Shown here piece after piece: positions 1 through 55,157 of a stretch of DNA of 55,157 nucleotides. The notes under the pieces were generated by a model. That model made no database searches and had not been told where the DNA came from. It saw only the letters and a program-made list of their open reading frames with translations. The stretch lies in IMG/VR virus record IMGVR_UViG_2721755660_000006, positions 1 through 55,157 of that record; one strand, 5' to 3'. The DNA comes from a virus. Its lineage: Duplodnaviria; Heunggongvirae; Uroviricota; Caudoviricetes. How positions within the stretch are numbered: the stretch's first letter is position 1; each line of letters begins with the position of its first letter. The position numbers and the translations under genes were made by a program.

Positions 1-1446
1 ATGAGTATGTCATCCATACCGTCGTCCTCCCAATCCGGGAAGCTCTATGGCTGGGTCGAAAGAATTGGTAACAAGGTTCCCCATCCTTTTTTGCTCTTTA
101 TCTATTTGATAATCGTACTCATGGTGACGACGGCAATTTTGTCAGCCTTTGGCGTCAGTGCGAAAAACCCGACCGATGGTACGCCGGTGGTGGTGAAAAA
201 CCTGCTCAGTGTGGAAGGATTACACTGGTTTTTACCCAATGTGATTAAAAACTTTAGCGGTTTTGCTCCACTTGGAGCGATCCTGGCGCTGGTTTTAGGT
301 GCCGGCCTAGCGGAGCGCGTCGGCTTACTGCCAGCGCTAATGGTTAAAATGGCATCGCATGTTAATGCCCGCTACGCCAGTTATATGGTGCTGTTTATTG
401 CTTTTTTCAGCCACATTTCTTCCGATGCGGCGTTAGTGATCATGCCACCGATGGGTGCGCTGATTTTTCTGGCGGTGGGCAGGCATCCAGTTGCAGGTTT
501 ACTGGCCGCCATTGCAGGCGTAGGTTGCGGCTTCACGGCTAATTTACTGATTGTCACAACCGACGTGTTGCTGTCGGGGATCAGCACGGAAGCGGCGGCT
601 GCGTTCAATCCGCAAATGCACGTCAGTGTAATTGATAACTGGTATTTTATGGCCAGCTCCGTAGTCGTTCTGACGATTGTTGGCGGCCTGATAACCGACA
701 AAATCATCGAGCCACGGTTAGGTCAATGGCAGGGAAACAGCGATGAGAAACTGCAGACATTGACCGAAAGTCAGCGTTTTGGTTTACGCATAGCAGGTGT
801 CGTATCGCTACTTTTTATTGCTGCGATCGCGCTGATGGTGATCCCGGAAAACGGGATATTGCGCGATCCGATTAATCACACCGTGATGCCATCACCCTTT
901 ATTAAAGGTATCGTGCCACTAATCATTCTTTTTTTCTTTGTGGTTTCGCTGGCTTATGGCATCGCTACCCGCACAATTCGACGTCAGGCGGATTTACCGC
1001 ATTTAATGATTGAACCGATGAAAGAGATGGCGGGATTTATCGTGATGGTTTTTCCCCTCGCCCAGTTTGTCGCCATGTTTAACTGGAGCAACATGGGGAA
1101 ATTCATCGCCGTGGGGCTGACCGATATACTTGAAAGTTCAGGGCTTAGCGGCATCCCGGCGTTTGTCGGTCTGGCGTTGCTTTCCTCTTTCTTATGCATG
1201 TTTATTGCCAGCGGTTCCGCAATCTGGTCGATTCTGGCCCCCATTTTCGTACCAATGTTTATGCTACTTGGCTTTCACCCGGCATTTGCGCAAATCCTCT
1301 TTCGTATTGCCGACTCATCCGTATTGCCTTTAGCGCCGGTATCTCCTTTTGTTCCACTGTTTCTTGGATTCCTGCAACGCTACAAACCAGACGCAAAACT
1401 GGGTACTTACTATTCGTTAGTCTTGCCCTATCCGCTTATCTTTTGA
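1..1446 (+). CDS. abgT: AbgT-family p-aminobenzoyl-glutamate transporter (host gene, ORF starts at window position 1)
   Basis: 481-aa polytopic membrane protein; N-terminus MSMSSIPSSSQSGKLYGWVERIGNKVPHPF recognised as E. coli AbgT from memory; stop lies 70 bp before the attL core. Confidence 0.85.
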   Translation: MSMSSIPSSSQSGKLYGWVERIGNKVPHPFLLFIYLIIVLMVTTAILSAFGVSAKNPTDGTPVVVKNLLSVEGLHWFLPNVIKNFSGFAPLGAILALVLGAGLAERVGLLPALMVKMASHVNARYASYMVLFIAFFSHISSDAALVIMPPMGALIFLAVGRHPVAGLLAAIAGVGCGFTANLLIVTTDVLLSGISTEAAAAFNPQMHVSVIDNWYFMASSVVVLTIVGGLITDKIIEPRLGQWQGNSDEKLQTLTESQRFGLRIAGVVSLLFIAAIALMVIPENGILRDPINHTVMPSPFIKGIVPLIILFFFVVSLAYGIATRTIRRQADLPHLMIEPMKEMAGFIVMVFPLAQFVAMFNWSNMGKFIAVGLTDILESSGLSGIPAFVGLALLSSFLCMFIASGSAIWSILAPIFVPMFMLLGFHPAFAQILFRIADSSVLPLAPVSPFVPLFLGFLQRYKPDAKLGTYYSLVLPYPLIF

Positions 1447-1516
1447 ATGGATAACTTAATGAAATATTCATTTTTATTCAATGTGTTATGCTTTGTTTTT
1501 GTTTTTGATTTATCAT

Positions 1517-1538
1517 TTTGGTCACTATTTGGTACACA
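1517..1538. repeat. attL core: 22-bp direct repeat TTTGGTCACTATTTGGTACACA, identical copy at 55124..55145
   Basis: Exact 22/22 identity found by eye at both prophage ends; right copy abuts the integrase start. Confidence 0.8.
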
Positions 1539-1540
1539 AA

Positions 1541-1568
1541 AAGAAACGAGGCGTTAGCCTCGTTTCGC
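1541..1568 (-). terminator. Rho-independent terminator after the tail fibre gene
   Basis: Hairpin ACGAGGC-GTTA-GCCTCGT followed by a T-run on the minus strand, just past the tail fibre stop. Confidence 0.6.
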
Positions 1569-1595
1569 GCGGCGATGTTCTTCGCACATCACCTC

Positions 1596-4500
1596 TTATT
1601 TTTCGCTTCCGGTCAACTGCCGGACAAGCGCTTCAAGTTTAGTGATCCGCTCATCCATGACGGCAATGTTAGCTCGTAAGCTGGCGTTTTCTTCCTCCAG
1701 TTCGGTGACGCGGTTATCTGTTTCGCGTGCCACCTGAACAAGTAAACCAGTCACAGCCGCATAGTCAACATTAAGATAGCGCGTTTCTTCGCGTAGCTCG
1801 TTGCCGTCAATGGTCGGACCTTGTAACGCTTCACCGTAATGAGTAAACGATCCCACAGCTTCCGGAAGCGCCTCCATGACCTCCTGAGCGATAACGCCAG
1901 CGTAAGGCAGGCCGTTTTCCTTAAGCGTGTAGGTGTACCCGTTCATTTTACGGATTGCTTCAGTAGCATCGCCTATAACCTGAATGTTGTCCTTCAGGTC
2001 GCGGTCTGAAGACTGGTTTACTGTTACGCAGTTTACAGCACCATTAACCTGAAGTTGGCATGAATCATCAGTGTTTTGCTGTGCGTAAAAAAACCATGAA
2101 AGCGACGCGTTTGTGTCTGGATCTTTTATCTTGTACTCAAGTACAGTCGGACGGCTTGCTGCACCCCACAAATAAAGCTCGCCATTTCTTGCCGCTGAAT
2201 TTGCGACGGCTAAACTTACTTTTCTTGTGTAAGTATCAGCGAAAAACTCCGTAGATTTAAATTGCTGGTATCCAGTCCACCTTTGCGAAGATGCGTTAAG
2301 AGTAGCAATTTGACACCAGCCCTTATCTACTCCGGCCTCAAAACTTCTGGCATAGAATTTTGAATTACGTCCGGCGAATTGAGTTGCGTGGCTACCGCTA
2401 AATCCAACATGAAAACCACCATAAGTTAGGCTATTTTCAGGTGTATTAATGTTACCAGCAATAGGCTTAAATTTGCTTACGTTATCTGATTGTTGTGCGC
2501 TCCAGTCCTGATCTGAATATGTCGCAACCCCGTTTCCAGGCTGTATAGTTCCGTTTGATTGGATAACCTGGTAAGAATCACCATATTTATTGCGGTATGT
2601 ATCAGTGCAATAAAACCCTGTTGCACTCGATGTAAAATCAAGTAGGTTATTACTAATGCCGTAAGTGTCTAAATCAATACCATCAGAGGAATTAGTGATA
2701 CCCCATTTATAAGTCGGACTATCTGCTGTGTTAGCTGGCTTCCAGTCTGCTGTAGGTATTGTTACAGTACATCCAACCGTAACAGCGATGCGAATGGGGA
2801 AGGCATCACCGCGAACATAGATCGCGTTATGCTGATACTGCCCTTTATCAGTACCGCGAACGCAAAGTATCGCGTTTTCATTGTTTGCGTAACAGAAATA
2901 ATGACCAAATGCAGCCGCCCCCATATCTGACCAGCCACCATCACGTAACCATAAATGAATTGCGTTACAGTTAGGCTCTTCACTGCCAGATATTGACTTA
3001 GTTCTCATTGCAATTTCAACAAGGAAATCGCCGTTATAGTGTGAAGGATGGCTGACAATTACAGGGTAATATTTACCAGCTTCAGCACCAGTAGGGGCGT
3101 TGTAATCAACCCAATGCGCAATACCTGCAAACGGGATTTGCATATTGGTTTTAGTTTGTTCAAGGTTTGTAGGTACTGCAATTGCATTGACTTTCAGGTT
3201 AGGTACTTCTATTTCATCCCTTGCATAGTTGTAGCTCATTGAATTGCTTGTTTTCGTCCCGTCATATCCGTCTTTCTGAATACGCCAGTTACCACCATCA
3301 AAGACAAGGCTATAGTAAGGTGTATTTGATGGCCGATCCGTTTCGTTGAATCTGATGGTAGGATGAGCGCTTGATATTTCTACGGGATAATTAAAATTAG
3401 CTGTTAATCTTACACGCCTACCTATAAAATCACCGCTATTTAAAGAAAAGTCGCCGTCTTCGCTTAATCCTGCGTATTGGTTTTTATCTCCATTCTGTAG
3501 GTGAATTGTGGCCCATGATTTACCATCGCCACGGAATTCTGAATAAAAACGCGCTCGCGCTCTTTGTGCGCCTGATGCATCATTAAGGACGCTTTGTAAA
3601 ATACCGCCTGCCGTGGTTGCGACATCTGACGACCTAACAAGGTTAAGGTTTGTAAATTGCGGGCTATCAGTAAAATCAAGAGACTGAAATTTCTTCCATG
3701 CGGTCCACTCCCAACCAGAAGAGGAAGACTGAATGATGTGCTGGCGCATATAAAATGTACCAGTCGTGGCATTGTAAGGGAAATAAAGCTGCGTGCATCC
3801 TGCGTTACCGTTCGCATTATTTCTAATAACAAGCAATGCTCCCGCACTTGATACAGGATAACCGCGCGCAGTCGTGGCATTTGCGTTTAACCCCTGGTAA
3901 TAAAAACCGGAATACTCGCCTGTAAGCGTATTAATATCTGTGGAACCTAGATCTGATTTTTTCTCATACATAGCCTCAAGGTTAGTGCGAGCTTGTCCTG
4001 AATTAAGCCCGCCTGTACCACCATGTGCTACTTTTAACGGAACAAAAGCGCCTGCGGAATCATCATACACACCCCAATTAATAGTATCCCCTGTTCCACC
4101 ATCCCACAGAACAAATTTTTGTTTTCCTCCTGCGGCCCACAAAGCAGTCTCACTGCTACCCTGAACTAAGCGACTAACCTCATCTTTCCTTGCGTGGCGC
4201 GTCCATTGTGGGCCTGTTGATTCGCTCCACTTATAAGTGTAAGCACTTCCGGTCATCTGCCCTATAAAAAGGCCAGAAAATGCCGGGACACTGCCTAAAG
4301 TCGGGCAAATAAAGCCAGACAAATAGCGCTCACCTGAAGCAATAGAAGGCCACCCGGCAGCCCCTTCCATGATGCGCAGAAAGCCAAGATAACCTGATGG
4401 GTTTCCTGAAATATCCGGGCAATCTCTGGGGTTTGAGGAAAGACCAATGCTACTCCCGACAATACCTTGCGCCTGATTGCGATAGTTTAGCGCATCGGCT

Positions 4501-5078
4501 GCTGATTTTGCCGCATTGGTTTCACTGGTGGCAGCCGCCGTTTTGCTGTTGCTGGCTGATGTTTCGCTGGCTTTTGCTGCATCCTGTGACGCTTTCGCTG
4601 CGGTCGCTGAGTTTGCCGCTGCTGTTTTTGATGCCGCCGCCGCGTTTTTGTCTGATTCTGTTTTTTGAGCGTTGGCGGTTGATTGCGCTGTTTCTGCGCG
4701 AATGTTGGCAAGAAGCTGATCCATCTGACCATCTCCGCCGAAATCTTTCCACCACTCGACGGCTGCGGCGATCTCTGTTTCCTTGCCCTGGTAGTAACGC
4801 AGTGTTTCAGCTACGTCCTGAGCAAGACCATCAACTGAGATCGAGTCAGAAAGCAGAATGCTAAATTTTGTCCCTGCAGGAATGGCAGGATTAGCCGCAG
4901 GCGTTACTGATAATTCAGTACCGCTCTTAATTTCGGTGATAGTGAAAATCTGTACCGGATTTCCAATGGCAATGAGCGTGCACCCCACACGGATGAGAGA
5001 GAGCGGCGCGGAAAAGTTTGTTCCCGTGCCTGTAACAGTATTGCCGCTAATGGCAATTGTTCCCGTTGTATAAATCAT
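1596..5078 (-). CDS. Tail fibre protein with C-terminal intramolecular chaperone (peptidase S74-like) domain
   Basis: 1160 aa; Ala/Ser/Thr/Lys-rich repetitive N-proximal region as in lambdoid side tail fibres; C-terminal SSDRDLKDNIQVIGDATEAIRKMNGYTYT matches the conserved autoproteolytic chaperone motif. Confidence 0.8.
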   Translation of the reverse strand: MIYTTGTIAISGNTVTGTGTNFSAPLSLIRVGCTLIAIGNPVQIFTITEIKSGTELSVTPAANPAIPAGTKFSILLSDSISVDGLAQDVAETLRYYQGKETEIAAAVEWWKDFGGDGQMDQLLANIRAETAQSTANAQKTESDKNAAAASKTAAANSATAAKASQDAAKASETSASNSKTAAATSETNAAKSAADALNYRNQAQGIVGSSIGLSSNPRDCPDISGNPSGYLGFLRIMEGAAGWPSIASGERYLSGFICPTLGSVPAFSGLFIGQMTGSAYTYKWSESTGPQWTRHARKDEVSRLVQGSSETALWAAGGKQKFVLWDGGTGDTINWGVYDDSAGAFVPLKVAHGGTGGLNSGQARTNLEAMYEKKSDLGSTDINTLTGEYSGFYYQGLNANATTARGYPVSSAGALLVIRNNANGNAGCTQLYFPYNATTGTFYMRQHIIQSSSSGWEWTAWKKFQSLDFTDSPQFTNLNLVRSSDVATTAGGILQSVLNDASGAQRARARFYSEFRGDGKSWATIHLQNGDKNQYAGLSEDGDFSLNSGDFIGRRVRLTANFNYPVEISSAHPTIRFNETDRPSNTPYYSLVFDGGNWRIQKDGYDGTKTSNSMSYNYARDEIEVPNLKVNAIAVPTNLEQTKTNMQIPFAGIAHWVDYNAPTGAEAGKYYPVIVSHPSHYNGDFLVEIAMRTKSISGSEEPNCNAIHLWLRDGGWSDMGAAAFGHYFCYANNENAILCVRGTDKGQYQHNAIYVRGDAFPIRIAVTVGCTVTIPTADWKPANTADSPTYKWGITNSSDGIDLDTYGISNNLLDFTSSATGFYCTDTYRNKYGDSYQVIQSNGTIQPGNGVATYSDQDWSAQQSDNVSKFKPIAGNINTPENSLTYGGFHVGFSGSHATQFAGRNSKFYARSFEAGVDKGWCQIATLNASSQRWTGYQQFKSTEFFADTYTRKVSLAVANSAARNGELYLWGAASRPTVLEYKIKDPDTNASLSWFFYAQQNTDDSCQLQVNGAVNCVTVNQSSDRDLKDNIQVIGDATEAIRKMNGYTYTLKENGLPYAGVIAQEVMEALPEAVGSFTHYGEALQGPTIDGNELREETRYLNVDYAAVTGLLVQVARETDNRVTELEEENASLRANIAVMDERITKLEALVRQLTGSEK

Positions 5079-5255
5079 CGCAATGACTCCATTATGTTAA
5101 TTAACGGAATAATTCTACCATTTTGTGATCTGCGTTACATTTTTGACGCATACAAAATGTATTTATTGATTTATATCAATATACGAAATGTGGTTTTGTC
5201 GGATATTTAAGCCACCGGATGAACCGGACGAGCTAACAAGAATGAGGATTCAAAA

Positions 5256-5504
5256 ATGAAAAACATGTTCAAAGTGGTCTTATTCGCTGCGGCTGTAGCT
5301 CTTACTGGTTGCTCTGTTGACAAAGAGGCTGCATTGCACAACCTGCCAAATAGCGGAGTAATCCCACAAGAAATTGTCTATGATGCTGACGGTCATCTTG
5401 TATATGACACTGAAAAACTTCCGTATACTGGACAATGGTGTCATGAACTCGATCACAACATGCGCCGCATCGGTAGCCCGTCGAATTGCGTAGCTAACTA
5501 CTAA
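5256..5504 (+). CDS. Small lipoprotein moron, possibly Cor-like superinfection exclusion
   Basis: 82 aa with lipobox (LTGC) after a hydrophobic signal; sits between tail fibre and J on the opposite strand; own upstream element and terminator. Confidence 0.6.
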   Translation: MKNMFKVVLFAAAVALTGCSVDKEAALHNLPNSGVIPQEIVYDADGHLVYDTEKLPYTGQWCHELDHNMRRIGSPSNCVANY

Positions 5505-5511
5505 AAGAAAA

Positions 5512-5537
5512 CCCCGCGCGAAGCGGGGTTATTTTTT
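5512..5537. terminator. Bidirectional rho-independent terminator between lipoprotein gene and J
   Basis: CCCCGCGCGAAGCGGGG hairpin flanked by A-run and T-run, between convergent gene ends. Confidence 0.75.
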
Positions 5538-8500
5538 ATGCCCATGATCCTGAGCTTCTCGTAACAAGCGCAAGACCCGCCCTTCTTTCTGCGCCTGTGC
5601 TGGTGTTAGTGTATTCTTCCGTTATTTTTATAGTCACTTTTTGCGCCGTGATCCCTGCGACACAATGGGATACCGTAAATCCGAATTGAGGCGTTGATGC
5701 AGCCCTTACTACTGAATATGTTTTCTTATTGCCATTAATATCAATTGTTACTTTTATGGATGTTGATTGAGAATATTGATAGTAAGTCAGGTGATAAGGA
5801 ATCATCACAAAAACGGTTTTAGAAAGCGAACTCGAAGACGAATCTGTATAAGTTTTAGTAACAGAACGCGATGCACTGCCCGACTGGTCAGGGAATGATG
5901 CTTGAGGTATAAAGTTAGTTGACGCGACATCGCCTACAAAACTTGTAGCCTCTAGCGACCCTTTAAATTTACCGCTATTTGCATACACCGCCCCCCTTAC
6001 CGTTACGTTGTTAAGCTCCGCGCTACCGTTTTTATTAATCATCCAGCCAGCCGAACCGGCTTTATAGTTGGTTGACTGTATTTGCTGTGCAATTTTAGCT
6101 GTAGTGATTGCTGCATCTGCAATTTTAGCTGTCCCTATTGATGCGTCTTTAATAAACGCTTCGCGCACATACATTGCACCATTGGTGACATAGAAAGGCG
6201 TTTGATATGTGCCGTTTGCGGCGGTCATTAACACGAAGCGGTCAACAAGGAAAATACACTGCGATTGAACGTTAGTCCCGCTACCAGTCAGGCCAAGAGA
6301 CATGCCTGTTGCGTATTTTTTGCCGTTGTTGTCGGTGGCAATCTTGATTGACCATGACGCATCAACGTTACCTTTGAAGTCAGTTAACGCTTTCGATGTC
6401 GTCTCGATCGCCGTGGTGTTCCCGTTAACTGTTACTGTAAGCTGATCAATTTTGGTTGATAATGCCTCGTCCGCAGTTGTCATGGTCTGCGACCATTCCG
6501 TGATGCTTGAGTTTACAGCTTCGAAAGACGCTGAGATCTGGCTGAATTTTTCCGCGCTTGATGTTTCATGCGTAGAAAGTGCTGTTGACACTTCAGATAC
6601 TTTCGAATTAATCGTACTGGTAAGCGATGAGTTAAGACTACTTATTGCATCTGTGCGGGCCTTTGTCTCATCTGCAATAGCTTTGTCGATACGGGTCACA
6701 TTGCTTGTAACCTTGCTATCAAGCGTGCTGATGCTTGCATTCACTCCGCTGATAGCTTCGGTTCTTGCGCTCGTCTCATCTGCGATGGCTTTATCAAGAC
6801 GAGAAACACTTGCGTCTGTTTTGTTTTCAAGGCTGCTTATTGAGGCATTTACTCCGCTTATTGCTTCCGTTCTTGCCTGTGTTTCGTTTGCAATAGCTTT
6901 GTCTACTCGCGCTATCTCGCCTTTGATGTTTGAGTCCATCGTGTTCATCTCTGCGGTGATAGTTTCAAGCGCTTCTGCTGTTGCCTGTTTTTCGTCAGCA
7001 ATAACATTGTCTATACGGTCGATTTGCGCTTTAGTCTCACTGCGCCCTTTCTTGTATTGAGCGGTAAGAGTGACGCGCGTATTAGTTTGAGCAAGCGAAT
7101 TATTGATGAGCGCAAGCGATGCGTTTTGTAGGCTTGCTTTTGTCTGTGCCAGTTCGTTATCGACGTTTTCGCTTGATACCTCTAATGAGTCTATTCTTAC
7201 CTCATGTTTGCCTATTTCATCGGCGTTTTCTTCGACTTTTTTATAAAGGTCTTCAGTGTCTTTTTTAAGCGCGTCTGTGTCTGTTTTAAGGTTGTCTGTA
7301 GCTGTTTTAAGGTCGTCTGTAGCTGTTTTAAGGTCTTCAGTTGCACTTTCGATAATGTCTGCGCGGTCGCCAAGATCCTTAATGTCGCTTACCATTTCCT
7401 TGAACTGGTCTGAATTCAGCACGTCTTTAGTGACATAATCGCTGATTTCATCGAAGTTTTCTGTTGGCTGTCCTGATGCTTCTACGAAGTCAGAAACACC
7501 AAAAGCATTACGTGTGCGCACATAAACGTAATAAGTGTGGCCCGTATTCATGCCGCCGAAAGTCCACTGATACCCGCGCCCGGTAAACTGTGCCGCCGTG
7601 GTTATTTTTGCCGGATCTGTGATCTGGTTTTCCCCTGCATAGTAGAATTCGTACGCTGTATCAGTTGTTAGCGTTGTCTTGCTTATCGGGTACACTGTAG
7701 CCTGAAATACACCTGGAACCCAGTTAACGCCTACTGGCGCTGCTGGCGCACCGATAACAAGGTCAACGATACTTTCGGCACCCTTCATGCCAGTATCATT
7801 TCTTCCGCGAACCCCTAAAGAATACACGCCAGCGTCAATGCCATAAAAATCATAACTGTATTTCGTGGTTTCATAGCTTTTAACCACCGCACCATCTGCA
7901 TTATATATGCGGATCTCAAATGTCATACGATGCGTGGTTGTCTGTGTTTCCCATGTGGCGCGGCATTGAATTGTTTCCGATCCAATGTTTACCACCTTCA
8001 GATTTTCAATGTTCGGCACGCGGAAATGATTAAGCGTATCATTGTTGACCTCAAAGATTGCGCCTTCATCGACTATCGCTTGTTTGTTAGGGTCGTGCTG
8101 TGCGGCTTCGATAGTGTATACGCTGTTATTTTCTGTTTCTGCTACACTGGTGATCCGGCACAAAACGGGTTTTGCCACTTCAGTCGATACAGCAAAAACA
8201 GTGCCGTTTCTAATCCATGACGGGGCCGCCGCCAGTGTGATTTTGTTTCCGCTCACCCCGGTGATCTGATGTTTTTTAAACTTGCCATCGCTATCAAGAA
8301 GGCTGATTGTATCCCCAGCGGCAATATATTTAGCATCAACCTTGTCTACAGTTATTACTTTGCCGTTGTTCGCAACGATGCGACCGCCTAAGCGAGCGCC
8401 AGCGCGGTTATTATCGAGGATCTCGATGATATCCCCTGGCGTAAAGTGAATCGCGTCACGGGCCATTTTAAACGTGAATTTTGACGGCTCGCGTTTTGCT

Positions 8501-9864
8501 GTTTCTATCAGCCATTTGCCCGCGCGGTACGCTTGCCCGCGTGACGTGCACCCGAACGCCTCCAACGTGGTTTCGTTGTAACCATCACGGGCGATTAGCT
8601 CATCATCTGCTACATACTCTTTGGATTGCTCCCAGCCGTTTTCCGGGTCTGTCCATGACACAATCACGGCGTTGTAGCATTCTGCGCGGGCGATACTTGA
8701 ACGAGTAAACGCGCCATCAACGACATTTGCATTTGTAATGGTGGCGATCGGGTCTTGTGGTGCATCAATCATCACGGTAAGGCGTTGCCCGTCCCATAAC
8801 GCGATACCCCTGAACATCCCGGCGATATTGTCCAGTAAGTCGCGGGCGCTCATTTGCTCTGTGATGTAAGCGTTAAGCGTCATGCGAGGCTCAAGGCCGC
8901 CGTAGCCATCATCAACCAACTGGTCGCAGTATTGAGAAAGCGTATACAGTGCGCCGTCATCAACGTCAATATAGCCAGCATGACGGGCAAGGCCGAAACG
9001 CTCGTTTTTAACCAGGTAACGGAAGATCCACGCAGGGTTATTAGTGTAAGCCTGTTTCAAGCCGCCAAGCCATAAACCGGAATAAGTGCGCGTTTCCGGG
9101 TCGTAGTTATCAGGCACGTCGACAATAAGACCACGCAGGTGATAAGTGCGTGTAGGCGTGTCGGTGTACTGGTCGTGGTCAATTACCGCGCCTGCTACAG
9201 CGGTGTGAGGATAAGATAAATTATCGTCGATTATTTCGCTGTAGCTACTCCATCGCGTATCATTTCGCAATAGATCGCTTGTGCTATCAGCCGTTACGCG
9301 GCGAACGCGAATATCAAACGGTTTTTCATCCGGCGCGTTGATAATATGCGCTTCAAGATATTCTCCGCTGATCTTACCCGGACCTATAGTGACGTCTTTA
9401 ACAAGCGTCCACGTAGAAGAAGACGAAGGCTTCACGTCAATCATCATCATGACAGATGTATTATGTTGATTGCTTTGCTCGTCAGATTGTACAAGTGAAT
9501 CGACGCCGATATTCAGGCGCACGCGCGTAACGTTAGGATCTGATACAGTCCTGATTATTGGAGTATCGTGTTTCACCTGAGCGTTAACAATAACGGTTGA
9601 TTCGATGGCGCTAAAACCGTTAATAGGTGATTGATCTAGAGTACCATTGCGCCACGCCACGCTAACGCCAGGGATGCTGGTATTGCCGTTCGCGTCAGTT
9701 ACAGGGGTGTCATTAAGCATAACGCTGTTTAATGGCGCTTTCGTATTCACAGGTCCATAAATCGGACCTTCTGAAATAATATCCAGTACACGATAAAACT
9801 GTTTATGATACAGGTTGTCATTTATCAATGTTGGTGTTTTTGCTTTGCCGCCGCCGCTACTCAT
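5536..9864 (-). CDS. Host specificity / tail tip protein (lambda gpJ-like)
   Basis: 1442 aa; N-terminal region aligns by eye with lambda J (ISEGPI, LRGLIVDVP, FGCTSRGQAYRAGKWLIET); contains internal 36-aa and 7-aa tandem repeats. Confidence 0.9.
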   Translation of the reverse strand: MSSGGGKAKTPTLINDNLYHKQFYRVLDIISEGPIYGPVNTKAPLNSVMLNDTPVTDANGNTSIPGVSVAWRNGTLDQSPINGFSAIESTVIVNAQVKHDTPIIRTVSDPNVTRVRLNIGVDSLVQSDEQSNQHNTSVMMMIDVKPSSSSTWTLVKDVTIGPGKISGEYLEAHIINAPDEKPFDIRVRRVTADSTSDLLRNDTRWSSYSEIIDDNLSYPHTAVAGAVIDHDQYTDTPTRTYHLRGLIVDVPDNYDPETRTYSGLWLGGLKQAYTNNPAWIFRYLVKNERFGLARHAGYIDVDDGALYTLSQYCDQLVDDGYGGLEPRMTLNAYITEQMSARDLLDNIAGMFRGIALWDGQRLTVMIDAPQDPIATITNANVVDGAFTRSSIARAECYNAVIVSWTDPENGWEQSKEYVADDELIARDGYNETTLEAFGCTSRGQAYRAGKWLIETAKREPSKFTFKMARDAIHFTPGDIIEILDNNRAGARLGGRIVANNGKVITVDKVDAKYIAAGDTISLLDSDGKFKKHQITGVSGNKITLAAAPSWIRNGTVFAVSTEVAKPVLCRITSVAETENNSVYTIEAAQHDPNKQAIVDEGAIFEVNNDTLNHFRVPNIENLKVVNIGSETIQCRATWETQTTTHRMTFEIRIYNADGAVVKSYETTKYSYDFYGIDAGVYSLGVRGRNDTGMKGAESIVDLVIGAPAAPVGVNWVPGVFQATVYPISKTTLTTDTAYEFYYAGENQITDPAKITTAAQFTGRGYQWTFGGMNTGHTYYVYVRTRNAFGVSDFVEASGQPTENFDEISDYVTKDVLNSDQFKEMVSDIKDLGDRADIIESATEDLKTATDDLKTATDNLKTDTDALKKDTEDLYKKVEENADEIGKHEVRIDSLEVSSENVDNELAQTKASLQNASLALINNSLAQTNTRVTLTAQYKKGRSETKAQIDRIDNVIADEKQATAEALETITAEMNTMDSNIKGEIARVDKAIANETQARTEAISGVNASISSLENKTDASVSRLDKAIADETSARTEAISGVNASISTLDSKVTSNVTRIDKAIADETKARTDAISSLNSSLTSTINSKVSEVSTALSTHETSSAEKFSQISASFEAVNSSITEWSQTMTTADEALSTKIDQLTVTVNGNTTAIETTSKALTDFKGNVDASWSIKIATDNNGKKYATGMSLGLTGSGTNVQSQCIFLVDRFVLMTAANGTYQTPFYVTNGAMYVREAFIKDASIGTAKIADAAITTAKIAQQIQSTNYKAGSAGWMINKNGSAELNNVTVRGAVYANSGKFKGSLEATSFVGDVASTNFIPQASFPDQSGSASRSVTKTYTDSSSSSLSKTVFVMIPYHLTYYQYSQSTSIKVTIDINGNKKTYSVVRAASTPQFGFTVSHCVAGITAQKVTIKITEEYTNTSTGAERRAGLALVTRSSGSWA

Positions 9865-9878
9865 GGCTTTATCTCCTG

Positions 9879-10409
9879 TTAACTTACAACGTCTAAGGCG
9901 TCTTTATTGTTTGTTGTGTCTATGCCTAACGATCCTACATTTGAACCTACTTTCATTTCGCCCAATAAAATTGGCACTGGTCTACCCTGGCCCACCCTGT
10001 TTTCTATGCTGGTGTAACTGTTGTTTGTTATGGTGTTATCCTGTGCGCTTTCTGATGATGTTTTCACCTTCATGTTGCGAGACATGAAAATAGAAAATGC
10101 GACACTAACAACTGATATTCCGATCATAATCCAACCGACCACACCGATCCCTGCAATACCACCTTCCACTATTGGCGCAATAATTACCGTAGTCCCATCT
10201 GGATATTTGCTATTAACCGCAGCGGGCGCGGTCTTTTCGTCGTAATCTTTCCCGGCAATTCGTAAACGCAAAGGTGTATTTAAAAACTCCTTCTTGAATT
10301 CCTGATTCTGCGCGGTCAACAAGCGAAGTCCTTGCGCTGGCGTTTCAACGTTTAAATACACTTTGCTGTAATATCTTCGAAGATTGCCCGTAAATCTAAA
10401 TTTGAGCAT
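9879..10409 (-). CDS. Tail assembly protein (lambda gpI-like)
   Basis: 176 aa; pattern matches lambda I (RIAGKD, glycine-rich hydrophobic middle, PILLGEMKVGS); overlaps the K gene as in lambda. Confidence 0.8.
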   Translation of the reverse strand: MLKFRFTGNLRRYYSKVYLNVETPAQGLRLLTAQNQEFKKEFLNTPLRLRIAGKDYDEKTAPAAVNSKYPDGTTVIIAPIVEGGIAGIGVVGWIMIGISVVSVAFSIFMSRNMKVKTSSESAQDNTITNNSYTSIENRVGQGRPVPILLGEMKVGSNVGSLGIDTTNNKDALDVVS

Positions 10410-11083
10410 TTATCAGATCTCCATATTGAATGCGTTTGTCGAACATAAGCGGGCCGCATTTGCTCGCGGCGGCTTAGCAGTCCGGCATTGTCATGATGCA
10501 AAACAGTGTTATCTCCCAGGTAAATCATCGCGTGGCATGGGTCCGCGCCTTTAAACGGCTGCCGGATAATTACATCTCCAGGCTGGATGCTTTGCGCGTC
10601 AACCTGATAAAACCCGTTTAGCGGCAAGTTTTTTAAATACAGGTTTTCACCACGCAACCACCACCCATCAAGGCGCTCGAAGTCTGGCAGATCCACGCCG
10701 CAAAGGTGATAGGCGTCGCGGAAAAGCGCGTAGCAGTCTGTTTTCCCGTGTTCAAATTTTCTGCCTAACAGGTGCGCTACCGGACGGAATTTCCTGATCC
10801 TTCCGCCTGAATACAAAAGCCAGGGTAGGCCTGAAATAACTTGCTGTTGTCGATCCCGTGCAGACAATACCGGAATATCATCAACGTGAGAGTGAAAAAC
10901 GGCGGTTATAACGCCTAATTCGTCAGCTTTAATGTAATCGTCAGGCGAAATCTTGAAGCTGTTGTAAGGCGTTTCAGACACGTTAGCGCACGGGTAAAAA
11001 TATTCGTTATCTATTACCAGTCCGCAAACTTCTTCAAACGGATGCGCGGCGGCATAACGCAACATTTTGTCTTCCATCACCAT
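10352..11083 (-). CDS. Tail assembly protein (lambda gpK-like)
   Basis: Synteny between L and I; start refined to the internal Met (MVMEDKML) abutting the L stop. Confidence 0.75.
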   Translation of the reverse strand: MVMEDKMLRYAAAHPFEEVCGLVIDNEYFYPCANVSETPYNSFKISPDDYIKADELGVITAVFHSHVDDIPVLSARDRQQQVISGLPWLLYSGGRIRKFRPVAHLLGRKFEHGKTDCYALFRDAYHLCGVDLPDFERLDGWWLRGENLYLKNLPLNGFYQVDAQSIQPGDVIIRQPFKGADPCHAMIYLGDNTVLHHDNAGLLSRREQMRPAYVRQTHSIWRSDKCSNLDLRAIFEDITAKCI

Positions 11084-11085
11084 GA

Positions 11086-11790
11086 TTAACCTACCTTGCT
11101 GGAACCAGGGAAACAGGAAATTGGTAACGGATTTGGACGCGGGAAACGTAAACGACAACCGCTCAAGCGGTGGCTGCATCTGTCGGCTTTAGGATCGCTT
11201 GTCGGCTCGTCTTTATCGTTTGCCACTGGTCCGCCAGAGTACATACATCCGTCGCCTCTGTATTGCCACTGGCAAACGTCAGCAAGGATGGTGCGCCCAG
11301 GGATAACGGCCTTGTCAGCATCAATTGGGGTTGACAGTTCATATTGCACCTGATCCGCTGTTTCCTCGCTCATGGCCTCCACGACGTAAAAAGATACAGC
11401 CTCAATAGATGGATCTGCATCTGGATTGCCGTTTGGGAAGTTAACGGCGTCCAGGTATTTTACTTCCACCTGGCGGCGCGTAACCTTCATTCCTCGCAGG
11501 TCGTTGAAGTCGTTATTCATCCCTGTGATTAGCCCGCCGATATTGGCTACAACCATTTGAGGCCGCGAATAAACGCCCTCGTTTTTCATTTCGAAGCCAG
11601 TAGCCTCGATCGGGTAGCTGTTGTAAGTTAATCCCTTCCAGATAACCGGGCCGTAATAGCCATTCGCGCCGGAATGGAAGCGGATAACCTCGCCACCCAG
11701 GGGCGACAAGTCCAGTTCGAACAAGTCAATCACCGCTCCCACACCAGCGTCCACGGAATCAATAATCATCTCTGTAGGTATATTGCGCAT
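11086..11790 (-). CDS. Minor tail protein (lambda gpL-like)
   Basis: Aligns by eye with lambda L (FLDAVNF-NGN, DRCS-RLSGC); start refined to MRNIP, preceded by AGGTGA Shine-Dalgarno. Confidence 0.85.
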   Translation of the reverse strand: MRNIPTEMIIDSVDAGVGAVIDLFELDLSPLGGEVIRFHSGANGYYGPVIWKGLTYNSYPIEATGFEMKNEGVYSRPQMVVANIGGLITGMNNDFNDLRGMKVTRRQVEVKYLDAVNFPNGNPDADPSIEAVSFYVVEAMSEETADQVQYELSTPIDADKAVIPGRTILADVCQWQYRGDGCMYSGGPVANDKDEPTSDPKADRCSHRLSGCRLRFPRPNPLPISCFPGSSKVG

Positions 11791-11919
11791 TTTCTCACCT
11801 TCTGATTTTGTGATCTGCGTCACGCCAAATCATACCAAAATGGATTGATCGCGGTTTATACAATATGTATATTTTACTCAAACGGAAGCACAGTTAACAA
11901 AATGGCGCGGAGGTGTGAG

Positions 11920-12075
11920 ATGGCTGATAAGGTGTGGAGGTTGAAGGTATTTCTGACAGACGGAAGGGAAATGACTGTTGCCCTGTATAAAGATGAAGGC
12001 GATGCACTTACTGACGCGCTCTTACTCGCTGAAGACGAAAGAGTTTTGGGATACAGACTCGAACCTGTCAAATGA
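11920..12075 (+). CDS. Hypothetical small protein (moron island A, gene 1)
   Basis: 51-codon ORF with GGAGGTG Shine-Dalgarno; plus strand, antisense to the tail genes. Confidence 0.5.
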   Translation: MADKVWRLKVFLTDGREMTVALYKDEGDALTDALLLAEDERVLGYRLEPVK

Positions 12076-12087
12076 TGGTTTAACAAA

Positions 12088-12438
12088 ATGCAAAAATATA
12101 GTTTAGAAATATGGACTGATAAATGTGAATGGGAGCGCATGGGCCTGTTCGACACATACGTCGCAGCGCGTGATGAAGGTCGTGAGTTACTTCGCTGTTG
12201 GTCTAACGCTCGTGATTTTGATATTACTCCGGTGCAAGTGCCGGATAAGGTGGAAGAGATGAACCCGAAAGATATTAACTTTAACGTCAATGTTGAATTT
12301 GCAGACTCTATGGATCAGTCTTGCCCTGGTGAAATACACGCAAAAGGTTTCCCGGCAGACGATCCGCAAGCAAAACGCGAATACGAAAAAGCTGCGAAAG
12401 ACTTCTGCATAGATAACCTGGGCGCATTCGATAAATAA
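12088..12438 (+). CDS. Hypothetical protein (moron island A, gene 2)
   Basis: 116-aa ORF closely following gene 1 on the plus strand. Confidence 0.55.
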   Translation: MQKYSLEIWTDKCEWERMGLFDTYVAARDEGRELLRCWSNARDFDITPVQVPDKVEEMNPKDINFNVNVEFADSMDQSCPGEIHAKGFPADDPQAKREYEKAAKDFCIDNLGAFDK

Positions 12439-12447
12439 GGCGGCAAC

Positions 12448-12696
12448 ATGGGGCGGCGCAATCACGGTGATTATGTGTACACGTTGAAACAGGCCGCCCG
12501 CCTCATCGGTTATCATGAGCACGAATTTATTGATTTGCTGATTGAGCGCGGGATACTGTACCAGGTCTGTTTAACGCTGTACCCGAAAGCGAAATACCTA
12601 CAGGAAAAGTTATTCATCATCATGACGGATGAAAACCAGGTGAATCATTCATTCGTCACTGATAAGGGATTGACATACCTGAAGGGGGCGTTATGA
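12448..12696 (+). CDS. Hypothetical protein, possible HTH DNA-binding (moron island A, gene 3)
   Basis: 82-aa ORF 10 bp after gene 2; helix-turn-helix-like segment (TLKQAARLIGYHEHEFIDLLIERG); followed by a terminator. Confidence 0.5.
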   Translation: MGRRNHGDYVYTLKQAARLIGYHEHEFIDLLIERGILYQVCLTLYPKAKYLQEKLFIIMTDENQVNHSFVTDKGLTYLKGAL

Positions 12697-12767
12697 GATG
12701 TGCGAAAATTACGTTATGGAAGTGATTATTATCATCATTGGATTGTTATGTATTCTGCTATCGACAC

Positions 12768-12790
12768 TATAAACCCCGCTTCGCGCGGGG
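12768..12790. terminator. Bidirectional terminator hairpin between island A and a minus-strand small gene
   Basis: CCCCGCTTCGCGCGGGG hairpin between convergent ORF ends. Confidence 0.55.
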
Positions 12791-12796
12791 TCGTGT

Positions 12797-12997
12797 TTAT
12801 ACGCCATCAAGCAAAAATAATACTTCCCTACCCTCTCTCGATCTGCATCCGACATACCCGTCACCAACATCATGAAGATACCAGATCTCGCCATTATCAG
12901 CCTTTACAGTAAGATCGTTGATTTCATAGTCGTCAAACAATGTAAAAGCGCCAGTGCGGTCCACTACACAAATACCATACATATTAACCTCCATCAT
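12797..12997 (-). CDS. Hypothetical small protein downstream of gpM
   Basis: 66-aa ORF whose start overlaps the M stop region (coupling-like arrangement). Confidence 0.45.
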   Translation of the reverse strand: MMEVNMYGICVVDRTGAFTLFDDYEINDLTVKADNGEIWYLHDVGDGYVGCRSREGREVLFLLDGV

Positions 12998-13359
12998 CTG
13001 ACGACCTGCTCAAACGTTGCGTTTAGCGTGTACAAAGACCCGTCTTTAGTCATGCTCCATCGGCGGCAAACAAAAAGCCTTTGCACGTTATCCATCGACG
13101 GCGACCAGTAAAAAGCCTCGACAGCGCCGCGCGCCCTCAAGAATGCTTCCGCCTGGATCGCTACATTCCCACCATCGCCGCATCCTGCACTACTGCCTTT
13201 AAAAACCAGGGTGTAACTATCCAGTAATGTGTTAATCCCTTTCGCCTGGCGTTGTTCATACCCATCACCAAGTTTAATGACAGATACGTTTGGCTCCCTG
13301 GTCACGCTGTAGCTTCTTTGCGGCGTCCATCTGAAAACTTCCGGCATAAAACCCCCCAT
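12994..13359 (-). CDS. Minor tail protein (lambda gpM-like)
   Basis: 121 aa; aligns with lambda M (FRW, GDGY-QR, C-terminal FEQVV). Confidence 0.85.
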   Translation of the reverse strand: MGGFMPEVFRWTPQRSYSVTREPNVSVIKLGDGYEQRQAKGINTLLDSYTLVFKGSSAGCGDGGNVAIQAEAFLRARGAVEAFYWSPSMDNVQRLFVCRRWSMTKDGSLYTLNATFEQVVR

Positions 13360-13515
13360 AAGTTACATTTTGTATATATATTTACGCGCTTCTACGCGAA
13401 AAATGAGATCTTCATCACAATGATTATAGCTAGTTTACAAAATGGCTTCACATAGTACGAAACAAGATGTATACATAAAGCAAGAAGAAAGCAGTACCAA
13501 CGAAGGAGGCCCAAA

Positions 13516-13670
13516 ATGAAACGCTATGTAGTGGTAATGCTAAACAACGCATTCGAACAAGTGGAAATAGCAATCGTTAAGGGTTTCGACGACGCATTCA
13601 AATACGGTCAATTCATGATGAATGCAAAAGAAGATGAATACCGGGACTTCTTCCTGAAGGCACTTAACTA
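13516..13670 (+). CDS. Hypothetical small protein (moron island B, gene 1)
   Basis: 51-codon ORF (MKRYVVVMLNNAFEQ...DFFLKALN) with strong AAGGAGG Shine-Dalgarno; not in the supplied track (under 60 aa). Confidence 0.5.
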
Positions 13671-13688
13671 AGGATGATGGGGTGAGTT

Positions 13689-13943
13689 ATGAAACTGGTA
13701 GCGATTGACAAAAATCTGAAAGCACAGAAAAACGCGCCGGGACATGTAGTCAAAAAAGCAAAGGAACTTTTGAACGCGTTTTTAAACAAGAATGCGTCAC
13801 CCAAAAAATTGAAAGACGGTTACGGCTACGCCTTCCGCGCCAATTTAGACTGGCGAGTCTATAGCCAGGATCTGAAAGAGTGGGTGATTGTTGAACACCA
13901 TAAATTCAATGAATTGTCTGGCGTTCGCGGTTGCCATAAGTGA
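13689..13943 (+). CDS. Hypothetical protein, possibly RelE/ParE-like toxin fold (moron island B, gene 2)
   Basis: 84 aa; C-terminal KKLKDGYGYAFRANLDWRVYSQDLKEWVIVEHHK resembles the RelE/YafQ-type pattern by eye; unverified. Confidence 0.5.
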   Translation: MKLVAIDKNLKAQKNAPGHVVKKAKELLNAFLNKNASPKKLKDGYGYAFRANLDWRVYSQDLKEWVIVEHHKFNELSGVRGCHK

Positions 13944-14060
13944 GGTGGTATGGAGGACGATAAATTCACCTGGAGGGAGATCTGGAATATTTGGTTGGTG
14001 ATGTTTTCTCGCAGCTATATAGCCAGAAACGGAAGATTGTAATTTGCGGAGGAAAATAAA

Positions 14061-14237
14061 ATGAAAAACCAGGCAAATAAAAGCAATGTAAAACGTATAG
14101 CCTGGATCGTAAAATGGATGGATAGTAAAGGAGACACATATACTGAACCATTTTTCAAACATACTGATGCAGTATTTGCAAGAAGTGTAAGAGGCGGGAA
14201 AATTGAAAGAGGATATACAAGTTTTGAGAATAACTAA
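14061..14237 (+). CDS. Hypothetical small protein (moron island B, gene 3)
   Basis: 58-codon ORF with GGAGGA Shine-Dalgarno, followed by a terminator. Confidence 0.45.
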   Translation: MKNQANKSNVKRIAWIVKWMDSKGDTYTEPFFKHTDAVFARSVRGGKIERGYTSFENN

Positions 14238-14242
14238 AAGAT

Positions 14243-14266
14243 AACCCCGGCATTGTACCGGGGTTT
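14243..14266. terminator. Terminator hairpin ending moron island B
   Basis: CCCCGGCATTGTACCGGGG hairpin followed by a T-rich run; the tape measure gene begins beyond it. Confidence 0.6.
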
Positions 14267-14269
14267 CGT

Positions 14270-16618
14270 TTATTTGCGGCGCGGTTGCAATATTCCGCCT
14301 GGTCGTTGTGATTCCCTTGTTATCATTTTCATTGCTACACGTTCCATTGTCTGCTCAAGTCTGCGGCTGTCCTCGTCGCTAAATCCGTTTGTGGTCTGAA
14401 TGTTGATATTGACAGGCATACTAATGCCGCCGCCACCGCCAATGTCACGGCCAGGAATAACCCTGCCATTCTCGCCAGGGATCATATATTGATTTCCGTT
14501 AGATGTCTGGAATAGCTCCGGCCTGTTGTGTTCCCCTACACGGTACATATTGCCACCAATGACGCTACCACCATTAAAGCGACCGCCGCCAAAAATTGAC
14601 GTAGCCAGCGACATGATCGCAGTAAGTGCCGCAGAACCAGCCGCCGCCCAGCTACCGCCAGTTGCCGCCGCAGTTGCCGCCGCTGCCGGGGCCGCAGCCG
14701 CCGCAATGCTCCCCTGAGCGGCTACCGCGCTTGCCGTTGTGCTGGCCTGCGTGGCCTTGCTTTGTGTCTCCATCATGATCTGATCTGCTATCCAGTTGGC
14801 TGCTATGTCTGAGAGTCTGTTACCGATATTGCCGAGTATATTGCTTCCTAAGTTAGCAAAAACATCACTCAATGATTGAGTACCGTTTAACAGGCCAACA
14901 AGCGCATTGCTCATGCCACCTTTAAGGCCATTAACGCAATCACCGATCAGGCCGTTAGTGTCGCTTTGCGCTTGCCACTGCTCCCACTTCAGATCGCGGA
15001 TCTGTTGCTCATAGGCTAACAATTCCTGTTTCTGTTGCGCTTCAGTAACGCCCAGGTCGATAAGCATTTGCTTACGGACGGCCCATTCATTTTGTGCCTG
15101 CTGAATAGGGTCAACCTCGCCTTTAAGCTGATCCATCGGGCTTACTATTTGCGCCCATTTATCACGCAATTCATCTACCGGAATTTGCGCTAATTCTTCC
15201 TTCAGTTCCTTACCTATCCCTTTTTGCGCGGCGCGGTACTCAAGGAGAGTGATTTTACCCTGGGCGAATGCAGCATCAATGGCCTTGCCGTTCTCTAACG
15301 CTTTGCGCATAGCTGCGGCGTCTTTGTTGTACTGGTCGGATACTTTTATGCCTTCATCACCAAGCCGATCAGCTTCAGATTTCTTGTCTTTTTTCCCTTT
15401 TTTCCCTTTTTTCGGCTTGCCAACTGGCTGATCGAATCCGGTGATCTTGCCGTCATCAGCCTCGCCCTGTTTCTGCATAAACTCATCATAAACGGCGGTC
15501 GCATTTTTGATGTCATTTGCAAACGTCATGACCTTACCGACTGTAGGGCCGAATTTCTTTTCGTTGTTGCTGTTTAGCTCATTCTTGCGTTTATCAATGA
15601 TCTCCTTCATCCATTTGTAGCCATCCATTAGCGCTTTGATTGGCGTTACCATCCTGATAATCTCTTCCGCCACCTCACCAGCTTTAACAGCAACATCATC
15701 AAACATGTCGATAAACTCACTGCCAGCCGTTTTTAGTGTATTGAAACAGGTTGCGGCGAATTTTGCGCCTTTACCTAATCCCTCAACGCCACCAGTTATT
15801 AAGTCGATAGCTGACACAACGCCATCTGATATGCCGAAAAGATCATCAAGTTGTTCGACAAGTCCCATCACCTCGACTTTAAGCTCATTAAAAGCCATAC
15901 CGGACGTGCGCGGTAACTGTGCAAACTTCTCGTTTGTTTCCTGCGTAGCCGCCTGGATCGCGTTGAGCATCCTTTCAGCCGTGATCTTGCCGTCCAGCAT
16001 TTCGGCGCGGAACTGCCCCATAGATAACCCCATCTGTCGGGCCATTTCCTGTATGATTGTTGGGGTGTTATCACGTATTGAGTTGAACTCTTCCGCCTGC
16101 AACACGCCAGCATCAATAGCCTGGCGGAACTGAAGCATGGAGTTTGATAGTTGTTCCGCAGACACGCCGCCCAAGTTACCAAGTTTTTGCAGCGTGCTGA
16201 CCAGGTTGAGCACCTGGCCTTCTGTGGCGGATGTGTTTTTTAGCGATATAGCAAGACCTTGCCACAGGGCACCAGTATCCTTGAGGCTTTGGCCTGTTTC
16301 TTTTGATATTTCTTTCAGTCTGTTGAAAACCCGTTCCGTTGCCTCCGCTTCACCTGTAAGCAATTTGATTTTTACGCGAAGCATTTTTGCCTGTTCCGCC
16401 ATATCCATAAATTGGCGCACCGCTTCCGCAGCAAGTAGCAGATGGATGACCCTGGTCAGTGCTTTGATTGATGTCTTCAGCGTGTTTACCTGGCGGTCAG
16501 CACGTTTTGCGCCGCGCTCTATACGGTCAAAAGCCTGGTCGGCCTGGCGTTGTGCAACGAGAAGTTGACCAGTTTTAGCGTCAACCTCGTAATAAATTGT
16601 ACCTACACTGGTAGCCAT
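14270..16618 (-). CDS. Tail tape measure protein
   Basis: 782 aa, largely alpha-helical with Ala/Gly-rich hydrophobic C-terminal segment; positioned between chaperone and M as in lambda H. Confidence 0.8.
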   Translation of the reverse strand: MATSVGTIYYEVDAKTGQLLVAQRQADQAFDRIERGAKRADRQVNTLKTSIKALTRVIHLLLAAEAVRQFMDMAEQAKMLRVKIKLLTGEAEATERVFNRLKEISKETGQSLKDTGALWQGLAISLKNTSATEGQVLNLVSTLQKLGNLGGVSAEQLSNSMLQFRQAIDAGVLQAEEFNSIRDNTPTIIQEMARQMGLSMGQFRAEMLDGKITAERMLNAIQAATQETNEKFAQLPRTSGMAFNELKVEVMGLVEQLDDLFGISDGVVSAIDLITGGVEGLGKGAKFAATCFNTLKTAGSEFIDMFDDVAVKAGEVAEEIIRMVTPIKALMDGYKWMKEIIDKRKNELNSNNEKKFGPTVGKVMTFANDIKNATAVYDEFMQKQGEADDGKITGFDQPVGKPKKGKKGKKDKKSEADRLGDEGIKVSDQYNKDAAAMRKALENGKAIDAAFAQGKITLLEYRAAQKGIGKELKEELAQIPVDELRDKWAQIVSPMDQLKGEVDPIQQAQNEWAVRKQMLIDLGVTEAQQKQELLAYEQQIRDLKWEQWQAQSDTNGLIGDCVNGLKGGMSNALVGLLNGTQSLSDVFANLGSNILGNIGNRLSDIAANWIADQIMMETQSKATQASTTASAVAAQGSIAAAAAPAAAATAAATGGSWAAAGSAALTAIMSLATSIFGGGRFNGGSVIGGNMYRVGEHNRPELFQTSNGNQYMIPGENGRVIPGRDIGGGGGISMPVNINIQTTNGFSDEDSRRLEQTMERVAMKMITRESQRPGGILQPRRK

Positions 16619-16775
16619 GATTTAACCTCATACAAAATGTGATCTATGCCTCTATTTTATACAAAATGGCTTTACTGTAACGACTCCATTTTGTATAAAG
16701 AGGCTAAAGGAAAGGGATAGAGCAAAGGGATTTAAAAGGCCGGATTAACCGGGGGAAGCGAAGGAGGATAAGAAA

Positions 16776-16859
16776 ATGAAAAACGTAAACTACCGCCCCA
16801 ATGAACATGAACGCTATGCGGACTTCATCGAGGAAATGTTAAAAGCACTTAAAAAATAA
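16776..16859 (+). CDS. Hypothetical mini-protein (moron island C, 27 aa)
   Basis: GAAGGAGGA Shine-Dalgarno then ATG; sequence MKNVNYRPNEHERYADFIEEMLKALKK; C-terminus resembles island B gene 1. Confidence 0.35.
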   Translation: MKNVNYRPNEHERYADFIEEMLKALKK

Positions 16860-16927
16860 ACAATATGCGTGTATAACTAAGTTAAATGAAGCATTTAGCA
16901 AATTAGAATAAGCGGTAGGAGTTGATT

Positions 16928-17341
16928 ATGAAACGGTTAGCAAAAATGGCACTTACTGTGATTGCCGCACTCGCATTTAACGCGAACGCTAACGAGGCCA
17001 TAAGCATTAACTGTGAAGAAGTGGCAAACCATGTAGCCGCATATCACGACATGATCAAAAAAGAACCTGCCGCGCCAGCAATTCTTTTTAAGGCAATTGA
17101 TAAAAAATTTGAAGGTAAACCAGTTTATGCTCGTTGGTTTAATTATGGCCTTGTAAACGAGGCCGCTGTAGGCGTAGTCTTTGAAAATAATAGCGAAATA
17201 AAAAACAGGATAGCAAACGAGTGTAAGGCAAATAAAGTTGCTTTCGCGGAAAGAATTTTTAATGAAGGCGGCGCGGGTGCAAAAAATCACGCAATTGTAG
17301 ATTTGGGTAACGGTTTTATTGATATTGTTAGAATCAAATAA
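16928..17341 (+). CDS. Secreted/periplasmic hypothetical protein (moron island C)
   Basis: 137 aa with cleavable signal peptide (MKRLAKMALTVIAALAFNANA); TAGGAG Shine-Dalgarno; terminator follows. Confidence 0.65.
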   Translation: MKRLAKMALTVIAALAFNANANEAISINCEEVANHVAAYHDMIKKEPAAPAILFKAIDKKFEGKPVYARWFNYGLVNEAAVGVVFENNSEIKNRIANECKANKVAFAERIFNEGGAGAKNHAIVDLGNGFIDIVRIK

Positions 17342-17347
17342 GATGAA

Positions 17348-17372
17348 CGCCCGGATCTACCGGGCTTTTTCT
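17348..17372 (+). terminator. Rho-independent terminator after the secreted-protein gene
   Basis: CCCGGATCTACCGGG hairpin plus CTTTTTCTT. Confidence 0.65.
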
Positions 17373-18043
17373 TGCTTGCTATTTTTCATTCTTTCTAGTG
17401 CCTTTTTAGCGGCCTCCATTTGCTCGTCATAAGCACGTTTATTTATGTGAACGTTTGGCTTGCTTCTCTCGTTTCTTTCGTCTGGCGGCGTTTTAGCGCG
17501 TACAGCGGCCCTATATCCGGTCATTGTCATATTCCACGCTTCTGATTCAGATAATCCCAGGTGAGCTACGGCAGAATAAACGAATTCCAGCACGTTAAAA
17601 GTCGGCTTATATTCCCCTTCCCGGATCTCTCCGGCGTCTTCTTCTGGCCCGTCACCGATTAACCCGTGGTACATGCAATGTTGCGCCAGCGTGATAACGT
17701 CACTGGTCGGCATCAGTCCGGGTTTTAGTCGCAATTTGCCGGAAGGAGTAAACCTACATTCACCAAATAACGGGCCTATTTCGTCTTCTGAGCAACATTT
17801 CAGGATGTGTATTGACGTTTGCACTATCTCACCATAACACCGCGCCAGAATGCGATTGCGTAGGTCTGGATCTGCTGGCAATCGTGATGGATATTTGCCA
17901 CCGTGGATGGTTGCGAAGTATTCGACCAGTTCTCTGTCACTGCCGATCTTAGCCATTGCAGCGAAACAGGGATTAAACACATACCGCCTGCCGTCTACCA
18001 CCGCCGCAAATTGTCCTGTTCGAACATGAATCATAGTTTTCAC
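17357..18043 (-). CDS. Putative tail assembly chaperone
   Basis: 228-aa ORF in the position between major tail protein and tape measure; no family motif recognised. Confidence 0.4.
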   Translation of the reverse strand: MKTMIHVRTGQFAAVVDGRRYVFNPCFAAMAKIGSDRELVEYFATIHGGKYPSRLPADPDLRNRILARCYGEIVQTSIHILKCCSEDEIGPLFGECRFTPSGKLRLKPGLMPTSDVITLAQHCMYHGLIGDGPEEDAGEIREGEYKPTFNVLEFVYSAVAHLGLSESEAWNMTMTGYRAAVRAKTPPDERNERSKPNVHINKRAYDEQMEAAKKALERMKNSKQEKAR

Positions 18044-18051
18044 CCTAAAAG

Positions 18052-18072
18052 AAAGGGGCCAACGGCCCCGAT
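18052..18072 (-). terminator. Terminator after the major tail protein gene
   Basis: GGGGCCGTTGGCCCC hairpin followed by TTTCTTTT on the minus strand. Confidence 0.6.
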
Positions 18073-18087
18073 TATTAATATTGATTA

Positions 18088-18564
18088 TTATGCTGCTGGG
18101 ATGTCGCCAACCGTCACCTTACCAGCGCTTGAGCACTCAATAGACCAGGTGGAGACATCATCGTTCGGGTCTTCCTCTTTAAAGGAAGTGCAAAGGAATG
18201 GACCTTCAGTTACATCAACCGGAGAAACAAGTTTAAGCCACACATAAGGCTGAGATCCGGTTGTTTCACCAGGGTTAATAACGTGACGCTTCAGTTCTTT
18301 CTGATTATGGATTGCTTCAGTACGCGATACACCATCGCCGGAGAAAGAAACAGATTTGTAAGTAACCATTGATTCTTTCGTGTAGTCTGCTGATTTATCA
18401 GCGGTGGCGTCTGCGGTTTCCCATTCGACGGAAAGCGTTTTGCCGCGCATCATTCCTAACGCTTTGTAATCGTCATCTAACGGCTTCGCGTTAGGACAAG
18501 CGATAGCGTAGAATACAGCCACGTCGCGGCCCAAAAACGCGCCCTTTTCGCAAGTCTGAGACAT
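18088..18564 (-). CDS. Major tail tube protein
   Basis: 158 aa; position and size typical of siphovirus major tail protein; terminator downstream. Confidence 0.65.
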   Translation of the reverse strand: MSQTCEKGAFLGRDVAVFYAIACPNAKPLDDDYKALGMMRGKTLSVEWETADATADKSADYTKESMVTYKSVSFSGDGVSRTEAIHNQKELKRHVINPGETTGSQPYVWLKLVSPVDVTEGPFLCTSFKEEDPNDDVSTWSIECSSAGKVTVGDIPAA

Positions 18565-18576
18565 GTTTATTACCTC

Positions 18577-18963
18577 TTATCTAGATATGATGGTTTGAAA
18601 AGCTACGGTGAAAATAAAGCGCCCTTCTCTTGTCTGCATCGCAGGAATAGCGCCTACTGGCTTCATGTGTGTAATTTTATCAGTTTTATATTCTGTTAAC
18701 ATACTTTGACGGATGGCGTCGGCAAGGTCTTCCACTTCACTGATATTTGCGTCATTCCGCGCCGAAATAACCAGGATGCGGAAATAATCACGGGTTATTG
18801 CTTCCTCACCAGCCGCGCCGCCGTTTTGCTGGATAACAATGTATCGGTCGTTATTCGAATTGGATTTTTCATTCCAGAAACGGGCCTGCAAAATATAGCC
18901 TTTATCGTACCCGTGGGATTTAATCCAATCCCTTATTTCGTCGTATACTTCGCTGCGTTTCAT
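18577..18963 (-). CDS. Tail completion / tail terminator protein
   Basis: 128 aa; synteny between HK97 gp10-like gene and major tail gene. Confidence 0.55.
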   Translation of the reverse strand: MKRSEVYDEIRDWIKSHGYDKGYILQARFWNEKSNSNNDRYIVIQQNGGAAGEEAITRDYFRILVISARNDANISEVEDLADAIRQSMLTEYKTDKITHMKPVGAIPAMQTREGRFIFTVAFQTIISR

Positions 18964-19400
18964 GTTTTGTAACCTTCTACAATCTCTTTATAAATATCGT
19001 CAGCGTTGTTTGGATCTTCGAATGCCTTGCGCAAAAATTCCGGCTCCGCGTTTGGGTCCCAATATTTACCTTTTCCAGTACCGCCGCCGAATTCAACCCC
19101 TTCGCTAGTCTTGCCGAAATGTTCGCGCGGCTGTCCTTTTAATTTACCTGGCATATTGTGCACCCATTCAGCATACCGGGCCGTATATCCCAGCCGTAAC
19201 TGCATACCCTCCGCCGTGCTACCTATATACTGAAATTGGCTGTTAATTAAAAAACCCGTATCAACGGGGGTCATGTTCGCCGCGAAGCCACCAGCCAGCA
19301 TCCCTACACGCCATAACACTTCATGAGTTTTCTTATCTGTGATTTCCTTTAGCTCCTGCTTTAATCGCTCTCTGACACGTTTAACACCCTTGATAGGCAT
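18960..19400 (-). CDS. HK97 gp10-like head-tail joining protein
   Basis: 146 aa with PVDTGFLINS motif typical of the gp10 family. Confidence 0.65.
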   Translation of the reverse strand: MPIKGVKRVRERLKQELKEITDKKTHEVLWRVGMLAGGFAANMTPVDTGFLINSQFQYIGSTAEGMQLRLGYTARYAEWVHNMPGKLKGQPREHFGKTSEGVEFGGGTGKGKYWDPNAEPEFLRKAFEDPNNADDIYKEIVEGYKT

Positions 19401-19402
19401 AA

Positions 19403-19768
19403 TTAACCCCCTGTCACGATCTTATAATCCGGCGTGTCGTTAAACATGCTCATGTCCCATTCAACGATTCCTGTTATAACGTTCGCACCTGCCGCCAGCG
19501 GGTCGGAAATATCAGTGGTGTCACCAGTGGCAATCATCCAGCCTTTTTCCGGGCGCTGCACTGGCTGCATATTGTGAAGCAGTTCGGTAAATACGGTTAT
19601 TGTATTGCTAACCTCATTGCCGTTTGCGTCTGTTGCAGTGCCGTCTGTGCGTTCCCATGAGCAATCAATCAGGTATGGTGCACCGTATACATCGGAGTTT
19701 GTCCAGTCGTCACGCGTTACAGAGTAAATGGTTGCTAATGCCCTGTAGCTGAATCTCGCAATCTTACT
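19403..19768 (-). CDS. Head closure / head-tail adaptor protein
   Basis: Synteny and size; start set to the internal Met. Confidence 0.5.
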   Translation of the reverse strand, partial: SKIARFSYRALATIYSVTRDDWTNSDVYGAPYLIDCSWERTDGTATDANGNEVSNTITVFTELLHNMQPVQRPEKGWMIATGDTTDISDPLAAGANVITGIVEWDMSMFNDTPDYKIVTGG

Positions 19769-19949
19769 CATAGCCATAGCTCCATTTAACAATTTTCGGA
19801 TGGGTTTTCGCCACGCGCGGGCAAAGAATTACCCATTCGCCAGCATCATTGAGATAGGCGGCAACCTGTCGCCCGGTGTCAGTCTTCACCCATACGCGGG
19901 TGAATAGCTTCGGTAATACCGGGTCCGGTAACGTTAGGTCGTTCCACAT
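19764..19949 (-). CDS. Hypothetical small protein
   Basis: 61-aa ORF filling the gap between connector and adaptor genes. Confidence 0.4.
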   Translation of the reverse strand: MWNDLTLPDPVLPKLFTRVWVKTDTGRQVAAYLNDAGEWVILCPRVAKTHPKIVKWSYGYE

Positions 19950-19951
19950 GG

Positions 19952-20338
19952 TTACATCCTCCCACTCTTACCGATCCATAGTCCGGCATGTGCGGTGGCT
20001 TCAGGATCTGCGGGAATCAGTTCTGCTGTGCAATTATGCTTGTCAATCGAGCGTAGCAACGAGCAAGCCGCTCTCCATTTTTTATTGAAATCAACATAGC
20101 GGTAGGACTGGCTTGCACCGTTCGGACCTGTGTGTGAGGAAACGTATTTATTCGCCTGTGTGAGTCCTAACAGCCCGATCAGGTAAAGCTGAATTAATGT
20201 TGCAGTGGAGGCCTGATAGTTAGCATCAAGGCATTCATTAACGCTATTTGCCTGCTCCACCAGCAAAGATAAGATAACGTCTGGCAGGTCAATACCCTGG
20301 CTTTCAAGATATTCCCGCGCCTGTTCTGTAGTGACCAT
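19952..20338 (-). CDS. gp6-like head-tail connector protein
   Basis: Start set to MVTTEQAREYLESQGIDLPD, typical N-terminus of this family. Confidence 0.6.
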   Translation of the reverse strand: MVTTEQAREYLESQGIDLPDVILSLLVEQANSVNECLDANYQASTATLIQLYLIGLLGLTQANKYVSSHTGPNGASQSYRYVDFNKKWRAACSLLRSIDKHNCTAELIPADPEATAHAGLWIGKSGRM

Positions 20339-20361
20339 TTTGTTTGCTCCACATACAAAAA

Positions 20362-20392
20362 AAATCCCCGGCATCGCGCCGGGGAGTTACAG
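20362..20392 (-). terminator. Strong rho-independent terminator after the major capsid gene
   Basis: CCCCGGCGCGATGCCGGGG hairpin followed by ATTTTTTTT on the minus strand. Confidence 0.8.
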
Positions 20393-20403
20393 GAAATACG
20401 AAA

Positions 20404-21456
20404 TTATTTATGACCGTAAACTACGCCGGAACGGCCCAGCATGTCGCAGGTGATTTGTAAACCTTCGGCAGACATGATTTTGAAGTTATAGTTATCAGTC
20501 GGCATAAAGCGCGGTAACGGTACAACGCCAGTAGTCATACCAACCAGCGGGGTAATGACGTTGCGGCGGCGTTGGTAAGCAATGAACTCGTTTCCTTTCA
20601 GTGCAAAGGTCTGGCGGATTTCTTTAACCGGAATGAACGGTTTAACGATATTCAGCACAGTACCAACAACAGTACCGTTAGCAATGTGCGGCGCTGCCAT
20701 GTTAGCCATAATTTCAGGGGACACCCACATGATGTCATACTGATCAACACGGTTATTGCGGGCCATTACACCGAATGCACCAGTGGTGAAGAATTTGATG
20801 AGATCGTCAAATCCGTCAGTGGTGAGGTCTTCGGAGGTCATTACCAGCTGTTGGGTATTACGGTGATTTTTAATACCCTGGCCCGGTTTACCGTTGACGT
20901 TGATTTTTGCGTTACCGTTAAGGTAATAATCAACGCGGGCTTTGTTGAATTTTTGCAGTTTCAGGCGCTGGCTATCCAGTGCAAGGTCAATACCAACAGT
21001 TTTCAGACCTTCGGAATGACGCCAGTTGACACCGTAACCCGCTGCGAACATCGGGATCGGGTCGCCATCGCTACCGTATTCAGTGTGATCGAAGCCATGC
21101 GGAGCTTGACCATCAATACTAACTACGACTTCATCGTTAATATCACCGGATACGCTGTACATTTTCTCGGTTTTACCGATTGGTAATACGGTTTGCACAG
21201 CCATCAGGTCGTTTACAATTTCGATGCCAGTCTCTTCGGTGCTCATTTCGATAATCTGGTTATCGATAGCTTTCCAAAATTCCTGATCGAAGCCGCCAAC
21301 GGCATTACATGCCAGGATGTCAGCGGTCATGTTTGCCATATTTGCGGCAATAAGAGCGCCGTCACGATCATTGAACATGTTGCGCTGCGCCCAAAGGTGA
21401 TCCCACTGAGCACGAATGCGGCTGTTAGTAGCAAGGTTGTGTTTATTAAACAACAT
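20404..21456 (-). CDS. Major capsid protein (lambda E-type family)
   Basis: 350 aa; follows a lambda D-like decoration gene; strong terminator downstream. Confidence 0.8.
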   Translation of the reverse strand: MLFNKHNLATNSRIRAQWDHLWAQRNMFNDRDGALIAANMANMTADILACNAVGGFDQEFWKAIDNQIIEMSTEETGIEIVNDLMAVQTVLPIGKTEKMYSVSGDINDEVVVSIDGQAPHGFDHTEYGSDGDPIPMFAAGYGVNWRHSEGLKTVGIDLALDSQRLKLQKFNKARVDYYLNGNAKINVNGKPGQGIKNHRNTQQLVMTSEDLTTDGFDDLIKFFTTGAFGVMARNNRVDQYDIMWVSPEIMANMAAPHIANGTVVGTVLNIVKPFIPVKEIRQTFALKGNEFIAYQRRRNVITPLVGMTTGVVPLPRFMPTDNYNFKIMSAEGLQITCDMLGRSGVVYGHK

Positions 21457-21475
21457 AGTTTTTCACCTCTTATTA

Positions 21476-21877
21476 TTATGCAACGCGGACACGTACAAAA
21501 TCAGCCGCTTCAATGGTTACAGTTTCCTGGCAGAAAGCGAAAACCGGTTCTTCAGATGAGACTAATTTAAAACCACCTTCACCAATGGTGATGGCAGCGT
21601 CTTTGGTGTAAGTACCTTCAGGAAGCAGAATTGCGAATTCGCGTCCTTCTTCTGCGTAGTCAGCAACCACGGAATGACCAACCGGGATCGCATCTTCAAT
21701 GCCTAAACCTTCATGGTACGCCGGATTAACAACATAAATACGGCCTACGGTATCAGCGGCGGCAACGAATTTACCAGCCGTCATTTTTACCGGAGTACCC
21801 GGTTTAAGTGCTGCGGCAGATACTGCGGTTTCAGTAACGGATTTGCCGTCAATATTTACACGACGAAAACGGGACAT
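21476..21877 (-). CDS. Head decoration protein (lambda gpD-like)
   Basis: 133 aa immediately upstream of the capsid gene. Confidence 0.7.
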   Translation of the reverse strand: MSRFRRVNIDGKSVTETAVSAAALKPGTPVKMTAGKFVAAADTVGRIYVVNPAYHEGLGIEDAIPVGHSVVADYAEEGREFAILLPEGTYTKDAAITIGEGGFKLVSSEEPVFAFCQETVTIEAADFVRVRVA

Positions 21878-21887
21878 AATTCACCTC

Positions 21888-23198
21888 TTATGCGAAATAG
21901 TTGTTAATGTCAGGGGTAGCAGGTTTATTTCCACCAGCGGCTGAGTTTGCTGCCATTGGTGCTGCTTTACCCAGGGATTTAAACATTGCTTCTAACGCTT
22001 CACCGCTTAATGCGTTAGCAACAATTTCGCCGTGTACTTTCGCAACTGCGGCGCGTTTTTCTGCTTCTTCTTTATTTGCGTTTGCTGCGATCTCTTCTTT
22101 GATCGCTTTCTGATTGGTCTGTAATTCTTCAACGCTTGCCTGCACTGGTTTTAATGCCTCTGCTACTGCATTAGCGATATTAGCTGCTAAGCCTTCGTTA
22201 ATTTCTTTTACCAGTTCGGCGCGTTCTTCTTTGGTCAAAGGCATGGGATCGTCCTCCGATTTATTGGCCTTAATTTTTTCATTCAGGGAGAAAAGATTAG
22301 AAAGGTGTTCAGCGAACTGAGTAAACCAGGATTTACTTTCCTCGTTGGTTGCAAGCTCGCCATTATTGAGAATAATTTTATCAGCCTGTTTTTCATATGT
22401 GCAAACTTGAGCACTTTCAGTATTAGTGGCGATCGTCACTTCTTTATCAGTGAAGTCCACCACATACACATAATCGGCATCAGGGAATAATTCCCGCGCG
22501 GCGTCGGTTAATTGTTTCTCAAGTGTGCGGTAGCTGTTTTCTTTCATTGCCACCGCCATTAACGGTTTCGCCTGGTCAGTATTAACCATCAGGCCAACGC
22601 CTTGCTCTGGTGAGGCGGCTGGCGGCTCATGCAGCAAAATAGCGTCATGGTCGATAGACATGATTTTCACCACATGGTCGGCACCCTGGGCTTTCATCTC
22701 TTCAGTAGCTGGCATACGTTGACGATATACAGCGACGGATGACCAGATCGGATCTTTGCTTTCCCCTTTCTCCAGTGCTTCCAGTCTGCTTAATAATTCG
22801 CGGCCTTGCTCTGAATGGCTGGCGGTTTCCACATCCACCCATTTTTCCACATAAACACGGTTGCCGCGTAATTCAACGTTTCTATTCCACGCTCCACAAA
22901 AACCCGTGTTTAATCCTTCCGGGCTAAATGCGGAAACAAATTTACCGTCCACGGTAGGATGACCTAACGGGGCAAGTGTTCCCTCCAGCGACTGGTAATT
23001 AGCGATAATTTCAGCTTCCGGGTAATATTCCCGATTCATAACAATATTGAAGGGCAACGTATATGACGGAACTACAATGTGTTCACGCCCGTTATACGTT
23101 TCCCGGCGTATGGTATTAGCGGTTAATTTGGTATTAACCTGAATCAATTCTTTACTCACGGTTTTACTCCCAATCTTCGCCATATTTAGCGTGCGCAA
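21888..23198 (-). CDS. Putative prohead scaffold/protease
   Basis: 436 aa; N-terminal globular domain plus charged coiled-coil Ala/Glu/Lys-rich C-terminal half; position between head morphogenesis and decoration genes. Confidence 0.55.
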   Translation of the reverse strand: MRTLNMAKIGSKTVSKELIQVNTKLTANTIRRETYNGREHIVVPSYTLPFNIVMNREYYPEAEIIANYQSLEGTLAPLGHPTVDGKFVSAFSPEGLNTGFCGAWNRNVELRGNRVYVEKWVDVETASHSEQGRELLSRLEALEKGESKDPIWSSVAVYRQRMPATEEMKAQGADHVVKIMSIDHDAILLHEPPAASPEQGVGLMVNTDQAKPLMAVAMKENSYRTLEKQLTDAARELFPDADYVYVVDFTDKEVTIATNTESAQVCTYEKQADKIILNNGELATNEESKSWFTQFAEHLSNLFSLNEKIKANKSEDDPMPLTKEERAELVKEINEGLAANIANAVAEALKPVQASVEELQTNQKAIKEEIAANANKEEAEKRAAVAKVHGEIVANALSGEALEAMFKSLGKAAPMAANSAAGGNKPATPDINNYFA

Positions 23199-24060
23199 CC
23201 TTATAGTTTTCTTGCGCCCGATCTAATATTCGTTTGTTTAATATGTTACCGTCTTCGTCAACCAATACGGTAATCGTGCTACATTTGCAGTTAATTGAAT
23301 TTGGTGATCTGCTCCACCATTCGCGCTGCTCATCTATGGTGTATGTTTTCCCGTGCCGCTGCGCGTGCGATAGCCTGGTAGTCGGTGACAATGCCGAAAT
23401 GTGCATTTGCATGGTGCGCAGATTAAGCTCTTCTGTCGCCGCTTCTGCCTCATCCATACGCGCTGTGCGTAACGCTGTGCATATTTCAGTTCGGGCAATA
23501 CGTTTGCACCTGTATAGCGGCAATTGCGTTTCCTGCTGCAATGTGCGCGCTATTTCCAGTGGATTTAAACCACGGGCCATCCCTTCGGTTAATCGCCGGG
23601 CCATATCCTTCTTGATCTGTGCTGTTAGCCCGCGCATTTCCTCAAATACACGGGTACGAACAAGGGCAAGGCGCGTGCGGTAAGTCGTACTTGATAGCAC
23701 GGCGGATACATCAGGATAAGCGCTTGAGTAAGTAACAGACTGGTTGGCAAGGTTGGCGTATTCCTGTGCCGTGCCGCGCTGATATGCCACCTTCACGTAT
23801 TCCTGCCAAAACCAAAAACTTTCCGGGTCGGTTAGCTCGAATATCTCATCAATCATGTCGCTGGCGTCCTCCAGCATGTCGTGCAATTCATCCATGTAAA
23901 TCTGGAAGGTGTATTTTTTATTAACAGCCAGGCTATATTGTATTCTGTCCAGTATGGCGATATATGGATCGGCTATTTTCTTCAGGCAGGATTTGAAACG
24001 CTTAATAGCTCCCGACCGTAACTTACCTGTCATGGTCGGGTCTTCGGTGTTAGATGGCAT
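23164..24060 (-). CDS. Head morphogenesis protein (Mu F / SPP1 gp7-like)
   Basis: About 300 aa directly after the portal gene; start uncertain, internal Met chosen. Confidence 0.6.
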   Translation of the reverse strand: MPSNTEDPTMTGKLRSGAIKRFKSCLKKIADPYIAILDRIQYSLAVNKKYTFQIYMDELHDMLEDASDMIDEIFELTDPESFWFWQEYVKVAYQRGTAQEYANLANQSVTYSSAYPDVSAVLSSTTYRTRLALVRTRVFEEMRGLTAQIKKDMARRLTEGMARGLNPLEIARTLQQETQLPLYRCKRIARTEICTALRTARMDEAEAATEELNLRTMQMHISALSPTTRLSHAQRHGKTYTIDEQREWWSRSPNSINCKCSTITVLVDEDGNILNKRILDRAQENYKVAHAKYGEDWE

Positions 24061-25444
24061 TATCGCGGCGGGAGGTATTCGCCTGATTATTTTCTTCACC
24101 TTCATCATCGTTTTCCTCGTCTTCCAGTTCTACTTCACTAGCTGGGCCATCGTATCCGGCAGCTTCGCGGATCTCGTCACCGCTAAATATTTCCTCACCA
24201 GTAGCAAGACAAGCCTGATTGATTTGCGCCATTTTGTGTGCCGCTTCCAGTAGTTCGGCTTTTGTCATGGCGTTAAGGTCATCCCATAAAACTGATACAT
24301 CGACTGGCATACTGATAAGGCGGAGATCTGCCATCTTGCGGAATAGTTCCTCAAGCTCGCCTCCAATTTCCTCGCGGCGGGTCATACAGCGATTATTGAA
24401 GTAGCGTAGGTCTTCAGTTGATGCGCGTTCGCCCTGCTGATTCCCAACCAGGATACGCGTCGGGATGTCGATACCAGCGGCGGCAGTTTGCAGGTTGACG
24501 TCATAGGTTGCAGATGGATCGGCTACGGCAGTTACCAGCGGGCTAACACTTGCCCCTTGTAATGCCATCATCACATCATTACCCCTATTCATTTCTGCTG
24601 CTGCCTCGTTGAATTTCTCGCGTAGCTCTGTAACGTCGCAATCGTATGTTGCAGCCAGGGAACGGAAATCAATCTCTTTATCGAACGAGATAGCCAGTTG
24701 ACGAGCGGCATTTTTCAGGAATGACTCACCGCTACCGCCTTCCACTTTCTCCAGCGAAACGAAAGCGTTATAGGACGGCTCAAGGAAAGCGATAGCATCA
24801 TCAGAATAATCACCAAATATAAAGATCCTGTCTGGATGAATCTTTCTTGCTATGGTTTTACTGTTGATCCGCTCCTTGTATTCCCACCATGTCGGAAGGC
24901 CATAGTTTTCTTTATCCTGGTTTTCTTCGAAGTCCTTCGGCGTAAGAGCGCCAGCCCACACAGGGGTGAATTTGGCAATGCCTACGCCTTTTGTTACTGG
25001 CTGATCCCACGGCTGGTTATCTCTGACATGAATTAACAGGCCCGCATAACGACCGATGAGGCGGCGGCGATCGCATTCAGCTATGACGCGCCAGAAACGA
25101 TTATCAAATTGCTTTTTAATTTCTCTTTCCCACGGCGTTTCCGTTTCTGCTTTCTCGTCTTCCGTACCTTCAATCAGCGTTGGCCTGGTGCGCCAGCACG
25201 TAGTAACGATCTTCTCAATAGCACCGTGAGCGATACCACCGCGACGATACAGCTTGTAAAGATCTTCATAGGTGATTTCTTCTTTGAATCCGTATTCACT
25301 CCACGCAGCGTCACGTTTTGCATCAATACCCATTGAGAATGGGTTAGCGGCTGCATAGCGGGCAAAGGCCGCCTGGCGTTGTGACAAGGCAGCATTAACC
25401 GCCAATTCTAAATTGGATGGCATAATGTTTACTCCTGAATACAT
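24050..25444 (-). CDS. Portal protein
   Basis: 464 aa with acidic C-terminal tail, immediately downstream of the large terminase. Confidence 0.75.
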   Translation of the reverse strand: MYSGVNIMPSNLELAVNAALSQRQAAFARYAAANPFSMGIDAKRDAAWSEYGFKEEITYEDLYKLYRRGGIAHGAIEKIVTTCWRTRPTLIEGTEDEKAETETPWEREIKKQFDNRFWRVIAECDRRRLIGRYAGLLIHVRDNQPWDQPVTKGVGIAKFTPVWAGALTPKDFEENQDKENYGLPTWWEYKERINSKTIARKIHPDRIFIFGDYSDDAIAFLEPSYNAFVSLEKVEGGSGESFLKNAARQLAISFDKEIDFRSLAATYDCDVTELREKFNEAAAEMNRGNDVMMALQGASVSPLVTAVADPSATYDVNLQTAAAGIDIPTRILVGNQQGERASTEDLRYFNNRCMTRREEIGGELEELFRKMADLRLISMPVDVSVLWDDLNAMTKAELLEAAHKMAQINQACLATGEEIFSGDEIREAAGYDGPASEVELEDEENDDEGEENNQANTSRRDNAI

Positions 25445-25501
25445 GTTTACGCGTTGCTACGCGAAAAATAGAAAAATTCGTGAGGGGTTGTGAGGCAGAT
25501 T

Positions 25502-26986
25502 TTAAAATCCGCGCAGGCGCTTAGGTAACATGAGGCCTATTGCCTGTGGCTGGCTTAATTCAGTGATACCCCACACCATTGCGTCGAGGCGGTCCGGGGA
25601 TTTTTTAGCGGTAGCTGGCACGTATTCCATCATTTGATTTTCCAGCGTGTACAGGCTGCCTGTGTGGGCCACCCTTCCTTGTGCATACAGTGCCGATATT
25701 GGCTCGGCTCGGGCGAATTTACCCTTGCTTGCGTGCACCTTAACAATGCGGCCTTTGAATCCGGCATTACGTAGCGTGGCCTCCGCCATTTCGCCGCCCT
25801 GGTTGGTTTCGATAACTATCGCGTCAGCTTCATGGATGTTGTAGGCGTTCATTGATGCTTGCGCCCAGTCGTTAGGAGACATGCGGCCTGAGTAGTCACC
25901 GTCTACAGAATACTGAGCGTGCTTGCCGCCACCATAAGCGGAACATGCCACGATCCCGGTTTCGTCAGACTCATCAGATGATGTTGTTGCCGGGTCGATG
26001 GCTATCACCGTGCGGATCCTGTCCTGCGTTATCTGCATCCGGTGAGCGGCGGTTATCATCGCTTCAGTCCATAATGCGCCTTCTTCGTCGAATTTACGCG
26101 GGCGCTGCATGTACTGCGCCTCGAATGACCTGCGGTGTGCTTTCAGTCCGGCTTCATGGCTGTCATTGTGCTTTTTAGGCCATAGCCAGCCGTCCGGCAG
26201 GTTGTGAGCAATAGGAATAGCGAATTCGTTTTCCGGGTACAGATCCCAATAGTCGATGCTATTGTCGATCTTCACTGGCAGGTTAAGGTGATACCATTTC
26301 TCACCACTGCCACCGCGTAACAGGTAGCCGGACAAATCATCGTAGTGGATACGCTGCATAATGACGATAACAGGCGTCTCCTGTACGGCAAGACGTGAAG
26401 CGAGCGTGTCGTTGTAGTTGTTCTTTACCTTATCCCGCATCACATCAGAGTAAGCGTCAGCGGGCTTTAATGGGTCATCAATAATTAACGCGCCGTTGAA
26501 GCCTGGCTCCATGTAACCAGCACGAAAACCCGTGATCTGGCCGTGTGACGATGCGGCATATATCCCGCCGCCCTGTTCCGTCCACCACATTGATTTGGAG
26601 TTGGCATCATTGCGGATCCTCATAGGCCACATCGCTTGATACTCTGGCGAGCAAATCATATTTCTGACTGTCGATGAATTGAGTAATGCGAGGTTGTCGG
26701 AATAGGAGACATGAAGAAAACGCGTGCGGGGATTTATTGCGAGGGACCGCGCCATCATATTGATAGTTGCGATCATGGTCTTGCCGTACCCTGGGGGGAT
26801 GTTAATGATGAGGCGGGTAATCTCACCATTAATAACGCGTTGCAGTGCATCGCGGATAGCTATGTGATGGCCTGAGACAAACATCTTCGTACCGTTTGCT
26901 TGCTTGTAGAAATAGCGGTTGAAGAACAGGCCATCGTTTTCACATTTTGACTGAATAACCCTTTCTTTGATGGATAACATAATCAC
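25502..26986 (-). CDS. Terminase large subunit
   Basis: 494 aa; Walker A-like PPGYGKT, Walker B-like LIIDDP, C-terminal nuclease-like region. Confidence 0.9.
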   Translation of the reverse strand: MIMLSIKERVIQSKCENDGLFFNRYFYKQANGTKMFVSGHHIAIRDALQRVINGEITRLIINIPPGYGKTMIATINMMARSLAINPRTRFLHVSYSDNLALLNSSTVRNMICSPEYQAMWPMRIRNDANSKSMWWTEQGGGIYAASSHGQITGFRAGYMEPGFNGALIIDDPLKPADAYSDVMRDKVKNNYNDTLASRLAVQETPVIVIMQRIHYDDLSGYLLRGGSGEKWYHLNLPVKIDNSIDYWDLYPENEFAIPIAHNLPDGWLWPKKHNDSHEAGLKAHRRSFEAQYMQRPRKFDEEGALWTEAMITAAHRMQITQDRIRTVIAIDPATTSSDESDETGIVACSAYGGGKHAQYSVDGDYSGRMSPNDWAQASMNAYNIHEADAIVIETNQGGEMAEATLRNAGFKGRIVKVHASKGKFARAEPISALYAQGRVAHTGSLYTLENQMMEYVPATAKKSPDRLDAMVWGITELSQPQAIGLMLPKRLRGF

Positions 26987-27468
26987 ACCTCGTCTTCTAC
27001 TTCCTGGACGATACGGGCGATCTCTTCTTTCGTGACTTCAACCTGGACTGGCGCTTCTTCCTTGTTGCCAACGATCTCCTGTGTGACGCGTTCACCGTAT
27101 TTGCGCGGCTGAAGTTTTGCCAGTAGCCACTTGCGCGTTTCAATCATTAGTTGGTGGCGGCGTAGTTGGTCTTTATCAACGTTCTTAGCATCATCAGCTA
27201 TATCGAGGATCTCATCAGCTAATACCTCGAATCCTATTTCCTTCGCGCGCATGTACATGTCCGAGAATTCCGGCACGTCTCTAAACCATTTCAGGATTGT
27301 GGAACGGGTAGGCATACCAGGCATTTTCGAAATTTTGTTAACGCTCTGACCGTCCGCTACCAGTTCACAGATTTCTAACGCCTTTTCTTCGGTATAACCA
27401 TGCGGACGGCCCACCTTTTTAGCGGCTGGCTTTTTATCGTCAGCCTTTGCCTTTTTAGTGCGGGCCAT
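26983..27468 (-). CDS. Terminase small subunit
   Basis: 161 aa; GRPHGYTEEKALEICELVADGQSVNKISKMPGMPTRSTILKW matches the HTH-containing small terminase signature. Confidence 0.85.
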   Translation of the reverse strand: MARTKKAKADDKKPAAKKVGRPHGYTEEKALEICELVADGQSVNKISKMPGMPTRSTILKWFRDVPEFSDMYMRAKEIGFEVLADEILDIADDAKNVDKDQLRRHQLMIETRKWLLAKLQPRKYGERVTQEIVGNKEEAPVQVEVTKEEIARIVQEVEDEV

Positions 27469-27478
27469 ATTTCACCTC

Positions 27479-27562
27479 TCAATATTTATTGATGATATAT
27501 ACGCAAGCAACAAAACTTGCACAGTATGTTAATACTTCCAACCAGTCGAATAGCTCTTTCAT
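27479..27562 (-). CDS. Mini transmembrane peptide 11 of tandem array (27 aa)
   Basis: MKELFDWLEVLTYCASFVACVYIINKY; its ATG overlaps the stop of peptide 10 (ATGA). Confidence 0.5.
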   Translation of the reverse strand: MKELFDWLEVLTYCASFVACVYIINKY

Positions 27563-27702
27563 TGTTTACCCTTGAATCTCTGTTTTGATTCTCTGTAAAT
27601 AAGCCAGGTAATCATTACGATCACGTATACGCATAACATTAACGCAATAATAAGCACGCCAGAGCAAACTAAGAACATTAACAGATCTATAAACTCAAAC
27701 AT
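27559..27702 (-). CDS. Mini transmembrane peptide 10 of tandem array (47 aa)
   Basis: MFEFIDLLMFLVCSGVLIIALMLCVYVIVMITWLIYRESKQRFKGKQ; AAGAGG Shine-Dalgarno. Confidence 0.55.
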   Translation of the reverse strand: MFEFIDLLMFLVCSGVLIIALMLCVYVIVMITWLIYRESKQRFKGKQ

Positions 27703-27712
27703 GATTGCCTCT

Positions 27713-27784
27713 TTACATAATCGTAAGCGCCCAGGTAATAAGGACGATAGCTAAAACCATGTATATAAAATCTGACTCTCTCAT
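27713..27784 (-). CDS. Mini transmembrane peptide 9 (23 aa)
   Basis: MRESDFIYMVLAIVLITWALTIM; AAGGTGG Shine-Dalgarno. Confidence 0.5.
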   Translation of the reverse strand: MRESDFIYMVLAIVLITWALTIM

Positions 27785-27798
27785 ATTGTCCACCTTGT

Positions 27799-27867
27799 TT
27801 ACGTGAAGAAAACAATAACGACTAACAACGCGCTTATAGCCATGATTAAGAAATCACTGTTAGACAT
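27799..27867 (-). CDS. Mini transmembrane peptide 8 (22 aa)
   Basis: MSNSDFLIMAISALLVVIVFFT; start overlaps the stop of peptide 7; AGGGGTGA Shine-Dalgarno. Confidence 0.5.
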   Translation of the reverse strand: MSNSDFLIMAISALLVVIVFFT

Positions 27868-27934
27868 TGATAATCACCCCTACGATAATTAACGCGGCGA
27901 TACATACGAATAATACGGCTTCGATAACATCCAT
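27860..27934 (-). CDS. Mini transmembrane peptide 7 (24 aa)
   Basis: MDVIEAVLFVCIAALIIVGVIINV; AGGTGAG Shine-Dalgarno. Confidence 0.5.
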   Translation of the reverse strand: MDVIEAVLFVCIAALIIVGVIINV

Positions 27935-27942
27935 TCGCTCAC

Positions 27943-28011
27943 CTATTGAGTCAGTGCGGTCATGGTAAGAACAATCGCAACGATCAGGAAAAGGAAATCA
28001 AGCCATTTCAT
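27943..28011 (-). CDS. Mini transmembrane peptide 6 (22 aa)
   Basis: MKWLDFLFLIVAIVLTMTALTQ; ATG overlaps the stop of peptide 5 (ATGA). Confidence 0.5.
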   Translation of the reverse strand: MKWLDFLFLIVAIVLTMTALTQ

Positions 28012-28088
28012 TTTTTAATCTCCCGGTATACGTCCACGGCAATGACTGTAATAACAGCCACCAGCAATAGCATTTCATATGCGTTCAT
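28008..28088 (-). CDS. Mini transmembrane peptide 5 (26 aa)
   Basis: MNAYEMLLLVAVITVIAVDVYREIKK; AGGTGA Shine-Dalgarno; the track 61-aa ORF 28008..28193 is an upstream in-frame extension. Confidence 0.5.
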   Translation of the reverse strand: MNAYEMLLLVAVITVIAVDVYREIKK

Positions 28089-28096
28089 GCTTTCAC

Positions 28097-28171
28097 CTAT
28101 ACAACATTCTTCCACCAGAAATAGATAATGACAGCGACCAACGACCACCAGATGAGATCGTAAATATTCAT
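28097..28171 (-). CDS. Mini transmembrane peptide 4 (24 aa)
   Basis: MNIYDLIWWSLVAVIIYFWWKNVV; GAAGG Shine-Dalgarno. Confidence 0.5.
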   Translation of the reverse strand: MNIYDLIWWSLVAVIIYFWWKNVV

Positions 28172-28182
28172 GGTGAATACCT

Positions 28183-28269
28183 TCAGCTTTCAATGAATAT
28201 CATGATCGCCAGCCATACAGCGACGCAGGCAGAAAGGATAATGAGCGGGTCAATCATATTGTCACCCAT
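28183..28269 (-). CDS. Mini transmembrane peptide 3 (28 aa, or 24 aa from the internal Met)
   Basis: MGDNMIDPLIILSACVAVWLAIMIFIES; ATG directly follows the stop of peptide 2. Confidence 0.45.
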   Translation of the reverse strand: MGDNMIDPLIILSACVAVWLAIMIFIES

Positions 28270-28365
28270 CTAATATTTGCTCTTTACGGTTATCAGCACG
28301 GCGATAACAAAGCCAACCAGAAATATAGATATGCCTATTAATCCGGCGATGGTGCTGTCGTCCAT
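28270..28365 (-). CDS. Mini transmembrane peptide 2 (31 aa)
   Basis: MDDSTIAGLIGISIFLVGFVIAVLITVKSKY; TGA-TT-ATG junction with peptide 1. Confidence 0.5.
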   Translation of the reverse strand: MDDSTIAGLIGISIFLVGFVIAVLITVKSKY

Positions 28366-28367
28366 AA

Positions 28368-28451
28368 TCAACCTACGGGCCATTTTGGGGAAAACATTAC
28401 AATCGCAGTTCCAGCCGCGCCGATAAATACACCTAGCAGGAAAGTAAACAT
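28368..28451 (-). CDS. Mini transmembrane peptide 1 (27 aa)
   Basis: MFTFLLGVFIGAAGTAIVMFSPKWPVG; GGGGTGA Shine-Dalgarno; ATG two nt after the stop of the HExxH protein gene. Confidence 0.5.
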   Translation of the reverse strand: MFTFLLGVFIGAAGTAIVMFSPKWPVG

Positions 28452-28453
28452 AA

Positions 28454-28996
28454 TCACCCCCGTTTAAAGCTCATAACGCGCGGTACAAGCGCTTCTTTTG
28501 CTTTCGGCTTACGTTTGCCTTTCTTCGCGGTTTTTTCTTCTTCCTTCGGCTGTTCTGCCTGTTCTAATGCCTGCTCAACGACTTCAGCCGCCTGCATTGC
28601 TGCCACCTGTGATTCATTTGATTCTGCCAGGATGGGGAAGAAAGCATCAAAGATACGGCCCACCATGTAAGCGTAAGTCTCATTCGCCGGGTGAGTTTGA
28701 TCAGTTGTCGCTACGACGCCTACATCACTTAAAACGTGAAATGTCGTGTGAGCGCATTCATGCACCAGCGTTCCTAACTCATTGTCGAATACTGCGATCA
28801 CGTAGAAGTTACCGCCTTTCTCACCAGTGCAAGTAAGCGTCAATCCTCCTGCCAGTTCGAAATCAGGTTCTATTGGAATTCCTGCCTTCTCGCAAAATTC
28901 ATAAAACATCTCGCGGGTCGGGCAAAAGAAAACGGTTGTATGCTCAAAGAGCGGGATCTTGAATTGAGGCAACTTAATGCCTTTAGCCTTAGCCAT
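28454..28996 (-). CDS. Hypothetical protein with HExxH motif and lysine-rich C-terminal tail (possible zinc metallopeptidase-like)
   Basis: 180 aa; LVHECAHTTFHV contains HExxH; C-terminal KEEEKTAKKGKRKPKAKE; sits between the spanins and the peptide array. Confidence 0.6.
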   Translation of the reverse strand: MAKAKGIKLPQFKIPLFEHTTVFFCPTREMFYEFCEKAGIPIEPDFELAGGLTLTCTGEKGGNFYVIAVFDNELGTLVHECAHTTFHVLSDVGVVATTDQTHPANETYAYMVGRIFDAFFPILAESNESQVAAMQAAEVVEQALEQAEQPKEEEKTAKKGKRKPKAKEALVPRVMSFKRG

Positions 28997-29274
28997 CAGA
29001 ATATTCCTCTATCCTGAAAAATATAACCCCCGCAAAACTCGACACCGCAGGGAGTGAAAACAGCTATAAAACACTGAAAACGGCGCTTAATCAGTACCGT
29101 TTCCAGAATTTTATAAAATTGGTGAATGGCGCTTTCTTCTGCCCAGGTAGCGCCGACCTGTTAATGGGATGGATGATCCGGCATTACGTGTTTTTGACTA
29201 TTCCGCCGTCGCTCGCGGGAAGGATTGACCCGGTTATGGCTGGCTGGCGGAAACGGCGACACGTCCACGCGCTG

Positions 29275-29757
29275 TTATTCTTTGCGTATGCACTGCGTCT
29301 TGATGTAGTCCTGCAATCCGGTGATCTTCGCGTCTTTCTCTTTTAGTTGTTCTCTGAGGGATAGATAAGCCGATTCAGCGTCGGGAGTGAGTCTACAGGC
29401 GGCTCCATCAATGCGGCTGGCGGTTCCGGTGGCGTCTGGCACTCGCACGGGTATTGCGTTGACGTGCAACCTGATAGCACCGCTATCAATACCAGCACGC
29501 AGATCAGCAATGTCAGATCTGATAGCTTTAATCTCATCGTGATACCTCTTATCAAGTTTTGATAGTTCGGCGTTTCGCTCCTTCATCTGCTGAATAGTGT
29601 TACTTGCTGTTTTTAGTGCGCCCTGCGTAGTAGTTAGCTCGCTTTGCATTGTGTTTATCACTGACTGGCAGTGACTAAGCGCGGCAACAAGCCCAACAAC
29701 GACACAAACGATAGCGGCGATGATTAACGCCTTTATCTTGTCCACGTTTCCCCCCAT
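29275..29757 (-). CDS. i-spanin (Rz-like)
   Basis: 160 aa; N-terminal TM helix, coiled-coil body, C-terminal LQDYIKTQC resembling lambda Rz; embedded Rz1-like ORF. Confidence 0.8.
29343..29537 (-). CDS. o-spanin (Rz1-like lipoprotein) embedded in Rz in another frame
   Basis: [24 protein letters not shown] lipobox followed by proline-rich region ([12 protein letters not shown]), as in lambda Rz1. Confidence 0.75.
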   Translation of the reverse strand: MRLKLSDLTLLICVLVLIAVLSGCTSTQYPCECQTPPEPPAALMEPPVDSLPTLNRLIYPSENN

Positions 29758-30224
29758 TCACAAACGGCATATTCAACATCACGGCGGTTGATTAAACCTT
29801 GCCATTTTTGACCACCAGCATATATCCAGCGTTTAAGCTGGGCGCACGCTTCGGATTTCTTGCCGTCATTGAGTAGTTTTAACAGTGTGGATGTTTTGAA
29901 GTTGGTAGCGCCTACGTTATAGGCGAATGAATAAAGCGCAGCGCGGGTGAAATCTGATATTTCGACTTTAATATATGGGTCAATCGCTTTTGCGGTTTTG
30001 TGGAGATCCTTGTTTAACAAAGCATCGCATTCTGATTGCGTGTAAGTCTTACCAAGCATGATGTCTTTTCCGGTGTGACCATAGCAAACGGTCCATACGC
30101 CGATAACATCACGATAGGGATCGTACTCCACGCCCTCTAATGGTTTAACCATCACAGCCGCAATAGCGATCGCCCCACCAGCCGCCGCAGCAATAATCTT
30201 ATTCTTCAGCGATTGGCTAATCAT
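29733..30224 (-). CDS. SAR endolysin (phage lysozyme, P21 R-like)
   Basis: N-terminal signal-arrest-release helix ([15 protein letters not shown]) and lysozyme catalytic region [23 protein letters not shown] closely resembling P21 R; start set to MISQSL. Confidence 0.9.
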
Positions 30225-30225
30225 G

Positions 30226-30426
30226 TTACTTATTCCCCATTCGCGCGTCGTGTTCCTCTTGCGCTCGCTTGTTCTCCTGTGATTTGAAGTAATAATTAAC
30301 GGCAAATGTGCCTATGGTTGATAAGATACCCACAAAGACGGCAATATCATTGATGGTTATCGCGCCGAAAAAAGCAGTTACGGCCCCAGTCACATACGCG
30401 CACGCCTCCCGTATTCTGTCGAACAT
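30226..30426 (-). CDS. Class II holin (pinholin-like)
   Basis: 66 aa with two TM segments and charged C-terminus, directly upstream of and overlapping the SAR endolysin start. Confidence 0.8.
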
Positions 30427-30449
30427 AGATTTACCTCCAACAAAGCAAA

Positions 30450-30470
30450 AACCCGGCGCGGTGCCGGGTA
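30450..30470 (-). terminator. Rho-independent terminator immediately upstream of the holin (candidate tR-prime-like late antitermination target)
   Basis: Minus strand reads CCCGGCACCGCGCCGGG then TTTTTGCTTTGTT, followed by GGAGG Shine-Dalgarno and the holin ATG. Confidence 0.6.
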
Positions 30471-30531
30471 ATTACAATTTCGCATTGTTAGGAAATATTT
30501 TAATCTATTTGTTTTTTATGCGCGATTATGG

Positions 30532-30729
30532 TTACAAATCACCAACCTTGCGCCAGTATCTATGATTAACCATCGTGATAACTTCTTTCGCTGTCATAGG
30601 TAAAAATGGCTCATGCCACCGATCAAGACTACCGAGGCGCATCAAAACGTGCTCACCTTCGAGGCGGTAATAAGCTCGCGTAGCCAATGACTGATAAACT
30701 CCATCATATTCATGGTCGCTATTTCCCAT
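30532..30729 (-). CDS. Hypothetical protein
   Basis: 65 aa from the Met preceded by GGAGCG (MGNSDHEYDGVYQ...). Confidence 0.45.
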   Translation of the reverse strand: MGNSDHEYDGVYQSLATRAYYRLEGEHVLMRLGSLDRWHEPFLPMTAKEVITMVNHRYWRKVGDL

Positions 30730-30912
30730 TTTTACGCTCCTTAATGGCTCGCCTGATTTGCTCTGCCGTAGCGTCGAAGAAAGCAATAAAAACAGTCACA
30801 GGCCAAAAAGGAATCTCAAGTCCACCAGGTTCTGCACCGCTAAACTTAATAAAACATGACATCAGGATCGCGCCAGCGATATAAAGCAAAAACAATCACA
30901 GCTATAAGGCAT

Positions 30913-31044
30913 TCAATCATCTTCACCCCCAAGATCGTGATAAATATCGTTAGGGTCTTCACCATGTTCCTCGCAAAAACGCTCAAATAGCGCCCAATTT
31001 TCAGAAAGAAACATGATTAATAAATTTTTATACCACTCTTCCAT
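30913..31044 (-). CDS. Hypothetical small acidic protein (43 aa)
   Basis: ATG directly follows the stop of the upstream gene; MEEWYKNLLIMFLSENWALFERFCEEHGEDPNDIYHDLGGEDD. Confidence 0.35.
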   Translation of the reverse strand: MEEWYKNLLIMFLSENWALFERFCEEHGEDPNDIYHDLGGEDD

Positions 31045-31293
31045 TTAATCATCCTCATCGTCTTCATGTTCAGCCAGGAACTCATCAACCACGCGGTAAG
31101 TTACTGGCGGGATGTATTCGAAATCATCAGAATCAAGATCAAGCGTCCTGCTGTCGCCGTCGTCGTCCAGCGTATTCATCCCTAATTCACCGAAAGGGCC
31201 ATACCCAATGTGGCCCAGGTATTCGCAACCAGTCGTAAAGCCAGGGTATTCACCTTTACAACGGATTTTGTAAGGTCTATTTGATGCGCTCAA
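31045..31293 (-). CDS. Hypothetical highly acidic protein
   Basis: 82 aa; C-terminal half is Asp/Glu-rich (DDDGDSRTLDLDSDDFEY...EHEDDEDD). Confidence 0.5.
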   Translation of the reverse strand: MSASNRPYKIRCKGEYPGFTTGCEYLGHIGYGPFGELGMNTLDDDGDSRTLDLDSDDFEYIPPVTYRVVDEFLAEHEDDEDD

Positions 31294-31600
31294 TTTTCGA
31301 TCCCCCGTCTTCCGATTCTGTTATTTTGTATTCCGCGACCTTTTCCGCGCCAATTAATTCGACTTCGTTTTCCGGGAAAGGATTAAGCACCAGCGCAGCA
31401 AAAACAAAGCCCCTGACTTTATTTAGATCTTCAAGGTGTTTTGCATCAAAAGGCGGTTCAGATACGTGGAAGCATTTAACGTGCGCGTCGTCTTCAGTGG
31501 CTACACGGAAACATGCGCCAGGTTGTCCGGCGAATTGTCCATGTTTTTTATCTTCTGAAATAGTGCCACGGAAAACTTTAACGCTGATAAATTTACTCAT
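31277..31600 (-). CDS. Hypothetical protein
   Basis: 107-aa ORF in co-directional gene string. Confidence 0.5.
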   Translation of the reverse strand: MSKFISVKVFRGTISEDKKHGQFAGQPGACFRVATEDDAHVKCFHVSEPPFDAKHLEDLNKVRGFVFAALVLNPFPENEVELIGAEKVAEYKITESEDGGSKIERIK

Positions 31601-31603
31601 TGT

Positions 31604-31885
31604 TTATTCTCCTTCGTAAAGAGTCGTCACCAGTTCGGCGTCAATTAGCGTGTTATGATCTGTATAAAACCCGTGGCGCATTGCGAAAGCTATTTCACCA
31701 GCCATTTTCCGCCACATGGGTAAAGATTCATTCAAGTATGTTTTTTCCAATTCCTCATTGTATGCCAATTCATAAAACCGACCACGATTAACATCTTCAA
31801 TAACGCGGCTGTATTCGCCATCTAACTTGCTATTACCGCGCCATAGTCTGATAACAACCACTGTTTCACTCCTTATTGGGGCCAT
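31604..31885 (-). CDS. Hypothetical protein
   Basis: ORF; probable GTG start after AAGGAG at about 31861. Confidence 0.45.
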   Translation of the reverse strand: MAPIRSETVVVIRLWRGNSKLDGEYSRVIEDVNRGRFYELAYNEELEKTYLNESLPMWRKMAGEIAFAMRHGFYTDHNTLIDAELVTTLYEGE

Positions 31886-31898
31886 CCGGCCCCGTGTT

Positions 31899-32040
31899 TT
31901 ATTCTTCTTCGTCCCCCTTGAATCCTAAACACTCCGCGTATTCGTCAATGCTTAATGCTTCTTCACCTGGTGCCAGTTCTTCAAAATAGCGGGCGTATAG
32001 TTCAAAGACCCAGGCCGGATATTTAGCGTTAGCGTTCATT
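31899..32040 (-). CDS. Hypothetical small acidic protein
   Basis: 46 aa from MNANAKYPAWVFELY; acidic C-terminus. Confidence 0.4.
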
Positions 32041-32136
32041 TTCTTGTCTCCCCTTCCGTCTTTCCTTGACTTATATATAACAAAATGGCACTGCCTGAAC
32101 AATGCCATTTTGTAAACTTTGCGGGGTAGATCACGT

Positions 32137-32361
32137 TTATGTTTCTTCCGTAAAAGTAACCTTCATCGCCCCGTCCGAACTACGGACAACGTAGCGACCA
32201 ATCCCCCGGCGCGGCTCCGCATACCATAAGTGACCGTAAGTGTCAGTCACGACGATAAAAGGCAATTTAGGTGATAACCCCATTGGTTTTTCAGCCGTAT
32301 ACTGTGCGCCTTCCTCAAAACAGCCTAATTCCGACTCGTTACACGTTAAAATCATTTTCAT
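32137..32361 (-). CDS. Small paralog family member 1
   Basis: 74 aa from MKMILTCNESELGCFEEGAQY; shares an F-x-x-G-x-x-Y core and D-x-G-x-h-W pattern with its neighbours. Confidence 0.45.
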   Translation of the reverse strand: MKMILTCNESELGCFEEGAQYTAEKPMGLSPKLPFIVVTDTYGHLWYAEPRRGIGRYVVRSSDGAMKVTFTEET

Positions 32362-32606
32362 ACCCCTACATACGAAAACGCAGCAAAAGCACCACCACCA
32401 GCACGCGCATAAACAAGCGCCGTGCCGCACCCCATCTTATAAAAGCGCCATAACTGGCCTTGATCGTCAGTAATGGCGTGAATATATTCCTGATCCTTTG
32501 CGTCAACCAATGCCGCGCCGACTTCGTAGATCTTGCCATTCTTAAAAAACGCGCTGCATCGTGAATACGTGCATTGATATCTATGATTCCGACTCATAAC
32601 AACCAC
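32358..32606 (-). CDS. Small paralog family member 2
   Basis: 82-aa ORF; FKNGKIYEVGAALVDAKDQEYIHAITDDQGQLW. Confidence 0.45.
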   Translation of the reverse strand: MVVMSRNHRYQCTYSRCSAFFKNGKIYEVGAALVDAKDQEYIHAITDDQGQLWRFYKMGCGTALVYARAGGGAFAAFSYVGV

Positions 32607-32861
32607 CTATTCCGGTTTACTGCCTTCGCGTTCACAAAATACAGCCACTTCATGGAAGTCATACACAATGCGATAATACACCTTGTCTGTGTAATGGAAG
32701 CGGGTAACATAAGCGAAATAAACCTTATCATCATCACCAGTTATCGCCATAGCTCCATCGCCGCCAGGTGCGCCGTGAAGTTGAACGCCGCAATAAATCT
32801 TCCCTTCATCGAAGATATTGCGATCGCGCGTCTGCACTATCTCAAAATATAAATGTTTCAT
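32607..32861 (-). CDS. Small paralog family member 3
   Basis: 84-aa ORF; FDEGKIYCGVQLHGAP...ITGDDDKVYF. Confidence 0.45.
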   Translation of the reverse strand: MKHLYFEIVQTRDRNIFDEGKIYCGVQLHGAPGGDGAMAITGDDDKVYFAYVTRFHYTDKVYYRIVYDFHEVAVFCEREGSKPE

Positions 32862-32870
32862 GCTTGCCCC

Positions 32871-33083
32871 TTAATAACGCACAAAACTAGCGGAAAAATC
32901 AGTGCCTGATATTTCGCCACCCCGATAAGTTGGCATAAATCCCCACACATCCCCACAATCATCAATCAATACAAGCGCCACGCCAACATCACTAATACCA
33001 TTGCCATAAACGATGTGAACATCATAGATTCGCCCAATAGTGAAAACGCTGTCATTGCTTGAATATGAGCATTTAACTTGCAT
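32871..33083 (-). CDS. Small paralog family member 4
   Basis: 70-aa ORF; FTIGRIYDVHIVYG...LIDDCGDVWGF. Confidence 0.45.
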   Translation of the reverse strand: MQVKCSYSSNDSVFTIGRIYDVHIVYGNGISDVGVALVLIDDCGDVWGFMPTYRGGEISGTDFSASFVRY

Positions 33084-33360
33084 TGTCAGCCACCTTTAAA
33101 TAATTTTTCGTGTCAATATCTGCCGGATACCTGGAAAATTGCGCCAGCCATTGTCCGGTAATGTTTTTCACCAGTGCATAATCAAGATCGCCGCAGTAGA
33201 ATACCTGGTACATTGTCCCTTCGTTATCATCCATAACAAAGACCATCGGATCAGTAGTCGCATTGCGCAGCCTGTGAATCGTGTAGGCCTGGCCAGTAGT
33301 GAATTTGTACTCGTTACACGTTGTGCGGCAAAACATCCGGTCAAAATAGCTTTCCATCAA
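33073..33360 (-). CDS. Small paralog family member 5
   Basis: 95-aa ORF; FTTGQAYTIHRL...VMDDNEGTMYQVFY. Confidence 0.45.
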   Translation of the reverse strand: MMESYFDRMFCRTTCNEYKFTTGQAYTIHRLRNATTDPMVFVMDDNEGTMYQVFYCGDLDYALVKNITGQWLAQFSRYPADIDTKNYLKVADNAS

Positions 33361-33608
33361 AAAATCCCCTTATAATCGACCGTGTATTTTGCTATCAGCT
33401 TCCATTCACAATAGCTTTCCATGTCGCGCGGTTGCCAGCCTTTCATGCCTACAGCACCACGCACGCCGTGGCGACGATAATTATCGTTATAGTCAGCTAC
33501 GCACCACGGCTGAAGCACAAACATGTAATTGGCCTCGTTAACCAGGATCGCCACCTGCTTTCCTGTTGCCTTATCTTTCGCCCGGAAATAACTTACCCTG
33601 ATTTTCAT
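33357..33608 (-). CDS. Hypothetical protein
   Basis: 83-aa ORF with GAGGT Shine-Dalgarno. Confidence 0.45.
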   Translation of the reverse strand: MKIRVSYFRAKDKATGKQVAILVNEANYMFVLQPWCVADYNDNYRRHGVRGAVGMKGWQPRDMESYCEWKLIAKYTVDYKGIF

Positions 33609-33822
33609 TTTTAATTACCTCGATCAACATTTCTTCTTCCAGGTTAGCCGGACGTTTACGGAATATCCCGGCAAAAACCAGATCATCGAGTAGGTCTTTA
33701 CGCTTAAATAACCATTCCTTCATTATTACCCCGTCATCGCTGCGATATACGACGCCGTTTTTCAAAAAATAAAAAGTGTGGGTATTTGTCTGAAGGTATA
33801 GATCTTCGTAAACGTCCATGAT
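33571..33822 (-). CDS. Hypothetical protein
   Basis: 83 aa from MDVYEDLYLQ, start just after the upstream stop. Confidence 0.4.
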   Translation of the reverse strand: MMDVYEDLYLQTNTHTFYFLKNGVVYRSDDGVIMKEWLFKRKDLLDDLVFAGIFRKRPANLEEEMLIEVIKNENQGKLFPGER

Positions 33823-33823
33823 A

Positions 33824-34051
33824 TTAACCCTCGACCACTTGCAGCCCGCGCCCCTTGTCGCCAACGAAGTCGCCAAGACTGAACGTATACGACCACGCCG
33901 GATTGATATAATTATCATCAGCACCGTGAGCAATAAGATCCTTGCCCATAATGACGCAGGTCACATCATCAGAGTGAATAACGTCTACTGTTTCCCCTAC
34001 TACGCGTTTTAATGACGGGTAGCCGTGATCGTGCAAGAATTTAACTTTCAT
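33824..34051 (-). CDS. Hypothetical protein
   Basis: 75-aa ORF in co-directional string. Confidence 0.45.
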   Translation of the reverse strand: MKVKFLHDHGYPSLKRVVGETVDVIHSDDVTCVIMGKDLIAHGADDNYINPAWSYTFSLGDFVGDKGRGLQVVEG

Positions 34052-34287
34052 TCGTCTGCCTCCCAGCGGTCAATGCTGATTAAAAAATCCCGGATAGCGT
34101 GGCGTTCATCGCGTGATGGTTTGCGCTTCCGGTAAATTTTAAAATCAAACCATTCCTTTTCTTGTTCGAAGTCCAGATCGTAAGCAAGCGCCTCAATATA
34201 TCCGCATTCGTGATACTGGTACGCCACGCCAGCACGAACAAAAAAGCGGGTTTTATCCCGCTTGTGCTCATAGATTCGCATATTCAC
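34048..34287 (-). CDS. Hypothetical protein
   Basis: 79-aa ORF. Confidence 0.45.
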   Translation of the reverse strand: MNMRIYEHKRDKTRFFVRAGVAYQYHECGYIEALAYDLDFEQEKEWFDFKIYRKRKPSRDERHAIRDFLISIDRWEADE

Positions 34288-34291
34288 CCCG

Positions 34292-34522
34292 TTATGCTGT
34301 TGTGTAGCTGTCAGTCAGTATTTCATCTTTCATCCTGGCAAGCTGTGCGATGTTCATCGTGTAGCCGCCATCAGCGAAAAGCAATTCCGCCGCCGCGCGA
34401 CGAAAAGCAATATCATCATGGTTACGTGTCCATGTAGCGATCACAACGCGTTTCCCGTTAGTGGCGAACATAGACAATTCATTATCAACAACGTCGATAG
34501 CCTGCCAGATTTTTAATTCCAT
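34292..34522 (-). CDS. Hypothetical protein
   Basis: 76-aa ORF. Confidence 0.45.
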   Translation of the reverse strand: MELKIWQAIDVVDNELSMFATNGKRVVIATWTRNHDDIAFRRAAAELLFADGGYTMNIAQLARMKDEILTDSYTTA

Positions 34523-34890
34523 GATTTATCCCCGTAGATCTTGAATAGTTCGCGCTCTTCCTGGTCTTCAACTATCCCTATATGCAGATCACGCAGGCGG
34601 CGCATTGTGCGGAATCGTGGCCTGAACTCCTGACTGCGTTTAATGTATTTGCCGCCAATTGAATAAATATGACCGTATGAGTACCATCTATTCCCTACCC
34701 ATATTTCATATTCTTTGTCTTCGTAATTGAATTTTATCGTTAGCTCGCCGACTTCAACTATTAACCCTTTGTCAATAATGTCATTGAGCATTTCGTCCCA
34801 TTCTTTGAGGAATGGTTGTTGATAAAAACCAAAAAGCGTATTCACAGCATGGCAAAGATAATCAATGATTATTTGCATATTGTCACACAC
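34513..34890 (-). CDS. Hypothetical protein
   Basis: 125-aa ORF. Confidence 0.45.
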   Translation of the reverse strand: MCDNMQIIIDYLCHAVNTLFGFYQQPFLKEWDEMLNDIIDKGLIVEVGELTIKFNYEDKEYEIWVGNRWYSYGHIYSIGGKYIKRSQEFRPRFRTMRRLRDLHIGIVEDQEERELFKIYGDKSWN

Positions 34891-35102
34891 ATCATATAAT
34901 AAACGTTATCATCAGCTAATAAGTCGGCGTCATCCTGAGTCATGTGTCTGGCCTCAAGGAAAAAATCCTCATCATGCCATTCACTAACAAGTAATCGCGC
35001 CCATTTTCGGCGCTGGCGCTTATTGCGTCGCAGATCATCAAAAGCCTTTAACGCTTTGTCATACGCCCTTACCAGGCGTTTACGGTTACTTTTCATTTTC
35101 AC
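34869..35102 (-). CDS. Hypothetical basic protein
   Basis: 77-aa ORF, Arg/Lys-rich N-terminus. Confidence 0.4.
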   Translation of the reverse strand: MKMKSNRKRLVRAYDKALKAFDDLRRNKRQRRKWARLLVSEWHDEDFFLEARHMTQDDADLLADDNVYYMMCVTICK

Positions 35103-35433
35103 CTCTCAACATCCAATTTCTGTCACATTTAATTGCGAATACCTTAACAGGATCAGGGCCGAATAATGGATGAGTGATAGTTTTTACTTCGTACCCAAAA
35201 TAAGGAAGGTTAATAATCCTGTGTTTTTCGTGGTTGGCAGGGTATCCCCATTTAATAATCAGGCGTTCATATTCCCGCCCTTCCAGACGTTTACGCCAAT
35301 AGTCATTATAAAGCCGGTATTCCTCCACCTTCTTTCCAGTCCATATGGCGTGGAAATATTCCCCTTTCAGATTCAAATGCAGGTCTTTACTTGCCATCGC
35401 TATGATCCTGTAAACAGTCGTTATAGCCTTCAA
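35086..35433 (-). CDS. Hypothetical protein (possible ASCH/PUA-like fold)
   Basis: 115 aa; weak resemblance by eye to ASCH-domain proteins. Confidence 0.4.
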   Translation of the reverse strand: MKAITTVYRIIAMASKDLHLNLKGEYFHAIWTGKKVEEYRLYNDYWRKRLEGREYERLIIKWGYPANHEKHRIINLPYFGYEVKTITHPLFGPDPVKVFAIKCDRNWMLRGENEK

Positions 35434-35659
35434 TGTATCCGGTTAATCCCGTGTTACTCACTGACCAATCAGCCGAACGGCGCTTGATGGCATCATCCAT
35501 CGTTATTTCACCTTTGCGGTGACATCCTGCATCAATGTAACGGTTGACAACTGAAGACAACCGCCCGCGTAACTGTTGTGTTCCGGCGTAATGACGGGCC
35601 GTTTCCGTCAGATCGTTAACCAACTGGCGGTAAATATGCTCTTTTAATTTAGGCTTCAT
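35387..35659 (-). CDS. Hypothetical protein
   Basis: ORF from MKPKLKEHIYRQL. Confidence 0.4.
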   Translation of the reverse strand: MKPKLKEHIYRQLVNDLTETARHYAGTQQLRGRLSSVVNRYIDAGCHRKGEITMDDAIKRRSADWSVSNTGLTGYIEGYNDCLQDHSDGK

Positions 35660-35996
35660 TATCGTCACCCTCGAAATACTGCTCAATCGCACGCTTGACG
35701 TTCATTTCACGCTGATAATTGTTATCGCTATAGATTGCGGCTGCCGATACGTGATCGATAATTTGCTGCAATAAAGCAGGATGAATTTTTATTTTTTCGT
35801 CAAGGACAATACGCGATGGCTTAGGTGCGGTAGCAATATCATAAACGATTTCTATCTCACCACGACCACCGCATCGCGGGCAAACAAACTTATCGTCTTG
35901 ATACAGCATGAAGCCGCAACCTTTTTCAGTTTTTACTACCATGCCGTCATCGTCGCAGTTTTCGCAATACAGCCACCCAATATTAAGTATTTTCAT
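35649..35996 (-). CDS. Zinc-ribbon protein (CxxC...CxxC)
   Basis: MKILNIGWLYCENCDDDG...FVCPRCGGRGEIE gives two CxxC pairs. Confidence 0.45.
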   Translation of the reverse strand: MKILNIGWLYCENCDDDGMVVKTEKGCGFMLYQDDKFVCPRCGGRGEIEIVYDIATAPKPSRIVLDEKIKIHPALLQQIIDHVSAAAIYSDNNYQREMNVKRAIEQYFEGDDNEA

Positions 35997-36186
35997 TGTC
36001 GTTACTCCGCCCGTAAATATGAACCGGCTCAATTGGCACGGCTGGCAATTCACCTTCGTTTAATGCGCTCGCCATACCCAATACCAAACGCGCTTCAGCA
36101 CCAGTGACTTTCTTACACCATGCACCGCCTGTTTTATCTTCAAATAAGATAACGGCAAACTGATCGTTTATTTCCAGCTTATCCAT
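35983..36186 (-). CDS. Hypothetical protein
   Basis: 67-aa ORF. Confidence 0.4.
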   Translation of the reverse strand: MDKLEINDQFAVILFEDKTGGAWCKKVTGAEARLVLGMASALNEGELPAVPIEPVHIYGRSNDNENT

Positions 36187-36914
36187 TATTCACCCCGCGT
36201 CACTCGTTTAATTTCGTTGTCAGCCCGCGCCTCTTCTTTGAACAATTCAGCAATGGCGTCTTCATAGAAAGCCCGGTATTTCTTCCACCATGTTGATCGG
36301 CTTACCGGGAAAACAAGCTGATTAACCGCCTGCCGGACAAGATCTACAGGGAAACGCGAGTACCCACGCCCGCCGCAGTGCTGGCATGTTTTGAACACTG
36401 GCATTTCCGCCGCCTCGCTGGCTGCTTTATCCGGTACTTCGCCACGGCCCTTGCACCGCTGGCAATGGTTTTTAACGTAGCCTTTGCCGCCGCACCGTGC
36501 GCAAATTGTTGATGTGTATTTGCAATATGGATTTGGTAAATGCCCGTGACCGCCGCACTTAGGGCAAACTTTTTCGGTCGCTGCACTCTGGCAGTAATCC
36601 CGAAACGCGAAAACGGCAACAAGAATAATAAGTCCATTGCGCTGATCCTCGTTTAACTCCATCACGTATTCGTAATCTTTTGCCATCGATTTTAAGCGGT
36701 CTATAAGCAACGACACGGCTTTATTTTTTTCAGCTTGCGATAGCTCCATCTTTCCCAAAAAAGCGCTATATCCAAGCTCTACGCGCGATTGCGCCATACC
36801 CGCAGCGGTTAGCGCATCCGTCGTATTAAGAGCGCCCGGGGACGTGCCCCGGCTTTCGTCAGATAATCGCGGTGATTTAGGAAAGTGGAATTTTAGAATG
36901 GATTCTAAATTCAT
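36186..36914 (-). CDS. DnaJ-type zinc-finger protein; candidate late-gene antiterminator (Q-like)
   Basis: 242 aa with four CxxCxG(K/R/H)G repeats (CPKCGGHGH, CARCGGKGY, CQRCKGRGE, CQHCGGRGY); located after the NinG/RusA nin-like genes. Confidence 0.4.
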   Translation of the reverse strand: MNLESILKFHFPKSPRLSDESRGTSPGALNTTDALTAAGMAQSRVELGYSAFLGKMELSQAEKNKAVSLLIDRLKSMAKDYEYVMELNEDQRNGLIILVAVFAFRDYCQSAATEKVCPKCGGHGHLPNPYCKYTSTICARCGGKGYVKNHCQRCKGRGEVPDKAASEAAEMPVFKTCQHCGGRGYSRFPVDLVRQAVNQLVFPVSRSTWWKKYRAFYEDAIAELFKEEARADNEIKRVTRGE

Positions 36915-37096
36915 TATTTGCCCTCATAACGTGCCGCCAGCCGTTTACGATCAGAAATGGATTGCACCAGCTTTCTTTCGAACTCTTTCAGCGCAAGTAA
37001 TTCGCGCATGTGGAAAGCCTGGATTTGTCGGACCGTCTCTAAATCACGCTCGTCGCGCTGAATATCTATTTGCAGATCTTTAACTTCGTTTTTCAT
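36914..37096 (-). CDS. Hypothetical coiled-coil protein
   Basis: 60-aa ORF. Confidence 0.4.
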   Translation of the reverse strand: MKNEVKDLQIDIQRDERDLETVRQIQAFHMRELLALKEFERKLVQSISDRKRLAARYEGK

Positions 37097-37500
37097 TGCT
37101 CACCCCACATATTAGTCGCGTATTCGTCAATATCCGGTAGTAGGTCGCCGCGTTCGCGGATCTTAATAAACAAGCGTCCGCCTTTTACCTTCCGGCAGCG
37201 AACAATTTTTATTGAGTCGATTTGCCCGTCATCCTTCCAGAATCCGGCATAAGTAAGGCTGTCAAAAAGGCATTTAGGGATATTGTCCAGATCTCTGATC
37301 CGGTTATCCGGCGGCGCGGCGTAAATGGCAATTGCCAGTCGGCAAGGTAGGTTAATATTTAAATTTAATAGCTCGATGATGTCTCTTACCTGTTCCCTGT
37401 ATTCCTTCCCCACTTTGCTGATATAGTGAAAACCGCGCGAATGTCGGTAATAGCGATTATTCGATGGCGGGTAAGGCAGGCTAAAAGAATATTCATTCAT
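37093..37500 (-). CDS. rusA: Holliday junction resolvase RusA
   Basis: 135 aa; N-terminal LPYPPSNNRYYRH and downstream RDLDNIPKCLFDSL match the RusA signature. Confidence 0.85.
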   Translation of the reverse strand: MNEYSFSLPYPPSNNRYYRHSRGFHYISKVGKEYREQVRDIIELLNLNINLPCRLAIAIYAAPPDNRIRDLDNIPKCLFDSLTYAGFWKDDGQIDSIKIVRCRKVKGGRLFIKIRERGDLLPDIDEYATNMWGEQ

Positions 37501-38102
37501 GCTGCCTTTCTCCTTAAGGCGTCCAATTTAGCCTGATAGATGTTTATTAGCTCCTTACATTCTGCGATCGTCCATTTATGCGTATCATTGTTGTTTTCCA
37601 GTGCTACCACCCTTGCGAGGCCAATTTTTCGAATCAGTGCCGGGCGATACCCTCCTATGTTTCCGTCTAATGTCTGGTTGCAGTGCCTGCATTGTTTATG
37701 GCAATTATCCTCGTTAAAGCGAAGGTGTCCTGCGGCGGCAACCGTCCTGTAATGGCCCGCATCCCACCCGCATTGCTCACCGTAGTAAGTCCCGCAGGAT
37801 ATACACGGCAAGCGCGCGTCACGTTCGCGGATATAGGCGTTGAATACGTTTTGAACTTGCTTGATCCAGTAGCTGCGCGGATTTAACTGTTTCCGCTTCC
37901 GGTTGCGTTCTTCCCGCTGGCTATCGCGGCGTTTCTTCCGTTCCATCGCCTTCATAGCCTTTTCACGGTCGCGGCATAGCTGGTCAAACTTCAGTTCTTC
38001 CAGACATTCATCGCTGCACCACGTTTGATTATGATATTTAGGCTCAAAAAAAACGCCGCAGCACTTGCAACGGCGTCTTATGGGTTTTTTAGGGTTTTGC
38101 AT
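37497..38102 (-). CDS. ninG: NinG (Rap) recombination-associated protein
   Basis: Close match by eye to lambda NinG (RRRCK, PRSYWIKQ, RDLPCISCGT, DAGHYRT, LRFNE-N-HKQC); start refined to MQNPKK. Confidence 0.85.
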   Translation of the reverse strand: MQNPKKPIRRRCKCCGVFFEPKYHNQTWCSDECLEELKFDQLCRDREKAMKAMERKKRRDSQREERNRKRKQLNPRSYWIKQVQNVFNAYIRERDARLPCISCGTYYGEQCGWDAGHYRTVAAAGHLRFNEDNCHKQCRHCNQTLDGNIGGYRPALIRKIGLARVVALENNNDTHKWTIAECKELINIYQAKLDALRRKAA

Positions 38103-38113
38103 AAAAACCACCC

Positions 38114-38293
38114 CGATTATTTTTGATTCTCTGTTTCGTTCAGCCTTTCGGCGTGTCCGGCCATTAGCCAATGTTCTAAGCATTCGTTGCACTCGTTACA
38201 GCCTCCTTTCTTCGTGCTGCATACATTGCACATTGCACGCATAACGCTTTCTCGTTCATAGTCGTCATGCCATTGGTAATTATCAAAAGGCAT
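38114..38293 (-). CDS. Cys-rich small protein (zinc-finger-like)
   Basis: 59-codon ORF not in the track frame; AAGGAGAG Shine-Dalgarno; CNVCSTKKGGCNECNEC. Confidence 0.5.
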
Positions 38294-38452
38294 AATGCTC
38301 TCTCCTTTTCAGGTGATTTCTACGCATTTCAGCGCTGCCGGATTTTTAAAGAGCATTTTGTTTGCTTGAAGTATACAAAATGGATACGTGCTAACAAGGT
38401 GTAAAGCGCCATTATGTGACATTCATCACACAATGACGCCATTTTGTAAACT

Positions 38453-39217
38453 TCAGTCCGGCAAAACGCGGTTGAGCGTAGTACGATTGATGGCCCGGTC
38501 GTTAGCCAGGAATACAGCACGGGCGAAGCCACGCGGCGTTAGTGAGCGGATCATCTTTGTTCGCTTTGATTTTCCGCCTAACTTCGCGTGCTGCTTACTG
38601 TCTTCCCATTCATCTGGCATCGGCACAGGACGGAATAGCGGCTGCTTAAATCCATTCCCGCACCAAATACAAGTTTTCTTCGTGTAGGCGTCGCGGTCGG
38701 CAATGTATTCCGGGAAAGCGGGATGCTTATCATCTTCCGGCAGGTAGCCACCGTAAGCGCACGGATTGAAGATAAAATCCGGTTTACGCCATAACGTTGA
38801 CAGTGCGCCCACCGGATTTTCCACCATCCACGGCACGTTATGCATATTCGCCAGTTTTTCTACCAGTTTTGCGTTATGCGCCGCCTTCACCTGGAAGTCA
38901 GGGTCTTTTTTCCGTTTATCAGCGAACCAGCGAGCGCCTGAAACGGCGAGATTGTCGCATGGAGGAAAGCCCAGGATAATGTCAGGATCTGGATATACAG
39001 ACAATTCAGGGGAGAACATTACCAGAAAATGGCTATCAATCCAGACGTTAACATATTCAATATTTGGATGAATTATTTTTACCCCGTCATAATCACCGTG
39101 ATTAGCGCCGTCATAGTTGAAGCAATAACATTTATAACCAGCGTCCGCCCAATCTTTAACGGCGTACCCGCTGCCGTCATACAGCGACCACACCACCCAA
39201 TTTCTAATCCCGCTCAT
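38453..39217 (-). CDS. Putative DNA cytosine-5 methyltransferase-like protein (short form)
   Basis: 254 aa; motif-like segments YDGSGYA, GFPPCDNLAVSG (Pro-Cys) and MVENPVGA (ENV-like). Confidence 0.5.
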   Translation of the reverse strand: MSGIRNWVVWSLYDGSGYAVKDWADAGYKCYCFNYDGANHGDYDGVKIIHPNIEYVNVWIDSHFLVMFSPELSVYPDPDIILGFPPCDNLAVSGARWFADKRKKDPDFQVKAAHNAKLVEKLANMHNVPWMVENPVGALSTLWRKPDFIFNPCAYGGYLPEDDKHPAFPEYIADRDAYTKKTCIWCGNGFKQPLFRPVPMPDEWEDSKQHAKLGGKSKRTKMIRSLTPRGFARAVFLANDRAINRTTLNRVLPD

Positions 39218-39759
39218 TTCCTACCCTCAAACGTGAAGTAGCGGCGCATGATGATAGTAATCACCGTTACCGCTGCCATTTTTGAGATGAATTGCATAGC
39301 TGATATTTCCGGCATAAATGCCATAAACGATAGCGTCGGGAAAATTAACGCATCACCTATGGCGGACGCTATATTTGCAGGCCAACGTTTAGAATCAAAG
39401 TCACCAGGCAAAACCCGGTAAACGCCGCCAGAAATAAGCGCACCGGAAACAACCGCGACAAATGACGCGATCGCCACCATTCCGGCGTCGTAATTTATCA
39501 GCACAGTGATTGCGCCAGCGGCGGCGCATGTTGTAGCCGACCATTTCAGGCCGCCGTCATATAACAGGAGGTCACGGATCATCATATTGACACACACGGC
39601 GGCTACCGTGGTGATCGGAATTACCCACGGGCCGCAATGATTAACAATAAGATTGATGATCACAAAAACGGCGACATAAACGCAGGCTAATAACCTGTCA
39701 ATTGTCACCCTTTCCATTTGGATCGTACCTCTTATCATGAATACATTCTGATCTGTCAA
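39214..39759 (-). CDS. Integral membrane protein
   Basis: 181 aa with about five hydrophobic helices. Confidence 0.55.
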   Translation of the reverse strand: MTDQNVFMIRGTIQMERVTIDRLLACVYVAVFVIINLIVNHCGPWVIPITTVAAVCVNMMIRDLLLYDGGLKWSATTCAAAGAITVLINYDAGMVAIASFVAVVSGALISGGVYRVLPGDFDSKRWPANIASAIGDALIFPTLSFMAFMPEISAMQFISKMAAVTVITIIMRRYFTFEGRK

Positions 39760-40210
39760 ACCTCAAATCAAGCCGATTAGTGACCTCACCGTTAAACTTC
39801 ACAGTAGGAATTATTTTCCCCGGAATAATCGACGGGTCCGGCCCTAAAATATCAGAGTAAAGTTTTATCCCTCCGCTGATAGGGAGATCAAAAACAGCCT
39901 GTTTCTTTCTTTGTTCTTCCTCCCGCTCCGTTAATATTTGCTCCGCTTTTAGCGCGTTATAGCTAATCAAATCAATTAACGTGTCTGTCGGATCGCTGTT
40001 ATTGCTCAAAATGGCTTCTAATCGCGCCTCCTTGAGACAAATTAGCAGATCCCATACATCAAGCGGGGTTAAATCTGCCCCCTTCTTAGCGTTGTAAATA
40101 GTGGCTATTTTTGGCGCTGATTTTTCCTCTTTTTTGTCGTAGCCGTTTTGTTTACCTCTTTGCTCTATGGTTTCCGCTGCAAGCCTTAATAAGTCTGTTG
40201 CCTTAGTCAT
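39698..40210 (-). CDS. Hypothetical protein
   Basis: 170-aa ORF overlapping the downstream gene start by about 60 nt in another frame. Confidence 0.45.
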   Translation of the reverse strand: MTKATDLLRLAAETIEQRGKQNGYDKKEEKSAPKIATIYNAKKGADLTPLDVWDLLICLKEARLEAILSNNSDPTDTLIDLISYNALKAEQILTEREEEQRKKQAVFDLPISGGIKLYSDILGPDPSIIPGKIIPTVKFNGEVTNRLDLRFDRSECIHDKRYDPNGKGDN

Positions 40211-40743
40211 TGTTCTGAACCTCTCGCATATAGCTCTTTACGTGTTATTTGCGTGAAAATACATTCATGTCTGCAACGTGGATGCCAGATCAAGAACAAG
40301 CTCCCTTTATTGTTTCCACTTGCTGGTTTCCCTGTCGCAGCATTGATAAACGCCAGCCGCCCGCGCGTGATTAATCGGCATTCGTTTGCCGTCTCCACGC
40401 CGTTCATAAACCAGCTAACAGAAATGTCAGCGGGCAATAACATTACGCATCCGATATGGTTTCGGCTGTGTTCAAGCGCCGCTTTATCAACGAATGGCCC
40501 CGGATTAGAATATGGTGGATTAAGCCAGACATACTCACCAGGCATTGCCACCGCTCCCCACGGATAATGCAACGTGTCCATTTCTTCTGTTATATATCGC
40601 GGGATTAATGCGTTTGCCTTGTTTGCCGCCACGTCCGCGACGAATTCGAATTCCCGATCCATTCCTCTAAAAACGGGTTTTGGCGTTTGCCATAAGTCTT
40701 TTATTTCTTTCGGCGTATGGCTGCCGCCGTAATCATTTTTCAT
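40207..40743 (-). CDS. Phage-type DNA N6-adenine methyltransferase (Dam family)
   Basis: 178 aa; N-terminal WQTPKPVF and catalytic NPPY (LNPPYS) typical of small phage Dam methyltransferases. Confidence 0.8.
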   Translation of the reverse strand: MKNDYGGSHTPKEIKDLWQTPKPVFRGMDREFEFVADVAANKANALIPRYITEEMDTLHYPWGAVAMPGEYVWLNPPYSNPGPFVDKAALEHSRNHIGCVMLLPADISVSWFMNGVETANECRLITRGRLAFINAATGKPASGNNKGSLFLIWHPRCRHECIFTQITRKELYARGSEQ

Positions 40744-40752
40744 TACGCCCCC

Positions 40753-41037
40753 TTAGAAATAATCCTGATCTGTTCCCCAGCGGTTATTCAGATACCCCAC
40801 CAACCACACAAAACGCTCAATACTGATTAGCGGGGCGACCTTGCGATAATGCTTGTCGAGTATCAGACGCGTGGCTTTATCGCTGTAGCCGTTCTTTTCT
40901 ACCTCCGCTTTGCAGGCCGAAAGCGCGGCGCGGGCGGCAGTCTTTACGGCGTTAAATTGCGGCTCAGACATATTGAATAAAGCCATAGGATCACCATGTA
41001 TCATCCCAATCCGGCGCAGCAGTCCAGCAAAAACCAA
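40753..41037 (-). CDS. Hypothetical protein
   Basis: 94-aa ORF. Confidence 0.4.
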   Translation of the reverse strand: MVFAGLLRRIGMIHGDPMALFNMSEPQFNAVKTAARAALSACKAEVEKNGYSDKATRLILDKHYRKVAPLISIERFVWLVGYLNNRWGTDQDYF

Positions 41038-41242
41038 TGAATGCGCTCACAGCCAATAAAGCGCGGGCTGCAAAAAGAATATTCCCAATGTCGTTAAATT
41101 CAGGCAGCGACCACGTAATAAACATAGCCCCCAGCATGATAACACCGATAACAGTCAGGGCCGCAAGGAAAACAAAAAGCGTAGCCAAAAGCCACGCCCC
41201 AAACCAGTTAAAAAAGCTCTTAAGCATTTTAAACGTCCTCAA
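40991..41242 (-). CDS. Small membrane protein
   Basis: 83 aa with two hydrophobic helices. Confidence 0.45.
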   Translation of the reverse strand: MRTFKMLKSFFNWFGAWLLATLFVFLAALTVIGVIMLGAMFITWSLPEFNDIGNILFAARALLAVSAFIGFCWTAAPDWDDTW

Positions 41243-41432
41243 TTACCCCACCTTTCACGCGCTCTTTAATATCCCATACGTGAGGCTTGCATATTTCTTG
41301 ATAATAGTGATCCGGCCTGCTGCCGAAATACCATTTACCATCCATATAAAAATAAACGCCAGAAAAATTACCAGGTGCGGCCTTTGTTGCTGATTCTGGA
41401 ATTTTCCATTCTCTGTAATGTTTAAACCGCAT
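41229..41432 (-). CDS. Hypothetical protein
   Basis: 67-aa ORF; aromatic/Gly motif resembling the next gene. Confidence 0.4.
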   Translation of the reverse strand: MRFKHYREWKIPESATKAAPGNFSGVYFYMDGKWYFGSRPDHYYQEICKPHVWDIKERVKGGVIEDV

Positions 41433-41616
41433 GTAATGACACCTCCCGGATAAGTTTACTTAATTCAATGTCTGGTAGTCTGCGAAAATGCTGTACACCA
41501 TCGACAAAGCGCACGCAATAAATATCGCCTACATTGTTGTAGTAATAACAGCCGCTAAAACCAATTCCCGCCAATTTAGCGTTATCAGGCAACGTATAGC
41601 CGCCAACATTTTTCAT
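41422..41616 (-). CDS. Hypothetical protein
   Basis: 64-aa ORF. Confidence 0.4.
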   Translation of the reverse strand: MKNVGGYTLPDNAKLAGIGFSGCYYYNNVGDIYCVRFVDGVQHFRRLPDIELSKLIREVSLHAV

Positions 41617-41714
41617 AAATCACCTCATATGGTATTCAATAAACCACCTGATAAACAGGCATAAGGCAATAAAACCCCAGCAGCAGCACATATAAAACAA
41701 TGTATCGTCCATAA

Positions 41715-41933
41715 TTAAGCCTCAATAACACCGTAATCAAACGTGCCTAAATACCGTTCTATACTTACAACCTCAGCACCATCAATGCACCGTTTCCACA
41801 CAGACACCTGGCTTTCATTTTCTCTGAAGTGCATATTAGAAAGCACTTCATCGGCTGGATAGCCTTTCCCAGCGACGTAGGCATCGTGACCTACGCCACC
41901 TTCTACGCAATAAAGCATCAATTCGCGTTCCAT
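41715..41933 (-). CDS. Hypothetical protein
   Basis: 72 aa from MERELMLYCVEGG, preceded by GGAGGAAG Shine-Dalgarno. Confidence 0.45.
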   Translation of the reverse strand: MERELMLYCVEGGVGHDAYVAGKGYPADEVLSNMHFRENESQVSVWKRCIDGAEVVSIERYLGTFDYGVIEA

Positions 41934-42031
41934 TTTGCTTCCTCCGCACCGTAAACCTTTTGATTTTGGCTTACAAAACGGACATGCGATCACAATACAT
42001 AATGTATATTTATGTAATCGGAATCACTCGG

Positions 42032-42652
42032 TTAATGCAGTACACGTTTTTCCTGTTCAGGCATCGGCTGTGCGTTTTTCCGTGCATCATTAAGCACAGC
42101 GATAGCCGCCTGTACACCGAAATCATTTGCGCGCATATCATTGCCAACCATTTCACCGTAAAACAGCGGCATAAACGCTTTTACTTCTTCTTCTTTGTGG
42201 CCTTCCTCAATGCATTTCTGCAACATTTTAACTTCAAAGATGTTTTTCATCAGGCCGCGCATAGAATGCAGTGAAACACTACCAAACTGATCCTTGTTCA
42301 ACGGGAAAATAACAGCACTTCCGAACGCGAGCGGATCAACCTCTTCCGGCACTGGTACGCGTCCGAATTCTTCCTCCATGCGCTTCACAAAAGTAAGAGA
42401 GAATACATAACGCGCTACCGATGTTTTTTCTTCCATACTTAAAGACACGTAATCGCGGATTGACGCACCCATCACAATATCAACAACCTGCAGCGCCAGA
42501 TTCAAATCAGCGTCATACGCGCCAGCTTCCATATCTTTCAATACTTCGTGATAATCTTTAATTTCCACTTCGTGAAAGTTTGCATCATCTGTATAGCGAG
42601 TGATCAACATACCTTCATTACCGAGAGAGTAAGCTGTTTTGATGTCGTTCAT
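42032..42652 (-). CDS. Hypothetical protein
   Basis: 206-aa ORF. Confidence 0.5.
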   Translation of the reverse strand: MNDIKTAYSLGNEGMLITRYTDDANFHEVEIKDYHEVLKDMEAGAYDADLNLALQVVDIVMGASIRDYVSLSMEEKTSVARYVFSLTFVKRMEEEFGRVPVPEEVDPLAFGSAVIFPLNKDQFGSVSLHSMRGLMKNIFEVKMLQKCIEEGHKEEEVKAFMPLFYGEMVGNDMRANDFGVQAAIAVLNDARKNAQPMPEQEKRVLH

Positions 42653-42665
42653 GATATTTATCCTT

Positions 42666-42998
42666 TTATAGTGGGTGATGCCATTTCATTTCTGTTTCTG
42701 AATTAAACGGGTTTCCTTCGCTTGAAAGGAATAAATCACGCTCCCGTTTCAGTTCTTCCGGGCTTATTTCTATTTCATCAATCTGACCGAACGATCCCGG
42801 CATCATTCGTTTTAAATCAGATAGCGGACGCATAAGGCCGCAACCGCGTAACAGCATATCGACCGCGAATTGTCTACGTCCGGCGGCGTCATTAAAGCGC
42901 CGCGCCCAGGGCACAACCACGATCCGGCGTTCGAATTTGATAAATAGTGATAGCTTGTTTGTTTCGCTATCATATGCTTTATGGAATTTAATTTTCAT
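42666..42998 (-). CDS. Hypothetical protein
   Basis: 110-aa ORF. Confidence 0.45.
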   Translation of the reverse strand: MKIKFHKAYDSETNKLSLFIKFERRIVVVPWARRFNDAAGRRQFAVDMLLRGCGLMRPLSDLKRMMPGSFGQIDEIEISPEELKRERDLFLSSEGNPFNSETEMKWHHPL

Positions 42999-43179
42999 TT
43001 AACACCTCGACGTATTGCTCAAGATGCCATTTACCAACTTCATCCATGTTTTCGTCGTATATAATGACCTCTCCGCCTTGCCTGAATCTGAAAGCAGTGG
43101 CTGTAAATTCACGGCCCCACCACGCCTTTAAGCGCTCCCCACCTTTCAGGTGTTTAACCTTTACTTCTTTTATAGCCAT
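42988..43179 (-). CDS. Hypothetical protein
   Basis: 63-aa ORF. Confidence 0.4.
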   Translation of the reverse strand: MAIKEVKVKHLKGGERLKAWWGREFTATAFRFRQGGEVIIYDENMDEVGKWHLEQYVEVLNEN

Positions 43180-43442
43180 ACGCCGAACATCCCATTCAGT
43201 CCGGCGAACAATTTCCGCCAGTGGTTTTCAACATAAGCCCGGAACGGCTTAACGCGAACATTGCGGGCCTTCAGTTCAATCTTGTCGAAGAAACGCGGCT
43301 CTATAATTGTTCCGTCCAGATATTTAACTAGGATCGGGCGCTCAAGATCGTTATATGTCTTGTTCAGCACAACCAGACCAGGGTCTTTACGGTATTCCGG
43401 GAGCACAACAAGATCACCCGTTTTGATATTCATGAATGGCAT
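43170..43442 (-). CDS. Hypothetical protein
   Basis: 90 aa from the ATG overlapping the upstream mini-gene stop (TGATG). Confidence 0.45.
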   Translation of the reverse strand: MPFMNIKTGDLVVLPEYRKDPGLVVLNKTYNDLERPILVKYLDGTIIEPRFFDKIELKARNVRVKPFRAYVENHWRKLFAGLNGMFGVWL

Positions 43443-43558
43443 CACATCACCCCGCCGATATAGCTAATAATTGCCGCAGTCGCGCCAGCTATTACCACCA
43501 TGAAGACGAAAGCGACCACACAGAAAACAGCCTTGACAGTATTTTTGTCGACTCGCAT
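43442..43558 (-). CDS. Mini membrane peptide (38 aa)
   Basis: MRVDKNTVKAVFCVVAFVFMVVIAGATAAIISYIGGVM; GAGGT Shine-Dalgarno; coupled to flanking genes. Confidence 0.45.
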   Translation of the reverse strand: MRVDKNTVKAVFCVVAFVFMVVIAGATAAIISYIGGVM

Positions 43559-43565
43559 ATAAACC

Positions 43566-43673
43566 TCACATGTCAGTAATCAGCTTAACAATCGCCACAG
43601 TGATATAGAGTGACGCACTAAGGTAAACAGCCGCCACAGCAACGGCGGCGGATAACATTGCAATCTTTTTCAT
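43566..43673 (-). CDS. Mini membrane peptide (35 aa)
   Basis: MKKIAMLSAAVAVAAVYLSASLYITVAIVKLITDM; ATG overlaps the upstream stop (ATGA). Confidence 0.45.
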   Translation of the reverse strand: MKKIAMLSAAVAVAAVYLSASLYITVAIVKLITDM

Positions 43674-43894
43674 TTGCCACCCTCCGCAATGAACTTATCA
43701 AGCCATTTGTTATTAGCCAGCCGTTCGGCATCTTCGCCGAATGATTTACGTTCGCTTAATTCCTGTCGAGTAGGGAAAGGCCATTTATCAACCCAGCCCG
43801 CAGACGTCTCGAATTCGTACAGCCCGCCGCCGAAAGTGATAAGCTCATCAGCGCCGTCAGGAATTTCTCCGTCAACTTCTTTATCTTCGATCAT
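43670..43894 (-). CDS. Hypothetical protein
   Basis: 74-aa ORF. Confidence 0.45.
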   Translation of the reverse strand: MIEDKEVDGEIPDGADELITFGGGLYEFETSAGWVDKWPFPTRQELSERKSFGEDAERLANNKWLDKFIAEGGK

Positions 43895-43908
43895 GATTTA
43901 ATACCTCA

Positions 43909-44193
43909 TTAATCGTTAATAACCTGACCCATACGCCCGCGATATTTGCGCATACGTGGATCGACATATTCAGGCCAATGCATATCATCAGCTTTCTGTA
44001 GTGGGTAAAAACTTGCCTGCCAGTTGTCGAACCATATTTGCTTTGCGTACAGGTCACTAAATCTTTTCGCCATTCGATCCGCTGCCGTGCCGCATAAAAA
44101 AAGCCCGCGATCGATTTGATCACGGGCTTCTCTTAAAACTTGCTCTTTTGTTCGCGGCGGCGGCGGTGCTTTTAAATAATCACCCATCGCCAA
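43909..44193 (-). CDS. Hypothetical protein
   Basis: 94-aa ORF directly downstream of ssb. Confidence 0.45.
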   Translation of the reverse strand: MAMGDYLKAPPPPRTKEQVLREARDQIDRGLFLCGTAADRMAKRFSDLYAKQIWFDNWQASFYPLQKADDMHWPEYVDPRMRKYRGRMGQVIND

Positions 44194-44202
44194 CCTATTG
44201 AA

Positions 44203-44619
44203 TCAGAACGGAATATCATCGTCGAAGTCCATCGGCGGCGGATTATTCCCGTTATTATTTTGAGGCGGTGGCGCTTTCTGCTGCTGGCCTTGCTGCTGGC
44301 CTTGTTGGTTAACGTTCATGAATTCAAATTCGTTAACCGCCACTTCTACCGCCGTCCCCTTCGTGCCGTCGTTCCGGTCATATTGCCGAACATCTAGGCG
44401 ACCGCTTACCACTATTTTTCCACCCTTGCGGATATGTGGCGCTAATTTTTCCGCACGCTCACCAAATACCAGGCAAGTGACCCACATTGTCCGCTTATTA
44501 TCGCCGTAGCCATTCGTTACAGCTAACGGAAAACTACCAATCGCTTTCCCGTTTTGTGTGTAGCGAACCTCCATATCATTACCGATATTCCCGCCCAGCG
44601 TGATTGAATTTAAACTCAT
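44203..44619 (-). CDS. ssb: Single-stranded DNA-binding protein
   Basis: 138 aa; OB-fold-like N-terminus, Gln/Gly/Pro/Asn-rich linker and acidic tip MDFDDDIPF. Confidence 0.9.
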   Translation of the reverse strand: MSLNSITLGGNIGNDMEVRYTQNGKAIGSFPLAVTNGYGDNKRTMWVTCLVFGERAEKLAPHIRKGGKIVVSGRLDVRQYDRNDGTKGTAVEVAVNEFEFMNVNQQGQQQGQQQKAPPPQNNNGNNPPPMDFDDDIPF

Positions 44620-45260
44620 TAACCCATCTCCCCGTTAAGCTCTGCTACCCGGATGTCATAAACATCTTTTGCCTTGATTCGATGCTCCGATCCTTCCGGT
44701 AGTAATTTCCAGCATTTGCCAAATATTTCACGCAGCTTGTTAGCGTCCTGCGCTTTCGCTGCTGCATCACAGAAACGTGCTAATACTTCATCAGGATTTG
44801 GCGGCGCTTTATTCTGCTGCGGTTGTTGTTTTGGTGGGTTTTTCTGTTGTCGCGGCTGCTGGCCTGTCTGCTTCGCGTAAGCATCAGTATCAGGATCGCG
44901 AGCATCATCTATACAGAATAAACCGTTCAAAGCATATTTACGCGCGTAACTTGATGTTGCTCCTGTTAGCTGGCTGGCGTCCATACCCTTCTTGCTTTCT
45001 TCCTCCCTGGCATAAGCAGTTACCGCTATTACGTCTTCACCGTCGCTTAGCGTCGCCGTTGCTTTCACATAATAGCGATTGCCGATCAGGACAATTTCAT
45101 CACTAACAGTCAGCGTGATATTTTGAAGCAGTGGTTTAACCGCCTCTAAAATATCCTCCGCCGACCTGTAATTATATCCACCAAAATTATTACGCTGATT
45201 TTTCGGCGCGTTCAGCGTTTGCTGAATCGTCCATAGCTTTTTATGTAACTCTGTTTTCAC
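44619..45260 (-). CDS. erf: ERF-family single-strand annealing protein
   Basis: 213 aa; NFGGYNYRSAEDILEAVKPLL signature and Gln/Pro-rich C-terminal region; probable GTG start. Confidence 0.8.
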   Translation of the reverse strand: MKTELHKKLWTIQQTLNAPKNQRNNFGGYNYRSAEDILEAVKPLLQNITLTVSDEIVLIGNRYYVKATATLSDGEDVIAVTAYAREEESKKGMDASQLTGATSSYARKYALNGLFCIDDARDPDTDAYAKQTGQQPRQQKNPPKQQPQQNKAPPNPDEVLARFCDAAAKAQDANKLREIFGKCWKLLPEGSEHRIKAKDVYDIRVAELNGEMG

Positions 45261-45379
45261 TATTTAATCTCCCGTGCTGTTAACACTATGTATAAGGCTT
45301 TATTCGCGGCGCTCCACATTTCGGCATCGTGAAGCATTTCCGCTACTGCCAGTTTGAATTGAAGCGCCTGAATAACCAT
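45260..45379 (-). CDS. Hypothetical mini-protein (39 aa) upstream of erf
   Basis: MVIQALQFKLAVAEMLHDAEMWSAANKALYIVLTAREIK; its stop overlaps the erf GTG start. Confidence 0.35.
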   Translation of the reverse strand: MVIQALQFKLAVAEMLHDAEMWSAANKALYIVLTAREIK

Positions 45380-45409
45380 AATGTCATCTCCGGATGTTTA
45401 CATTTTGTA

Positions 45410-45661
45410 TTAATGATAGCGGACTTTATCCAGGGGTTTTTCCCCTAAATGTCGTGGTTGCGTTGCGTGGTAGTAGCTGCCGCTTTCATTTTCCGTATAC
45501 CATTTTACTGATCCTTTGCGACGTTCTTTAATGCTATTTGGTTTGCATCTTTCCTCGTTTGCAAATCGAATAGCTTTATCCACATTGTCTGTTTTATTGA
45601 TTGCAGGTGATGATTTTCTTTCGTTTTCTCTTTTTATCCTTCTGCGTTCCCTGGCATTCAT
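45410..45661 (-). CDS. N-like antitermination protein candidate (arginine-rich motif)
   Basis: MNARERRRIKRENERK resembles the lambda N arginine-rich motif (MDAQTRRRERRAEKQ); first gene leftward of the cI-like gene. Confidence 0.45.
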   Translation of the reverse strand: MNARERRRIKRENERKSSPAINKTDNVDKAIRFANEERCKPNSIKERRKGSVKWYTENESGSYYHATQPRHLGEKPLDKVRYH

Positions 45662-46200
45662 TTTGCTATCACATTTACCATATATAATTGTAACGCTCAT
45701 AATCTGATCTCCGTATATCCTTGATGATACTTAATAAAAAATCATCTTCGTTAATTGCCGCACTTCCAGCGGCTGACCAGATTGTTAATGAGCGGCTTAA
45801 CATCTTTCAACTAATCCCGCAATCATCGCCGTTCCCGGCGTGACCTTGCTCACTCCAAGCAAGCTGACTCGTCGCCTTGCGTGCGGTTTCGTGGGGGATG
45901 TAACGCTTTAAACACCCCATGCGCCTTGTTATCAGTGCCGCTTTCGGTCCCCAATCGGGGAGTTACTCCACGGTTGACAAGGTGTTAAGCCTGATTTTTA
46001 AAGTGCCAGGAAGTTGCTTTTGTTACCTGCGCCCTTCCTTTGACTCGCAATATACGCCCCGTAAAACATCGAGTCAATCCATTTTGTATACTTTTTTAAA
46101 ATATTTTATATGTCATTGATATTTAAATAATAAATAACGTTTTCTGTTTACGTTTTGGTGTTTTCCAGGCAAAGAAAAGCCGCCATTCGGCGGCTAATGT
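45662..46200 (-). promoter_or_regulatory. cI-to-N intergenic region (candidate pL/nutL-type region)
   Basis: About 540-bp non-coding gap between the repressor and the N-like gene; inferred from lambdoid organisation only. Confidence 0.3.
46170..46198 (-). terminator. Rho-independent terminator after the cI-like gene
   Basis: GCCGCCGAATGGCGGC hairpin followed by TTTTCTTTG on the minus strand. Confidence 0.65.
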
Positions 46201-46848
46201 TTATGGCAGGTTTACGATCTTCGCATCAACCACCACGCCTATAATTTTTGATTCTGGATTCATAGGGATTGGCGGATACAGCGGATTCAGCGAACGTAAA
46301 AGCCTTTGACCTCCATCAATAATCAACTGTTTAAACGTCGGTATCTGCCCTTCCTCAAGCTGGGCTATAACCAGTTTGCCGTCAATAGCTGGCGCGTGCG
46401 GGTCAACAAGTATCATCGTCCCCGCCGGGATGCTCAACCCCTGCGGCGCGTTCATTGATTCACCTTTGGCAACCAGCCAGTAACTATCATCTGAACAAAT
46501 AACGCTAGTCGTAACGTGTGGTAATGCTGATCGCCTTGTGTCATCCATATTGTTTACTGTGTCCTTCCAGTCAATAACCGGGTAACTACCTAAATCACGC
46601 GGCGGTGCGGCCTGAAGTGTATTAGAAACAGAATCATCAATGACCATACCATCATGTGTAACAGTGAACTGACGACGCCCAAGCGCCCGCATAATCCGCG
46701 CAATATCTTCAAGATTTGGCTCGCGGCGACCGTTAAGCCAGTGTGACAGGCCGCCTTTAGTTATCCCCATGAGATCTGCGAGTGAATCCTGACTCATGCC
46801 CTGCGCCCGCATGAGCTGCTTTGCTAAGTCATACCATTTTGTTTTCAT
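46201..46848 (-). CDS. CI-like repressor (HTH plus S24 LexA-type peptidase domain)
   Basis: 215 aa; N-terminal HTH (MSQDSLADLMGITKGGLSHWLNG) and C-terminal S24-like autocleavage region with GESM and DGKLVIAQL. Confidence 0.85.
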   Translation of the reverse strand: MKTKWYDLAKQLMRAQGMSQDSLADLMGITKGGLSHWLNGRREPNLEDIARIMRALGRRQFTVTHDGMVIDDSVSNTLQAAPPRDLGSYPVIDWKDTVNNMDDTRRSALPHVTTSVICSDDSYWLVAKGESMNAPQGLSIPAGTMILVDPHAPAIDGKLVIAQLEEGQIPTFKQLIIDGGQRLLRSLNPLYPPIPMNPESKIIGVVVDAKIVNLP

Positions 46849-46869
46849 GTCGCTACCCTATAACCTCAA

Positions 46870-46980
46870 AAAGTTTGATGCAAGTCACAAAACGTGTATT
46901 TTAAGCCTTGATCTTAAAATTCCATTTTGTAAACTTGCAGACAAGGTAAGGCCATACTTGCAAAGACGCAAGGAAAAAGA
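46870..46980. promoter_or_regulatory. Operator-like palindromes in the repressor/cro-position intergenic region
   Basis: Repeated half-site ACTTGC/GCAAGT: GCAAGTCAC near 46873, ACTTGCAGACAAGG near 46930, ACTTGCAAAGACGCAAGG near 46959. Confidence 0.4.
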
Positions 46981-47154
46981 TAACGGAAGGCACAAAAAGG
47001 CACTTACCTTAAGCTCTTTAAAAATCCGGTGTCGCTGCGAAGCGAAAAACAAATATCACGCAACGGCGGGATCTGTTGAGCGGTCAGTCACTGCTATCTA
47101 ATGCTAATGGGATGCCCGCCCGCGCGTTCACTCTAACCATAGGAGAAAAACAAG

Positions 47155-47409
47155 ATGAGTATGCACATGATGAATGAAGCATGGAACGTAAAACTTAACA
47201 GCCCGATCCAAAAACTTGTCTTAATTGCGTTTGCAGAAAAGGCAGACAACAAAGGCCGCGCACATGCTTCACGCGAAGAGATCGCAAAAGTGTGCGAACT
47301 GCCACTGCATACTACTGTTGACGCATTAAATTCATTGATCCGCAAAGGATTCATTAAACGCGCTGACGAATACGGCGACATTTATGACATTGCATTGCCG
47401 GAGGAATGA
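47155..47409 (+). CDS. HTH DNA-binding protein in the Cro position (replisome-organiser-type winged helix)
   Basis: 84 aa; KLVLIAFAEKADNKGRAHASREEIAKVCELPLHTTVDALNSLIRKGFI; stop 3 nt before the next gene. Confidence 0.55.
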   Translation: MSMHMMNEAWNVKLNSPIQKLVLIAFAEKADNKGRAHASREEIAKVCELPLHTTVDALNSLIRKGFIKRADEYGDIYDIALPEE

Positions 47410-47412
47410 TCT

Positions 47413-48471
47413 ATGAAGTGGTTTAAGCATGATAGCGATGCGAACCGCGATGAAAAACTTCAAAACGTTTTATTAGATTATGGCCTGGAAGGGTACGGGC
47501 TTTATTGGTATTGCCTAGAACTAATAACTTATGACGTAGATCAGCACAATCTAACTTTTGACCTACGACATGACGCAAGAATAATTGCGCGAAACGTCGG
47601 ATCTACTGAAAAACGTATAGAAGAAATGATGAAATACTTCATCGAAATTGGTTTGTTTGAATGTTCTCAAGGCCACATAACTTGTTTAAAGTTATTGAAA
47701 AGGCTGGACCAATCAATGACTTCTAAAAGCGCTTACAGGGCCGCCATAAACACAGCGAAGGAGCAATTAAAATTAGAAAAGTTAATCAATCCAACACAAA
47801 AAGGTCATGATAGGGTCATGACCGGGTCAGGAAAGGGTCATGAATTAGAATTAGAATTAGAAGTAGAAAAAGAAAGAGAAAAAGATATATACACTTCGTG
47901 TATTGTCGAAAATGAACAAAAAATGGTCAATCAGGATGGCGTAAACGAAGCGGCATTGCGTTGCCTTGCCTTCTACAACGACAAGGCAGGATGCAAATGT
48001 CGTGATGCTAAGCCATTCGTAGAACTACTGACAGAAACAAAAACACGTAAAGCGTATACGGAGGATGAGATCACATTAGTGATTGAGTGGGCTTTAACCC
48101 AATGGCGTAGCCGTGGTGGAGTACCTAAGCCTATCAACATTTGCCGGGTAACTAAGTTTGATGGGTATTTGGCTGATGCTGAACAATGGCGCAAGCTATC
48201 AGCTACTGTAAACGCTGCCGACGTGGTGGAAGCATTTAACAGCACGTTTGACGGCCTGTTACCACCTGCCGAACTGGATCGGGATCTTGAACGCAAGATC
48301 TATGCGTTCACTGACTACCTGAAAGACAAAAGCATTAACGGCTTTGTCGCCTACTTCGAAACGTTCAAAAACACGGCTTCAGATTTTTACTTCGGCAATG
48401 GCTTCACTGCGACACTTGATTTTCTGCTTAAACCAAAAACGCTACGTGATACGCGCGCTGGCGTTCTTTGA
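47413..48471 (+). CDS. Replication initiation protein / replisome organiser (lambda O-like role)
   Basis: 352 aa; N-terminal MKWFKHDSDANRDEKLQNV...GLEGYGLYWYCLELI typical of phage replisome-organiser N-domains; internal iteron block. Confidence 0.7.
   Translation: MKWFKHDSDANRDEKLQNVLLDYGLEGYGLYWYCLELITYDVDQHNLTFDLRHDARIIARNVGSTEKRIEEMMKYFIEIGLFECSQGHITCLKLLKRLDQSMTSKSAYRAAINTAKEQLKLEKLINPTQKGHDRVMTGSGKGHELELELEVEKEREKDIYTSCIVENEQKMVNQDGVNEAALRCLAFYNDKAGCKCRDAKPFVELLTETKTRKAYTEDEITLVIEWALTQWRSRGGVPKPINICRVTKFDGYLADAEQWRKLSATVNAADVVEAFNSTFDGLLPPAELDRDLERKIYAFTDYLKDKSINGFVAYFETFKNTASDFYFGNGFTATLDFLLKPKTLRDTRAGVL
47795..47895. promoter_or_regulatory. Candidate replication origin: four GGGTCATGA-type iterons plus AT-rich repeat tract inside the organiser gene
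   Basis: AAGGTCATGATAGGGTCATGACCGGGTCAGGAAAGGGTCATGA followed by ATTAGAATTAGAATTAGAAGTAGAAAAAGAAAGAGAAAAAG. Confidence 0.55.
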
Positions 48472-48603
48472 CCAATCACGATCCGCAAAAATCCAAAATT
48501 ACCCACAAAACAACCTCATCAGCGAGCTAAATCGCATGGGGGCTACACTTGCTTACCTTTTTGCGATTAGCTTGTTATGGAGCGTTTCAGAGAGGATTTA
48601 GCT

Positions 48604-48705
48604 ATGAACGGTAAACGCATGTTCGCCCTGGCTTTCGCGATCGCGATGGCTATCGCTGTTAACGTCGCCTTGTTCGGCGGCTTATATCTACTAGTTAATC
48701 CATAA
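48604..48705 (+). CDS. Mini hydrophobic peptide (33 aa)
   Basis: MNGKRMFALAFAIAMAIAVNVALFGGLYLLVNP; GAGAGGA Shine-Dalgarno. Confidence 0.4.
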   Translation: MNGKRMFALAFAIAMAIAVNVALFGGLYLLVNP

Positions 48706-48866
48706 CTACCCTTCTACCTTAAAAATCGAAAATTAGCCACCTGATTGCGCTTCTGGCGCAAAAAAGACACTGCACCCTTACAAGTGGGTTACGCGGTGGA
48801 TTTTTGCGTTGTAGCGCGTTTTACGGAAAATAAATATACATTCTGTAAACCGGAGGAATTAACGTT

Positions 48867-49985
48867 ATGTCACAAAGAAAGATCAGCGATGAACAGTTAA
48901 TCGCTGAACATAATAACGGTCTGACGTATAAACAGATCGCAGAAAAATATGGCATGGCAAAACGCAACGTCGAACGCCTGGGCGCACGGTTGGCGAAACG
49001 CGGTTTAATATCCACGCGCCGCGCACCGGGTTTTGGCGTCAATGCTGAGTCATTGCTCGTCGATAAGGATGGCAATGTGATTATGCGCTGGATTAAAACA
49101 GCCCGTGACCGCGATGAAATGGAAATGCTAATGCAATCTGCTTGTGACGCCTTCACGGAAGAAATACCCCGCGCGGAGGCCGTGCCAGTGCCGGAAATTG
49201 ATTTTCAAAAAAGCCTGGCCCTTTATCCGGTATTCGATCTGCATATCGGGGCGCTTGCTCATAAAGCTGAATGCGGTGAGAGCTACGACACCGGGATCGC
49301 TGAACGCGTGCTAAATGACTTCTTCGACTACGCGGTAGGCGCTGCGCCAATGTCTGAAAAGGCTGTTTTGCTTCTCGGCGGTGATGTGCTTCACACTGAC
49401 GGCCTGTTACCAGTGACGCCATCAAGTAATCACGTTTTAGATTGTGATTCACGCTACGCAAAACTGGTTTATGTGGCGATCCGGTCGGTCCGGCGTGCGG
49501 TCGGGAAGATGTTACTAAATCATAAGGATGTCGAGATCCAGGTATTATCCGGTAATCACGACCAATCAGGTATGATCTGGCTACGTGCTGCGCTGGCGGC
49601 TTTTTACGAAGATGAACCGCGTGTGACGGTTGATGTGTCACCTGCTATCGTCCATCACACACAGTACGGCAAAACATTTCTTGCTTACCACCACGGGCAC
49701 ACTATCAAAAAGCCAGAAAATTTACTTTCTGCCTGCGTTTCTGACTGGCGGGAGGATTTCGGCAAGTCGTCGTCTGTTTACGCTCATTGTGGACACTGGC
49801 ATCACCAACGGCTGATTGAATCATCGTTGGGCGTTGTTGAGTACCACGGCACGTTAGCTGGCAAAGACGCTTATTCAACGAATGGCGGCTGGCGGTCGCG
49901 GCGGCTGGCTGCGGTAATAATTTACAGTCCTGATCATGGGGAAATCGGGCGCTTTGTTTATTACCCTGAATATTCCATTTTGTAA
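48867..49985 (+). CDS. Calcineurin-like metallophosphoesterase with N-terminal HTH-like domain (Mre11/SbcD-like motifs)
   Basis: 372 aa; motifs DLHIG, GGDVLHTDG, GNHD, HHGH, GHWHH; N-terminus LTYKQIAEKYGMAKRNVERL. Confidence 0.65.
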   Translation: MSQRKISDEQLIAEHNNGLTYKQIAEKYGMAKRNVERLGARLAKRGLISTRRAPGFGVNAESLLVDKDGNVIMRWIKTARDRDEMEMLMQSACDAFTEEIPRAEAVPVPEIDFQKSLALYPVFDLHIGALAHKAECGESYDTGIAERVLNDFFDYAVGAAPMSEKAVLLLGGDVLHTDGLLPVTPSSNHVLDCDSRYAKLVYVAIRSVRRAVGKMLLNHKDVEIQVLSGNHDQSGMIWLRAALAAFYEDEPRVTVDVSPAIVHHTQYGKTFLAYHHGHTIKKPENLLSACVSDWREDFGKSSSVYAHCGHWHHQRLIESSLGVVEYHGTLAGKDAYSTNGGWRSRRLAAVIIYSPDHGEIGRFVYYPEYSIL

Positions 49986-50003
49986 ACCGGAGGCGATGCC
50001 ATA

Positions 50004-51425
50004 ATGATAACCGAACAAGTAAACTCATTGCGGCAAGAAAGAGAATCAGCGGTTATCGGTGGCCTGCTGTTAGGTGGGCTTACTCCTAACGCGCAAGATG
50101 TTCTCGCTACGCTTGATCCTGAAGTGTTCACTATTCCGCTGTATAAGCGGGCTTTTGAAATTATCCGGGCGCAAGCCAGAAACAGAAATCTTATCGACGC
50201 CTTGCTGGTTGGTGATGAGATTGGCAACGAAAATTTTGTACCGCTGATGCAAACGGCGCGATCGTGTCCTTCTGCTGCCAATCTGAAAGGATATGCGCGA
50301 CTACTACAGGAAGAACACCAGCGGCGGCAAATGCTGGAACTAATGGAAGACATTCGCTACAAACTGGAAACGGGGACGCTTGAAGTCGTCAGGGAGACGA
50401 TGAAAGATTTTGATTCCCGGTATTCAAAATTAAAGGTAACAAAAGATCAAATTATCCCGGTGCTGTTGCGCGATGCGGTCCAGGAATACACGGAAGTGTT
50501 AAGTAAACGCATGGAGTGTGGCGTGAACTCTGACAACATCAAAACAGGGATTGACCCACTCGACGAAATGTTAGGCGGCATTAACGCTACTGATCTGGTG
50601 CTTATCGCCGGACGCCCAGGGTCTGGTAAATCGGCGTTGGCGTTGGCAATTGCCCGCGCGGCGGCTGAACGTCCATACCCTGGCGGCGAAGGTCAGCGGG
50701 TCGGCGTTTTGCTGTTCACGCTTGAAATGTCGCTCGATCAGATGACTGAACGTGCTATCGCTGGCGCTGGGAACTTATCAACGGATTGCCTACGTAATCC
50801 GGTAAAACTGGATGACGAAGGTTGGGCGCACGTCGCCCAGGGAATGAGTGCCCTTGCCGATCTCGATGTGTGGATTGTTGACGCATCGCAGTTAACGGTC
50901 GAGGAAATACGCGCCACCGTCGAACGGATGAAACAGGACCATCCTAACCTGGGGATGGTAATGATTGACTACATCGGGTTAATGAAGCTGGCTAAGGCCG
51001 AACGTCATGATCTCGCCGTAGGGCAATTGTCGTGGTCATTGAAAATGATGGCGAAAGAGTTGCGCGTGCCAGTGGCGGCGCTGGCGCAATTATCCCGCCG
51101 CGTTGAGGAACGACCGAACAAGCGCCCGAACAATTCTGATCTGCGTGATTCCGGTAATCTTGAACAGGACGCAGACCGGATCATCATGGTCTACCGCGAC
51201 GGCTACTACAACGAACAATCGGTTGCCCGCGAATATATGGAGATCATCGTTTCAAAAAACCGTCACGGGAAAACGGGGACTGTTTACCAGCGGTTTGACG
51301 ATAACGGCAACATCATCCCATGCGACCAGGCCCGCGCGGCGTCCGCTTGCATTCAGTCAATGCAACAACGTCCGGCGGCAAGTCGATTCTCCACACGAAA
51401 CAGCCAGAACAACGCATCTTTTTAA
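50004..51425 (+). CDS. Replicative DNA helicase (DnaB-like)
   Basis: 473 aa; Walker A GRPGSGKS, then MIDYIGLM and SQLSRRVEER motifs. Confidence 0.85.
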   Translation: MITEQVNSLRQERESAVIGGLLLGGLTPNAQDVLATLDPEVFTIPLYKRAFEIIRAQARNRNLIDALLVGDEIGNENFVPLMQTARSCPSAANLKGYARLLQEEHQRRQMLELMEDIRYKLETGTLEVVRETMKDFDSRYSKLKVTKDQIIPVLLRDAVQEYTEVLSKRMECGVNSDNIKTGIDPLDEMLGGINATDLVLIAGRPGSGKSALALAIARAAAERPYPGGEGQRVGVLLFTLEMSLDQMTERAIAGAGNLSTDCLRNPVKLDDEGWAHVAQGMSALADLDVWIVDASQLTVEEIRATVERMKQDHPNLGMVMIDYIGLMKLAKAERHDLAVGQLSWSLKMMAKELRVPVAALAQLSRRVEERPNKRPNNSDLRDSGNLEQDADRIIMVYRDGYYNEQSVAREYMEIIVSKNRHGKTGTVYQRFDDNGNIIPCDQARAASACIQSMQQRPAASRFSTRNSQNNASF

Positions 51426-51503
51426 TTAACTTGAGCAAACGGCTTACCGGAAAGTTGACCGCTTTCTGGTGGCTGTTTTCGCGCTTAAAACGAGGCGAAA
51501 ACA

Positions 51504-52052
51504 ATGAGCATTGAACTTGAAGCAAAAATTATCAATATCCTTGAACTTGATGGCATCGCAACAATGCACCAGCTACGCCAGAAAACCGGATTATCAGCGG
51601 AATACGACGAAGCCGGATGCTTGCCGGAAACAGTTAAACACCTGATCGACACTAATCTGGTTGAGCGGGTGTATACATATTTTGGCCCGCGCCGCCGCTT
51701 GCTGGGCTATCGAATTAAATATTTATACGAACAACGACGCGAGCGTGTAGCCGCGTTATTTACTGACTACAACGTTAGAAAGCGAATGAGAGATATTAGC
51801 GCGGAAACTGGCATTCCGTGGAATTACCTTTCGCGCACGCTGCGTTTAATGGTGCTGGATGAAACGCTTTGCATAGATACCAATAAACACGGCCTTAATT
51901 TTTACTCACTGTTTAAACCTGGTCGCTTTGGTCACGCTAATGATCTCGCGTTTGATTTTGACAGCCGCCTGAACGAATACCGGAAAAATAACGGCCTGCT
52001 ACCGGATAAACCAGTATTTGAGATCGAAAAACTCAACGGGGAACGGGGTTAG
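51504..52052 (+). CDS. Hypothetical protein
   Basis: 182-aa ORF downstream of dnaB-like gene. Confidence 0.5.
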   Translation: MSIELEAKIINILELDGIATMHQLRQKTGLSAEYDEAGCLPETVKHLIDTNLVERVYTYFGPRRRLLGYRIKYLYEQRRERVAALFTDYNVRKRMRDISAETGIPWNYLSRTLRLMVLDETLCIDTNKHGLNFYSLFKPGRFGHANDLAFDFDSRLNEYRKNNGLLPDKPVFEIEKLNGERG

Positions 52053-52056
52053 AATT

Positions 52057-52263
52057 ATGAGACGGGTAATCTTTTATTCAGTTGAAACGTTTGTCGACGA
52101 TACGCGCATTTATTATCCGTGGGAAGTATACGACGCAAAGGTGTATACACCGCCACTGATGCGGAAATATAAACACGTAAAATTTAACCGGGTTTTCGTG
52201 CCAATGCGCGATGCATTACGGGCGCTGCGTGGGGAATTAAGAAACACAATGCGGATTGTGTAA
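52057..52263 (+). CDS. Hypothetical protein
   Basis: ORF from internal Met MRRVIFYSVETF. Confidence 0.4.
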   Translation: MRRVIFYSVETFVDDTRIYYPWEVYDAKVYTPPLMRKYKHVKFNRVFVPMRDALRALRGELRNTMRIV

Positions 52264-52272
52264 GGGGGAATT

Positions 52273-52500
52273 ATGAACAAGGATTTAGAATTGACCGTGG
52301 AGGATTTAAGCACGATCGCGGAATACAAGCGCGGCGGTGATCCTGATAAACCTGTTACGGTTGATATGAAATATTTAAAAGGCGCTTTTATGACTTCTTC
52401 AAGATTGATAAGTCTTAAAGCAATTATAAAGGCGCGCTGGGAAAGTTGGCAGGAATACAAAGCGAAAAATAAGGTGAAAAGAAATAATGCGGCAAATTAG
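52273..52500 (+). CDS. Hypothetical protein
   Basis: 75-aa ORF. Confidence 0.45.
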   Translation: MNKDLELTVEDLSTIAEYKRGGDPDKPVTVDMKYLKGAFMTSSRLISLKAIIKARWESWQEYKAKNKVKRNNAAN

Positions 52501-52915
52501 ATTTGAGATAGTCAACGACGCCGTGAAAGAAAACGCTATCAGGCAGATAAGAGAGATCCAGCCTGATAGCAAAAGCCCGCTGATAATTACCATCCAGGAG
52601 AAAACCCGCTCGCTAAGCCAAAACGCGTTGCTTTGGGCGCTGTTAACCGACATTAGCGATCAGGTTAATTGGTACGGTAAGAAGCTGTCGCCGGAAGACT
52701 GGAAAGCGGTATTTACTGCCGGGCTTAAGAAATATGGCGTCGTCCCTAACCTGGATAAATCCGGCTTTGTTGTATTGGGGACATCAACCAGCCGGATGAG
52801 TAAATCAGAATTCAGTGAACTAATCGAGCTGATCTACTCGTTCGGCGCTGAACATGATGTTCAATGGTCTGGCGATACGAAATTAAACGAGGAATTCATA
52901 AAACGCTGGGGGTAA
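52487..52915 (+). CDS. ninB: NinB (Orf-family recombination mediator)
   Basis: 142 aa; near-collinear with lambda NinB (ITIQE--RSL-QN--LWA-L-D-S-QV-W-G, VVPNL, GFVV-G-STSRM, KRWG). Confidence 0.85.
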   Translation: MRQIRFEIVNDAVKENAIRQIREIQPDSKSPLIITIQEKTRSLSQNALLWALLTDISDQVNWYGKKLSPEDWKAVFTAGLKKYGVVPNLDKSGFVVLGTSTSRMSKSEFSELIELIYSFGAEHDVQWSGDTKLNEEFIKRWG

Positions 52916-52917
52916 TA

Positions 52918-53094
52918 ATGGCGCGTTATTACATGGCTAAACCTACAGGAATTTTGTATAAGGTTGATGGCGAATATGTTTATTACTTCCACAACCAGGC
53001 GCGGGAGTGGCGATTGTGTCACGCGCACTTCAAGCACGAAATAGAAAATCACCCTGAATACTTTATCAAAGTTGACAATGTAACGGTGGCGTAA
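52918..53094 (+). CDS. Hypothetical small protein
   Basis: 58 aa from MARYYMAKPTG. Confidence 0.4.
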   Translation: MARYYMAKPTGILYKVDGEYVYYFHNQAREWRLCHAHFKHEIENHPEYFIKVDNVTVA

Positions 53095-53095
53095 T

Positions 53096-53746
53096 ATGGC
53101 AAATAAAACACCTCGTGCAATAGGCACAATGCTTCACAGGTTCCGCGTTGATATTCCGCCTTTCGAAGTGACAACGTTTTCGAGCTATTACGATTTTGGT
53201 ACGGAGTATTACGCAGGATCTAAGGTTGGCGGCGAATCTTATACGTTGATGGCTAATACGTGGCGCTTTATACGTTTCTCTGAAAAGGATGATGACGGTA
53301 TGAATAAAGAAAGTGAAATCATTGATGAATTAATCGAAGATGAGCGCCATGATTGCGATGCGCCGGAAGTTACGGAATGGAAACCAGGAGAAAAGCCGCC
53401 GTGCGGCGTGTGGCTTGATTGTATTGGATTAGCAAGTGATAGAGTGATTGATGTCGTTAAGTTTTTCTACCTGGGCGATAAGTGGTCTATTGCTCACAGT
53501 AAGTTAGAAACGGGTATAGAAACACCGATTGCATGGAAACAATACTCATACCGCATTCACATTGACCCGAAAGAAAAAGCAATGACACGAATTGCGTTTG
53601 CGCTGGCTGTTGAGGTTATTGGTGAAGATGCGGCAAAAGAGATTAACTTTAACCGCGACAACGAATTTTCGCGCGATTGGCGCAATATGGCAAAAGCCAT
53701 TATTAATGGCGATATTCCTTTTACTAATTACAATGGTGATGAGTAA
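53096..53746 (+). CDS. Hypothetical protein
   Basis: 216-aa ORF. Confidence 0.5.
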   Translation: MANKTPRAIGTMLHRFRVDIPPFEVTTFSSYYDFGTEYYAGSKVGGESYTLMANTWRFIRFSEKDDDGMNKESEIIDELIEDERHDCDAPEVTEWKPGEKPPCGVWLDCIGLASDRVIDVVKFFYLGDKWSIAHSKLETGIETPIAWKQYSYRIHIDPKEKAMTRIAFALAVEVIGEDAAKEINFNRDNEFSRDWRNMAKAIINGDIPFTNYNGDE

Positions 53747-53964
53747 TGGATAAGATCGGGACAATACTTATTAACCGTGAGCAAGTGCAAAAAATGTTAG
53801 GCGGGCTTAGCAAGTCCGCCTTTTTTAAGCTCGTTAAAAAATGGAAAGAAGCGGGAACTCCTTTCCCTGAACCTGTAAAGGGGATGCCAGCATTAAAGCG
53901 CGGGGGATCTCTTTACCGTTATCAGGACGTTATTTCATTTTGTAAATCTATGGGCTTCATGTAA
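53746..53964 (+). CDS. AlpA/Xis-like small DNA-binding protein (candidate excisionase)
   Basis: 72 aa; LINREQVQKMLGGLSKSAFFKLVKKWKEAGTPFPEPVK pattern; adjacent to integrase, 3-prime ends overlap convergently. Confidence 0.45.
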   Translation: MDKIGTILINREQVQKMLGGLSKSAFFKLVKKWKEAGTPFPEPVKGMPALKRGGSLYRYQDVISFCKSMGFM

Positions 53965-55121
53965 TAATCAGCCAGTTTATTCATCGCCTCGATTTGCTCC
54001 CTCACATAATCATACTGATCATATATAGCCATCATCCCCGCCAGTTTATGACCTAAAACCTTTTCGGCTACATGCGGCGCAACGCCAAGCGCTGAAAGGT
54101 TTGTCCTTACAGTGCGGCGCAAGTCGTGACACGACCACGGCTCGCCGCCCATCCTTAGCATCAAATCCCTTGCGGCTGTTTTCGGCACGCTCCTGTCTAC
54201 CGCTTCATCCCTTCCAGAAAGCACGGGAACGAAGATAAAATTAAAGCCGTGCAAATCCATAGCTTCACGCAATAAACCTACGCTAACGGCGGATAAACCG
54301 CGTTTAAACTCGTTTCTGTTCTTACTCAATGCACCCGGCACGGTCCACACACAGTTATCAAGATCGAAATGCTCGCGCCTTGCGTTTGTTAGTTCGCTTG
54401 TTCTGCATCCGGTGAATATAATCAGCTTCATCAATATCTGATTTAGCCGCGCCATTTTTGAACTGTCTATAATGCTGATTAGATGGTGAATCTCTTGTAT
54501 TGATAAGACGCGTTTTCTTTGCGCCGGGTTTTTGCCTACGTCTTTCACGCGTAGTAATGATATGTCGTCACGCTCCACGCGGCGGCGGCGCATGGCATAT
54601 TTTATCACCGCCTTCATCCTGTTTAAGACTATCCCGGCCTGAACCGGCGCGCCACCATTAGCTACCTTTCTAAAAATCCCCTCCCACATTATGGAGTCCA
54701 TATCATCGACGATATAGCTACCGCATGGTCTGACAATGTGCTTACTTAGCATCGCATCGACTTGCTTATAGTTGACCATGTTTCTTGCCTGCGGTGATTC
54801 CATGTACTCCCTAACAATATCTTCAATCGTTGCCCGTGTCGTAACGCGTGACAAGTTCATTCTTTTTACGATCGATGGATCTCGTCCTGAGTTTAAGACT
54901 TCCTTATGCTCCGCCACCGCCGCGCGGGCTTCTTTGAGTGTTATTTCTCCGTATGTGCCGATCTTCATCCGTCGAGGCTTGCCGTTGAATCGGTAGCGAT
55001 ACTGGAAAGATATAACTCCGCGCGGGCTTATCCTGGCAGACAATCCGCCCGCGTCCGGGACTTCTTCCGGGCCGTCATATGGCTTGCCGTGGATGTTTCG
55101 TAATTTGGTATCTGTAAGCAT
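53922..55121 (-). CDS. int: Tyrosine integrase (P4-type family)
   Basis: About 399 aa from MLTDTKLRNI; C-terminal catalytic region with HDLRRT and LGH motifs; attR core immediately upstream of the start. Confidence 0.9.
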   Translation of the reverse strand: MLTDTKLRNIHGKPYDGPEEVPDAGGLSARISPRGVISFQYRYRFNGKPRRMKIGTYGEITLKEARAAVAEHKEVLNSGRDPSIVKRMNLSRVTTRATIEDIVREYMESPQARNMVNYKQVDAMLSKHIVRPCGSYIVDDMDSIMWEGIFRKVANGGAPVQAGIVLNRMKAVIKYAMRRRRVERDDISLLRVKDVGKNPAQRKRVLSIQEIHHLISIIDSSKMARLNQILMKLIIFTGCRTSELTNARREHFDLDNCVWTVPGALSKNRNEFKRGLSAVSVGLLREAMDLHGFNFIFVPVLSGRDEAVDRSVPKTAARDLMLRMGGEPWSCHDLRRTVRTNLSALGVAPHVAEKVLGHKLAGMMAIYDQYDYVREQIEAMNKLADYYMKPIDLQNEITS

Positions 55122-55123
55122 AA

Positions 55124-55145
55124 TTTGGTCACTATTTGGTACACA
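55124..55145. repeat. attR core (second copy of the 22-bp direct repeat)
   Basis: Identical to 1517..1538; located 3 bp upstream of the likely integrase start codon (MLTDTKL at 55121). Confidence 0.8.
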
Positions 55146-55157
55146 CATTTTACGCAT

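What the first reader, a model, noticed from the sequence alone, without database searches (positions are those of the whole stretch)
11805..12800. Plus-strand three-gene moron island inserted between tail genes L and M
Three consecutive plus-strand ORFs (51, 116 and 82 aa), with short gaps and good ribosome-binding sites, lie antisense to the tail operon in the roughly 1.2-kb gap between gpL and gpM, which abut in lambda. The last has an HTH-like segment. A conserved upstream element with a CRP-like half-site pair lies at 11805..11824 and a terminator hairpin at 12768..12790. An autonomous unit in this position is typical of accessory cargo such as defence, exclusion or toxin-antitoxin genes; function unknown.
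Basis: partly seen in the sequence, partly recalled or inferred. Interest (0 to 1): 0.65.

Follow-up and report, generated by a model that had tools for sequence, protein, structure and literature searches.

The report
Accessory gene cassette inside phage tail operon
Between two tail genes of a known gut E. coli prophage (mEp021/"mEpimmI" group) sits a real, conserved, backward-facing accessory operon of four small genes, one a stand-alone KilAC "antirepressor" domain, behind a CRP-like control site; it is an ordinary kind of phage "moron" whose function is untested.

Summary
The window is an mEpimmI-group prophage, 100% identical here to phage MagusPhagus and E. coli 09-00049. Between minor tail genes L (11086-11790, -) and M (12994-13359, -) lie plus-strand ORFs of 51, 116 and 82 aa. 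All three are conserved in 26-27 of 27 distinct related loci and under purifying selection (pN/pS 0.36, 0.35, 0.15).

Corrections to the finding:
- There is a fourth plus-strand gene, a 24-aa hydrophobic peptide (12698-12772) ending at the hairpin.
- The segment missing from two related prophages (11904-12986) also carries a minus-strand 66-aa ORF coupled to M.
- The upstream element (TGTGATCTGCGTCACG, then TTGATC-17-TATATT) belongs to the L-M spacer, not the insert. It survives in the cassette-less prophages.
- A 19-base copy of the element precedes the Lpp exclusion-lipoprotein gene, and a weaker CRP-like site precedes a ParE-like cassette.

ORF3 is a stand-alone KilAC/ANT domain. ORF1 and ORF2 belong to narrow E. 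coli-phage families of unknown function.

Best reading: a self-contained moron operon whose effector is the KilAC protein. I think it most likely modulates prophage induction or SOS signalling; a toxin/defence role is the main rival. Transcription, CRP binding and function are untested. The kind is known, so interest is moderate.

The parts
11809..11824 (.). CRP-like palindrome TGTGATCTGCGTCACG, matching 9 of the 10 core positions of TGTGA-N6-TCACA
   Evidence: 6 sites with at most 1 mismatch in the window against 1.43 expected, and 0 of 100 shuffles reach 6; half-sites invariant in 29 distinct sequences, centre variable; present in the cassette-less loci L007 and L018.
11845..11873 (+). Sigma-70 promoter-like element, TTGATC-17 nt-TATATT. 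The predicted start near 11880 puts the palindrome centre at about -63.5.
   Evidence: Nearly invariant across 29 distinct sequences. Activity not tested.
11858..11870 (.). Second palindrome ATACAATATGTAT, overlapping the -10 element. Its counterpart ATACAAAATGTAT lies upstream of lpp.
11904..11919 (+). Start of the segment absent from cassette-less relatives, including the ORF1 Shine-Dalgarno GGAGG (11909-11913)
   Evidence: Alignment with L007.
11920..12075 (+). ORF1: 51 aa, acidic (pI 4.7), family known only from E. coli (pro)phages. PGAP names it 'transporter', which looks like an annotation artefact.
   Evidence: phrog_29559; pN/pS 0.36.
12088..12438 (+). ORF2: 116 aa, acidic. It has a variable N-terminal beta-beta-alpha-beta domain (residues 1-50) and a conserved, low-confidence C-terminal module (58-116).
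   Evidence: pLDDT about 95 for residues 1-50; pN/pS 0.45 for the N domain against 0.13 for residues 73-116.
12448..12696 (+). ORF3: 82 aa, a stand-alone KilAC/ANT domain protein and the most conserved gene of the cassette
   Evidence: PF03374, 28.7 bits; pN/pS 0.15.
12698..12772 (+). Fourth ORF: 24-aa hydrophobic peptide MCENYVMEVIIIIIGLLCILLSTL. In 18 other loci a 38- or 45-aa hydrophobic peptide takes its place.
   Evidence: 24 aa in 9 loci, pN/pS 0.26; the alternative peptide 0.27; GRAVY 2.06.
12773..12791 (.). G+C-rich hairpin that could terminate either strand. It is an inverted copy of the lpp terminator at 5510-5530.
   Evidence: (pair I1, 89% complementary over 27 nt).
12797..12997 (-). 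66-aa ORF on the tail-operon strand. Its start overlaps the M stop codon (ATGA), and it is part of the segment absent from cassette-less relatives.
   Evidence: phrog_3249, E=1e-20; pN/pS 0.24.
11086..11790 (-). Minor tail protein L (flank)
12994..13359 (-). Minor tail protein M (flank)

Best explanation
**What it is (shown, about 0.85 confident).** This is a self-contained accessory operon, a 'moron', of mEpimmI-group temperate coliphages, lodged antisense in the tail operon between M and L. It comprises ORF1, ORF2, ORF3 (a stand-alone KilAC domain) and a tiny membrane peptide. A promoter-like element with an upstream CRP-type palindrome precedes it, and a hairpin follows it. A 66-aa gene on the tail-operon strand is inherited with it.

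**How it works (inferred, about 0.35-0.4 confident).**
- The operon is transcribed on its own, mainly when the late operon is silent, that is, in the lysogen.
- Its weak promoter depends on an activator bound at the palindrome. CRP-cAMP is the best candidate, which would tie expression to carbon status.
- The conserved effector is the KilAC protein. It has no enzyme motif and would act by binding another protein.
- I commit to the view that it modulates prophage induction. It would do this either as an antirepressor acting on the phage's CI-type repressor, or as an AriS-like damper of RecA/SOS signalling.
- ORF2's conserved acidic C-terminal module, and perhaps ORF1, would be its partners or modulators.

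**Left unexplained.** The role of the membrane peptide.
For: **Shown.**
- Coding and conservation.
- Presence or absence between otherwise collinear prophages.
- The non-coding spacer is far more conserved than neighbouring silent sites (0.097 against pS 0.47), with invariant half-sites and a free centre.
- A 19-nt copy of the element lies upstream of lpp, whose type-C relative Lpp010 excludes phages when expressed (PMC11893012). There the same promoter module carries three different lipoprotein cargos.
- ORF3 is a KilAC domain. It keeps versions of the two motifs noted for KilAC proteins, AARLIG for AKxLxL and TDKG for TxKG (bioRxiv 10.1101/2024.01.05.574328).

**Favouring induction control (inferred).**
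- ORF3 is near-fixed (27 of 29 distinct loci) and the most constrained gene. PMC11893012 lists a KilAC-like antirepressor among its manually defined core genes.
- Its nearest relatives outside the clade are C-terminal domains of Ant/Rha regulators of other phages.
- The KilAC domain of Listeria AriS alone blocks the SOS response (PMC9043618).
- The window's repressor has an S24 domain with the GESM and FKQL motifs, but no Ala-Gly or Cys-Gly in the linker.
- Most mEpimmI phages were not UV-inducible (PMC11893012). The route to induction is therefore open.
Against: - No transcription, CRP-binding or phenotype data exist.
- The promoter scan is no richer than shuffled sequence (6 found against 5.4 expected).
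- The palindrome centre falls near -63.5 from a predicted start, not at the canonical -61.5.
- A minus-strand promoter-like element (TTGTTA-18-TAAAAT, 11900..11871) lies in the same spacer, and the spacer is kept in cassette-less phages. It may therefore serve gpL.
- The lpp copy of the site has a poor right half (TTACA or TTGCA).
- Stand-alone KilAC CreP and the KilA-C domain of Phi11 Gp07 are growth and division inhibitors. That favours a toxin reading.
- A 44%-identical ORF2 homologue sits elsewhere without any KilAC neighbour, so an ORF2-ORF3 partnership is not obligatory.
- The fold searches gave only generic matches.
Confidence: 0.5

Rival explanations
1. Toxin-based lysogen protection, by abortive infection or a toxin-antitoxin-like arrangement. 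The KilAC protein would be a growth or cell-division inhibitor. The co-expressed acidic proteins ORF1 and ORF2 would hold it in check, with their variable domains sensing an invading phage. The membrane peptide would be a second effector.
For: - Stand-alone KilAC CreP (103 aa) is bacteriostatic, causes filamentation and co-precipitates weakly with FtsZ (bioRxiv 10.1101/2024.01.05.574328).
- The KilA-C domain of Phi11 Gp07 inhibits growth (PMC5944126).
- ORF1 and the ORF2 N domain are much more variable than ORF3.
- The neighbouring cassettes are an exclusion lipoprotein and a ParE-like gene, each preceded by a CRP-like site.
Against: - No PADLOC, Pfam or NCBIfam toxin, antitoxin or defence match.
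- pN/pS is below 1 throughout, so there is no sign of positive selection.
- The cassette is nearly fixed rather than swapped for other systems.
- An ORF2 homologue occurs without KilAC.
Confidence: 0.2
2. The genes are lytic-cycle genes rather than lysogen genes. They would be small host-takeover or anti-defence proteins made early after infection or induction, which merely happen to sit in the tail region.
For: - The ORF2 C-terminal module occurs as stand-alone 39-56-aa acidic proteins inside arrays of small genes in unrelated phages.
- The ORF2 N domain resembles many small uncharacterised phage proteins, including DUF7336.
- ORF1 and ORF2 are acidic.
Against: - Orientation against the late operon, with a separate promoter and hairpin, is the usual layout of prophage-expressed morons.
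- A copy of the upstream element precedes lpp, an exclusion gene that must act in the lysogen.
Confidence: 0.15
3. The conserved spacer element (palindrome plus AT-rich block) serves the tail operon rather than the cassette. It could be an internal promoter or operator, or an mRNA element, for L-K-I-J. The cassette would simply have landed next to it.
For: - The element is intact in the two cassette-less loci.
- A minus-strand promoter-like TTGTTA-18-TA(A/C)AAT is conserved in it.
- It lies 19 bp upstream of the gpL start codon.
Against: - A 19-nt copy of the motif and the ATACA-N3-TGTAT block recur upstream of the plus-strand lpp gene, and a CRP-like site recurs upstream of island 2. In each case the site is on the 5' side of the plus-strand cargo.
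- The stems never covary, which argues against an RNA hairpin.
Confidence: 0.12
4. The plus-strand ORFs are chance reading frames, and the interval belongs to a minus-strand tail gene or is junk.
For: Minus-strand ORFs of 138 and 111 aa overlap the region.
Against: - The plus-strand frames keep their length and show pN/pS of 0.15-0.36 across 25-26 distinct sequences.
- The minus-strand shadow ORFs vary widely in length.
- The PHROG and Pfam matches are all to the plus-strand products.
Confidence: 0.02

Closest known systems
Phage 'morons' in lambda-like late or tail regions, for example lambda bor and lom and HK97 gp15 (from general knowledge), and the Lpp exclusion lipoproteins of mEpimmI phages (PMC11893012)
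   Same: - Extra genes sit between structural genes that are adjacent in relatives.
- They have their own promoter-like element and hairpin.
- They are oriented independently of the late operon.
- Here a copy of the 19-nt upstream motif and an inverted copy of the terminator are shared with lpp.
   Different: - This is a four-gene operon rather than a single gene.
- None of its products is a lipoprotein or a known exclusion protein.
- It is nearly fixed in the clade.
- Expression from the prophage is not shown.
CreP, the stand-alone KilAC toxin of Acinetobacter I-F CRISPR loci (bioRxiv 10.1101/2024.01.05.574328)
   Same: A single KilAC domain without an N-terminal partner domain (82 aa against 103 aa), with versions of the AKxLxL and TxKG motifs.
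   Different: - CreP is repressed by a CRISPR-like RNA and lies in a cas locus.
- No sequence comparison with CreP could be made here.
- Toxicity of ORF3 is untested.
AriS of Listeria phage phi10403S and its relatives (PMC9043618)
   Same: A temperate-phage protein with a Pfam PF03374 KilAC domain. That domain alone suppresses the SOS response and prophage induction.
   Different: - AriS has two domains (AntA/AntB plus KilAC, 259 aa) and comes from a Firmicute phage.
- ORF3 is the KilAC domain only.
- No SOS assay has been done.
Antirepressors under host-regulator control outside the immunity region: Gifsy GfoA/GftA, 186 Tum and N15 AntC (PMC3121763)
   Same: The logic I propose is the same: a small protein, encoded far from the immunity region and governed by a global host regulator, switches the prophage.
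   Different: - Those are LexA-controlled, lie near the replication genes and are not KilAC proteins.
- Here the candidate regulator is CRP and the locus is in the tail operon.
- This is a resemblance in logic only. No homology was found or claimed.
Two-domain Ant/Rha/Bro-KilAC antirepressors, such as P1 KilA and the Cronobacter, Vibrio and Hafnia phage Ant proteins
   Same: ORF3 aligns to their C-terminal domains at 33-41% identity.
   Different: ORF3 lacks the N-terminal DNA-binding or regulatory domain that defines those architectures.

Membership tests
Moron (independent accessory transcription unit in a phage late region) | Lies between two genes that are adjacent in related phages | tested here: met
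   L and M are about 130 bp apart in L007 and L018, and 39-46 bp apart in many more distant relatives.
Moron (independent accessory transcription unit in a phage late region) | Own promoter | tested here: inconclusive
   A conserved TTGATC-17-TATATT element with an upstream palindrome is present. The scan is no richer than shuffled sequence, and activity is untested.
Moron (independent accessory transcription unit in a phage late region) | Own terminator | tested here: inconclusive
   A stable G+C hairpin follows the last stop codon directly, but the T-tracts are poor on both strands.
Moron (independent accessory transcription unit in a phage late region) | Expressed from the repressed prophage | not testable with these tools
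   No transcript data are available.
KilAC / ANT domain (Pfam PF03374) | Profile match above Pfam's gathering score | tested here: met
   28.7 bits against a cutoff of 25.3, E=1.8e-6, covering profile positions 23-102 of 108. The precomputed PF03374 assignment is present on 6 of 7 homologue clusters.
KilAC / ANT domain (Pfam PF03374) | Conserved AKxLxL and TxKG motifs, as noted for CreP and P1 KilA | tested here: met
   AARLIG at residues 16-21 is an approximate match. TDKG at residues 71-74 is an exact match and is kept in most homologue clusters.
Classical two-domain antirepressor (Bro-N, AntA/B, pRha or KilA-N plus KilAC) | N-terminal regulatory or DNA-binding domain fused to KilAC | tested here: not met
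   ORF3 is 82 aa and consists of KilAC only. The upstream ORFs match none of those domains.
Functional antirepressor | Binds and inactivates a phage repressor | not testable with these tools
   This needs pull-down or induction assays.
Type II toxin-antitoxin or a catalogued anti-phage defence system | Match to a known toxin, antitoxin or defence-protein model | tested here: not met
   No PADLOC, NCBIfam or Pfam match for ORF1, ORF2, ORF3 or the 66-aa ORF, apart from KilAC.
CRP-dependent promoter | Site matching TGTGA-N6-TCACA | tested here: met
   9 of 10 core positions match. The half-sites are invariant in 29 distinct sequences and the spacer is variable.
CRP-dependent promoter | Site centred at an activating position (-41.5, -61.5, -71.5 and so on) | tested here: inconclusive
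   The centre is at about -63.5 from a predicted start, reckoned from the sequence. My estimates are about -41 for lpp and about -71 for island 2. All starts are predicted only.
CRP-dependent promoter | CRP-cAMP binding and cAMP-dependent expression | not testable with these tools
   No experimental data are available.

The most novel reading that the evidence does not exclude
Three backward-facing cassettes in the tail region of this common gut coliphage group would form one host-controlled (CRP-cAMP) regulon. The cassettes are the Lpp exclusion gene, the KilAC operon and the ParE-like unit. Within the regulon, the stand-alone KilAC protein would be the missing induction switch or brake. It would act as an antirepressor or RecA/SOS damper for a CI-type repressor that has an S24 domain but no visible Ala-Gly cleavage site. 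Prophage induction would then be coupled to carbon status instead of DNA damage, which would explain why these phages are mostly not UV-inducible.
Probability: 0.1. Interest if true: 0.65.

Novelty: new member of a known kind. Interest (0 to 1): 0.4.

Why it matters
- **Prevalence.** mEpimmI phages are reported to be as common as lambdoid phages in human faecal E. coli. How they are induced is not known.
- **A testable handle.** This is a near-universal operon carrying a stand-alone KilAC domain. In other systems that domain blocks SOS signalling or cell division.
- **If the shared element is a real CRP site.** It would show a prophage wiring several lysogen-expressed functions to host carbon status.
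- **If not.** The result is an ordinary moron with hypothetical proteins.
- **Annotation corrections.** A missed 24-aa gene should be added, and the name 'transporter' for ORF1 looks spurious.

Tried and rejected
1. **Remote homology for ORF1 and ORF2.**
   - Pfam at E<=10, NCBIfam, PADLOC and PDB profile searches gave nothing.
   - An exhaustive HMM search of 1.8 billion representatives found only a narrow family and short stand-alone modules.
2. **Fold searches.**
   - The ORF3 model gave weak MerR/Xis-type matches.
3. **ORF1 as a paralogue of the ORF2 N domain.** The alignment is in register, but hhalign probability is only 7%, so this is not established. The island-2 51-aa protein shows no relation to either.
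4. **Ipe, the mEp021 haemolysis inducer.** It is gene 29 in the early region, not in this island.
5. **Gifsy antirepressors in the tail region.** My recollection was wrong; they lie near the replication genes.
6. **The palindrome as an operator of the phage repressor.** The immunity region shows no repeated TGTGA-N6-TCACA series.
7. **ORF3 as the palindrome's binding protein.** This is unlikely, because the site is kept in prophages that lack ORF3 at this locus.
8. **Rfam.** No family matched in 5000-14400.
9. **Positive selection on the ORF2 N domain.** pN/pS is 0.45, so none was detected.
10. **A LexA box in the distant clade.** The palindrome is CTG-N9-CAG, one base short of the consensus, so I do not call it a LexA box.
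Full report
**Identity of the window**

The region 11700-13100 is 100% identical to Escherichia phage MagusPhagus (PP925836) and to a prophage of E. coli 09-00049. It is 86-92% identical to the mEp021-group phages mEp010, mEp013, mEp021, mEp044, mEp515 and mEp554. These belong to the 'mEpimmI' group of Nus-dependent, non-lambdoid temperate coliphages described in PMC11893012. That paper does not discuss this interval. It does list a 'KilAC-like antirepressor' among its manually defined core genes. Deposited annotations call the genes hypothetical. mEp021 gene 71 is 'putative antirepressor', and PGAP names ORF1 'transporter'.

**Check of the observation**

- The tail operon runs on the minus strand in this order: tape measure protein (14270-16618), M (12994-13359), L (11086-11790), then K, I and J.
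- The L-M gap is 1203 bp.
- The three plus-strand ORFs are at 11920-12075 (51 aa), 12088-12438 (116 aa) and 12448-12696 (82 aa), separated by 12 and 9 nt.
- Only ORF1 has a strong Shine-Dalgarno sequence.
- The palindrome TGTGATCTGCGTCACG is at 11809-11824, and the hairpin is at 12773-12791.

**Are the ORFs genes?**

I collected 80 IMG/VR loci through gpM, plus phage and E. coli records. In the close clade (M at least 82% identical) there are 29 distinct L-M intervals. Twenty-seven are filled (1203-1895 bp) and two are empty (about 130 bp).

| Gene | Distinct filled loci with it | Pooled pN/pS |
|---|---|---|
| ORF1 | 26 of 27 | 0.36 |
| ORF2 | 27 of 27 | 0.35 |
| ORF3 | 27 of 27 | 0.15 |

The overlapping minus-strand ORFs vary widely in length and behave as shadows of the plus-strand genes.

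Two things were missed.

- A 24-aa hydrophobic ORF lies at 12698-12772 and ends exactly at the hairpin.
  - It is 24 aa in all nine loci that have it, with pN/pS 0.26.
  - In 18 other loci a 38- or 45-aa hydrophobic peptide (MKIEVLALIIMGLIVFG...) takes its place, with pN/pS 0.27.
  - A small membrane peptide is therefore a regular fourth gene.
- A 66-aa minus-strand ORF lies at 12797-12997. It matches phrog_3249, has pN/pS 0.24, and its start overlaps the M stop codon as ATGA.

Optional genes of 77 aa (4 loci) and 67 aa (8 loci) occur on either side of ORF3.

**Is it an insertion?**

The prophage of E. coli MS 21-1 (L007) and one IMG/VR genome (L018) are collinear with the window but lack 11904-12986. 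The missing segment runs from the ORF1 ribosome-binding site to the start of the 66-aa ORF. It therefore carries genes on both strands.

The roughly 113 bp next to gpL, including the palindrome and the promoter-like element, is retained in these empty sites. The 'upstream element' is thus resident spacer, not cargo.

In a more distant clade (M about 65% identical) the same junction takes one of two forms.

- In some loci it is about 40 bp and holds a terminator-like hairpin.
- In others it holds 330-800 bp of unrelated cargo, often in a similar layout: a small sense-strand ORF after M, and an antisense ORF facing it.

The M-L junction is therefore a recurrent cargo site in this tail module.

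**The regulatory element**

- Across the 29 distinct spacers, mean pairwise distance is 0.097. Silent-site divergence is 0.47-0.49 in the adjoining ORF1 and ORF2.
- The palindrome half-sites never vary (0.000), while its central five bases vary freely (0.337).
  - This is the pattern expected for a dimeric DNA-binding protein.
  - The half-sites match the CRP consensus TGTGA-N6-TCACA at 9 of 10 positions.
- The window holds six sites with at most one mismatch, against 1.43 expected, and no shuffle out of 100 reaches six. Three of the six lie 5' of plus-strand cassettes in the tail region:
  - 5124-5139, before the lipoprotein gene lpp (5256-5504);
  - 11809-11824, before this cassette;
  - 13404-13419, before the island between M and the tape measure gene.
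- The lpp and island-1 copies share 18 of 19 bases (ATTTTGTGATCTGCGTyAC) and a second palindrome, ATACA-N3-TGTAT, at the -10 region.
- The lpp terminator (5510-5530) is an inverted copy of the island-1 hairpin.
- Lpp of this type (type C, Lpp010) excludes superinfecting phages when expressed from a plasmid (PMC11893012).
- In 19 distinct loci the same lpp promoter module precedes three different lipoprotein genes or none.

Caveats:

- The lpp site has a weak right half (TTACA or TTGCA), and my search pattern fixed its left half.
- Transcript starts are only predicted. They place the sites near -41 (lpp), -63.5 (island 1) and -71 (island 2).
- A minus-strand promoter-like element is also conserved in the island-1 spacer.
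- Another regulator with the same half-site geometry is not excluded.
- The site is kept in prophages that lack ORF3 at this locus, so ORF3 is unlikely to be its binding protein.
- The immunity region shows no series of such sites, so the phage repressor is also unlikely.

**The proteins**

*ORF3*
- It is a stand-alone KilAC/ANT domain (PF03374, above the gathering score).
- Homologues form only seven 90% clusters, all from E. coli where a source is named.
- Outside the clade, its nearest relatives are the C-terminal domains of larger Ant/Rha proteins of Vibrio, Cronobacter and Hafnia phages, at 33-41% identity.

*ORF2*
- It has a confidently predicted beta-beta-alpha-beta N domain (residues 1-50, pLDDT about 95) that varies between alleles (pN/pS 0.45).
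- Its C-terminal module (DSMDQxCPGEIHxxGFPADDPxAKxEYxKAAKDF) is conserved (pN/pS 0.13) but predicted with low confidence.
- That module also occurs alone, as acidic proteins of 39-56 aa inside arrays of small genes in unrelated phages.
- The N domain resembles many small uncharacterised phage proteins, some named DUF7336.

*ORF1*
- It is acidic and narrowly distributed.
- It aligns in register with the ORF2 N domain, but without statistical support.

No defence, toxin or antitoxin model matches any of the three proteins.

**Mechanism**

Published work on KilAC domains points in three directions.

- Suppression of the SOS response by the KilAC domain of Listeria AriS, probably through RecA (PMC9043618).
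- Bacteriostasis and filamentation caused by the stand-alone KilAC protein CreP and by the KilA-C domain of Phi11 Gp07 (bioRxiv 10.1101/2024.01.05.574328; PMC5944126).
- The classical antirepressor context of P1 and other phages.

I favour a role in induction control, for these reasons.

- ORF3 is nearly fixed and is the most constrained gene, which is unlike swappable defence cargo.
- Its relatives are phage regulators.
- The window's repressor (46201-46848, minus strand) has HTH and S24 domains with the GESM and FKQL motifs, but no Ala-Gly or Cys-Gly in its linker.
- The group is reported as mostly not UV-inducible (PMC11893012). How these prophages are induced is therefore open.

This is inference, and I put it at roughly 0.35-0.4. 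The main rival is a toxin or abortive-infection role (about 0.2). It is supported by the CreP precedent and by the neighbouring exclusion and ParE-like cassettes. A lytic-cycle role (about 0.15) cannot be excluded without transcript data.

**Novelty and verdict**

The sequence and its gene calls are already public, and morons in tail operons are a known kind. What is new is modest.

- The unit is defined as a four-gene operon plus a co-inherited sense-strand gene.
- There is a presence/absence polymorphism.
- An upstream motif with a CRP-type site is shared with lpp, and a weaker CRP-like site precedes island 2.
- ORF3 is recognised as a stand-alone KilAC domain with testable precedents.

I score interest at 0.4. 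This is a sound, ordinary accessory cassette with one moderately interesting regulatory hypothesis attached.

Noticed in passing
window 13392-14265: A second backward-facing cassette lies between M and the tape measure gene. It holds a 51-aa acidic ORF (13516-13671), a ParE-like toxin-domain protein (13689-13943; PF24732, E=1e-7; pI 9.9) and a 58-aa basic ORF (14061-14237). It ends at a hairpin that could terminate either strand (14243-14265). The CRP-like site TGAGATCTTCATCACA (13404-13419) precedes it and is mostly conserved across relatives. In L029 and L030 the 51-aa gene is absent and the ParE-like gene comes first.
   Followed up: partly
window 5120-5532: The exclusion lipoprotein gene lpp (5256-5504, +; type C, about 91% DNA identity to mEp010/mEp013) lies between J and the side tail fibre gene. 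Upstream it shares 18 of 19 bases (ATTTTGTGATCTGCGTTAC) with island 1, and its terminator is an inverted copy of the island-1 hairpin. In 19 distinct related loci the same promoter module precedes three different lipoprotein genes or none.
   Followed up: partly
window 38415-38430: A perfect CRP consensus core (TGTGACATTCATCACA) lies in the roughly 350-bp intergenic region upstream of the ninG, rusA and antitermination (Q-like) genes, which are on the minus strand.
   Followed up: no
window 46201-46848 (-): The CI-type repressor has HTH_3 and Peptidase_S24 domains with the GESM and FKQL motifs. No Ala-Gly or Cys-Gly cleavage site is visible in the linker, and the S24 profile match starts at position 27. 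This may relate to the reported lack of UV induction in this phage group.
   Followed up: partly
loci L042-L087 (M-L junction of phages whose gpM is about 65% identical): In these more distant phages the junction carries a terminator-like hairpin (AAAAAAGCCACCnnnnGGTGGCT). In filled versions this is followed by a CTG-N9-CAG palindrome (one base short of the LexA consensus) and a conserved leader of about 125 nt with apparent hairpins, one overlapping the Shine-Dalgarno sequence. After the leader come unrelated antisense ORFs of 58-154 aa, facing a small sense-strand ORF (MTLEQRVEALE...).
   Followed up: partly
loci L088-L094 and L099: The ORF2 C-terminal module occurs as stand-alone acidic proteins of 39-56 aa inside arrays of small genes in unrelated phages. 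A full-length ORF2 homologue (44% identical) sits in a non-tail context with no KilAC gene nearby.
   Followed up: partly
window 11920-12075: RefSeq/PGAP names the 51-aa acidic ORF1 'transporter'. It has no hydrophobic segment (GRAVY -0.19) and no supporting family match, so the name looks like a propagated annotation artefact.
   Followed up: partly
window 6641-7350 (inside gene J, minus strand): Gene J contains tandem DNA repeats: four copies of a 108-bp unit and five copies of a 21-bp unit. They correspond to the repetitive 'ATDDLKT' and 'IDKAIADETxARTEAISGVNASIS' stretches of the J protein.
   Followed up: no

Follow-up and report, generated by a model that had tools for sequence, protein, structure and literature searches.

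A lineage-specific, ordered chain of translationally coupled micro-genes for predicted single-helix membrane peptides in phages of the mEpimmI group

Introduction

AcrZ, MgtS, MgrB, KdpF, CydX and PmrR are small membrane-protein regulators of bacteria, and the principle of viral E5 and of the "traptamers" is related. Peptides of the AcrZ/MgtS/MgrB type and E5 act on a larger protein, to whose membrane part they bind. They resemble the peptides of the array described here in two respects: (i) they have at most 50 amino acids and consist essentially of one transmembrane (TM) helix; (ii) the sequence-specific constraint on the helices of the array recalls peptides of the AcrZ and E5 types. However, AcrZ-type genes are solitary and have known partners, whereas the array is ordered, polymorphic, translationally coupled and located in a phage late operon.

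The ldrA-C, ibsA-E and hok genes of E. coli form tandem type I toxin loci with very small hydrophobic ORFs (18-50 aa). As in the array, several tiny hydrophobic ORFs are found within one genome region. The toxin genes each have their own promoter, structured leader and antisense RNA, and lack translational coupling. The array differs from them by its distinct ortholog families, which are not near-identical repeats and gave no family match.

The Pf3 coat protein is a short single-span peptide devoid of signal peptide; its N-terminal tail is acidic, its C-terminus basic or neutral. The peptides of the array similarly have an acidic head and a neutral or basic end, which implies an N-out/C-in orientation. 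The Pf3 coat is the virion protein of a filamentous phage, and the likeness is limited to the predicted topology and insertion route.

Three phage systems bear on lysis. ORF52 of phage BSPM4 (64 aa, one TM helix) is a holin-binding protein that delays lysis (PMC11657625), gp25 of Mu, the "releasin", is needed for the SAR endolysin to be released (PMC9239132), and P1 employs LydA to LydD jointly, i.e., multiple holin-like proteins (PMC9025707). Like the array products, all of them are small phage membrane proteins whose genes lie apart from those of the holin and endolysin; ORF52 and gp25 have a single TM helix and act on holin or SAR-endolysin function. Each of these modulators is encoded by a single gene of 60-100+ codons and has a sizeable soluble part, whereas the array has 3-13 genes, mostly of 22-31 codons, with almost no extramembrane residues, and its peptides have no sequence or profile similarity to them.

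Finally, P22-like phages (phage L and ST64T: Orf129, then Dec, then gene 3) have a slot at the same position, i.e., between the HExxH/Orf129 homolog and the small terminase gene, which also carries non-essential cargo. There, the slot is empty or holds one ordinary gene (Dec, 134 aa), and never a chain of TM micro-genes.

Genomic context

The window, i.e., the whole stretch of 55,157 nucleotides that was analysed, is a temperate E. coli phage (prophage) of the mEpimmI (mEp021) group. This group is non-lambdoid, and the lambdoid frame adopted in the preliminary description was wrong. The gene order on one strand is holin, SAR endolysin, spanin, HExxH protein, array, TerS, TerL and portal, the array being placed in the rightward lysis-packaging gene string. 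The neighbours of the array are the following.

29275..30426, minus strand: lysis cassette, upstream of the array in the same gene string
30226-30426, minus strand: holin, 66 aa, two transmembrane domains (Pfam Phage_holin_2_3 / P21 holin S)
29733-30224, minus strand: SAR endolysin, R21/RrrD-type (Pfam Phage_lysozyme)
29275-29757, minus strand: spanin, Rz-type (Pfam Phage_lysis)
28454..28996, minus strand: HExxH protein, 180 aa, homolog of mEp021 gp49 (phrog_1365), adjoining the array upstream
26983..27468, minus strand: small terminase subunit (TerS), Sf6 type (Pfam PF20901 Sf6_terminase, E 1.2e-37; phrog_1482)

The endolysin matches PDB entries 3hde and 4zpu (E about 1e-63), the Gly/Ala-rich N-terminal membrane segment included. 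Between it and the array lie the spanin gene, a non-coding stretch of about 280 nt and the HExxH gene. TerS has a dN/dS of 0.079. A strong terminator is localized directly upstream of the holin. Consensus scans gave 4 promoter-like sites in 4 kb, vs. 6.8 +/- 2.6 in shuffles, and no convincing promoter belonging to the array. The location within the late lysis-packaging string, without such a promoter in these scans, speaks against superinfection exclusion by peptides expressed from the prophage, one of the roles initially proposed. One antisense promoter-like match (10 of 12) was seen at 27861-27889.

The HExxH protein is possibly a zincin-like or "PolyVal" metallopeptidase and ends in a Lys-rich disordered tail. 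The peptides were at first thought to be possible substrates or partners of this protein, i.e., substrates, inhibitors or membrane anchors. The first ORF of the array (B) begins 2 nt past the HExxH stop codon (TGA-TT-ATG) and is translationally coupled to it, and the HExxH motif is invariant across the family. On the other side, no membrane segment was predicted in the HExxH protein, and the peptides leave hardly any extramembrane residues within reach of a soluble protease. Moreover, HExxH homologs with 35-44% identity, in P22-like and other phages, adjoin Dec or TerS directly, the array being absent. A partnership with the HExxH protein is therefore very improbable. Since distant phages join HExxH directly to the terminase gene, the array is an insertion particular to this lineage rather than an obligate partner of HExxH; it lies between two genes which, in other phages, form part of the packaging module.

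Layout of the array

Positions 27479-28451 of the minus strand contain a chain of 11 genuine genes of 22-47 codons, nearly all unannotated, just ahead of the packaging genes. The 11 back-to-back ORFs of the preliminary description were all recovered at their coordinates and with these lengths. In the lines below, the number of loci refers to the family of the same letter in 48 further loci (see next section).

28368..28451, minus strand: mini-gene B, 27 aa, MFTFLLGVFIGAAGTAIVMFSPKWPVG; 32/48 loci, dN/dS 0.20
28270..28365, minus strand: mini-gene D, 31 aa, MDDSTIAGLIGISIFLVGFVIAVLITVKSKY; 44/48 loci, dN/dS 0.19
28183..28257, minus strand: mini-gene G, 24 aa, MIDPLIILSACVAVWLAIMIFIES; 44/48 loci, dN/dS 0.29
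28097..28171, minus strand: mini-gene I, 24 aa, MNIYDLIWWSLVAVIIYFWWKNVV; 28/48 loci, dN/dS 0.29
28008..28088, minus strand: mini-gene M, 26 aa, MNAYEMLLLVAVITVIAVDVYREIKK, stop overlapping the start of O (ATGA); 46/48 loci, dN/dS 0.22
27943..28011, minus strand: mini-gene O, 22 aa, MKWLDFLFLIVAIVLTMTALTQ; 44/48 loci, dN/dS 0.11
27860..27934, minus strand: mini-gene P, 24 aa, MDVIEAVLFVCIAALIIVGVIINV, 8-nt overlap with the start of Q (ATGTCTAA); 35/48 loci, dN/dS 0.33
27799..27867, minus strand: mini-gene Q, 22 aa, MSNSDFLIMAISALLVVIVFFT; 31/48 loci, dN/dS 0.26
27713..27784, minus strand: mini-gene R, 23 aa, MRESDFIYMVLAIVLITWALTIM; 16/48 loci, dN/dS 0.25
27559..27702, minus strand: mini-gene S, 47 aa, MFEFIDLLMFLVCSGVLIIALMLCVYVIVMITWLIYRESKQRFKGKQ, stop overlapping the start of T (ATGA); dN/dS 0.23
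27479..27562, minus strand: mini-gene T, 27 aa, MKELFDWLEVLTYCASFVACVYIINKY; 48/48 loci, dN/dS 0.21

ATG is the start codon of the 11 ORFs. In each of them, 4 nt or more match the anti-SD complement at a distance of 4-15 nt 5' of the start: GGGGGTGA, AGGT, GGGTGA, AAGGT, AGGTGA, GGGAG, AGGTGAG, GGGGTGAT, AAGGTGG, AAGAGG and AAGGGT. The spacing from stop to next start is 2, 12, 11, 8, -4, 8, -8, 14, 10 and -4 nt, and the last ORF (T) stops 10 nt short of the TerS ATG. Mini-gene D has a further in-frame ATG upstream, at 28383, which is not kept in relatives. Of the scanned stretch, 88% is occupied by the ORFs; for the interval proper the figure is 92%. As the interval is covered to that extent by selected ORFs and followed by a TerS of the Sf6 type, it is improbable that a cos or pac site makes up most of its content.

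The mean of the 15-residue Kyte-Doolittle window reaches at least 1.89 in each of the 11 products. Comparable ORFs numbered 0.23 +/- 0.46 (maximum 3) in 1000 dinucleotide-preserving shuffles, vs. 11 in the real sequence. None was found on the antisense strand of the array, and the 6 found in the remainder of the 55-kb window are all isolated. In DNA of lambda, P22-like and other phages (247 kb), their density is 0.57 per 10 kb, with at most 1 per kb. A chance origin of the chain is excluded. Spacing, SD matches, hydrophobic helix and in-frame purifying selection (see below) agree with the original view of tightly coupled mini-genes for single-helix membrane peptides.

The array in related phages

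The same slot was found in 48 further loci (related phages and prophages), with 3-13 mini-ORFs each. The length of the interval follows the number of mini-ORFs (r = 0.91, about 80 bp apiece). It had been envisaged that relatives might carry one intact larger gene at this place; a chain of mini-ORFs was found in 48 of the 48 loci.

The ORFs sort into about 20 ortholog families. The order of the cassettes is never violated, no family occurs twice in any locus, and 37 architectures are found among the 48 loci. T is the sole cassette present everywhere. T, M, D, G and O constitute a near-universal core, an indication that part of the array has a housekeeping role; one locus holds just three cassettes (B, D, T), and mEp021 bears G-M-N-O-T only. 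Q is restricted to loci bearing P (31/35 with P, 0/13 without P; Fisher p 1e-8), and R and N never co-occur in one locus. Peptide G is unchanged in phage L052, though the adjoining HExxH protein there is just 61% identical. The AAGGGTAAACA-ATG type of junction is common to the loci irrespective of the preceding cassette. In some loci cassettes have lost their start codon in place, as Q in 4 other loci; individual members of the array are thus dispensable.

Paralogy exceeds the composition-shuffled null within two groups, F/I/K/M and N/O/R/Q, with z of 4.5-11.4 for most pairs. M is a paralog of F (z 11.4), I of F, K and M, R of N (z 10.2), and O of N and R; the links of Q are weaker (Q-R z 3.6, I-Q z 3.4). 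Overall, z > 4 was reached by 13 of the 190 family pairs. The earlier idea of one diverged paralogous family is thus supported only in part, i.e., within these two groups; the other families are not linkable.

No DNA repeat of cassette length was detected in the array by Tandem Repeats Finder and a repeat finder. Only short matches of 12-22 nt were obtained, thus the array is not a recent DNA repeat. A sensitive blastn search of the array against 50,697 phage records found only the 7 records of the mEpimmI group. The array would grow by tandem duplication followed by divergence, and whole cassettes would drop out in register at the similar SD-start junctions; such processes would explain why each phage bears its own subset of cassettes. 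In summary, the array is a lineage-specific, ordered set of independently initiated, translationally coupled micro-genes.

Membrane helix and topology

The peptides share the same plan: an acidic head of 3-6 residues, one hydrophobic helix, then a neutral or basic tail. The uncharged core has 13-30 residues. A net negative charge was found on the head in 17 of 20 families, in agreement with the polar, acidic head first described ahead of the helix. In 18 families out of 20 the tail carries a positive charge or none, basic tails being confined to S, D and M. Peptide S is one long helix whose C-terminal tail is basic; its AlphaFold2 model is a single helix (residues 2-46, pLDDT 90.6).

As heads are acidic and tails neutral or basic, an N-out/C-in topology is predicted. 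The peptides are too short for co-translational targeting and would thus be released, then inserted post-translationally into the inner membrane. This insertion would be Pf3-coat-like, by a YidC-type or spontaneous route.

Selection on the peptides

The in-frame dN/dS of the array families is 0.22 when pooled and 0.10-0.33 per family; it is 0.99 and 1.32 in the shifted frames. Variable columns at codon positions 1, 2 and 3 amount to 132, 88 and 247, respectively. By this substitution pattern, the ORFs are judged to be genuine protein-coding genes.

These values bear on whether the peptides matter at all. The ORFs could merely keep ribosomes on the late mRNA (coupling, Rho protection) before terminase, or be chance ORFs of a T-rich spacer. 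The coding strand is indeed T-rich (34% T), a composition that promotes hydrophobic codons; coupling is tight all along the chain from HExxH to TerS, and some cassettes are dead in place. Against this, dN/dS is near 1 only out of frame, variation falls mostly on third codon positions and shuffles of the same composition do not yield 11 ORFs. No spacer is required, since relatives lacking the array join HExxH straight to TerS. Such an explanation is scarcely tenable: it is largely refuted by the shuffles, dN/dS and the omega of the helix cores.

The latter is 0.16. Among the possible nonsynonymous changes in the helix cores, 74% leave a membrane-compatible residue, and the omega of that class is 0.21. 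A helix core constrained by hydrophobicity only is expected to have an omega of ~0.74. These values point to sequence-specific purifying selection, beyond hydrophobicity. The variable positions have no significant periodicity of ~100 degrees along the helices (combined p = 0.19) and thus give no indication of a single conserved binding face.

The same values weigh on a role as generic membrane perturbers of the type I toxin or holin kind, in which the hydrophobic load would depolarise or permeabilise the membrane and copy number would be the dose. The size and composition of the peptides resemble those of toxins of the Ibs, Ldr, TisB and ShoB type, copy number ranges from 3 to 13, and in SAR-endolysin systems depolarisation alone sets off lysis. 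However, omega is 0.16-0.21 instead of about 0.74. Ortholog identity and order are kept in all loci and no family is present twice, thus simple dosage is disfavoured. Neighbouring ORFs are so close (-8 to +14 nt) that separate promoters or antisense genes find no place between them, and neither the former nor antisense RNAs are enriched. No significant toxin or holin profile match was obtained. Generic perturbation is thus improbable, and the likeness to type I toxins suggested beforehand is not retained, in view of this packing, the lack of enrichment in promoter-like sites and the lack of a toxin family match.

Database and literature searches

Scans of 19 family representatives against Pfam, PHROG, NCBIfam and PADLOC gave nothing significant (PADLOC models: 0/19). 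Rfam gave for the array only a sub-threshold match to the S15 leader (E 0.68), which was rejected. Ten peptides of the window were looked up among 15 billion predicted proteins, and the nine with less than 30 aa are absent. For the exact sequence of D, public collections list only "hypothetical protein". The homologs of S are confined to close relatives: 22 clusters at 70% identity or more in a word-indexed search of 5.8 billion clusters, and 2 true clusters plus 1 spurious repetitive membrane protein in a full HMMER profile search of 1.84 billion representatives.

RefSeq has no annotation in the 1-kb interval of the array. The paper describing the mEpimmI/mEp021 group, virion proteomics included, does not mention the ORFs. 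A full-text search for four family peptide sequences found none, and no description of such an array was found in the literature on small phage membrane proteins. Most members have under 30 codons, which is why the array was missed by standard annotation.

Possible function

The peptides may be TM-helix ligands expressed late, which would act in trans on other membrane proteins during late lytic growth. The process tentatively favoured as their target, though with somewhat less than an even chance, is the membrane clock of lysis: they would most plausibly tune the pinholin/SAR-endolysin clock. Lysis in this phage is of the phage-21 type (small two-TMD holin plus SAR endolysin), in which timing is governed by helix-helix contacts in the bilayer and by membrane energisation. 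Systems of this kind are known to be retuned by single-TM phage proteins from outside the lysis cassette. The context is consistent with a link to lysis, i.e., the array is on the same strand as the lysis genes, a strong terminator precedes the holin and promoter sites are not enriched.

Several observations count against the lysis clock: (i) the array is physically separated from the lysis cassette; (ii) known lysis modulators comprise one or two genes, vs. 3-13 in the array; (iii) phages with identical holins carry 8 to 13 different cassettes, and the locus reduced to three cassettes (B, D, T) has a 98%-identical holin. No co-variation of array content with holin, endolysin or spanin alleles was found. 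Comparison of the peptides with the holin TMDs, the spanin TM and the SAR segment gave no similarity beyond composition (best z 3.2 and 2.9, over 8-11 residues). It must be added that the peptides were also considered as holins or antiholins and rejected as such. Single peptides gave the best profile matches (PHROG holin, E 0.076 and 0.18; Pfam Holin_SPP1, E 0.017), the genes are not beside the endolysin and only S, D and M have basic tails.

The main rival to the lysis clock is inhibition of host membrane proteins or defence effectors. Each peptide would bind the TM part of a different host inner-membrane protein or defence/abortive-infection effector, or would block competing phages, and gain and loss of cassettes would track the hosts and competitors met by each phage. 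The 37 architectures built from about 20 families are typical of accessory islands at module junctions, the same slot is filled in P22-like phages by the unrelated accessory gene Dec, the helices are under sequence-specific constraint and array content is independent of lysis-gene alleles. Expression alongside terminase and portal would be well timed against defences that late proteins trigger. Conversely, no match to PADLOC or other families was obtained, and the array has no convincing promoter of its own within the late string; known genes for anti-defence or exclusion, in contrast, are for the most part early or prophage-expressed. Selection is purifying (dN/dS 0.1-0.33), with no sign of diversifying selection, and the core (T, M, D, G, O) is almost universal. 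On balance, such a set of inhibitors is rather unlikely, although a possibility to be taken into account beside the lysis clock.

Significance

The array might represent a new class of phage accessory locus, i.e., a combinatorial library of minimal TM-helix "binders", evolving by cassettes, each tuned to a different host, defence or lysis membrane domain. This generalization is doubtful for the moment. If it is true, similar arrays of micro-genes may hide in unannotated gaps of other phages. Most of the array genes fall below the 30-codon floor of gene callers; nevertheless they are conserved, selected and more strictly organised than many ordinary phage genes.

With its roughly 20 families (22-47 residues), the array constitutes a compact natural system in which to study how minimal TM helices come to have specific functions, as well as the birth, duplication and loss of micro-genes. 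If the peptides retune the pinholin/SAR-endolysin clock or block membrane-acting host proteins, no smaller phage effectors of that sort would be known, and they would be templates for designed TM-helix inhibitors. The "non-coding" gaps of prophages can be packed with real genes.

Layout of the array and chance controls

The tandem array of the preliminary description is real, and that description was essentially right. Eleven consecutive ATG ORFs run on the minus strand from 28451 to 27479 between the HExxH gene and the small terminase (TerS) gene, with sizes, in order, of 27, 31, 24, 24, 26, 22, 24, 22, 23, 47 and 27 codons. The first ORF starts 2 nt after the HExxH stop, the stop-to-start distances along the array are 2, 12, 11, 8, −4, 8, −8, 14, 10 and −4 nt, and the last ORF ends 10 nt before the ATG of TerS. 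Upstream of each of the 11 ORFs, at 4-15 nt, at least 4 nt match the anti-Shine-Dalgarno complement. In every product, a 15-residue window averages 1.89 or more on the Kyte-Doolittle scale.

The observation is solid with respect to chance. When ORFs of up to 60 aa are scanned with ATG, Shine-Dalgarno (SD) and hydrophobic window as criteria, the 11 qualifying ORFs occupy 88% of the scanned stretch on the sense strand, and the same scan of the antisense strand of the array gives none. Dinucleotide-preserving shuffles (n = 1000) give 0.23 ± 0.46 qualifying ORFs (maximum 3). Control phage DNA (247 kb, i.e., lambda plus 34 P22-like and other loci) has 0.57 per 10 kb and never more than 1 per kb, vs. 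11 per kb in the array. Neither a DNA-level tandem repeat nor an Rfam family accounting for the region was found. The remainder of the 55-kb window holds just 6 isolated candidates. These lie outside larger ORFs and encode 24-39 aa, each with ATG, SD and hydrophobic helix:

12698-12772, plus strand, isolated small ORF
30846-30965, minus strand, isolated small ORF
41620-41712, minus strand, isolated small ORF
43442-43558, minus strand, isolated small ORF of the early region, first of an adjacent pair
43566-43673, minus strand, second of the pair
48604-48705, plus strand, isolated small ORF

Cassette order and polymorphism in related loci

The HExxH-TerS interval was compared in 49 loci having both flanking genes, i.e., 46 IMG/VR loci obtained with TerS as bait plus phage and genome records. 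One of them (L003) is the genome record of the window itself, and comparisons use the 48 others. TerS is 85-100% and HExxH 79-100% identical across loci. The interval measures 318-1,154 bp and always contains 3-13 transmembrane (TM) mini-ORFs, which cover 73-95% of it; its length grows in proportion to the ORF count, by about 80 bp for each (r = 0.91).

The 189 distinct peptides were clustered at 55% identity into 20 groups, named A to T (H being a single-locus variant of I), and each group has a fixed relative position. The window reads B-D-G-I-M-O-P-Q-R-S-T, whereas mEp021 has only G-M-N-O-T and MagusPhagus has 12 cassettes. The 48 loci display 37 different architectures, with no violation of order and no family present twice within one locus. 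Cassette T is found in 48/48 loci, M in 46/48, and D, G and O in 44/48 each, the others being sporadic. The 12-14 nt ahead of a given start codon are alike regardless of the preceding cassette (e.g., AAGGGTAAACA-ATG before T). Such shared SD-start junctions would provide micro-homology by which whole cassettes could be lost or gained in register.

In several related loci the start codon is destroyed while the cassette DNA is retained: Q in L009, L012, L025 and L030 (reading TSDSDFLIM...), and I in L018 (reading INIYDLIWW...). Individual cassettes decay in place and are dispensable. The paralogous cassettes N and R never occur together (0/48 loci, Fisher p = 0.002), and Q is exclusive to P-bearing loci (31/35 with P, 0/13 without P, p = 1e-8). 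These patterns could reflect functional redundancy and partnership, or simply a common ancestry among loci.

It must be added that one more ORF lies between T and TerS in five related phages (loci L011, L016, L028, L030 and L049). Its product of about 48 aa is soluble and acidic, so the slot also takes non-membrane cargo:

about 3335-3500 (locus positions), about 165 nt between T and TerS, extra soluble ORF, e.g., MVSNEELKMADEIRKALDAAENNETVYFSEREVEKMMDEFKLKFEKDN

Selection on the mini-genes

dN/dS was calculated (Nei-Gojobori) for all families represented by two or more alleles, as pairwise estimates without phylogenetic correction. In frame, the values per family are 0.10-0.33 (pooled, 0.22); the same alignments give 0.99 and 1.32 in the +1 and +2 frames. 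Variable columns number 132, 88 and 247 at codon positions 1, 2 and 3, respectively. The flanking essential genes, at similar synonymous divergence, have values of 0.079 (TerS) and 0.058 (HExxH). In L052, a more distant relative, HExxH is only 61% identical to that of the window, yet peptides G and T are identical.

The helix core has an omega of 0.16. About 74% of all possible nonsynonymous changes retain a membrane-compatible residue, and omega is 0.21 for that class alone, thus selection acts on the particular sequence and not on mere greasiness. Two readings were contradicted by test: (i) that the products are generic depolarising or toxin-like peptides; (ii) that the array is a mere translational relay. 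The type-I-toxin role proposed in the preliminary description is disfavoured. The array ORFs are real, selected and tightly coupled genes for single-helix peptides, and they form an ordered, polymorphic cassette array within the lysis-packaging gene string.

Properties and paralogy of the peptides

The composition is dominated by Ile, Leu, Val, Ala, Met and Phe. The first acidic residue is at position 2, 3 or 5 in 165/189 peptides. The N-terminal head carries a net negative charge in 17/20 families; for the C-terminal tail, 11 families have a positive, 7 a neutral and 2 a negative charge. By the positive-inside rule, these charges predict an N-out/C-in topology, i.e., the arrangement of Pf3 coat, a protein inserted with the help of YidC. 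Since peptides of 22-31 residues would still be within the ribosomal tunnel at termination, their insertion is likely to be post-translational. The AlphaFold2 model of S (47 residues) is one uninterrupted helix (pLDDT 90.6).

Two sets of families are linked above a composition-shuffled null: F/I/K/M (e.g., MNAYDLIW, MNIYDLIW, MNAYEMLL) and N/O/R/Q (MREADFF, MKWLDFF, MRESDFIY, MSDGDFLI). Most of the linked pairs reach z of 4.5-11, the Q pairs 3.4-3.6, and I and K have a common C-terminus. With the same null, the similarity of most other family pairs is indistinguishable from chance.

Lysis genes and the HExxH neighbour

The order on the same strand is terminator, holin, endolysin, Rz spanin, about 280 nt without ORFs, HExxH, array, TerS (Sf6 type), TerL and portal:

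30451-30469, minus strand, strong intrinsic terminator, just before the holin gene
29733-30426, minus strand, phage-21-type lysis genes: 66-aa two-TMD holin (HP1/P21 type) and R21/RrrD-like SAR endolysin
28454-28996, minus strand, HExxH protein (180 aa)
24050-25423, minus strand, portal-position gene

The terminator directly upstream of the holin suggests antitermination-dependent late expression. Promoter-like sites are not enriched (4 vs. 6.8 ± 2.6), so the array would most simply be part of the late transcript. A sigma-70-like match (TAGACA-17-GATAAT, 10/12) is present at 27861-27889 on the plus strand, antisense to the P/Q junction and pointing into cassette P. The conservation of its −10 hexamer may be a simple by-product of coding, since the opposite strand carries conserved codons (ATT ATC) and the SD of Q there.

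The endolysin is closely homologous to the solved phage-21-type lysozymes 3hde/3hdf and to RrrD 4zpu (E about 1e-63; 6e-63 for PDB 3hde). The match takes in the Gly/Ala-rich N-terminal membrane segment, which points to lysis of the pinholin/SAR-endolysin kind. In L052, an HNH endonuclease gene (2752-3273) lies between the endolysin and spanin genes, and the gene after the portal (8491 onwards) has matches to Phage_Mu_F and to an intein splicing domain. The portal-position gene of the window (24050-25423) bears the RefSeq name «anti-CBASS protein Acb1 family protein». It is annotated as portal in MagusPhagus, and its L052 homolog matches Pfam Phage_portal_3; the RefSeq name is probably a misleading automatic label.

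The HExxH protein belongs to phrog_1365, its HExxH motif is invariant and its model has weak zincin-like structural matches. Homologs are Orf129 of phages L and ST64T (43% identity) and proteins of 30-odd other viral contigs (35-44%). They all occupy the same position, as in the P22-like Salmonella phages:

2501-2890 of L050, HExxH/Orf129 homolog
163-552 of L051, HExxH/Orf129 homolog

In these other phages the gene is followed directly by Dec or terminase genes and never, in L, ST64T and the 30-odd contigs, by TM mini-ORFs. The array is thus an mEpimmI-specific insertion between two genes that are neighbours elsewhere, and the HExxH protein is a conserved packaging-module neighbour, always just upstream of packaging genes. 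The suggestion that the peptides are partners of the HExxH protein is disfavoured by these homologs without mini-ORFs, and their being its substrates was contradicted by test.

Distribution and annotation

The array region matches the chromosome of E. coli 09-00049 (NZ_CP015228.1) at 100% identity and phage MagusPhagus at 95%; it also matches mEp010, mEp013, mEp021, mEp044, mEp515 and mEp554 piecewise, at 85-93%. A match exists in 35/5,426 complete E. coli genomes. By sensitive blastn against 50,697 phage genomes, the array is found in the seven mEpimmI-group records only. The mEpimmI phages are a Nus-dependent, non-lambdoid group (PMC11893012), and the paper describing them does not mention the interval. 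RefSeq has no annotation between the HExxH and terminase genes, the same interval is empty in the mEp021 record, and that of MagusPhagus contains some «hypothetical proteins».

Pfam, PHROG, NCBIfam and PADLOC profiles gave no match to the array peptides. Homologs of S among 5.8 billion clusters are close relatives only, and a profile search of 1.84 billion representatives gave only two representative clusters. An exact look-up of 10 window peptides (all but B) in a 15-billion-protein collection retrieved only those of 31 and 47 aa, both labelled «hypothetical protein». Full-text literature searches found no description of a comparable micro-gene array. Small phage membrane proteins as such are already known; to our knowledge, no description exists so far of micro-genes lined up in a fixed order, as many as 13 per array and from about 20 families, nearly all of them too small to pass annotation thresholds.

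Proposed action

The peptides would insert post-translationally, N-out/C-in, and their action would come late in lytic growth, when their helices would contact those of other membrane proteins in a sequence-specific manner. The target process that we prefer is the lysis clock, for three reasons: (i) the peptides would be made together with the pinholin and the SAR endolysin; (ii) how these two behave hinges on contacts between TM helices and on the energisation of the membrane; (iii) there are precedents of single-TM phage proteins, encoded away from the lysis cassette, that bind holins or control SAR-endolysin release, i.e., BSPM4 ORF52 (PMC11657625), Mu gp25 (PMC9239132) and P1 LydB-D (PMC9025707). 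Against the lysis clock, array content is uncoupled from the holin and endolysin alleles, the peptides do not resemble holin TMDs, the gene number is far above that of any known lysis-control system, and the array lies beyond the HExxH gene, towards the packaging genes. The main alternative is that the array is accessory and its peptides inhibit host membrane proteins, defence effectors acting at the membrane, or competing phages; this would fit the polymorphism of the array better than a lysis clock but its late position worse. Whatever its function, the array is a small, clean and directly testable system.

Follow-up and report, generated by a model that had tools for sequence, protein, structure and literature searches.

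Gene order and a candidate site of Q action before the holin gene in an mEp021-like Escherichia coli prophage

The window, a stretch of viral DNA of 55,157 nucleotides analyzed here at its full length, raises the question of how late genes are expressed in a prophage whose Q-like antiterminator gene lies kilobases away from the holin gene, in a gene order unlike that of lambda.

Gene order and prophage identity

Pfam and PHROGs searches placed the named genes at the positions and on the strands given in the original prediction, which had been made from the sequence alone. On the minus strand the series runs from repressor, N-like, erf, ssb, methyltransferase, ninG, rusA, and Q genes through a group of small open reading frames (ORFs) to lysis, terminase, head, and tail genes; replication genes and ninB are on the plus strand, convergent against int. 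The expected departure from the order of lambda was borne out, but it is not a new oddity: this order is already published as the hallmark of the mEp021 (“mEpimmI”) group, “non-lambdoid” phages whose defining architecture it is (PMC11893012). The window is an E. coli prophage of this group adjoining the host gene abgT (1..1446, plus strand; PF03806 at 3e-197). The prophage end falls between 1446 and 1596, and the 3′ end of abgT is a published mEpimmI attachment site (PMC11893012). MagusPhagus (PP925836) is 98.3% identical to the window (about 2% of bases differ) and six mEp phages are 86-89% identical; over the region from the holin to the repressor, nucleotide identity to mEpimmI phages is 86-98%. 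Whole-genome gene order is the same in the archetype mEp021, in mEp010, mEp013, mEp044, mEp515, and mEp554, and in MagusPhagus. These phages share with the window a CI-like repressor and boxA sequences at three published nut positions, and their differences from it are confined to variable accessory genes; the Q-to-holin interval is ~5.7 kb in the window versus ~2 kb in mEp021.

That the order reflects a misassembly, or a chimera of two prophages, is exceedingly improbable. The window is colinear over its whole length with the independently sequenced mEp021 (MH706966), its holin-to-repressor region is matched by eight phage records and 34 complete E. coli chromosomes, and a conserved block next to the holin gene also occurs in 39 viral contigs, most of them ~54 kb. 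The original prediction had named assembly error as a possible source of the order and called for a whole-genome comparison with related prophages; in that comparison, the order was identical in every record inspected (eight of eight phage and E. coli records). This rules out both chance and assembly error as the source of the order.

Two early operons diverge from the lambda-like immunity region that drives them. Relative to lambda, the modules for replication and for N plus recombination have swapped sides, so that N, recombination, methyltransferase, nin, Q, accessory, lysis, and morphogenesis genes are consecutive on the repressor strand. This leftward string had been described as a single unit. 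Its genes are indeed co-directional, although plus-strand ORFs interrupt it within the tail module (in mEp021 the opposite-strand genes are gp63, gp65-68, and gp71-74), and the promoter-like sites and nut sites within it mean that it is not one operon. Packaging, head, and tail genes occupy 1596..27468 on the minus strand with a few plus-strand islands, colinear with mEp021; Pfam and PHROGs identify TerS (26983-27468), TerL (25502-26986), portal (24050-25444), tape measure (14270-16618), J (5536-9864), and a tail fibre. The lysis cassette (29275..30426, minus strand; PF16080, PF00959, and PF03245) comprises holin (30226-30426), lysozyme (29733-30224), and Rz (29275-29757).

The early operons and their nut sites

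The CI-like repressor gene (46201..46848, minus strand) encodes a helix-turn-helix domain and an S24 peptidase (PF00717 at 4e-19, PF01381 at 5e-13), and its counterpart carries the annotation cI repressor in mEp010 and mEp044. An intrinsic terminator-like hairpin follows it on the same strand (46178..46195) at the position of mEp021 TERM_1. The leftward early promoter-like site, TTGACT-17-TATATT (46049..46077, minus strand), is the best consensus match in our scan (10/12) and is abutted by a copy of a 16-nt motif at 46078-46093. On the same strand, a boxA-like sequence, GCACTTTAAAAATC (45993..46006), has one mismatch to GCTCTTTAAAAATC and agrees in position with the description of nutR1 in PMC11893012; a second boxA-like sequence, GCTCATTAACAATC (45780-45793), has two mismatches. 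The N-like antiterminator gene (45410..45700, minus strand) matches phrog_271, “anti-termination protein N-like,” at 1.3e-13. Its product is 93% identical to mEp021 Gp17 and retains R17, R19, R20, R21, and R24 of the arginine-rich motif. PMC11893012, citing Valencia-Toxqui 2023, reports Gp17 as the early antiterminator, acting at three nut sites.

Also on the minus strand, the recombination module (43909..45260) consists of erf (44619-45260; Pfam ERF at 4e-42), ssb (44203-44619; Pfam SSB at 2e-23), and abc2 (43909-44193; phrog_656 at 1e-31). Two ORFs separate the gene for a Dam methyltransferase (40207-40743; Pfam Dam at 7e-51) from that for a second DNA methyltransferase (38453-39217; phrog_757 at 1e-87) in the region 38453..40743. 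Next comes an internal promoter-like site, TTGTTA-16-TATACT (38397-38370), which includes the 16-nt motif TCCATTTTGTATACTT and has an exact boxA, GCTCTTTAAAAATC, downstream of it at the nutR2 position (38354-38341). This unit (38341..38397) aligns with the rightward promoter/nutL unit, and in mEp021 the motif and the boxA of the nutR2 unit are at the same place. By these motifs, the leftward string has an early promoter-like site with nutR1 at ~46.0 kb and a second promoter-like site with nutR2 at ~38.4 kb, from which ninG, rusA, Q, and the accessory genes would be transcribed, with several putative intrinsic terminators along the way. Downstream are NinG (37497-38192; Pfam NinG at 1.5e-66), RusA (37093-37500; Pfam RusA at 4e-15), and, at the position of the “putative NinF” (gp34) of mEp021, a small ORF (38117-38293) matching only phrog_30170, of unknown function, all on the minus strand.

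The arrangement resembles the N/nut system of lambda in its arginine-rich N-like protein and in that the early promoters to either side of the repressor are followed by boxA-like sequences and short hairpins. However, the mEpimmI type has three published nut sites (PMC11893012) versus two in lambda, and the third in the window is mid-operon, behind its own promoter-like site. Moreover, the N operon of the window runs on into nin, Q, and late genes, whereas that of lambda ends at int.

The rightward operon (46921..53964, plus strand) begins with a promoter-like motif (46921-46936) and a boxA at the nutL position (47013-47026), followed by replication genes (47155-48471), an exonuclease-like ORF (48867-49985), DnaB (50004-51425), and NinB (52487-52915). 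The first gene in this direction shows similarity to a replication-initiator N-terminal domain, not to Cro. The last, a small ORF (53746-53964), is on the plus strand as predicted, but its proposed identity as Xis comes down to one weak match to “DNA binding protein” (E = 3.5e-4). The tyrosine integrase gene (53922..55157, minus strand; PF13356, PF00589) converges with and overlaps it.

Q and the conserved block before the holin gene

The gene originally described as a zinc-finger Q-like gene (36186..36914, minus strand) proved to encode, by sequence, a true, full-length Q-lambda homologue of 242 amino acids, matching PF03589, the Q-lambda family (PMC9388147), at 1e-30. By phmmer it matches lambda Q (PDB 7UBM) at 3.3e-38, with residues 1-114 and 150-240 aligned and ~35 amino acids inserted; the homology extends to the N-terminal segment, which in lambda Q forms the nozzle, and the zinc arm has four CxxCxGxG motifs versus two in lambda Q. 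Identity of Q is 83-100% across all close relatives compared, falling to 70% in the most divergent one. The antiterminators, whose late member had been left without an identity, are thus better defined than the original prediction implied, Q being a Q-lambda homologue and the N-like protein a homologue of Gp17; the literature searched does not address where Q loads onto RNA polymerase. Among eight genomes compared, no conventional promoter-terminator cassette was found beside Q: in all eight the next gene begins at or a few bases from the Q stop, and similarity between genomes ends there.

Q is far from the holin gene, as predicted, with 5,760 bp between the Q stop and the holin ATG. This interval holds ~25 small co-directional ORFs (30532..36186, minus strand; 25 CDS in the MagusPhagus annotation) rather than the “about 20 cargo genes” first counted, and their PHROGs matches are all of unknown function. 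Third codon positions account for a 0.49-0.86 share of their substitutions, indicating that they are real genes. Their content varies among genomes around a universal core (33360-34535). A conserved hairpin with a T run in the gp39-like ORF (34244..34263, minus strand), a possible internal terminator, is invariant in 18 genomes except for one compensatory synonymous pair in mEp010 (GCGGG/CCCGC to GCGCG/CGCGC).

Between Q and the late genes, a single stretch of conserved non-coding DNA was found, a block of ~105 bp before the holin gene (30427..30531, minus strand), which we propose to be a compact late cassette. It contains a weak candidate -35 (30525-30520), a conserved spacer, AAACAAAYAGAT, a candidate -10, TAAAAT (30502-30497), and, 7 nt further, a -10-like pause element, AACAAT-GCG (30489-30481). 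After another 15 nt comes the predicted terminator hairpin, ACCCGGCACCGCGCCGGGT with a T run (30469-30451), at a position corresponding to mEp021 TERM_5, and then a Shine-Dalgarno sequence, GGAGG (30438-30434). The block is 1.9-7.2 kb from Q across 24 loci and is kept irrespective of which gene precedes it; in the most divergent relative, the upstream ORF enters the block and AAACAAAAAGATTAAAAT is still kept. The variable positions lie within the 7-nt gap or directly follow the pause element, and both hexamers are constant in all sequences seen, including records gathered without a pattern search.

We compared the block with five canonical late promoters of the Q-lambda family, all of which have a -10, 5-6 nt, and then AACGATGGG; in two of them the terminator hairpin begins as little as ~30-45 nt further on. 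The sequence of the block, TAAAAT-ATTTCCT-AACAAT-GCG, is close to that of a Serratia prophage promoter, TAATTT-CTTTCT-AACGAT-GGG. With a matrix built solely from the five promoters, the block came 4th among the 110,204 positions of the window, sharing its score of 13.0 with ranks 2-3; on the sense strand, it was top in 12 of 19 Q-to-holin regions and within the top three in all but one (18/19), L048. Other features fit less well. The candidate -35, which reads TCGCGC or TTGTAG, is poor, T and G being its sole invariant bases; by a crude sigma-70 score the site comes 38th within its Q-to-holin region, and adding the -35 to the family matrix drops it from the top eight. The pause element departs from AACGATGGG, which is invariant in the five canonical cassettes. 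The pattern TANNNT-N7-AACRATG occurs twice in the window versus 0.47 expected, so the motif alone is not significant. Taken together, the chance that the block is a displaced Q site appears to fall slightly short of even.

We give about even odds to the overall reading of an mEpimmI prophage with divergent early operons, a leftward string of more than one operon, and Q loading at the pre-holin cassette. The N-like protein, whose early role is reported for its homologue Gp17 in mEp021 (PMC11893012), would take RNA polymerase past early terminators, so that Q would be made. Q would then load onto polymerase away from its own gene, at the cassette immediately upstream of the holin gene, with TAAAAT as -10, AACAAT-GCG spanning roughly +1 to +9, and the hairpin of the terminator from near +21. 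The modified polymerase would pass the pre-holin and later terminators, allowing expression of lysis, packaging, head, and tail genes. The late switch of lambda, comprising Q, pR′ with its -10-like pause element, and tR′ (PMC9388147, PMC4005639), shares with the candidate cassette a layout of a -10, 6-7 nt, a -10-like hexamer at +1, and then a terminator. It differs in that it adjoins Q, whereas the candidate cassette lies behind real genes, has a weak -35, and has AACAAT-GCG in place of AACGAT-GGG. The predicted terminated RNA would be ~45 nt long, compared with 194 nt for lambda 6S RNA.

Alternative routes to late expression

We also considered a promoterless account, which we regard as rather unlikely: transcription from the early promoters (~46.06 and ~38.38 kb), with Gp17 acting through nutR1 and nutR2, would read through all terminators, the block would matter at the RNA level only (an extended terminator stem and/or holin ribosome-binding-site structure), and Q would be auxiliary or act at a site not recognized here. 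The reported antitermination by Gp17 at three nut sites, the boxA sequences at the expected positions, and the weak candidate -35 all fit this account. PMC11893012 also lists, as demonstrated by experiment during the work on Gp17, a terminator named “t5”; should this be the pre-holin hairpin, N-type read-through alone may suffice. Furthermore, CUAACAAUGCGAAA, which makes up the 3′ half of the block, has complementarity to the U tract and to the sequence preceding the ribosome-binding site, and the resulting extended hairpin (MFE -33.9, z = -4.2; retained by RNAalifold, with 94.9% of pair cells paired in 16 sequences) could explain conservation of the block without a promoter. However, this structure has only one compensatory cell and is equalled by 124 of 500 shuffles, roughly half of the sequences disrupt its outer stems, the anti-SD pairing among them, and the 5′ half of the block, AAACAAAnAGATTAAAAT, is conserved in L048 though its proposed 3′ partner differs. 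Our boxA scan detected no boxA-like sequence near the pre-holin terminator, and the conservation of full-length Q argues that Q has a target.

It is improbable, in our estimate, that a Q-dependent late promoter instead adjoins Q or lies in the coding sequence of the core genes that immediately follow, which would make the small ORFs late genes, as stx is in Shiga-toxin phages. One candidate, GTGACG-16-TAAGCT-7-AACGAT (36203-36163), spans the Q stop and recurs in 10 of 19 genomes with an exact AACGAT at lambda-like spacing, but the other nine, including mEp021 and mEp044, lack it even though all 19 have Q. It is within a real coding frame, and no terminator-like site with a T run follows for ~1.7 kb; a nearer match (35013-34997) has no T run. 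Another candidate, inside the gp38-like ORF, would use the conserved hairpin at 34263-34244, with its one compensatory change, as terminator, and in mEp021 this hairpin is ~230 nt past the Q stop, near the lambda geometry. Yet 7 of 18 genomes have GATAAC or GACAAC in place of its promoter-like GATAAT, which destroys the key T, so the element is not under promoter constraint.

Shiga-toxin lambdoid phages (933W, H-19B) likewise carry accessory genes, several kilobases of DNA as in the window, between Q and the lysis genes. In those phages pR′ and tR′ come directly after Q, and thus the cargo is Q-dependent and late. In contrast, nothing promoter-like and conserved follows Q in the window, and with Q loading at the pre-holin cassette, our preferred reading, the cargo would be upstream of the late promoter and the small genes that occupy the 2-7 kb from Q to the cassette would be delayed-early rather than late.

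Gene order and identity of the prophage

Profile matches recovered all of the genes named in the original prediction, on the strands that it gave for them. The minus strand carries the repressor, the N-like gene (45410-45700), erf, ssb, abc2, Dam, a second methyltransferase, ninG, rusA and Q (36186-36914), together with the late genes holin (30226-30426), lysozyme, Rz, TerS, TerL, portal, tape measure and J. Oppositely oriented, on the plus strand, are the replication genes, DnaB, and NinB; a small DNA-binding ORF, also on this strand, runs convergently into the integrase gene and overlaps it. A rightward small ORF convergent with int is thus present as described, but its designation as Xis-like reflects a single weak match. 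Likewise, the co-directional accessory ORFs between Q and holin are there, but they number about 25 instead of 20, and the listed genes do run leftward together, but the string is broken within the tail module by opposite-strand islands. Plus-strand ORFs at 11845-14237 and 16922-17341 lie inside this minus-strand module and match in position the opposite-strand genes gp63, gp65-68, and gp71-74 of phage mEp021; published lipoprotein exclusion genes are said to sit in this cluster.

The lambdoid order, with int-xis-recombination-N on one side of cI and cro-replication-nin-Q-lysis-head-tail on the other, does not occur in the window. Whereas lambda follows that plan, here N, recombination, nin, Q, and the late genes all lie on one side of the repressor and replication lies on the other, such that the replication and N-plus-recombination modules are swapped across the immunity region. 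The first gene of the rightward operon (47155-47409, plus strand) matches only a replication-initiator N-terminal domain (PHROGs, 8e-19) rather than Cro, and no Cro-like gene was identified on either flank of the repressor. The noncanonical order was borne out by comparison, and an assembly error is excluded as its cause because mEp021, MagusPhagus, mEp010, mEp044, and three E. coli prophages are annotated with the same order. The correct description is a rearranged lambda-type plan; the mEpimmI group of mEp021-like coliphages has been classed as non-lambdoid (PMC11893012).

In megablast comparisons with window positions 30000-47500, MagusPhagus was 98.3% identical and mEp010, mEp044, mEp554, mEp013, mEp515, and mEp021 were 86-89% identical, and 34 complete E. 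coli chromosomes matched; UMNK88 and O157:H7 LSU61 are examples of strains with such prophages. Seven phage genomes cover 69-90% of the studied region. The mEp021 genome is colinear with the entire window in reverse orientation, from the J gene to int, with blastn blocks of 74-89% identity. Positions 1-1446 are host DNA coding for the transporter AbgT. This gene adjoins the tail-fibre end of the prophage, and that junction falls within a 150-bp gap between the end of abgT (1446) and the start of the tail-fibre gene (1596); the junction on the int side is beyond the window. Some mEpimmI prophages, those with type II integrases, are integrated at the 3′ end of abgT, and a published criterion for the group is integration at one of ydaM, abgT, and mppA by an integrase of the corresponding type (PMC11893012). 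Based on the MagusPhagus and mEp matches, the colinearity with mEp021, and the adjacent abgT, a published attachment site, we identify the window as a prophage of the mEpimmI group. Its synteny with mEp021, Gp17-type antiterminator, three nut sites, and CI-lambda-like repressor (HTH_3 and Peptidase_S24 domains) are those of an mEpimmI member.

A 2025 description characterizes these phages as “Nus-dependent non-lambdoid” coliphages, highly syntenic across 48 genomes and with genes “arranged in functional clusters” (PMC11893012). Both the module order and the N-like system have already been published for the group, and the finding as originally written is known. The order is the published signature of a common, already described gut coliphage group, a 98% identical phage genome is in GenBank, and as stated the observation matters little. 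Its residual value lies in regulatory detail, namely a lambda-type N and a lambda-type Q that are differently wired.

Early antitermination sites and a repeated 16-nt motif

The N-like ORF is 93% identical to mEp021 Gp17, which is reported to act in early antitermination at three nut sites (PMC11893012, citing Valencia-Toxqui 2023). Conserved R17, R19, R20, and R24 are the criterion for a Gp17-type antiterminator (PMC11893012), and the protein has arginines at R17, R19, R20, R21, and R24 within ...NARERRRIKRE.... The boxA sequence GCTCTTTAAAAATC occurs exactly at 47013-47026 (plus strand) and 38341-38354 (minus strand), the published positions of nutL and nutR2, and with one mismatch at 45993-46006 (minus strand), the published position of nutR1. 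The boxB hairpins at these sites were judged by eye only.

The 16-nt motif TCCATTTTGTAWACTT is present in seven copies in the window, against 0.11 expected, and mEp021 likewise has seven, mostly at corresponding places. In the window they lie on both flanks of the repressor (46078-46093 and 46921-46936, plus strand), as an inverted pair (38369-38384, minus strand, and 38438-38453, plus strand), before dnaB (49974-49989, plus strand), in the tail module (13431-13446, minus strand), and on the antisense strand of the accessory region (32104-32119, plus strand). Several copies, on both repressor flanks and upstream of nutR2, overlap promoter-like -10 regions; the motif could represent an operator, a class of promoter, or both at once. 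A promoter-like TTGTTA-16-TATACT (38397-38370), located 15 nt upstream of the nutR2 boxA, takes its spacer and -10 from the copy at 38369-38384, and this unit can be aligned with the rightward promoter/nutL unit. For this reason, a separate promoter and nut site probably serve ninG, rusA, Q, and the small genes. From these elements, the leftward string is predicted to be more than one operon.

One copy, at 46078-46093 (plus strand), is directed away from the putative leftward early promoter (46049-46077) and toward the 3′ end of the repressor gene; about 100 nt downstream of the copy is the repressor terminator hairpin (46178-46195). Conceivably, a short rightward transcript arises from this copy, but the T run on that strand is poor.

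The Q protein and the interval leading to the lysis genes

The label of a zinc-finger Q-like gene in the original prediction understates the relationship of this gene to Q: the product scores 106.1 bits against PF03589 (curated cut-off, 26.7), named the Q-lambda family by Yin et al., and its residues 1-114 and 150-240 align to residues 1-114 and 117-207 of lambda Q (E = 3.3e-38), spanning both the N-terminal nozzle-forming segment and the C-terminal body. At the protein level, these matches place it in the Q-lambda family. The sole difference from lambda Q is an insertion of about 35 amino acids (residues 115-149), owing to which the zinc arm contains four CxxCxGxG motifs (DnaJ-like, with two predicted zinc centers; CxxC at 117/120, 138/141, 151/154, and 177/180) whereas that of lambda Q contains two; the arm also matches the DnaJ_CXXCXGXG profile. 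Homologues of 255-281 amino acids with the same long arm are abundant among the ordinary lambdoid prophages found in Enterobacteriaceae. The DNA-site specificity of this Q is likely different from that of lambda Q.

In lambda and four other prophages with Q-lambda homologues, the late promoter lies about 10-80 nt past the Q stop and precedes a terminator, with AACGATGGG, a pause element resembling a -10, positioned at +1. In contrast, no such promoter-pause-terminator arrangement was found directly after Q in the eight genomes compared, which have no intergenic DNA there: the next gene begins at or a few bases from the Q stop (TAATG in seven of the eight), and similarity between the genomes ends at that stop. 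Within the window, no terminator-like site with a T run occurs for about 1.7 kb past Q. The distance between the Q stop and the holin ATG, predicted as about 5.7 kb, is 5,760 bp, and the equivalent distance ranges from 1.9 to 7.2 kb across 24 loci. The small ORFs that fill this interval are of unknown function in PHROGs, and they are real genes, with third codon positions accounting for 0.49-0.86 of substitutions. Only five ORFs, at 33360-34535, form a universal core. In the most variable accessory part, five successive small ORFs of about 70-95 amino acids at 32137-33360 (minus strand) look like tandem paralogues; two match phrog_31142, and by eye they share the motif G..Y....(I/V).DD.G..W.

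A hairpin with a T run at 34263-34244 (minus strand) lies inside the coding gp39-like ORF. Invariant in 18 genomes except for a compensatory synonymous pair in mEp010, it looks real and may terminate or attenuate transcription internally, at a point between Q and the lysis genes. We considered whether it could serve a late promoter in the gp38-like ORF, where a candidate had lambda-like spacing (about 230 nt in mEp021). This candidate was rejected because its -10, GATAAT, is GATAAC or GACAAC in 7 of 18 genomes; the strong third-position bias of the ORFs also argues against it. Another candidate, GTGACG-16-TAAGCT-7-AACGAT at 36203-36163 (minus strand), straddles the Q stop in coding frame and has the exact lambda pause hexamer. 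It was discarded because it is present in only 10 of 19 genomes and is followed by about 1.7 kb that has no T-run terminator.

A conserved block upstream of the holin gene

The sole conserved noncoding DNA that we found between Q and the late genes is a block of about 105 bp at 30427-30531 (minus strand), immediately before holin, which includes the predicted terminator, a hairpin with a T run at 30469-30451. The block is nearly invariant in 30 distinct versions, irrespective of the upstream gene; most of these came from a pattern search in which part of the block was fixed, and records collected without that search show the same conservation. It reads AAACAAAYAGAT - TAAAAT - AYTNYCT - AACAAT - GCGAAA - YTGTAAY - hairpin - TTTTTGCTTTGTTGGAGGTAAATCTATG; variable positions are found between the two hexamers and directly following the second one. 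In mEp021, TAAAAT occupies 24263-24268. For comparison, the lambda late promoter reads TAAATT-TGACTC-AACGAT-GGG, where AACGAT spans +1 to +6 and pausing occurs at +16 (PMC4005639), and that of a Serratia prophage reads TAATTT-CTTTCT-AACGAT-GGG, with a terminator hairpin from about +31. Judged by this alignment of elements, the layout of the block is that of a Q-lambda late promoter.

A matrix built solely from five canonical cassettes ranked the block fourth of 110,204 window positions, tied at 13.0 with ranks 2 and 3. We estimate the chance of a top-four site on the right strand of a predefined stretch of 60 nt, which was chosen before the scan, at about 0.002. On the sense strand, the block came first in 12 of 19 Q-to-holin regions and among the top three in 18. 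It falls below the top three in the most divergent relative, whose Q is 70% identical; there, the gap between the hexamers is 6 nt, as in lambda, and the upstream half of the block is kept despite an ORF that runs into it. A blastn search of a phage collection with the block returned seven mEp-type genomes only, such that no lambdoid phage in that collection shares it; a degenerate pattern applied to genome contigs gave 66 chance matches in unrelated AT-rich genomes and nothing useful, and Rfam found no family in the whole window. Based on its layout, matrix rank, and conservation, we propose that the block could combine a late promoter with the displaced site at which Q loads, the hairpin serving as the terminator. 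The location of Q action is not addressed in the literature that we searched, and the block offers a concrete, testable candidate for the Q site.

Several features weigh against this proposal. The -35 (TCGCGC or TTGTAG) is a poor one; a crude sigma-70 score places the block only 38th within the Q-to-holin interval, and with the -35 included in the family matrix the block is no longer in the top eight. Its AACAAT-GCG differs in the hexamer and the next three bases from AACGATGGG, which is invariant in canonical cassettes, and the loose pattern TANNNT-N7-AACRATG is not rare, with 2 occurrences observed and 0.47 expected. The conservation could also be explained at the RNA level, since the 3′ half of the block can pair with the U tract and with the bases that precede the ribosome-binding site; the resulting long hairpin has a minimum free energy of -33.9 kcal/mol (z = -4.2) and is retained by RNAalifold. 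Covariation is neutral on this structure, with one compensatory cell, which 124 of 500 shuffles equal. Alternatively, N-type read-through may reach the late genes independently of Q if the terminator t5 is the holin-proximal hairpin. PMC11893012 lists t5 among the terminators demonstrated by experiment in the Gp17 study, and the identity of t5 with that hairpin is suggested solely by the order of the terminator features TERM_1-5 in the mEp021 record. Given the poor -35, the divergent pause hexamer, the commonness of the loose pattern, the RNA hairpin, and the possible identity of t5, we consider the displaced Q site a tentative reading that falls slightly short of probable.

Two further explanations of the block were tried. 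A fourth nut site before the holin terminator was rejected, as no boxA-like sequence is present at up to 3 mismatches and the boxB-like stem ACAAU/AUUGU is broken by an uncompensated T-to-C change in many genomes. Occlusion of the holin ribosome-binding site by an upstream anti-Shine-Dalgarno sequence is kept as speculation only: the pairing exists in the window, but base pairs 41/105 and 44/102 fail to form in 6 and 8, respectively, of 16 sequences, and covariation is no better than in shuffles.

Returning to the proposal of a displaced Q site, we can imagine a split cassette, a fuller reading that we regard as unlikely. The Q gene would have stayed in the nin region, while promoter, pause site, and terminator would have been reduced to a single unit, about 80 bp long and joined to the start of holin, with 2-7 kb of freely exchanging small genes in between; those genes would be early rather than late in expression. 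More speculatively, and within the same low estimate, in transcripts that come from upstream, the block would fold over the holin ribosome-binding site, whereas in those starting at the compact promoter it would not, and holin would then be translated solely from the late promoter. If confirmed, a compact cassette would mean that the Q gene and its loading site need not move as one module, would provide a minimal natural Q-responsive element, and would show which small genes are early and which are late.

Beyond the lysis genes, about 1 kb at 27469-28453, between the ORF that follows the lysis cassette and the small terminase gene, has little coding potential. In mEp021, the counterpart gap measures about 0.5 kb and a terminator is predicted to follow the lysis genes; the gap in the window may hold a packaging site or further regulatory elements.

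Follow-up and report, generated by a model that had tools for sequence, protein, structure and literature searches.

Six related genes in the Q-to-lysis interval

We analysed a window of 55,157 nt, a temperate coliphage of ~55 kb that belongs to the mEp021 (mEpimmI) phages, a group described previously (PMC11893012). The window phage shares 91.5% nucleotide identity with MagusPhagus and 85-88% with mEp010, mEp044 and mEp554. The Q antiterminator gene (36186-36914, minus strand; PF03589, E 1e-30), whose stop codon is the start point of the next gene in the ORF layout, forms the upstream limit of an accessory block of ~25 small, tightly packed genes in one orientation. The lysis cassette has the holin gene (30226-30426, minus strand; PF16080, E 2e-14) as its first gene and includes the lysozyme gene (29733-30224, minus strand). 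These positions bear out the placement in a Q-to-lysis accessory block given in an earlier note on this DNA.

The five consecutive minus-strand ORFs that the note had described were all present at their coordinates. Their sizes did not all stand, as two of them, at 97 and 82 aa, had been read from GTG codons further upstream; start codons were corrected to an RBS-proximal ATG or to overlapping stop and start codons, giving proteins of 94, 70, 84, 79 and 74 aa. The ATG of gene A (33073-33357) shares bases with the stop codon of the gene before it (TGATG), and the start of B (32871-33083) overlaps the last 11 nt of A. They are followed by C (32607-32861), by D (32358-32597), with an AGGTGG ribosome-binding site 8 nt before its ATG, and by E (32137-32361), whose start overlaps the stop of D (ATGA). 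We identified a sixth copy, F (31045-31293, minus strand; 82 aa), which starts at a TTG after a GGGGGA ribosome-binding site and lies 0.85 kb downstream of the A-E array, with three unrelated genes in between. Between the end of F and the holin start are 618 nt and several ORFs, while the end of the A-E array is 1.7 kb from the holin gene, an interval that holds several unrelated genes and two terminator-like hairpins. Three neighbouring ORFs (33824-34051, 33357-33608 and 33571-33819, the last of which has FLKNGVVYRSDDG) were considered as extra members and rejected, being undetected by HMM or hhalign.

A-F are real protein-coding genes, with dN/dS of 0.04-0.32 against orthologs in 7 loci and many synonymous changes. 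Each has a ribosome-binding site or overlapping start and stop codons, and RefSeq prophage records list the genes as CDS. D is the only basic protein (pI 8.9), the other five being acidic with pI 4.1-5.5, and the C-terminal tail of F is strongly acidic (net charge -15). The proteins are probably cytoplasmic, because no hydrophobic segment, membrane segment or signal-like N-terminus was found in their sequences.

The A-E array is closed by a terminator-like hairpin (32080-32113, minus strand) with a 15-bp stem followed by a U/A-rich tail and a folding energy of -21.6 kcal/mol (z -3.85). The hairpin was found in 6 of the loci compared and once in the window; it is conserved in mEp010, mEp044, mEp554 and MagusPhagus, whatever gene precedes it, and the mEp010, mEp044 and mEp554 records annotate it as a Rho-independent terminator. 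The conserved intergenic sequence adjoining it contains a weak extended -10-like TGTTATATA. We considered this region as a Q-dependent late promoter and rejected it, since it is missing from mEp021 and mEp013 and so is not a core element; a late-promoter consensus scan found nothing distinctive, with sites no more numerous than in shuffles. A second terminator-like hairpin (30451-30469) lies before the holin gene. No promoter-like site was found upstream of A, and A-F are translationally coupled to their neighbours inside one long co-oriented operon.

Relatedness, distribution and evolution of the copies

A-F are true, ancient paralogs of one small protein. The motifs quoted in the earlier note were all found, and all six proteins keep F-x-x-G-x-x-Y unchanged when aligned with MAFFT. 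Pairwise identity among the paralogs is only 15-28%. Smith-Waterman z-scores against shuffles averaged 2.47 for the 15 family pairs and 0.09 for 121 control pairs, which included other small ORFs from the same block (Mann-Whitney p = 5e-6). B-D reached 8.3 and A-B 4.6, while several single pairs (A-C, E-F) were indistinguishable from shuffles. Comparison of subfamily profiles by hhalign gave probabilities of 80% for B-D, 77% for C-D, 47% for A-B and 33% for B-F, with control comparisons of family profiles and single-sequence control ORFs at 5% or less. Moreover, in a leave-one-subfamily-out HMM search each of the six ranked first among ~778 ORFs from across the entire window that had no part in the training, with E-values of 1e-7 (D), 2e-6 (B), 0.004 (E), 0.0075 (A), 0.04 (C) and 0.6 (F); the family HMM gave 2e-26 for A and 1e-23 for F. 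The weakest link by sequence is that of E, which is independently tied in by its predicted fold, the same as that of B. At the DNA level the paralog genes show no repeat beyond ~22 nt; the duplications are therefore old, and recent duplication is ruled out. The similarity beyond chance on which the earlier note had staked its family of tandem diverged paralogs was thus found in the z-scores, the hhalign probabilities, the leave-one-out ranks and the shared B/E fold. Its count of five paralogs holds for the array, but the sixth copy and the fold-level identity had been missed.

Searches of protein family databases placed the copies near few known sequences. None of the six proteins matched Pfam at E up to 1, or NCBIfam and PADLOC at E up to 0.1, just as the note could not assign a family; with these searches empty, A-F form a separate sequence family. 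In PHROGs, B (8e-7) and D (1e-5) matched phrog_31142 and F matched phrog_25234 (E 5e-55), while A, C and E had no match. Both groups are uncharacterised, with no known function or structure, so that membership gives no mechanism. A search of 1.84 billion representative proteins with the family profile returned only 30 matches and did not extend the family: the small ones look like additional members or variant forms of this coliphage family, and those of 600-3000 aa were discarded as artefacts in which DDDGD-like repeats align to the acidic segment of F. The literature search found no mention of the A-F proteins in the papers covered.

The family occurs only in coliphages and prophages of the mEp021 (mEpimmI) type. 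Six copies are carried by the window phage and by MagusPhagus, five by mEp044, four by mEp010, two each by mEp013 and mEp554, and none by mEp021, a range of 0 to 6 among relatives that fits the variable cargo block proposed earlier. The genes are accessory, with presence and absence varying slot by slot, and they are small (70-94 aa) and dispensable, as phages with the same core genes differ in copy number. The gene order A-B-C-D-E...F is kept across loci, with synteny in 9 of them. Among 5426 complete E. coli genomes, 25 carry any part of the array and one carries it whole.

The description of the family as rapidly evolving did not hold, given that dN/dS is below 0.5 everywhere, that ortholog values overall are 0.04-0.32 (0.04-0.06 for A and 0.04-0.13 for D) and that gene order is conserved. 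Each ortholog group is under purifying selection, and positive selection is ruled out at the resolution of pairwise Nei-Gojobori estimates. C orthologs share 75-78% identity with one indel. In the most variable segment of B (codons 28-50) dN/dS reaches 0.3-0.45, and because dS is raised in parallel this is better read as mosaics made by recombination than as positive selection. Diversity comes from the loss of genes slot by slot, from the replacement of alleles and from recombination among the paralogs. Natural chimeras (P0010, P0097, P0100, P0103, P0109 and P0128, compared with P0125 and P0126) include the types A-F and X-F, and a 21-nt microhomology lies at the A/E junction. In these sequences recombination between paralogs has exchanged N-terminal and C-terminal halves, at a point that directly follows the DDxG motif.

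Predicted barrel fold and its likeness to Gp54 of Bas11

An AF2 model of B, built with the family alignment, reached a pLDDT of 86, with strands at residues 2-8, 19-26, 35-40, 46-48, 55-59 and 64-69. For E, modelled from E orthologs only, one of five models was confident (pLDDT 84, the other four ~47), and it had the same strand pattern as B. Both are six-stranded beta-barrels with a long beta1-beta2 loop, as in Gp54 of phage Bas11. When compared with the PDB, the independent B and E models both gave Gp54 (9AXB) as the same unique match; KOW and Sm structures scored far below it. We predict from the B and E models that A-F share a six-stranded SH3-related beta-barrel fold with a long beta1-beta2 loop. 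The signature of the fold appears to be the shared motif C..F-x-x-G-x-x-Y...D-D-x-G-x-x-W, which lies at the turn leading into beta2 and at that between beta3 and beta4; the rest of the surface varies between copies.

Gp54 is a non-essential protein of 66 aa whose native function is unknown; it binds the antitoxin domain of the defence protein CapRelSJ46 and triggers it, and its authors proposed that it may inhibit another defence system (PMC11578894). Its F21-K-K-G24 before beta2 and G40-L-T-W43 at the beta3-beta4 turn occupy positions equivalent to the family motif, and G24D and W43* are CapRel escape mutations (PMC11578894). Although close to Gp54, its homologs from Bas5, Bas8, Bas10 and SECphi27 do not trigger CapRelSJ46 (PMC11578894). 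The Gp54 profile (PF25180) matched none of the six window proteins, hhalign of the family against 17 Gp54 homologs was not significant (P 0.33), hmmsearch of the PDB with the family profile did not find 9AXB, and gp54 was not ranked when the family HMM was run against all Bas11 ORFs. A sequence link to Gp54 is rejected on these results, and the likeness is structural only.

Other small Bas11 proteins that carry the motif aligned with the family profile in hhalign, namely gp61 (P 2e-4), gp79 (5e-4), gp71 (1e-3), gp41 (3e-3) and gp48 (3.4e-3), with controls at P 0.21 or worse. Gp61 likewise matches phrog_25234 (E 2e-5), the family of F, and like F it terminates in an acidic tail. Foldseek against BFVD retrieved uncharacterised proteins of enterobacterial phages at TM ~0.7, several of them from phages that we take to be T1-like. 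The authors of the Gp54 structure called its six-stranded barrel a very rare topology; the locus suggests that the fold is not rare in coliphages, because there are six copies in one phage, further motif proteins in Bas11 and many BFVD relatives.

Candidate roles and comparison with known systems

We favour the reading, at a probability of roughly 0.55, that a phage of the mEp021 group carries six ancient paralogs of the Gp54 fold, each a putative protein-binding module directed against a host, defence or competitor protein. Each copy would bind a different such protein during infection, in the service of counter-defence or host takeover. Binding would be direct, through the variable surface of the barrel, possibly with partial opening of the barrel as in Gp54, and immune proteins of the CapRel type may in turn detect some of the copies, as happens with Gp54. 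With the Gp54-like fold as the single concrete lead, an anti-defence or host-interaction role for A-F is plausible by this analogy. The analogy transfers binding behaviour and not a role, because the native function of Gp54 is unknown. Moreover, a dN/dS well below 1 is not what is classically expected of an arms-race surface, and small barrels of the SH3 kind are a general-purpose scaffold, which might just as well bind nucleic acid or peptidoglycan. A more specific and rather doubtful version would make the array a repertoire of Gp54-like barrels, in which each copy neutralises or decoys a different immune sensor and specificities arise from half-barrel swaps; one copy might, for example, bind a CapRel-type protein at its pseudo-zinc-finger antitoxin domain and yet fail to activate it. 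If true, this would supply the missing native function of the Gp54 fold and explain why an immune protein evolved to recognise it.

A-F share their strand with the lysis cassette and lie upstream of it, which raises the alternative that they are lysis-auxiliary SH3-like proteins that modulate endolysin or holin or bind the cell wall at lysis, similar to DUF7244, which T1-like phages encode beside the holin. DUF7244 (Bas11 gp41) carries the motif of the family, as MKVKC..Y-x-E-G-x-x-Y..KDESG, and aligns with the family profile over 46 columns; it has been suggested to act in lysis (PMC13164509). We consider this unlikely, as the role of DUF7244 is itself only a hypothesis, drawn from strict co-location with lysis genes (PMC13164509), and its HMM is unmatched by the window proteins. 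The array is separated from the holin gene by unrelated genes and two terminator-like hairpins, and proteins with no signal peptide or membrane segment have no route to peptidoglycan before lysis. Six diverged copies with slot-wise loss, and none in mEp021 despite the same lysis cassette, also argue against such a role.

In lambdoid phages the Q-to-lysis interval often houses cargo for lysogenic conversion or superinfection exclusion. A-F might thus be moron-like genes, expressed from the prophage, that protect or benefit the lysogen, and both their patchy occurrence among prophages and the conserved hairpin with its adjoining -10-like sequence are consistent with this. It is nevertheless an improbable explanation, since the genes are coupled in a long operon with no promoter-like site upstream of A, no PADLOC defence model was matched, and strictly lytic T1-like phages, Bas11 among them, encode proteins of this motif and fold. 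Their place directly downstream of Q would also suit small barrels of Sm, KOW or cold-shock type that bind nucleic acid and tune phage transcription, antitermination or RNA stability. The acidity of five of the six proteins, with F at a net charge of -15, makes them poorly suited to this; no RNA- or DNA-binding family was detected in Pfam or NCBIfam, and the low KOW and Sm structure scores also make such a function quite unlikely. Finally, the low identities and the shuffle-like A-C and E-F pairs would be expected of chance or compositional resemblance among spurious ORFs, an explanation that is extremely improbable and already refuted by the first rank of all six genes in the leave-one-out searches, by family z-scores above controls, by two independent models with the same PDB match, and by the low dN/dS and conserved synteny.

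If A-F are counter-defence binders, as the favoured reading of protein-binding modules allows, the array would exemplify, in compact form, a repertoire of paralogs in the accessory region of a prophage; if not, what is left is one more family of small hypothetical phage proteins, ordinary though newly delineated. The six copies offer a natural panel of variants for asking of what use the fold is to a phage and which variants CapRel-type or other sensors see, and the half-barrel chimeras mark points at which the scaffold tolerates recombination.

Canonical SH3 domains, such as that of RecD (5LD2), have five strands, whereas the family barrel has six, the sixth replacing a 3-10 helix, and it lacks their proline-peptide-binding signature. 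DUF7244 (PF23896) is a small all-beta, standalone SH3-clan protein of Drexlerviridae whose N-terminal motif is like that of the family (MKVKC, aromatic-x-x-G-x-x-Y, D-E-x-G). The alignment of the family with 11 DUF7244 sequences is in register from residue 1, but weak (P 0.003), and at 10% hhalign probability, with no hmmscan match of the window proteins to the DUF7244 HMM, the link is below significance and suggestive only. The DUF7244 gene lies upstream of the holin gene on the same strand, as A-F do; it encodes a shorter protein of 56 aa and is a single copy directly beside a pinholin, whereas A-F are multi-copy and 0.6-1.7 kb from the holin gene. Neither the N-terminal Cys nor the D-D motif of the family is present in Gp54 (PDB 9AXB; PF25180, 'Phage antiviral trigger protein Gp54'). 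Gp54 resembles A-F in size (66 versus 70-94 aa), in being cytoplasmic and acidic, and in being encoded by a non-essential accessory coliphage gene. However, Gp54 comes from a lytic T1-like phage, where one gene under its own promoter encodes it, whereas A-F are six paralogs within an operon of a temperate phage.

Six minus-strand genes between Q and lysis

The window is essentially an entire temperate coliphage. It belongs to the mEp021 (mEpimmI) group, a siphovirus lineage that was reported as new in 2025, is Nus-dependent and non-lambdoid and has extensive variable regions; the paper makes no mention of the genes studied here (PMC11893012). Over 31000-34100, the window shares 91.5% identity with Escherichia phage MagusPhagus and, in patches, 85-88% with mEp010, mEp044, mEp554 and mEp013. 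Using RBS-proximal starts, we placed five adjacent genes on the minus strand, A (33073-33357, 94 aa), B (32871-33083, 70 aa), C (32607-32861, 84 aa), D (32358-32597, 79 aa) and E (32137-32361, 74 aa), and a sixth, F (31045-31293, minus strand, 82 aa), which carries the same family motif, C..F-x-x-G-x-x-Y...D-D-x-G-x-x-W. The packing of A-E is tight: genes overlap (TGATG, 11 nt, ATGA) or are separated by ~9 nt. In the MAFFT alignment of A-F, the F, G and Y of F-x-x-G-x-x-Y are invariant and are preceded by a Cys in five of the six proteins; the proteins also have a D-D-x-G-x-x-W/Y block and end in an F-x-x-F-like strand. No hydrophobic segment or signal-like N-terminus was found in any of them, and they are presumably cytoplasmic.

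The Q antiterminator gene (36186-36914, minus strand; PF03589, E 1e-30) is immediately succeeded by a gene whose start overlaps the Q stop codon. About 25 small co-oriented ORFs lie between Q and a terminator-like hairpin (30451-30469, minus strand), which precedes the holin (30226-30426; PF16080) and lysozyme (29733-30224; PF00959) genes, followed by a spanin-like gene and then terminase, all on the minus strand. The earlier note had reported A-E as five ORFs in a Q-to-lysis accessory block; all five exist, and this gene order shows that they were correctly placed. A consensus scan for a late promoter gave no more sites than shuffled sequences, and none was located; transcription of the array may come from early read-through past Q or start at a Q-dependent late promoter.

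Several neighbouring features were also observed. Q carries four CxxCxGxG DnaJ-type zinc-finger repeats (PF00684 match 1e-6, under the gathering score), and a small ORF two genes downstream (35649-35996, minus strand) has a weak DnaJ_CXXCXGXG match. The ORF at 35086-35433 (minus strand) has an ortholog in RefSeq prophages annotated as 'RNA-binding protein', its Pfam match here being weak and sub-threshold. An 82-aa ORF (33571-33819, minus strand) is 96% identical to mEp021_41 ('virion structural protein'), yet lies inside the Q-holin accessory block. The sequence FLKNGVVYRSDDG within it looks like a condensed family motif; neither the family HMM nor hhalign detected the ORF as a member. Directly after E, a hairpin with a 15-bp stem (32080-32113, minus strand; -21.6 kcal/mol, z -3.85) is kept in six other loci, whatever gene precedes it, and three phage records annotate it as a terminator; mEp021 and mEp013 lack it. 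The hairpin is contained in a highly conserved intergenic element of ~95 nt (conserved flanks 32040-32136), which in mEp044 and mEp554 has an additional upstream TGTGATC..ATCACA palindrome and may serve as a terminator, a processing site or a site where a regulator binds.

An ancient paralog family shuffled by recombination

Since pairwise identity among A-F is only 15-28%, their similarity was checked in four ways. Smith-Waterman z-scores against 300 shuffles averaged 2.47 for the 15 family pairs versus 0.09 for 121 pairs including other small ORFs of the block (Mann-Whitney p 5e-6), the highest being B-D (8.3), A-B (4.6), C-D (3.8) and A-E (3.5). Profile-profile comparison of ortholog alignments gave probabilities of 80% for B-D, 77% for C-D, 47% for A-B and 33% for B-F, while the same profiles reached at most 5% against single-sequence control ORFs. 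Moreover, both B and D matched phrog_31142. Leave-one-subfamily-out HMMs were also run on the 783 ORFs of 35 aa or more in the window, and in each case the left-out member came top of the ORFs not used for training (E-values: D 1e-7, B 2e-6, E 0.004, A 0.0075, C 0.04, F 0.6). The full family HMM had exactly six matches in the window, all with E <=1e-22, the next ORF being at 1.3. These results exclude chance similarity and bear out the tandem diverged paralogs that had been proposed. No DNA-level repeat longer than ~22 nt was found, indicating that the duplications are old.

A query with the six-protein alignment against 5.8 billion proteins returned 114 relatives, all of them either members of the six ortholog groups or chimeras; named sources are without exception E. 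coli, phages or uncultured Caudoviricetes sequences. Scanning 1.84 billion cluster representatives exhaustively with HMMER yielded only a handful of further small variants of this type, and the remaining matches were rejected as repeat-protein artefacts. By tblastn against 50,697 phage records, B was found in two and F in four, all within the mEp021 group. Among complete E. coli genomes, 5426 in all, only 25 have any part of the array and one (strain PAR) has it entire. The family is confined to one coliphage lineage. Nine loci keep the order A-(extra type)-B-C-D-E...F, with single slots filled or empty: six copies occur in the window and MagusPhagus, five in mEp044 (one between RusA and Q), four in mEp010, two in mEp013 and mEp554, and none in mEp021. 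In the strain PAR prophage, the B ortholog (L009, 4243-4469) is broken into two pieces that lie in different frames between intact neighbours, an apparent frameshift pseudogene.

The ortholog groups are under purifying selection (dN/dS 0.04-0.32), and even codons 28-50 of B, its most variable part, reach only 0.3-0.45. The view of these genes as paralogous cargo stands; their description as rapidly evolving does not. Between B and its copy in the Ecol_244 prophage, dS jumps from 0.13 in codons 1-27 to 1.5-1.9 in codons 28-70, indicating an intragenic recombination mosaic with a breakpoint rather than positive selection.

Among the database proteins are natural hybrids in which the N-half comes from one paralog and the C-half or acidic tail from another. 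P0010 consists of A(1-45) and the F tail, and P0100 of A(1-16) and E, joined at a common TCNE encoded by a 21-nt microhomology (window 32327-32347 and 33302-33322). Other N-halves occur both with an ordinary barrel C-half (P0125, P0126, and the mEp013 and mEp010 copies) and with the F acidic tail (P0097, P0103, P0109, P0128), and E has two alleles with a common N-half and different C-halves. Breakpoints are concentrated directly after D-D-x-G-D, and chimera formation deletes the genes between the joined paralogs. Altogether, A-F form a six-member, ancient, accessory family whose members are shuffled by inter-paralog recombination. As for the F tail, the C-terminal 40 residues end in DLDSDDFEYIPPVTYRVVDEFLAEHEDDEDD; at least four distinct N-halves carry this tail as a graft, and gp61 of phage Bas11 has a similar acidic end. 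To regard it as a DNA- or SSB-tail mimic would be pure speculation.

Predicted fold and match to Bas11 Gp54

An AF2 model of B, built from a 40-sequence family alignment (pLDDT 86 for the best model, 80-86 over all five), is an all-beta structure of six strands in which the beta1-beta2 loop spans 10 residues. As a guard against circularity, the model of E drew on its own seven orthologs alone (pLDDT 84 for the best model, ~47 in the other four), and the same strand pattern was obtained. Structure matching to Gp54 of Bas11 (9AXB) gave 7.1 / 1.7 A / 53 of 64 / 13% / 4.3 for the B model and 8.3 / 1.4 A / 57 of 64 / 12% / 4.6 for the E model. Since the AF2 training set predates 9AXB (released in November 2024), the models are unlikely to reflect memorisation. 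In BFVD, Foldseek matched solely uncharacterised proteins of enterobacterial phages (TM ~0.7, probability 1.0, E ~1e-3), several of these phages being T1-like. Taken together, the results show A-F as small, presumably cytoplasmic barrels with a predicted Gp54-like fold. Sequence homology to Gp54 was not demonstrable: A-F did not match its family PF25180, a PDB search with the family profile gave no match, and hhalign of the family against 17 Gp54 homologs gave P 0.33.

We then ran the family HMM over all 724 ORFs of Bas11 (MZ501085). It picked small annotated genes with the motif at the protein start: gp71 (45147-45338; E 0.003), gp61 (42369-42554; 0.009), the gp79 N-terminus (47216-47653; 0.03), gp41 (33759-33929; 0.4) and the gp48 C-terminus (37578-37943). 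Gp61 matches phrog_25234, the family of F, and gp41 is Pfam DUF7244 of the SH3 clan. With the family profile, hhalign P was 2e-4 for gp61, 5e-4 for the gp79 N-terminus, 1e-3 for gp71, 3e-3 for DUF7244 and 3.4e-3 for the gp48 C-terminus, compared with 0.21 or worse for eight control ORFs. This sub-threshold evidence is consistent with a wider superfamily, and accessory proteins of coliphages may often have this fold. Counting these five, the motif C..F-x-x-G-x-x-Y..D-[DE]-x-G occurs in at least five small Bas11 proteins besides Gp54, so the phage of Gp54 may hold a dispersed set of related barrels.

Possible roles and comparison with known systems

We give about a one-in-three chance to the reading that A-F would be protein-binding modules, with targets differing by copy, acting in counter-defence or host takeover. 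The DUF7244 similarity raises the weaker alternative of a lysis helper, a 2026 paper having suggested, solely because DUF7244 lies beside the pinholin, that it plays an auxiliary part in lysis (PMC13164509); A-F, however, are distant from the holin, lack an export signal and are missing from mEp021, whose lysis genes are the same. Exclusion genes expressed by the lysogen are likewise a weaker explanation, given the operon structure and the occurrence of relatives in lytic phages. Nucleic-acid binding fits poorly with the acidity of the proteins, five of the six being acidic (net charge -15 for F) and D basic (pI 8.9), and we also consider it weaker.

Protein binding by A-F would resemble what is known of Gp54, a non-essential 66-aa protein of unknown function that binds CapRelSJ46, a fused toxin-antitoxin defence protein, directly at its antitoxin domain and activates it, the Gp54 barrel opening partly upon binding; the authors suggested that it may inhibit some other defence system (PMC11578894). 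In the Gp54 sequence from the Bas11 genome, F21-K-K-G24 ahead of beta2 occupies the position of the family's F-x-x-G, and G40-L-T-W43 across the beta3-beta4 turn that of D-D-x-G-x-x-W. Mutations in Gp54 that escape CapRel include G24D and W43* (PMC11578894), and some copies of A-F may be visible to CapRel-like sensors. Our analysis adds to the earlier note a sixth copy, the fold-level match to Bas11 Gp54 and evidence of half-barrel swapping. The sequence family and its genomic arrangement are new, while the fold is the known, functionally unassigned one of Gp54.
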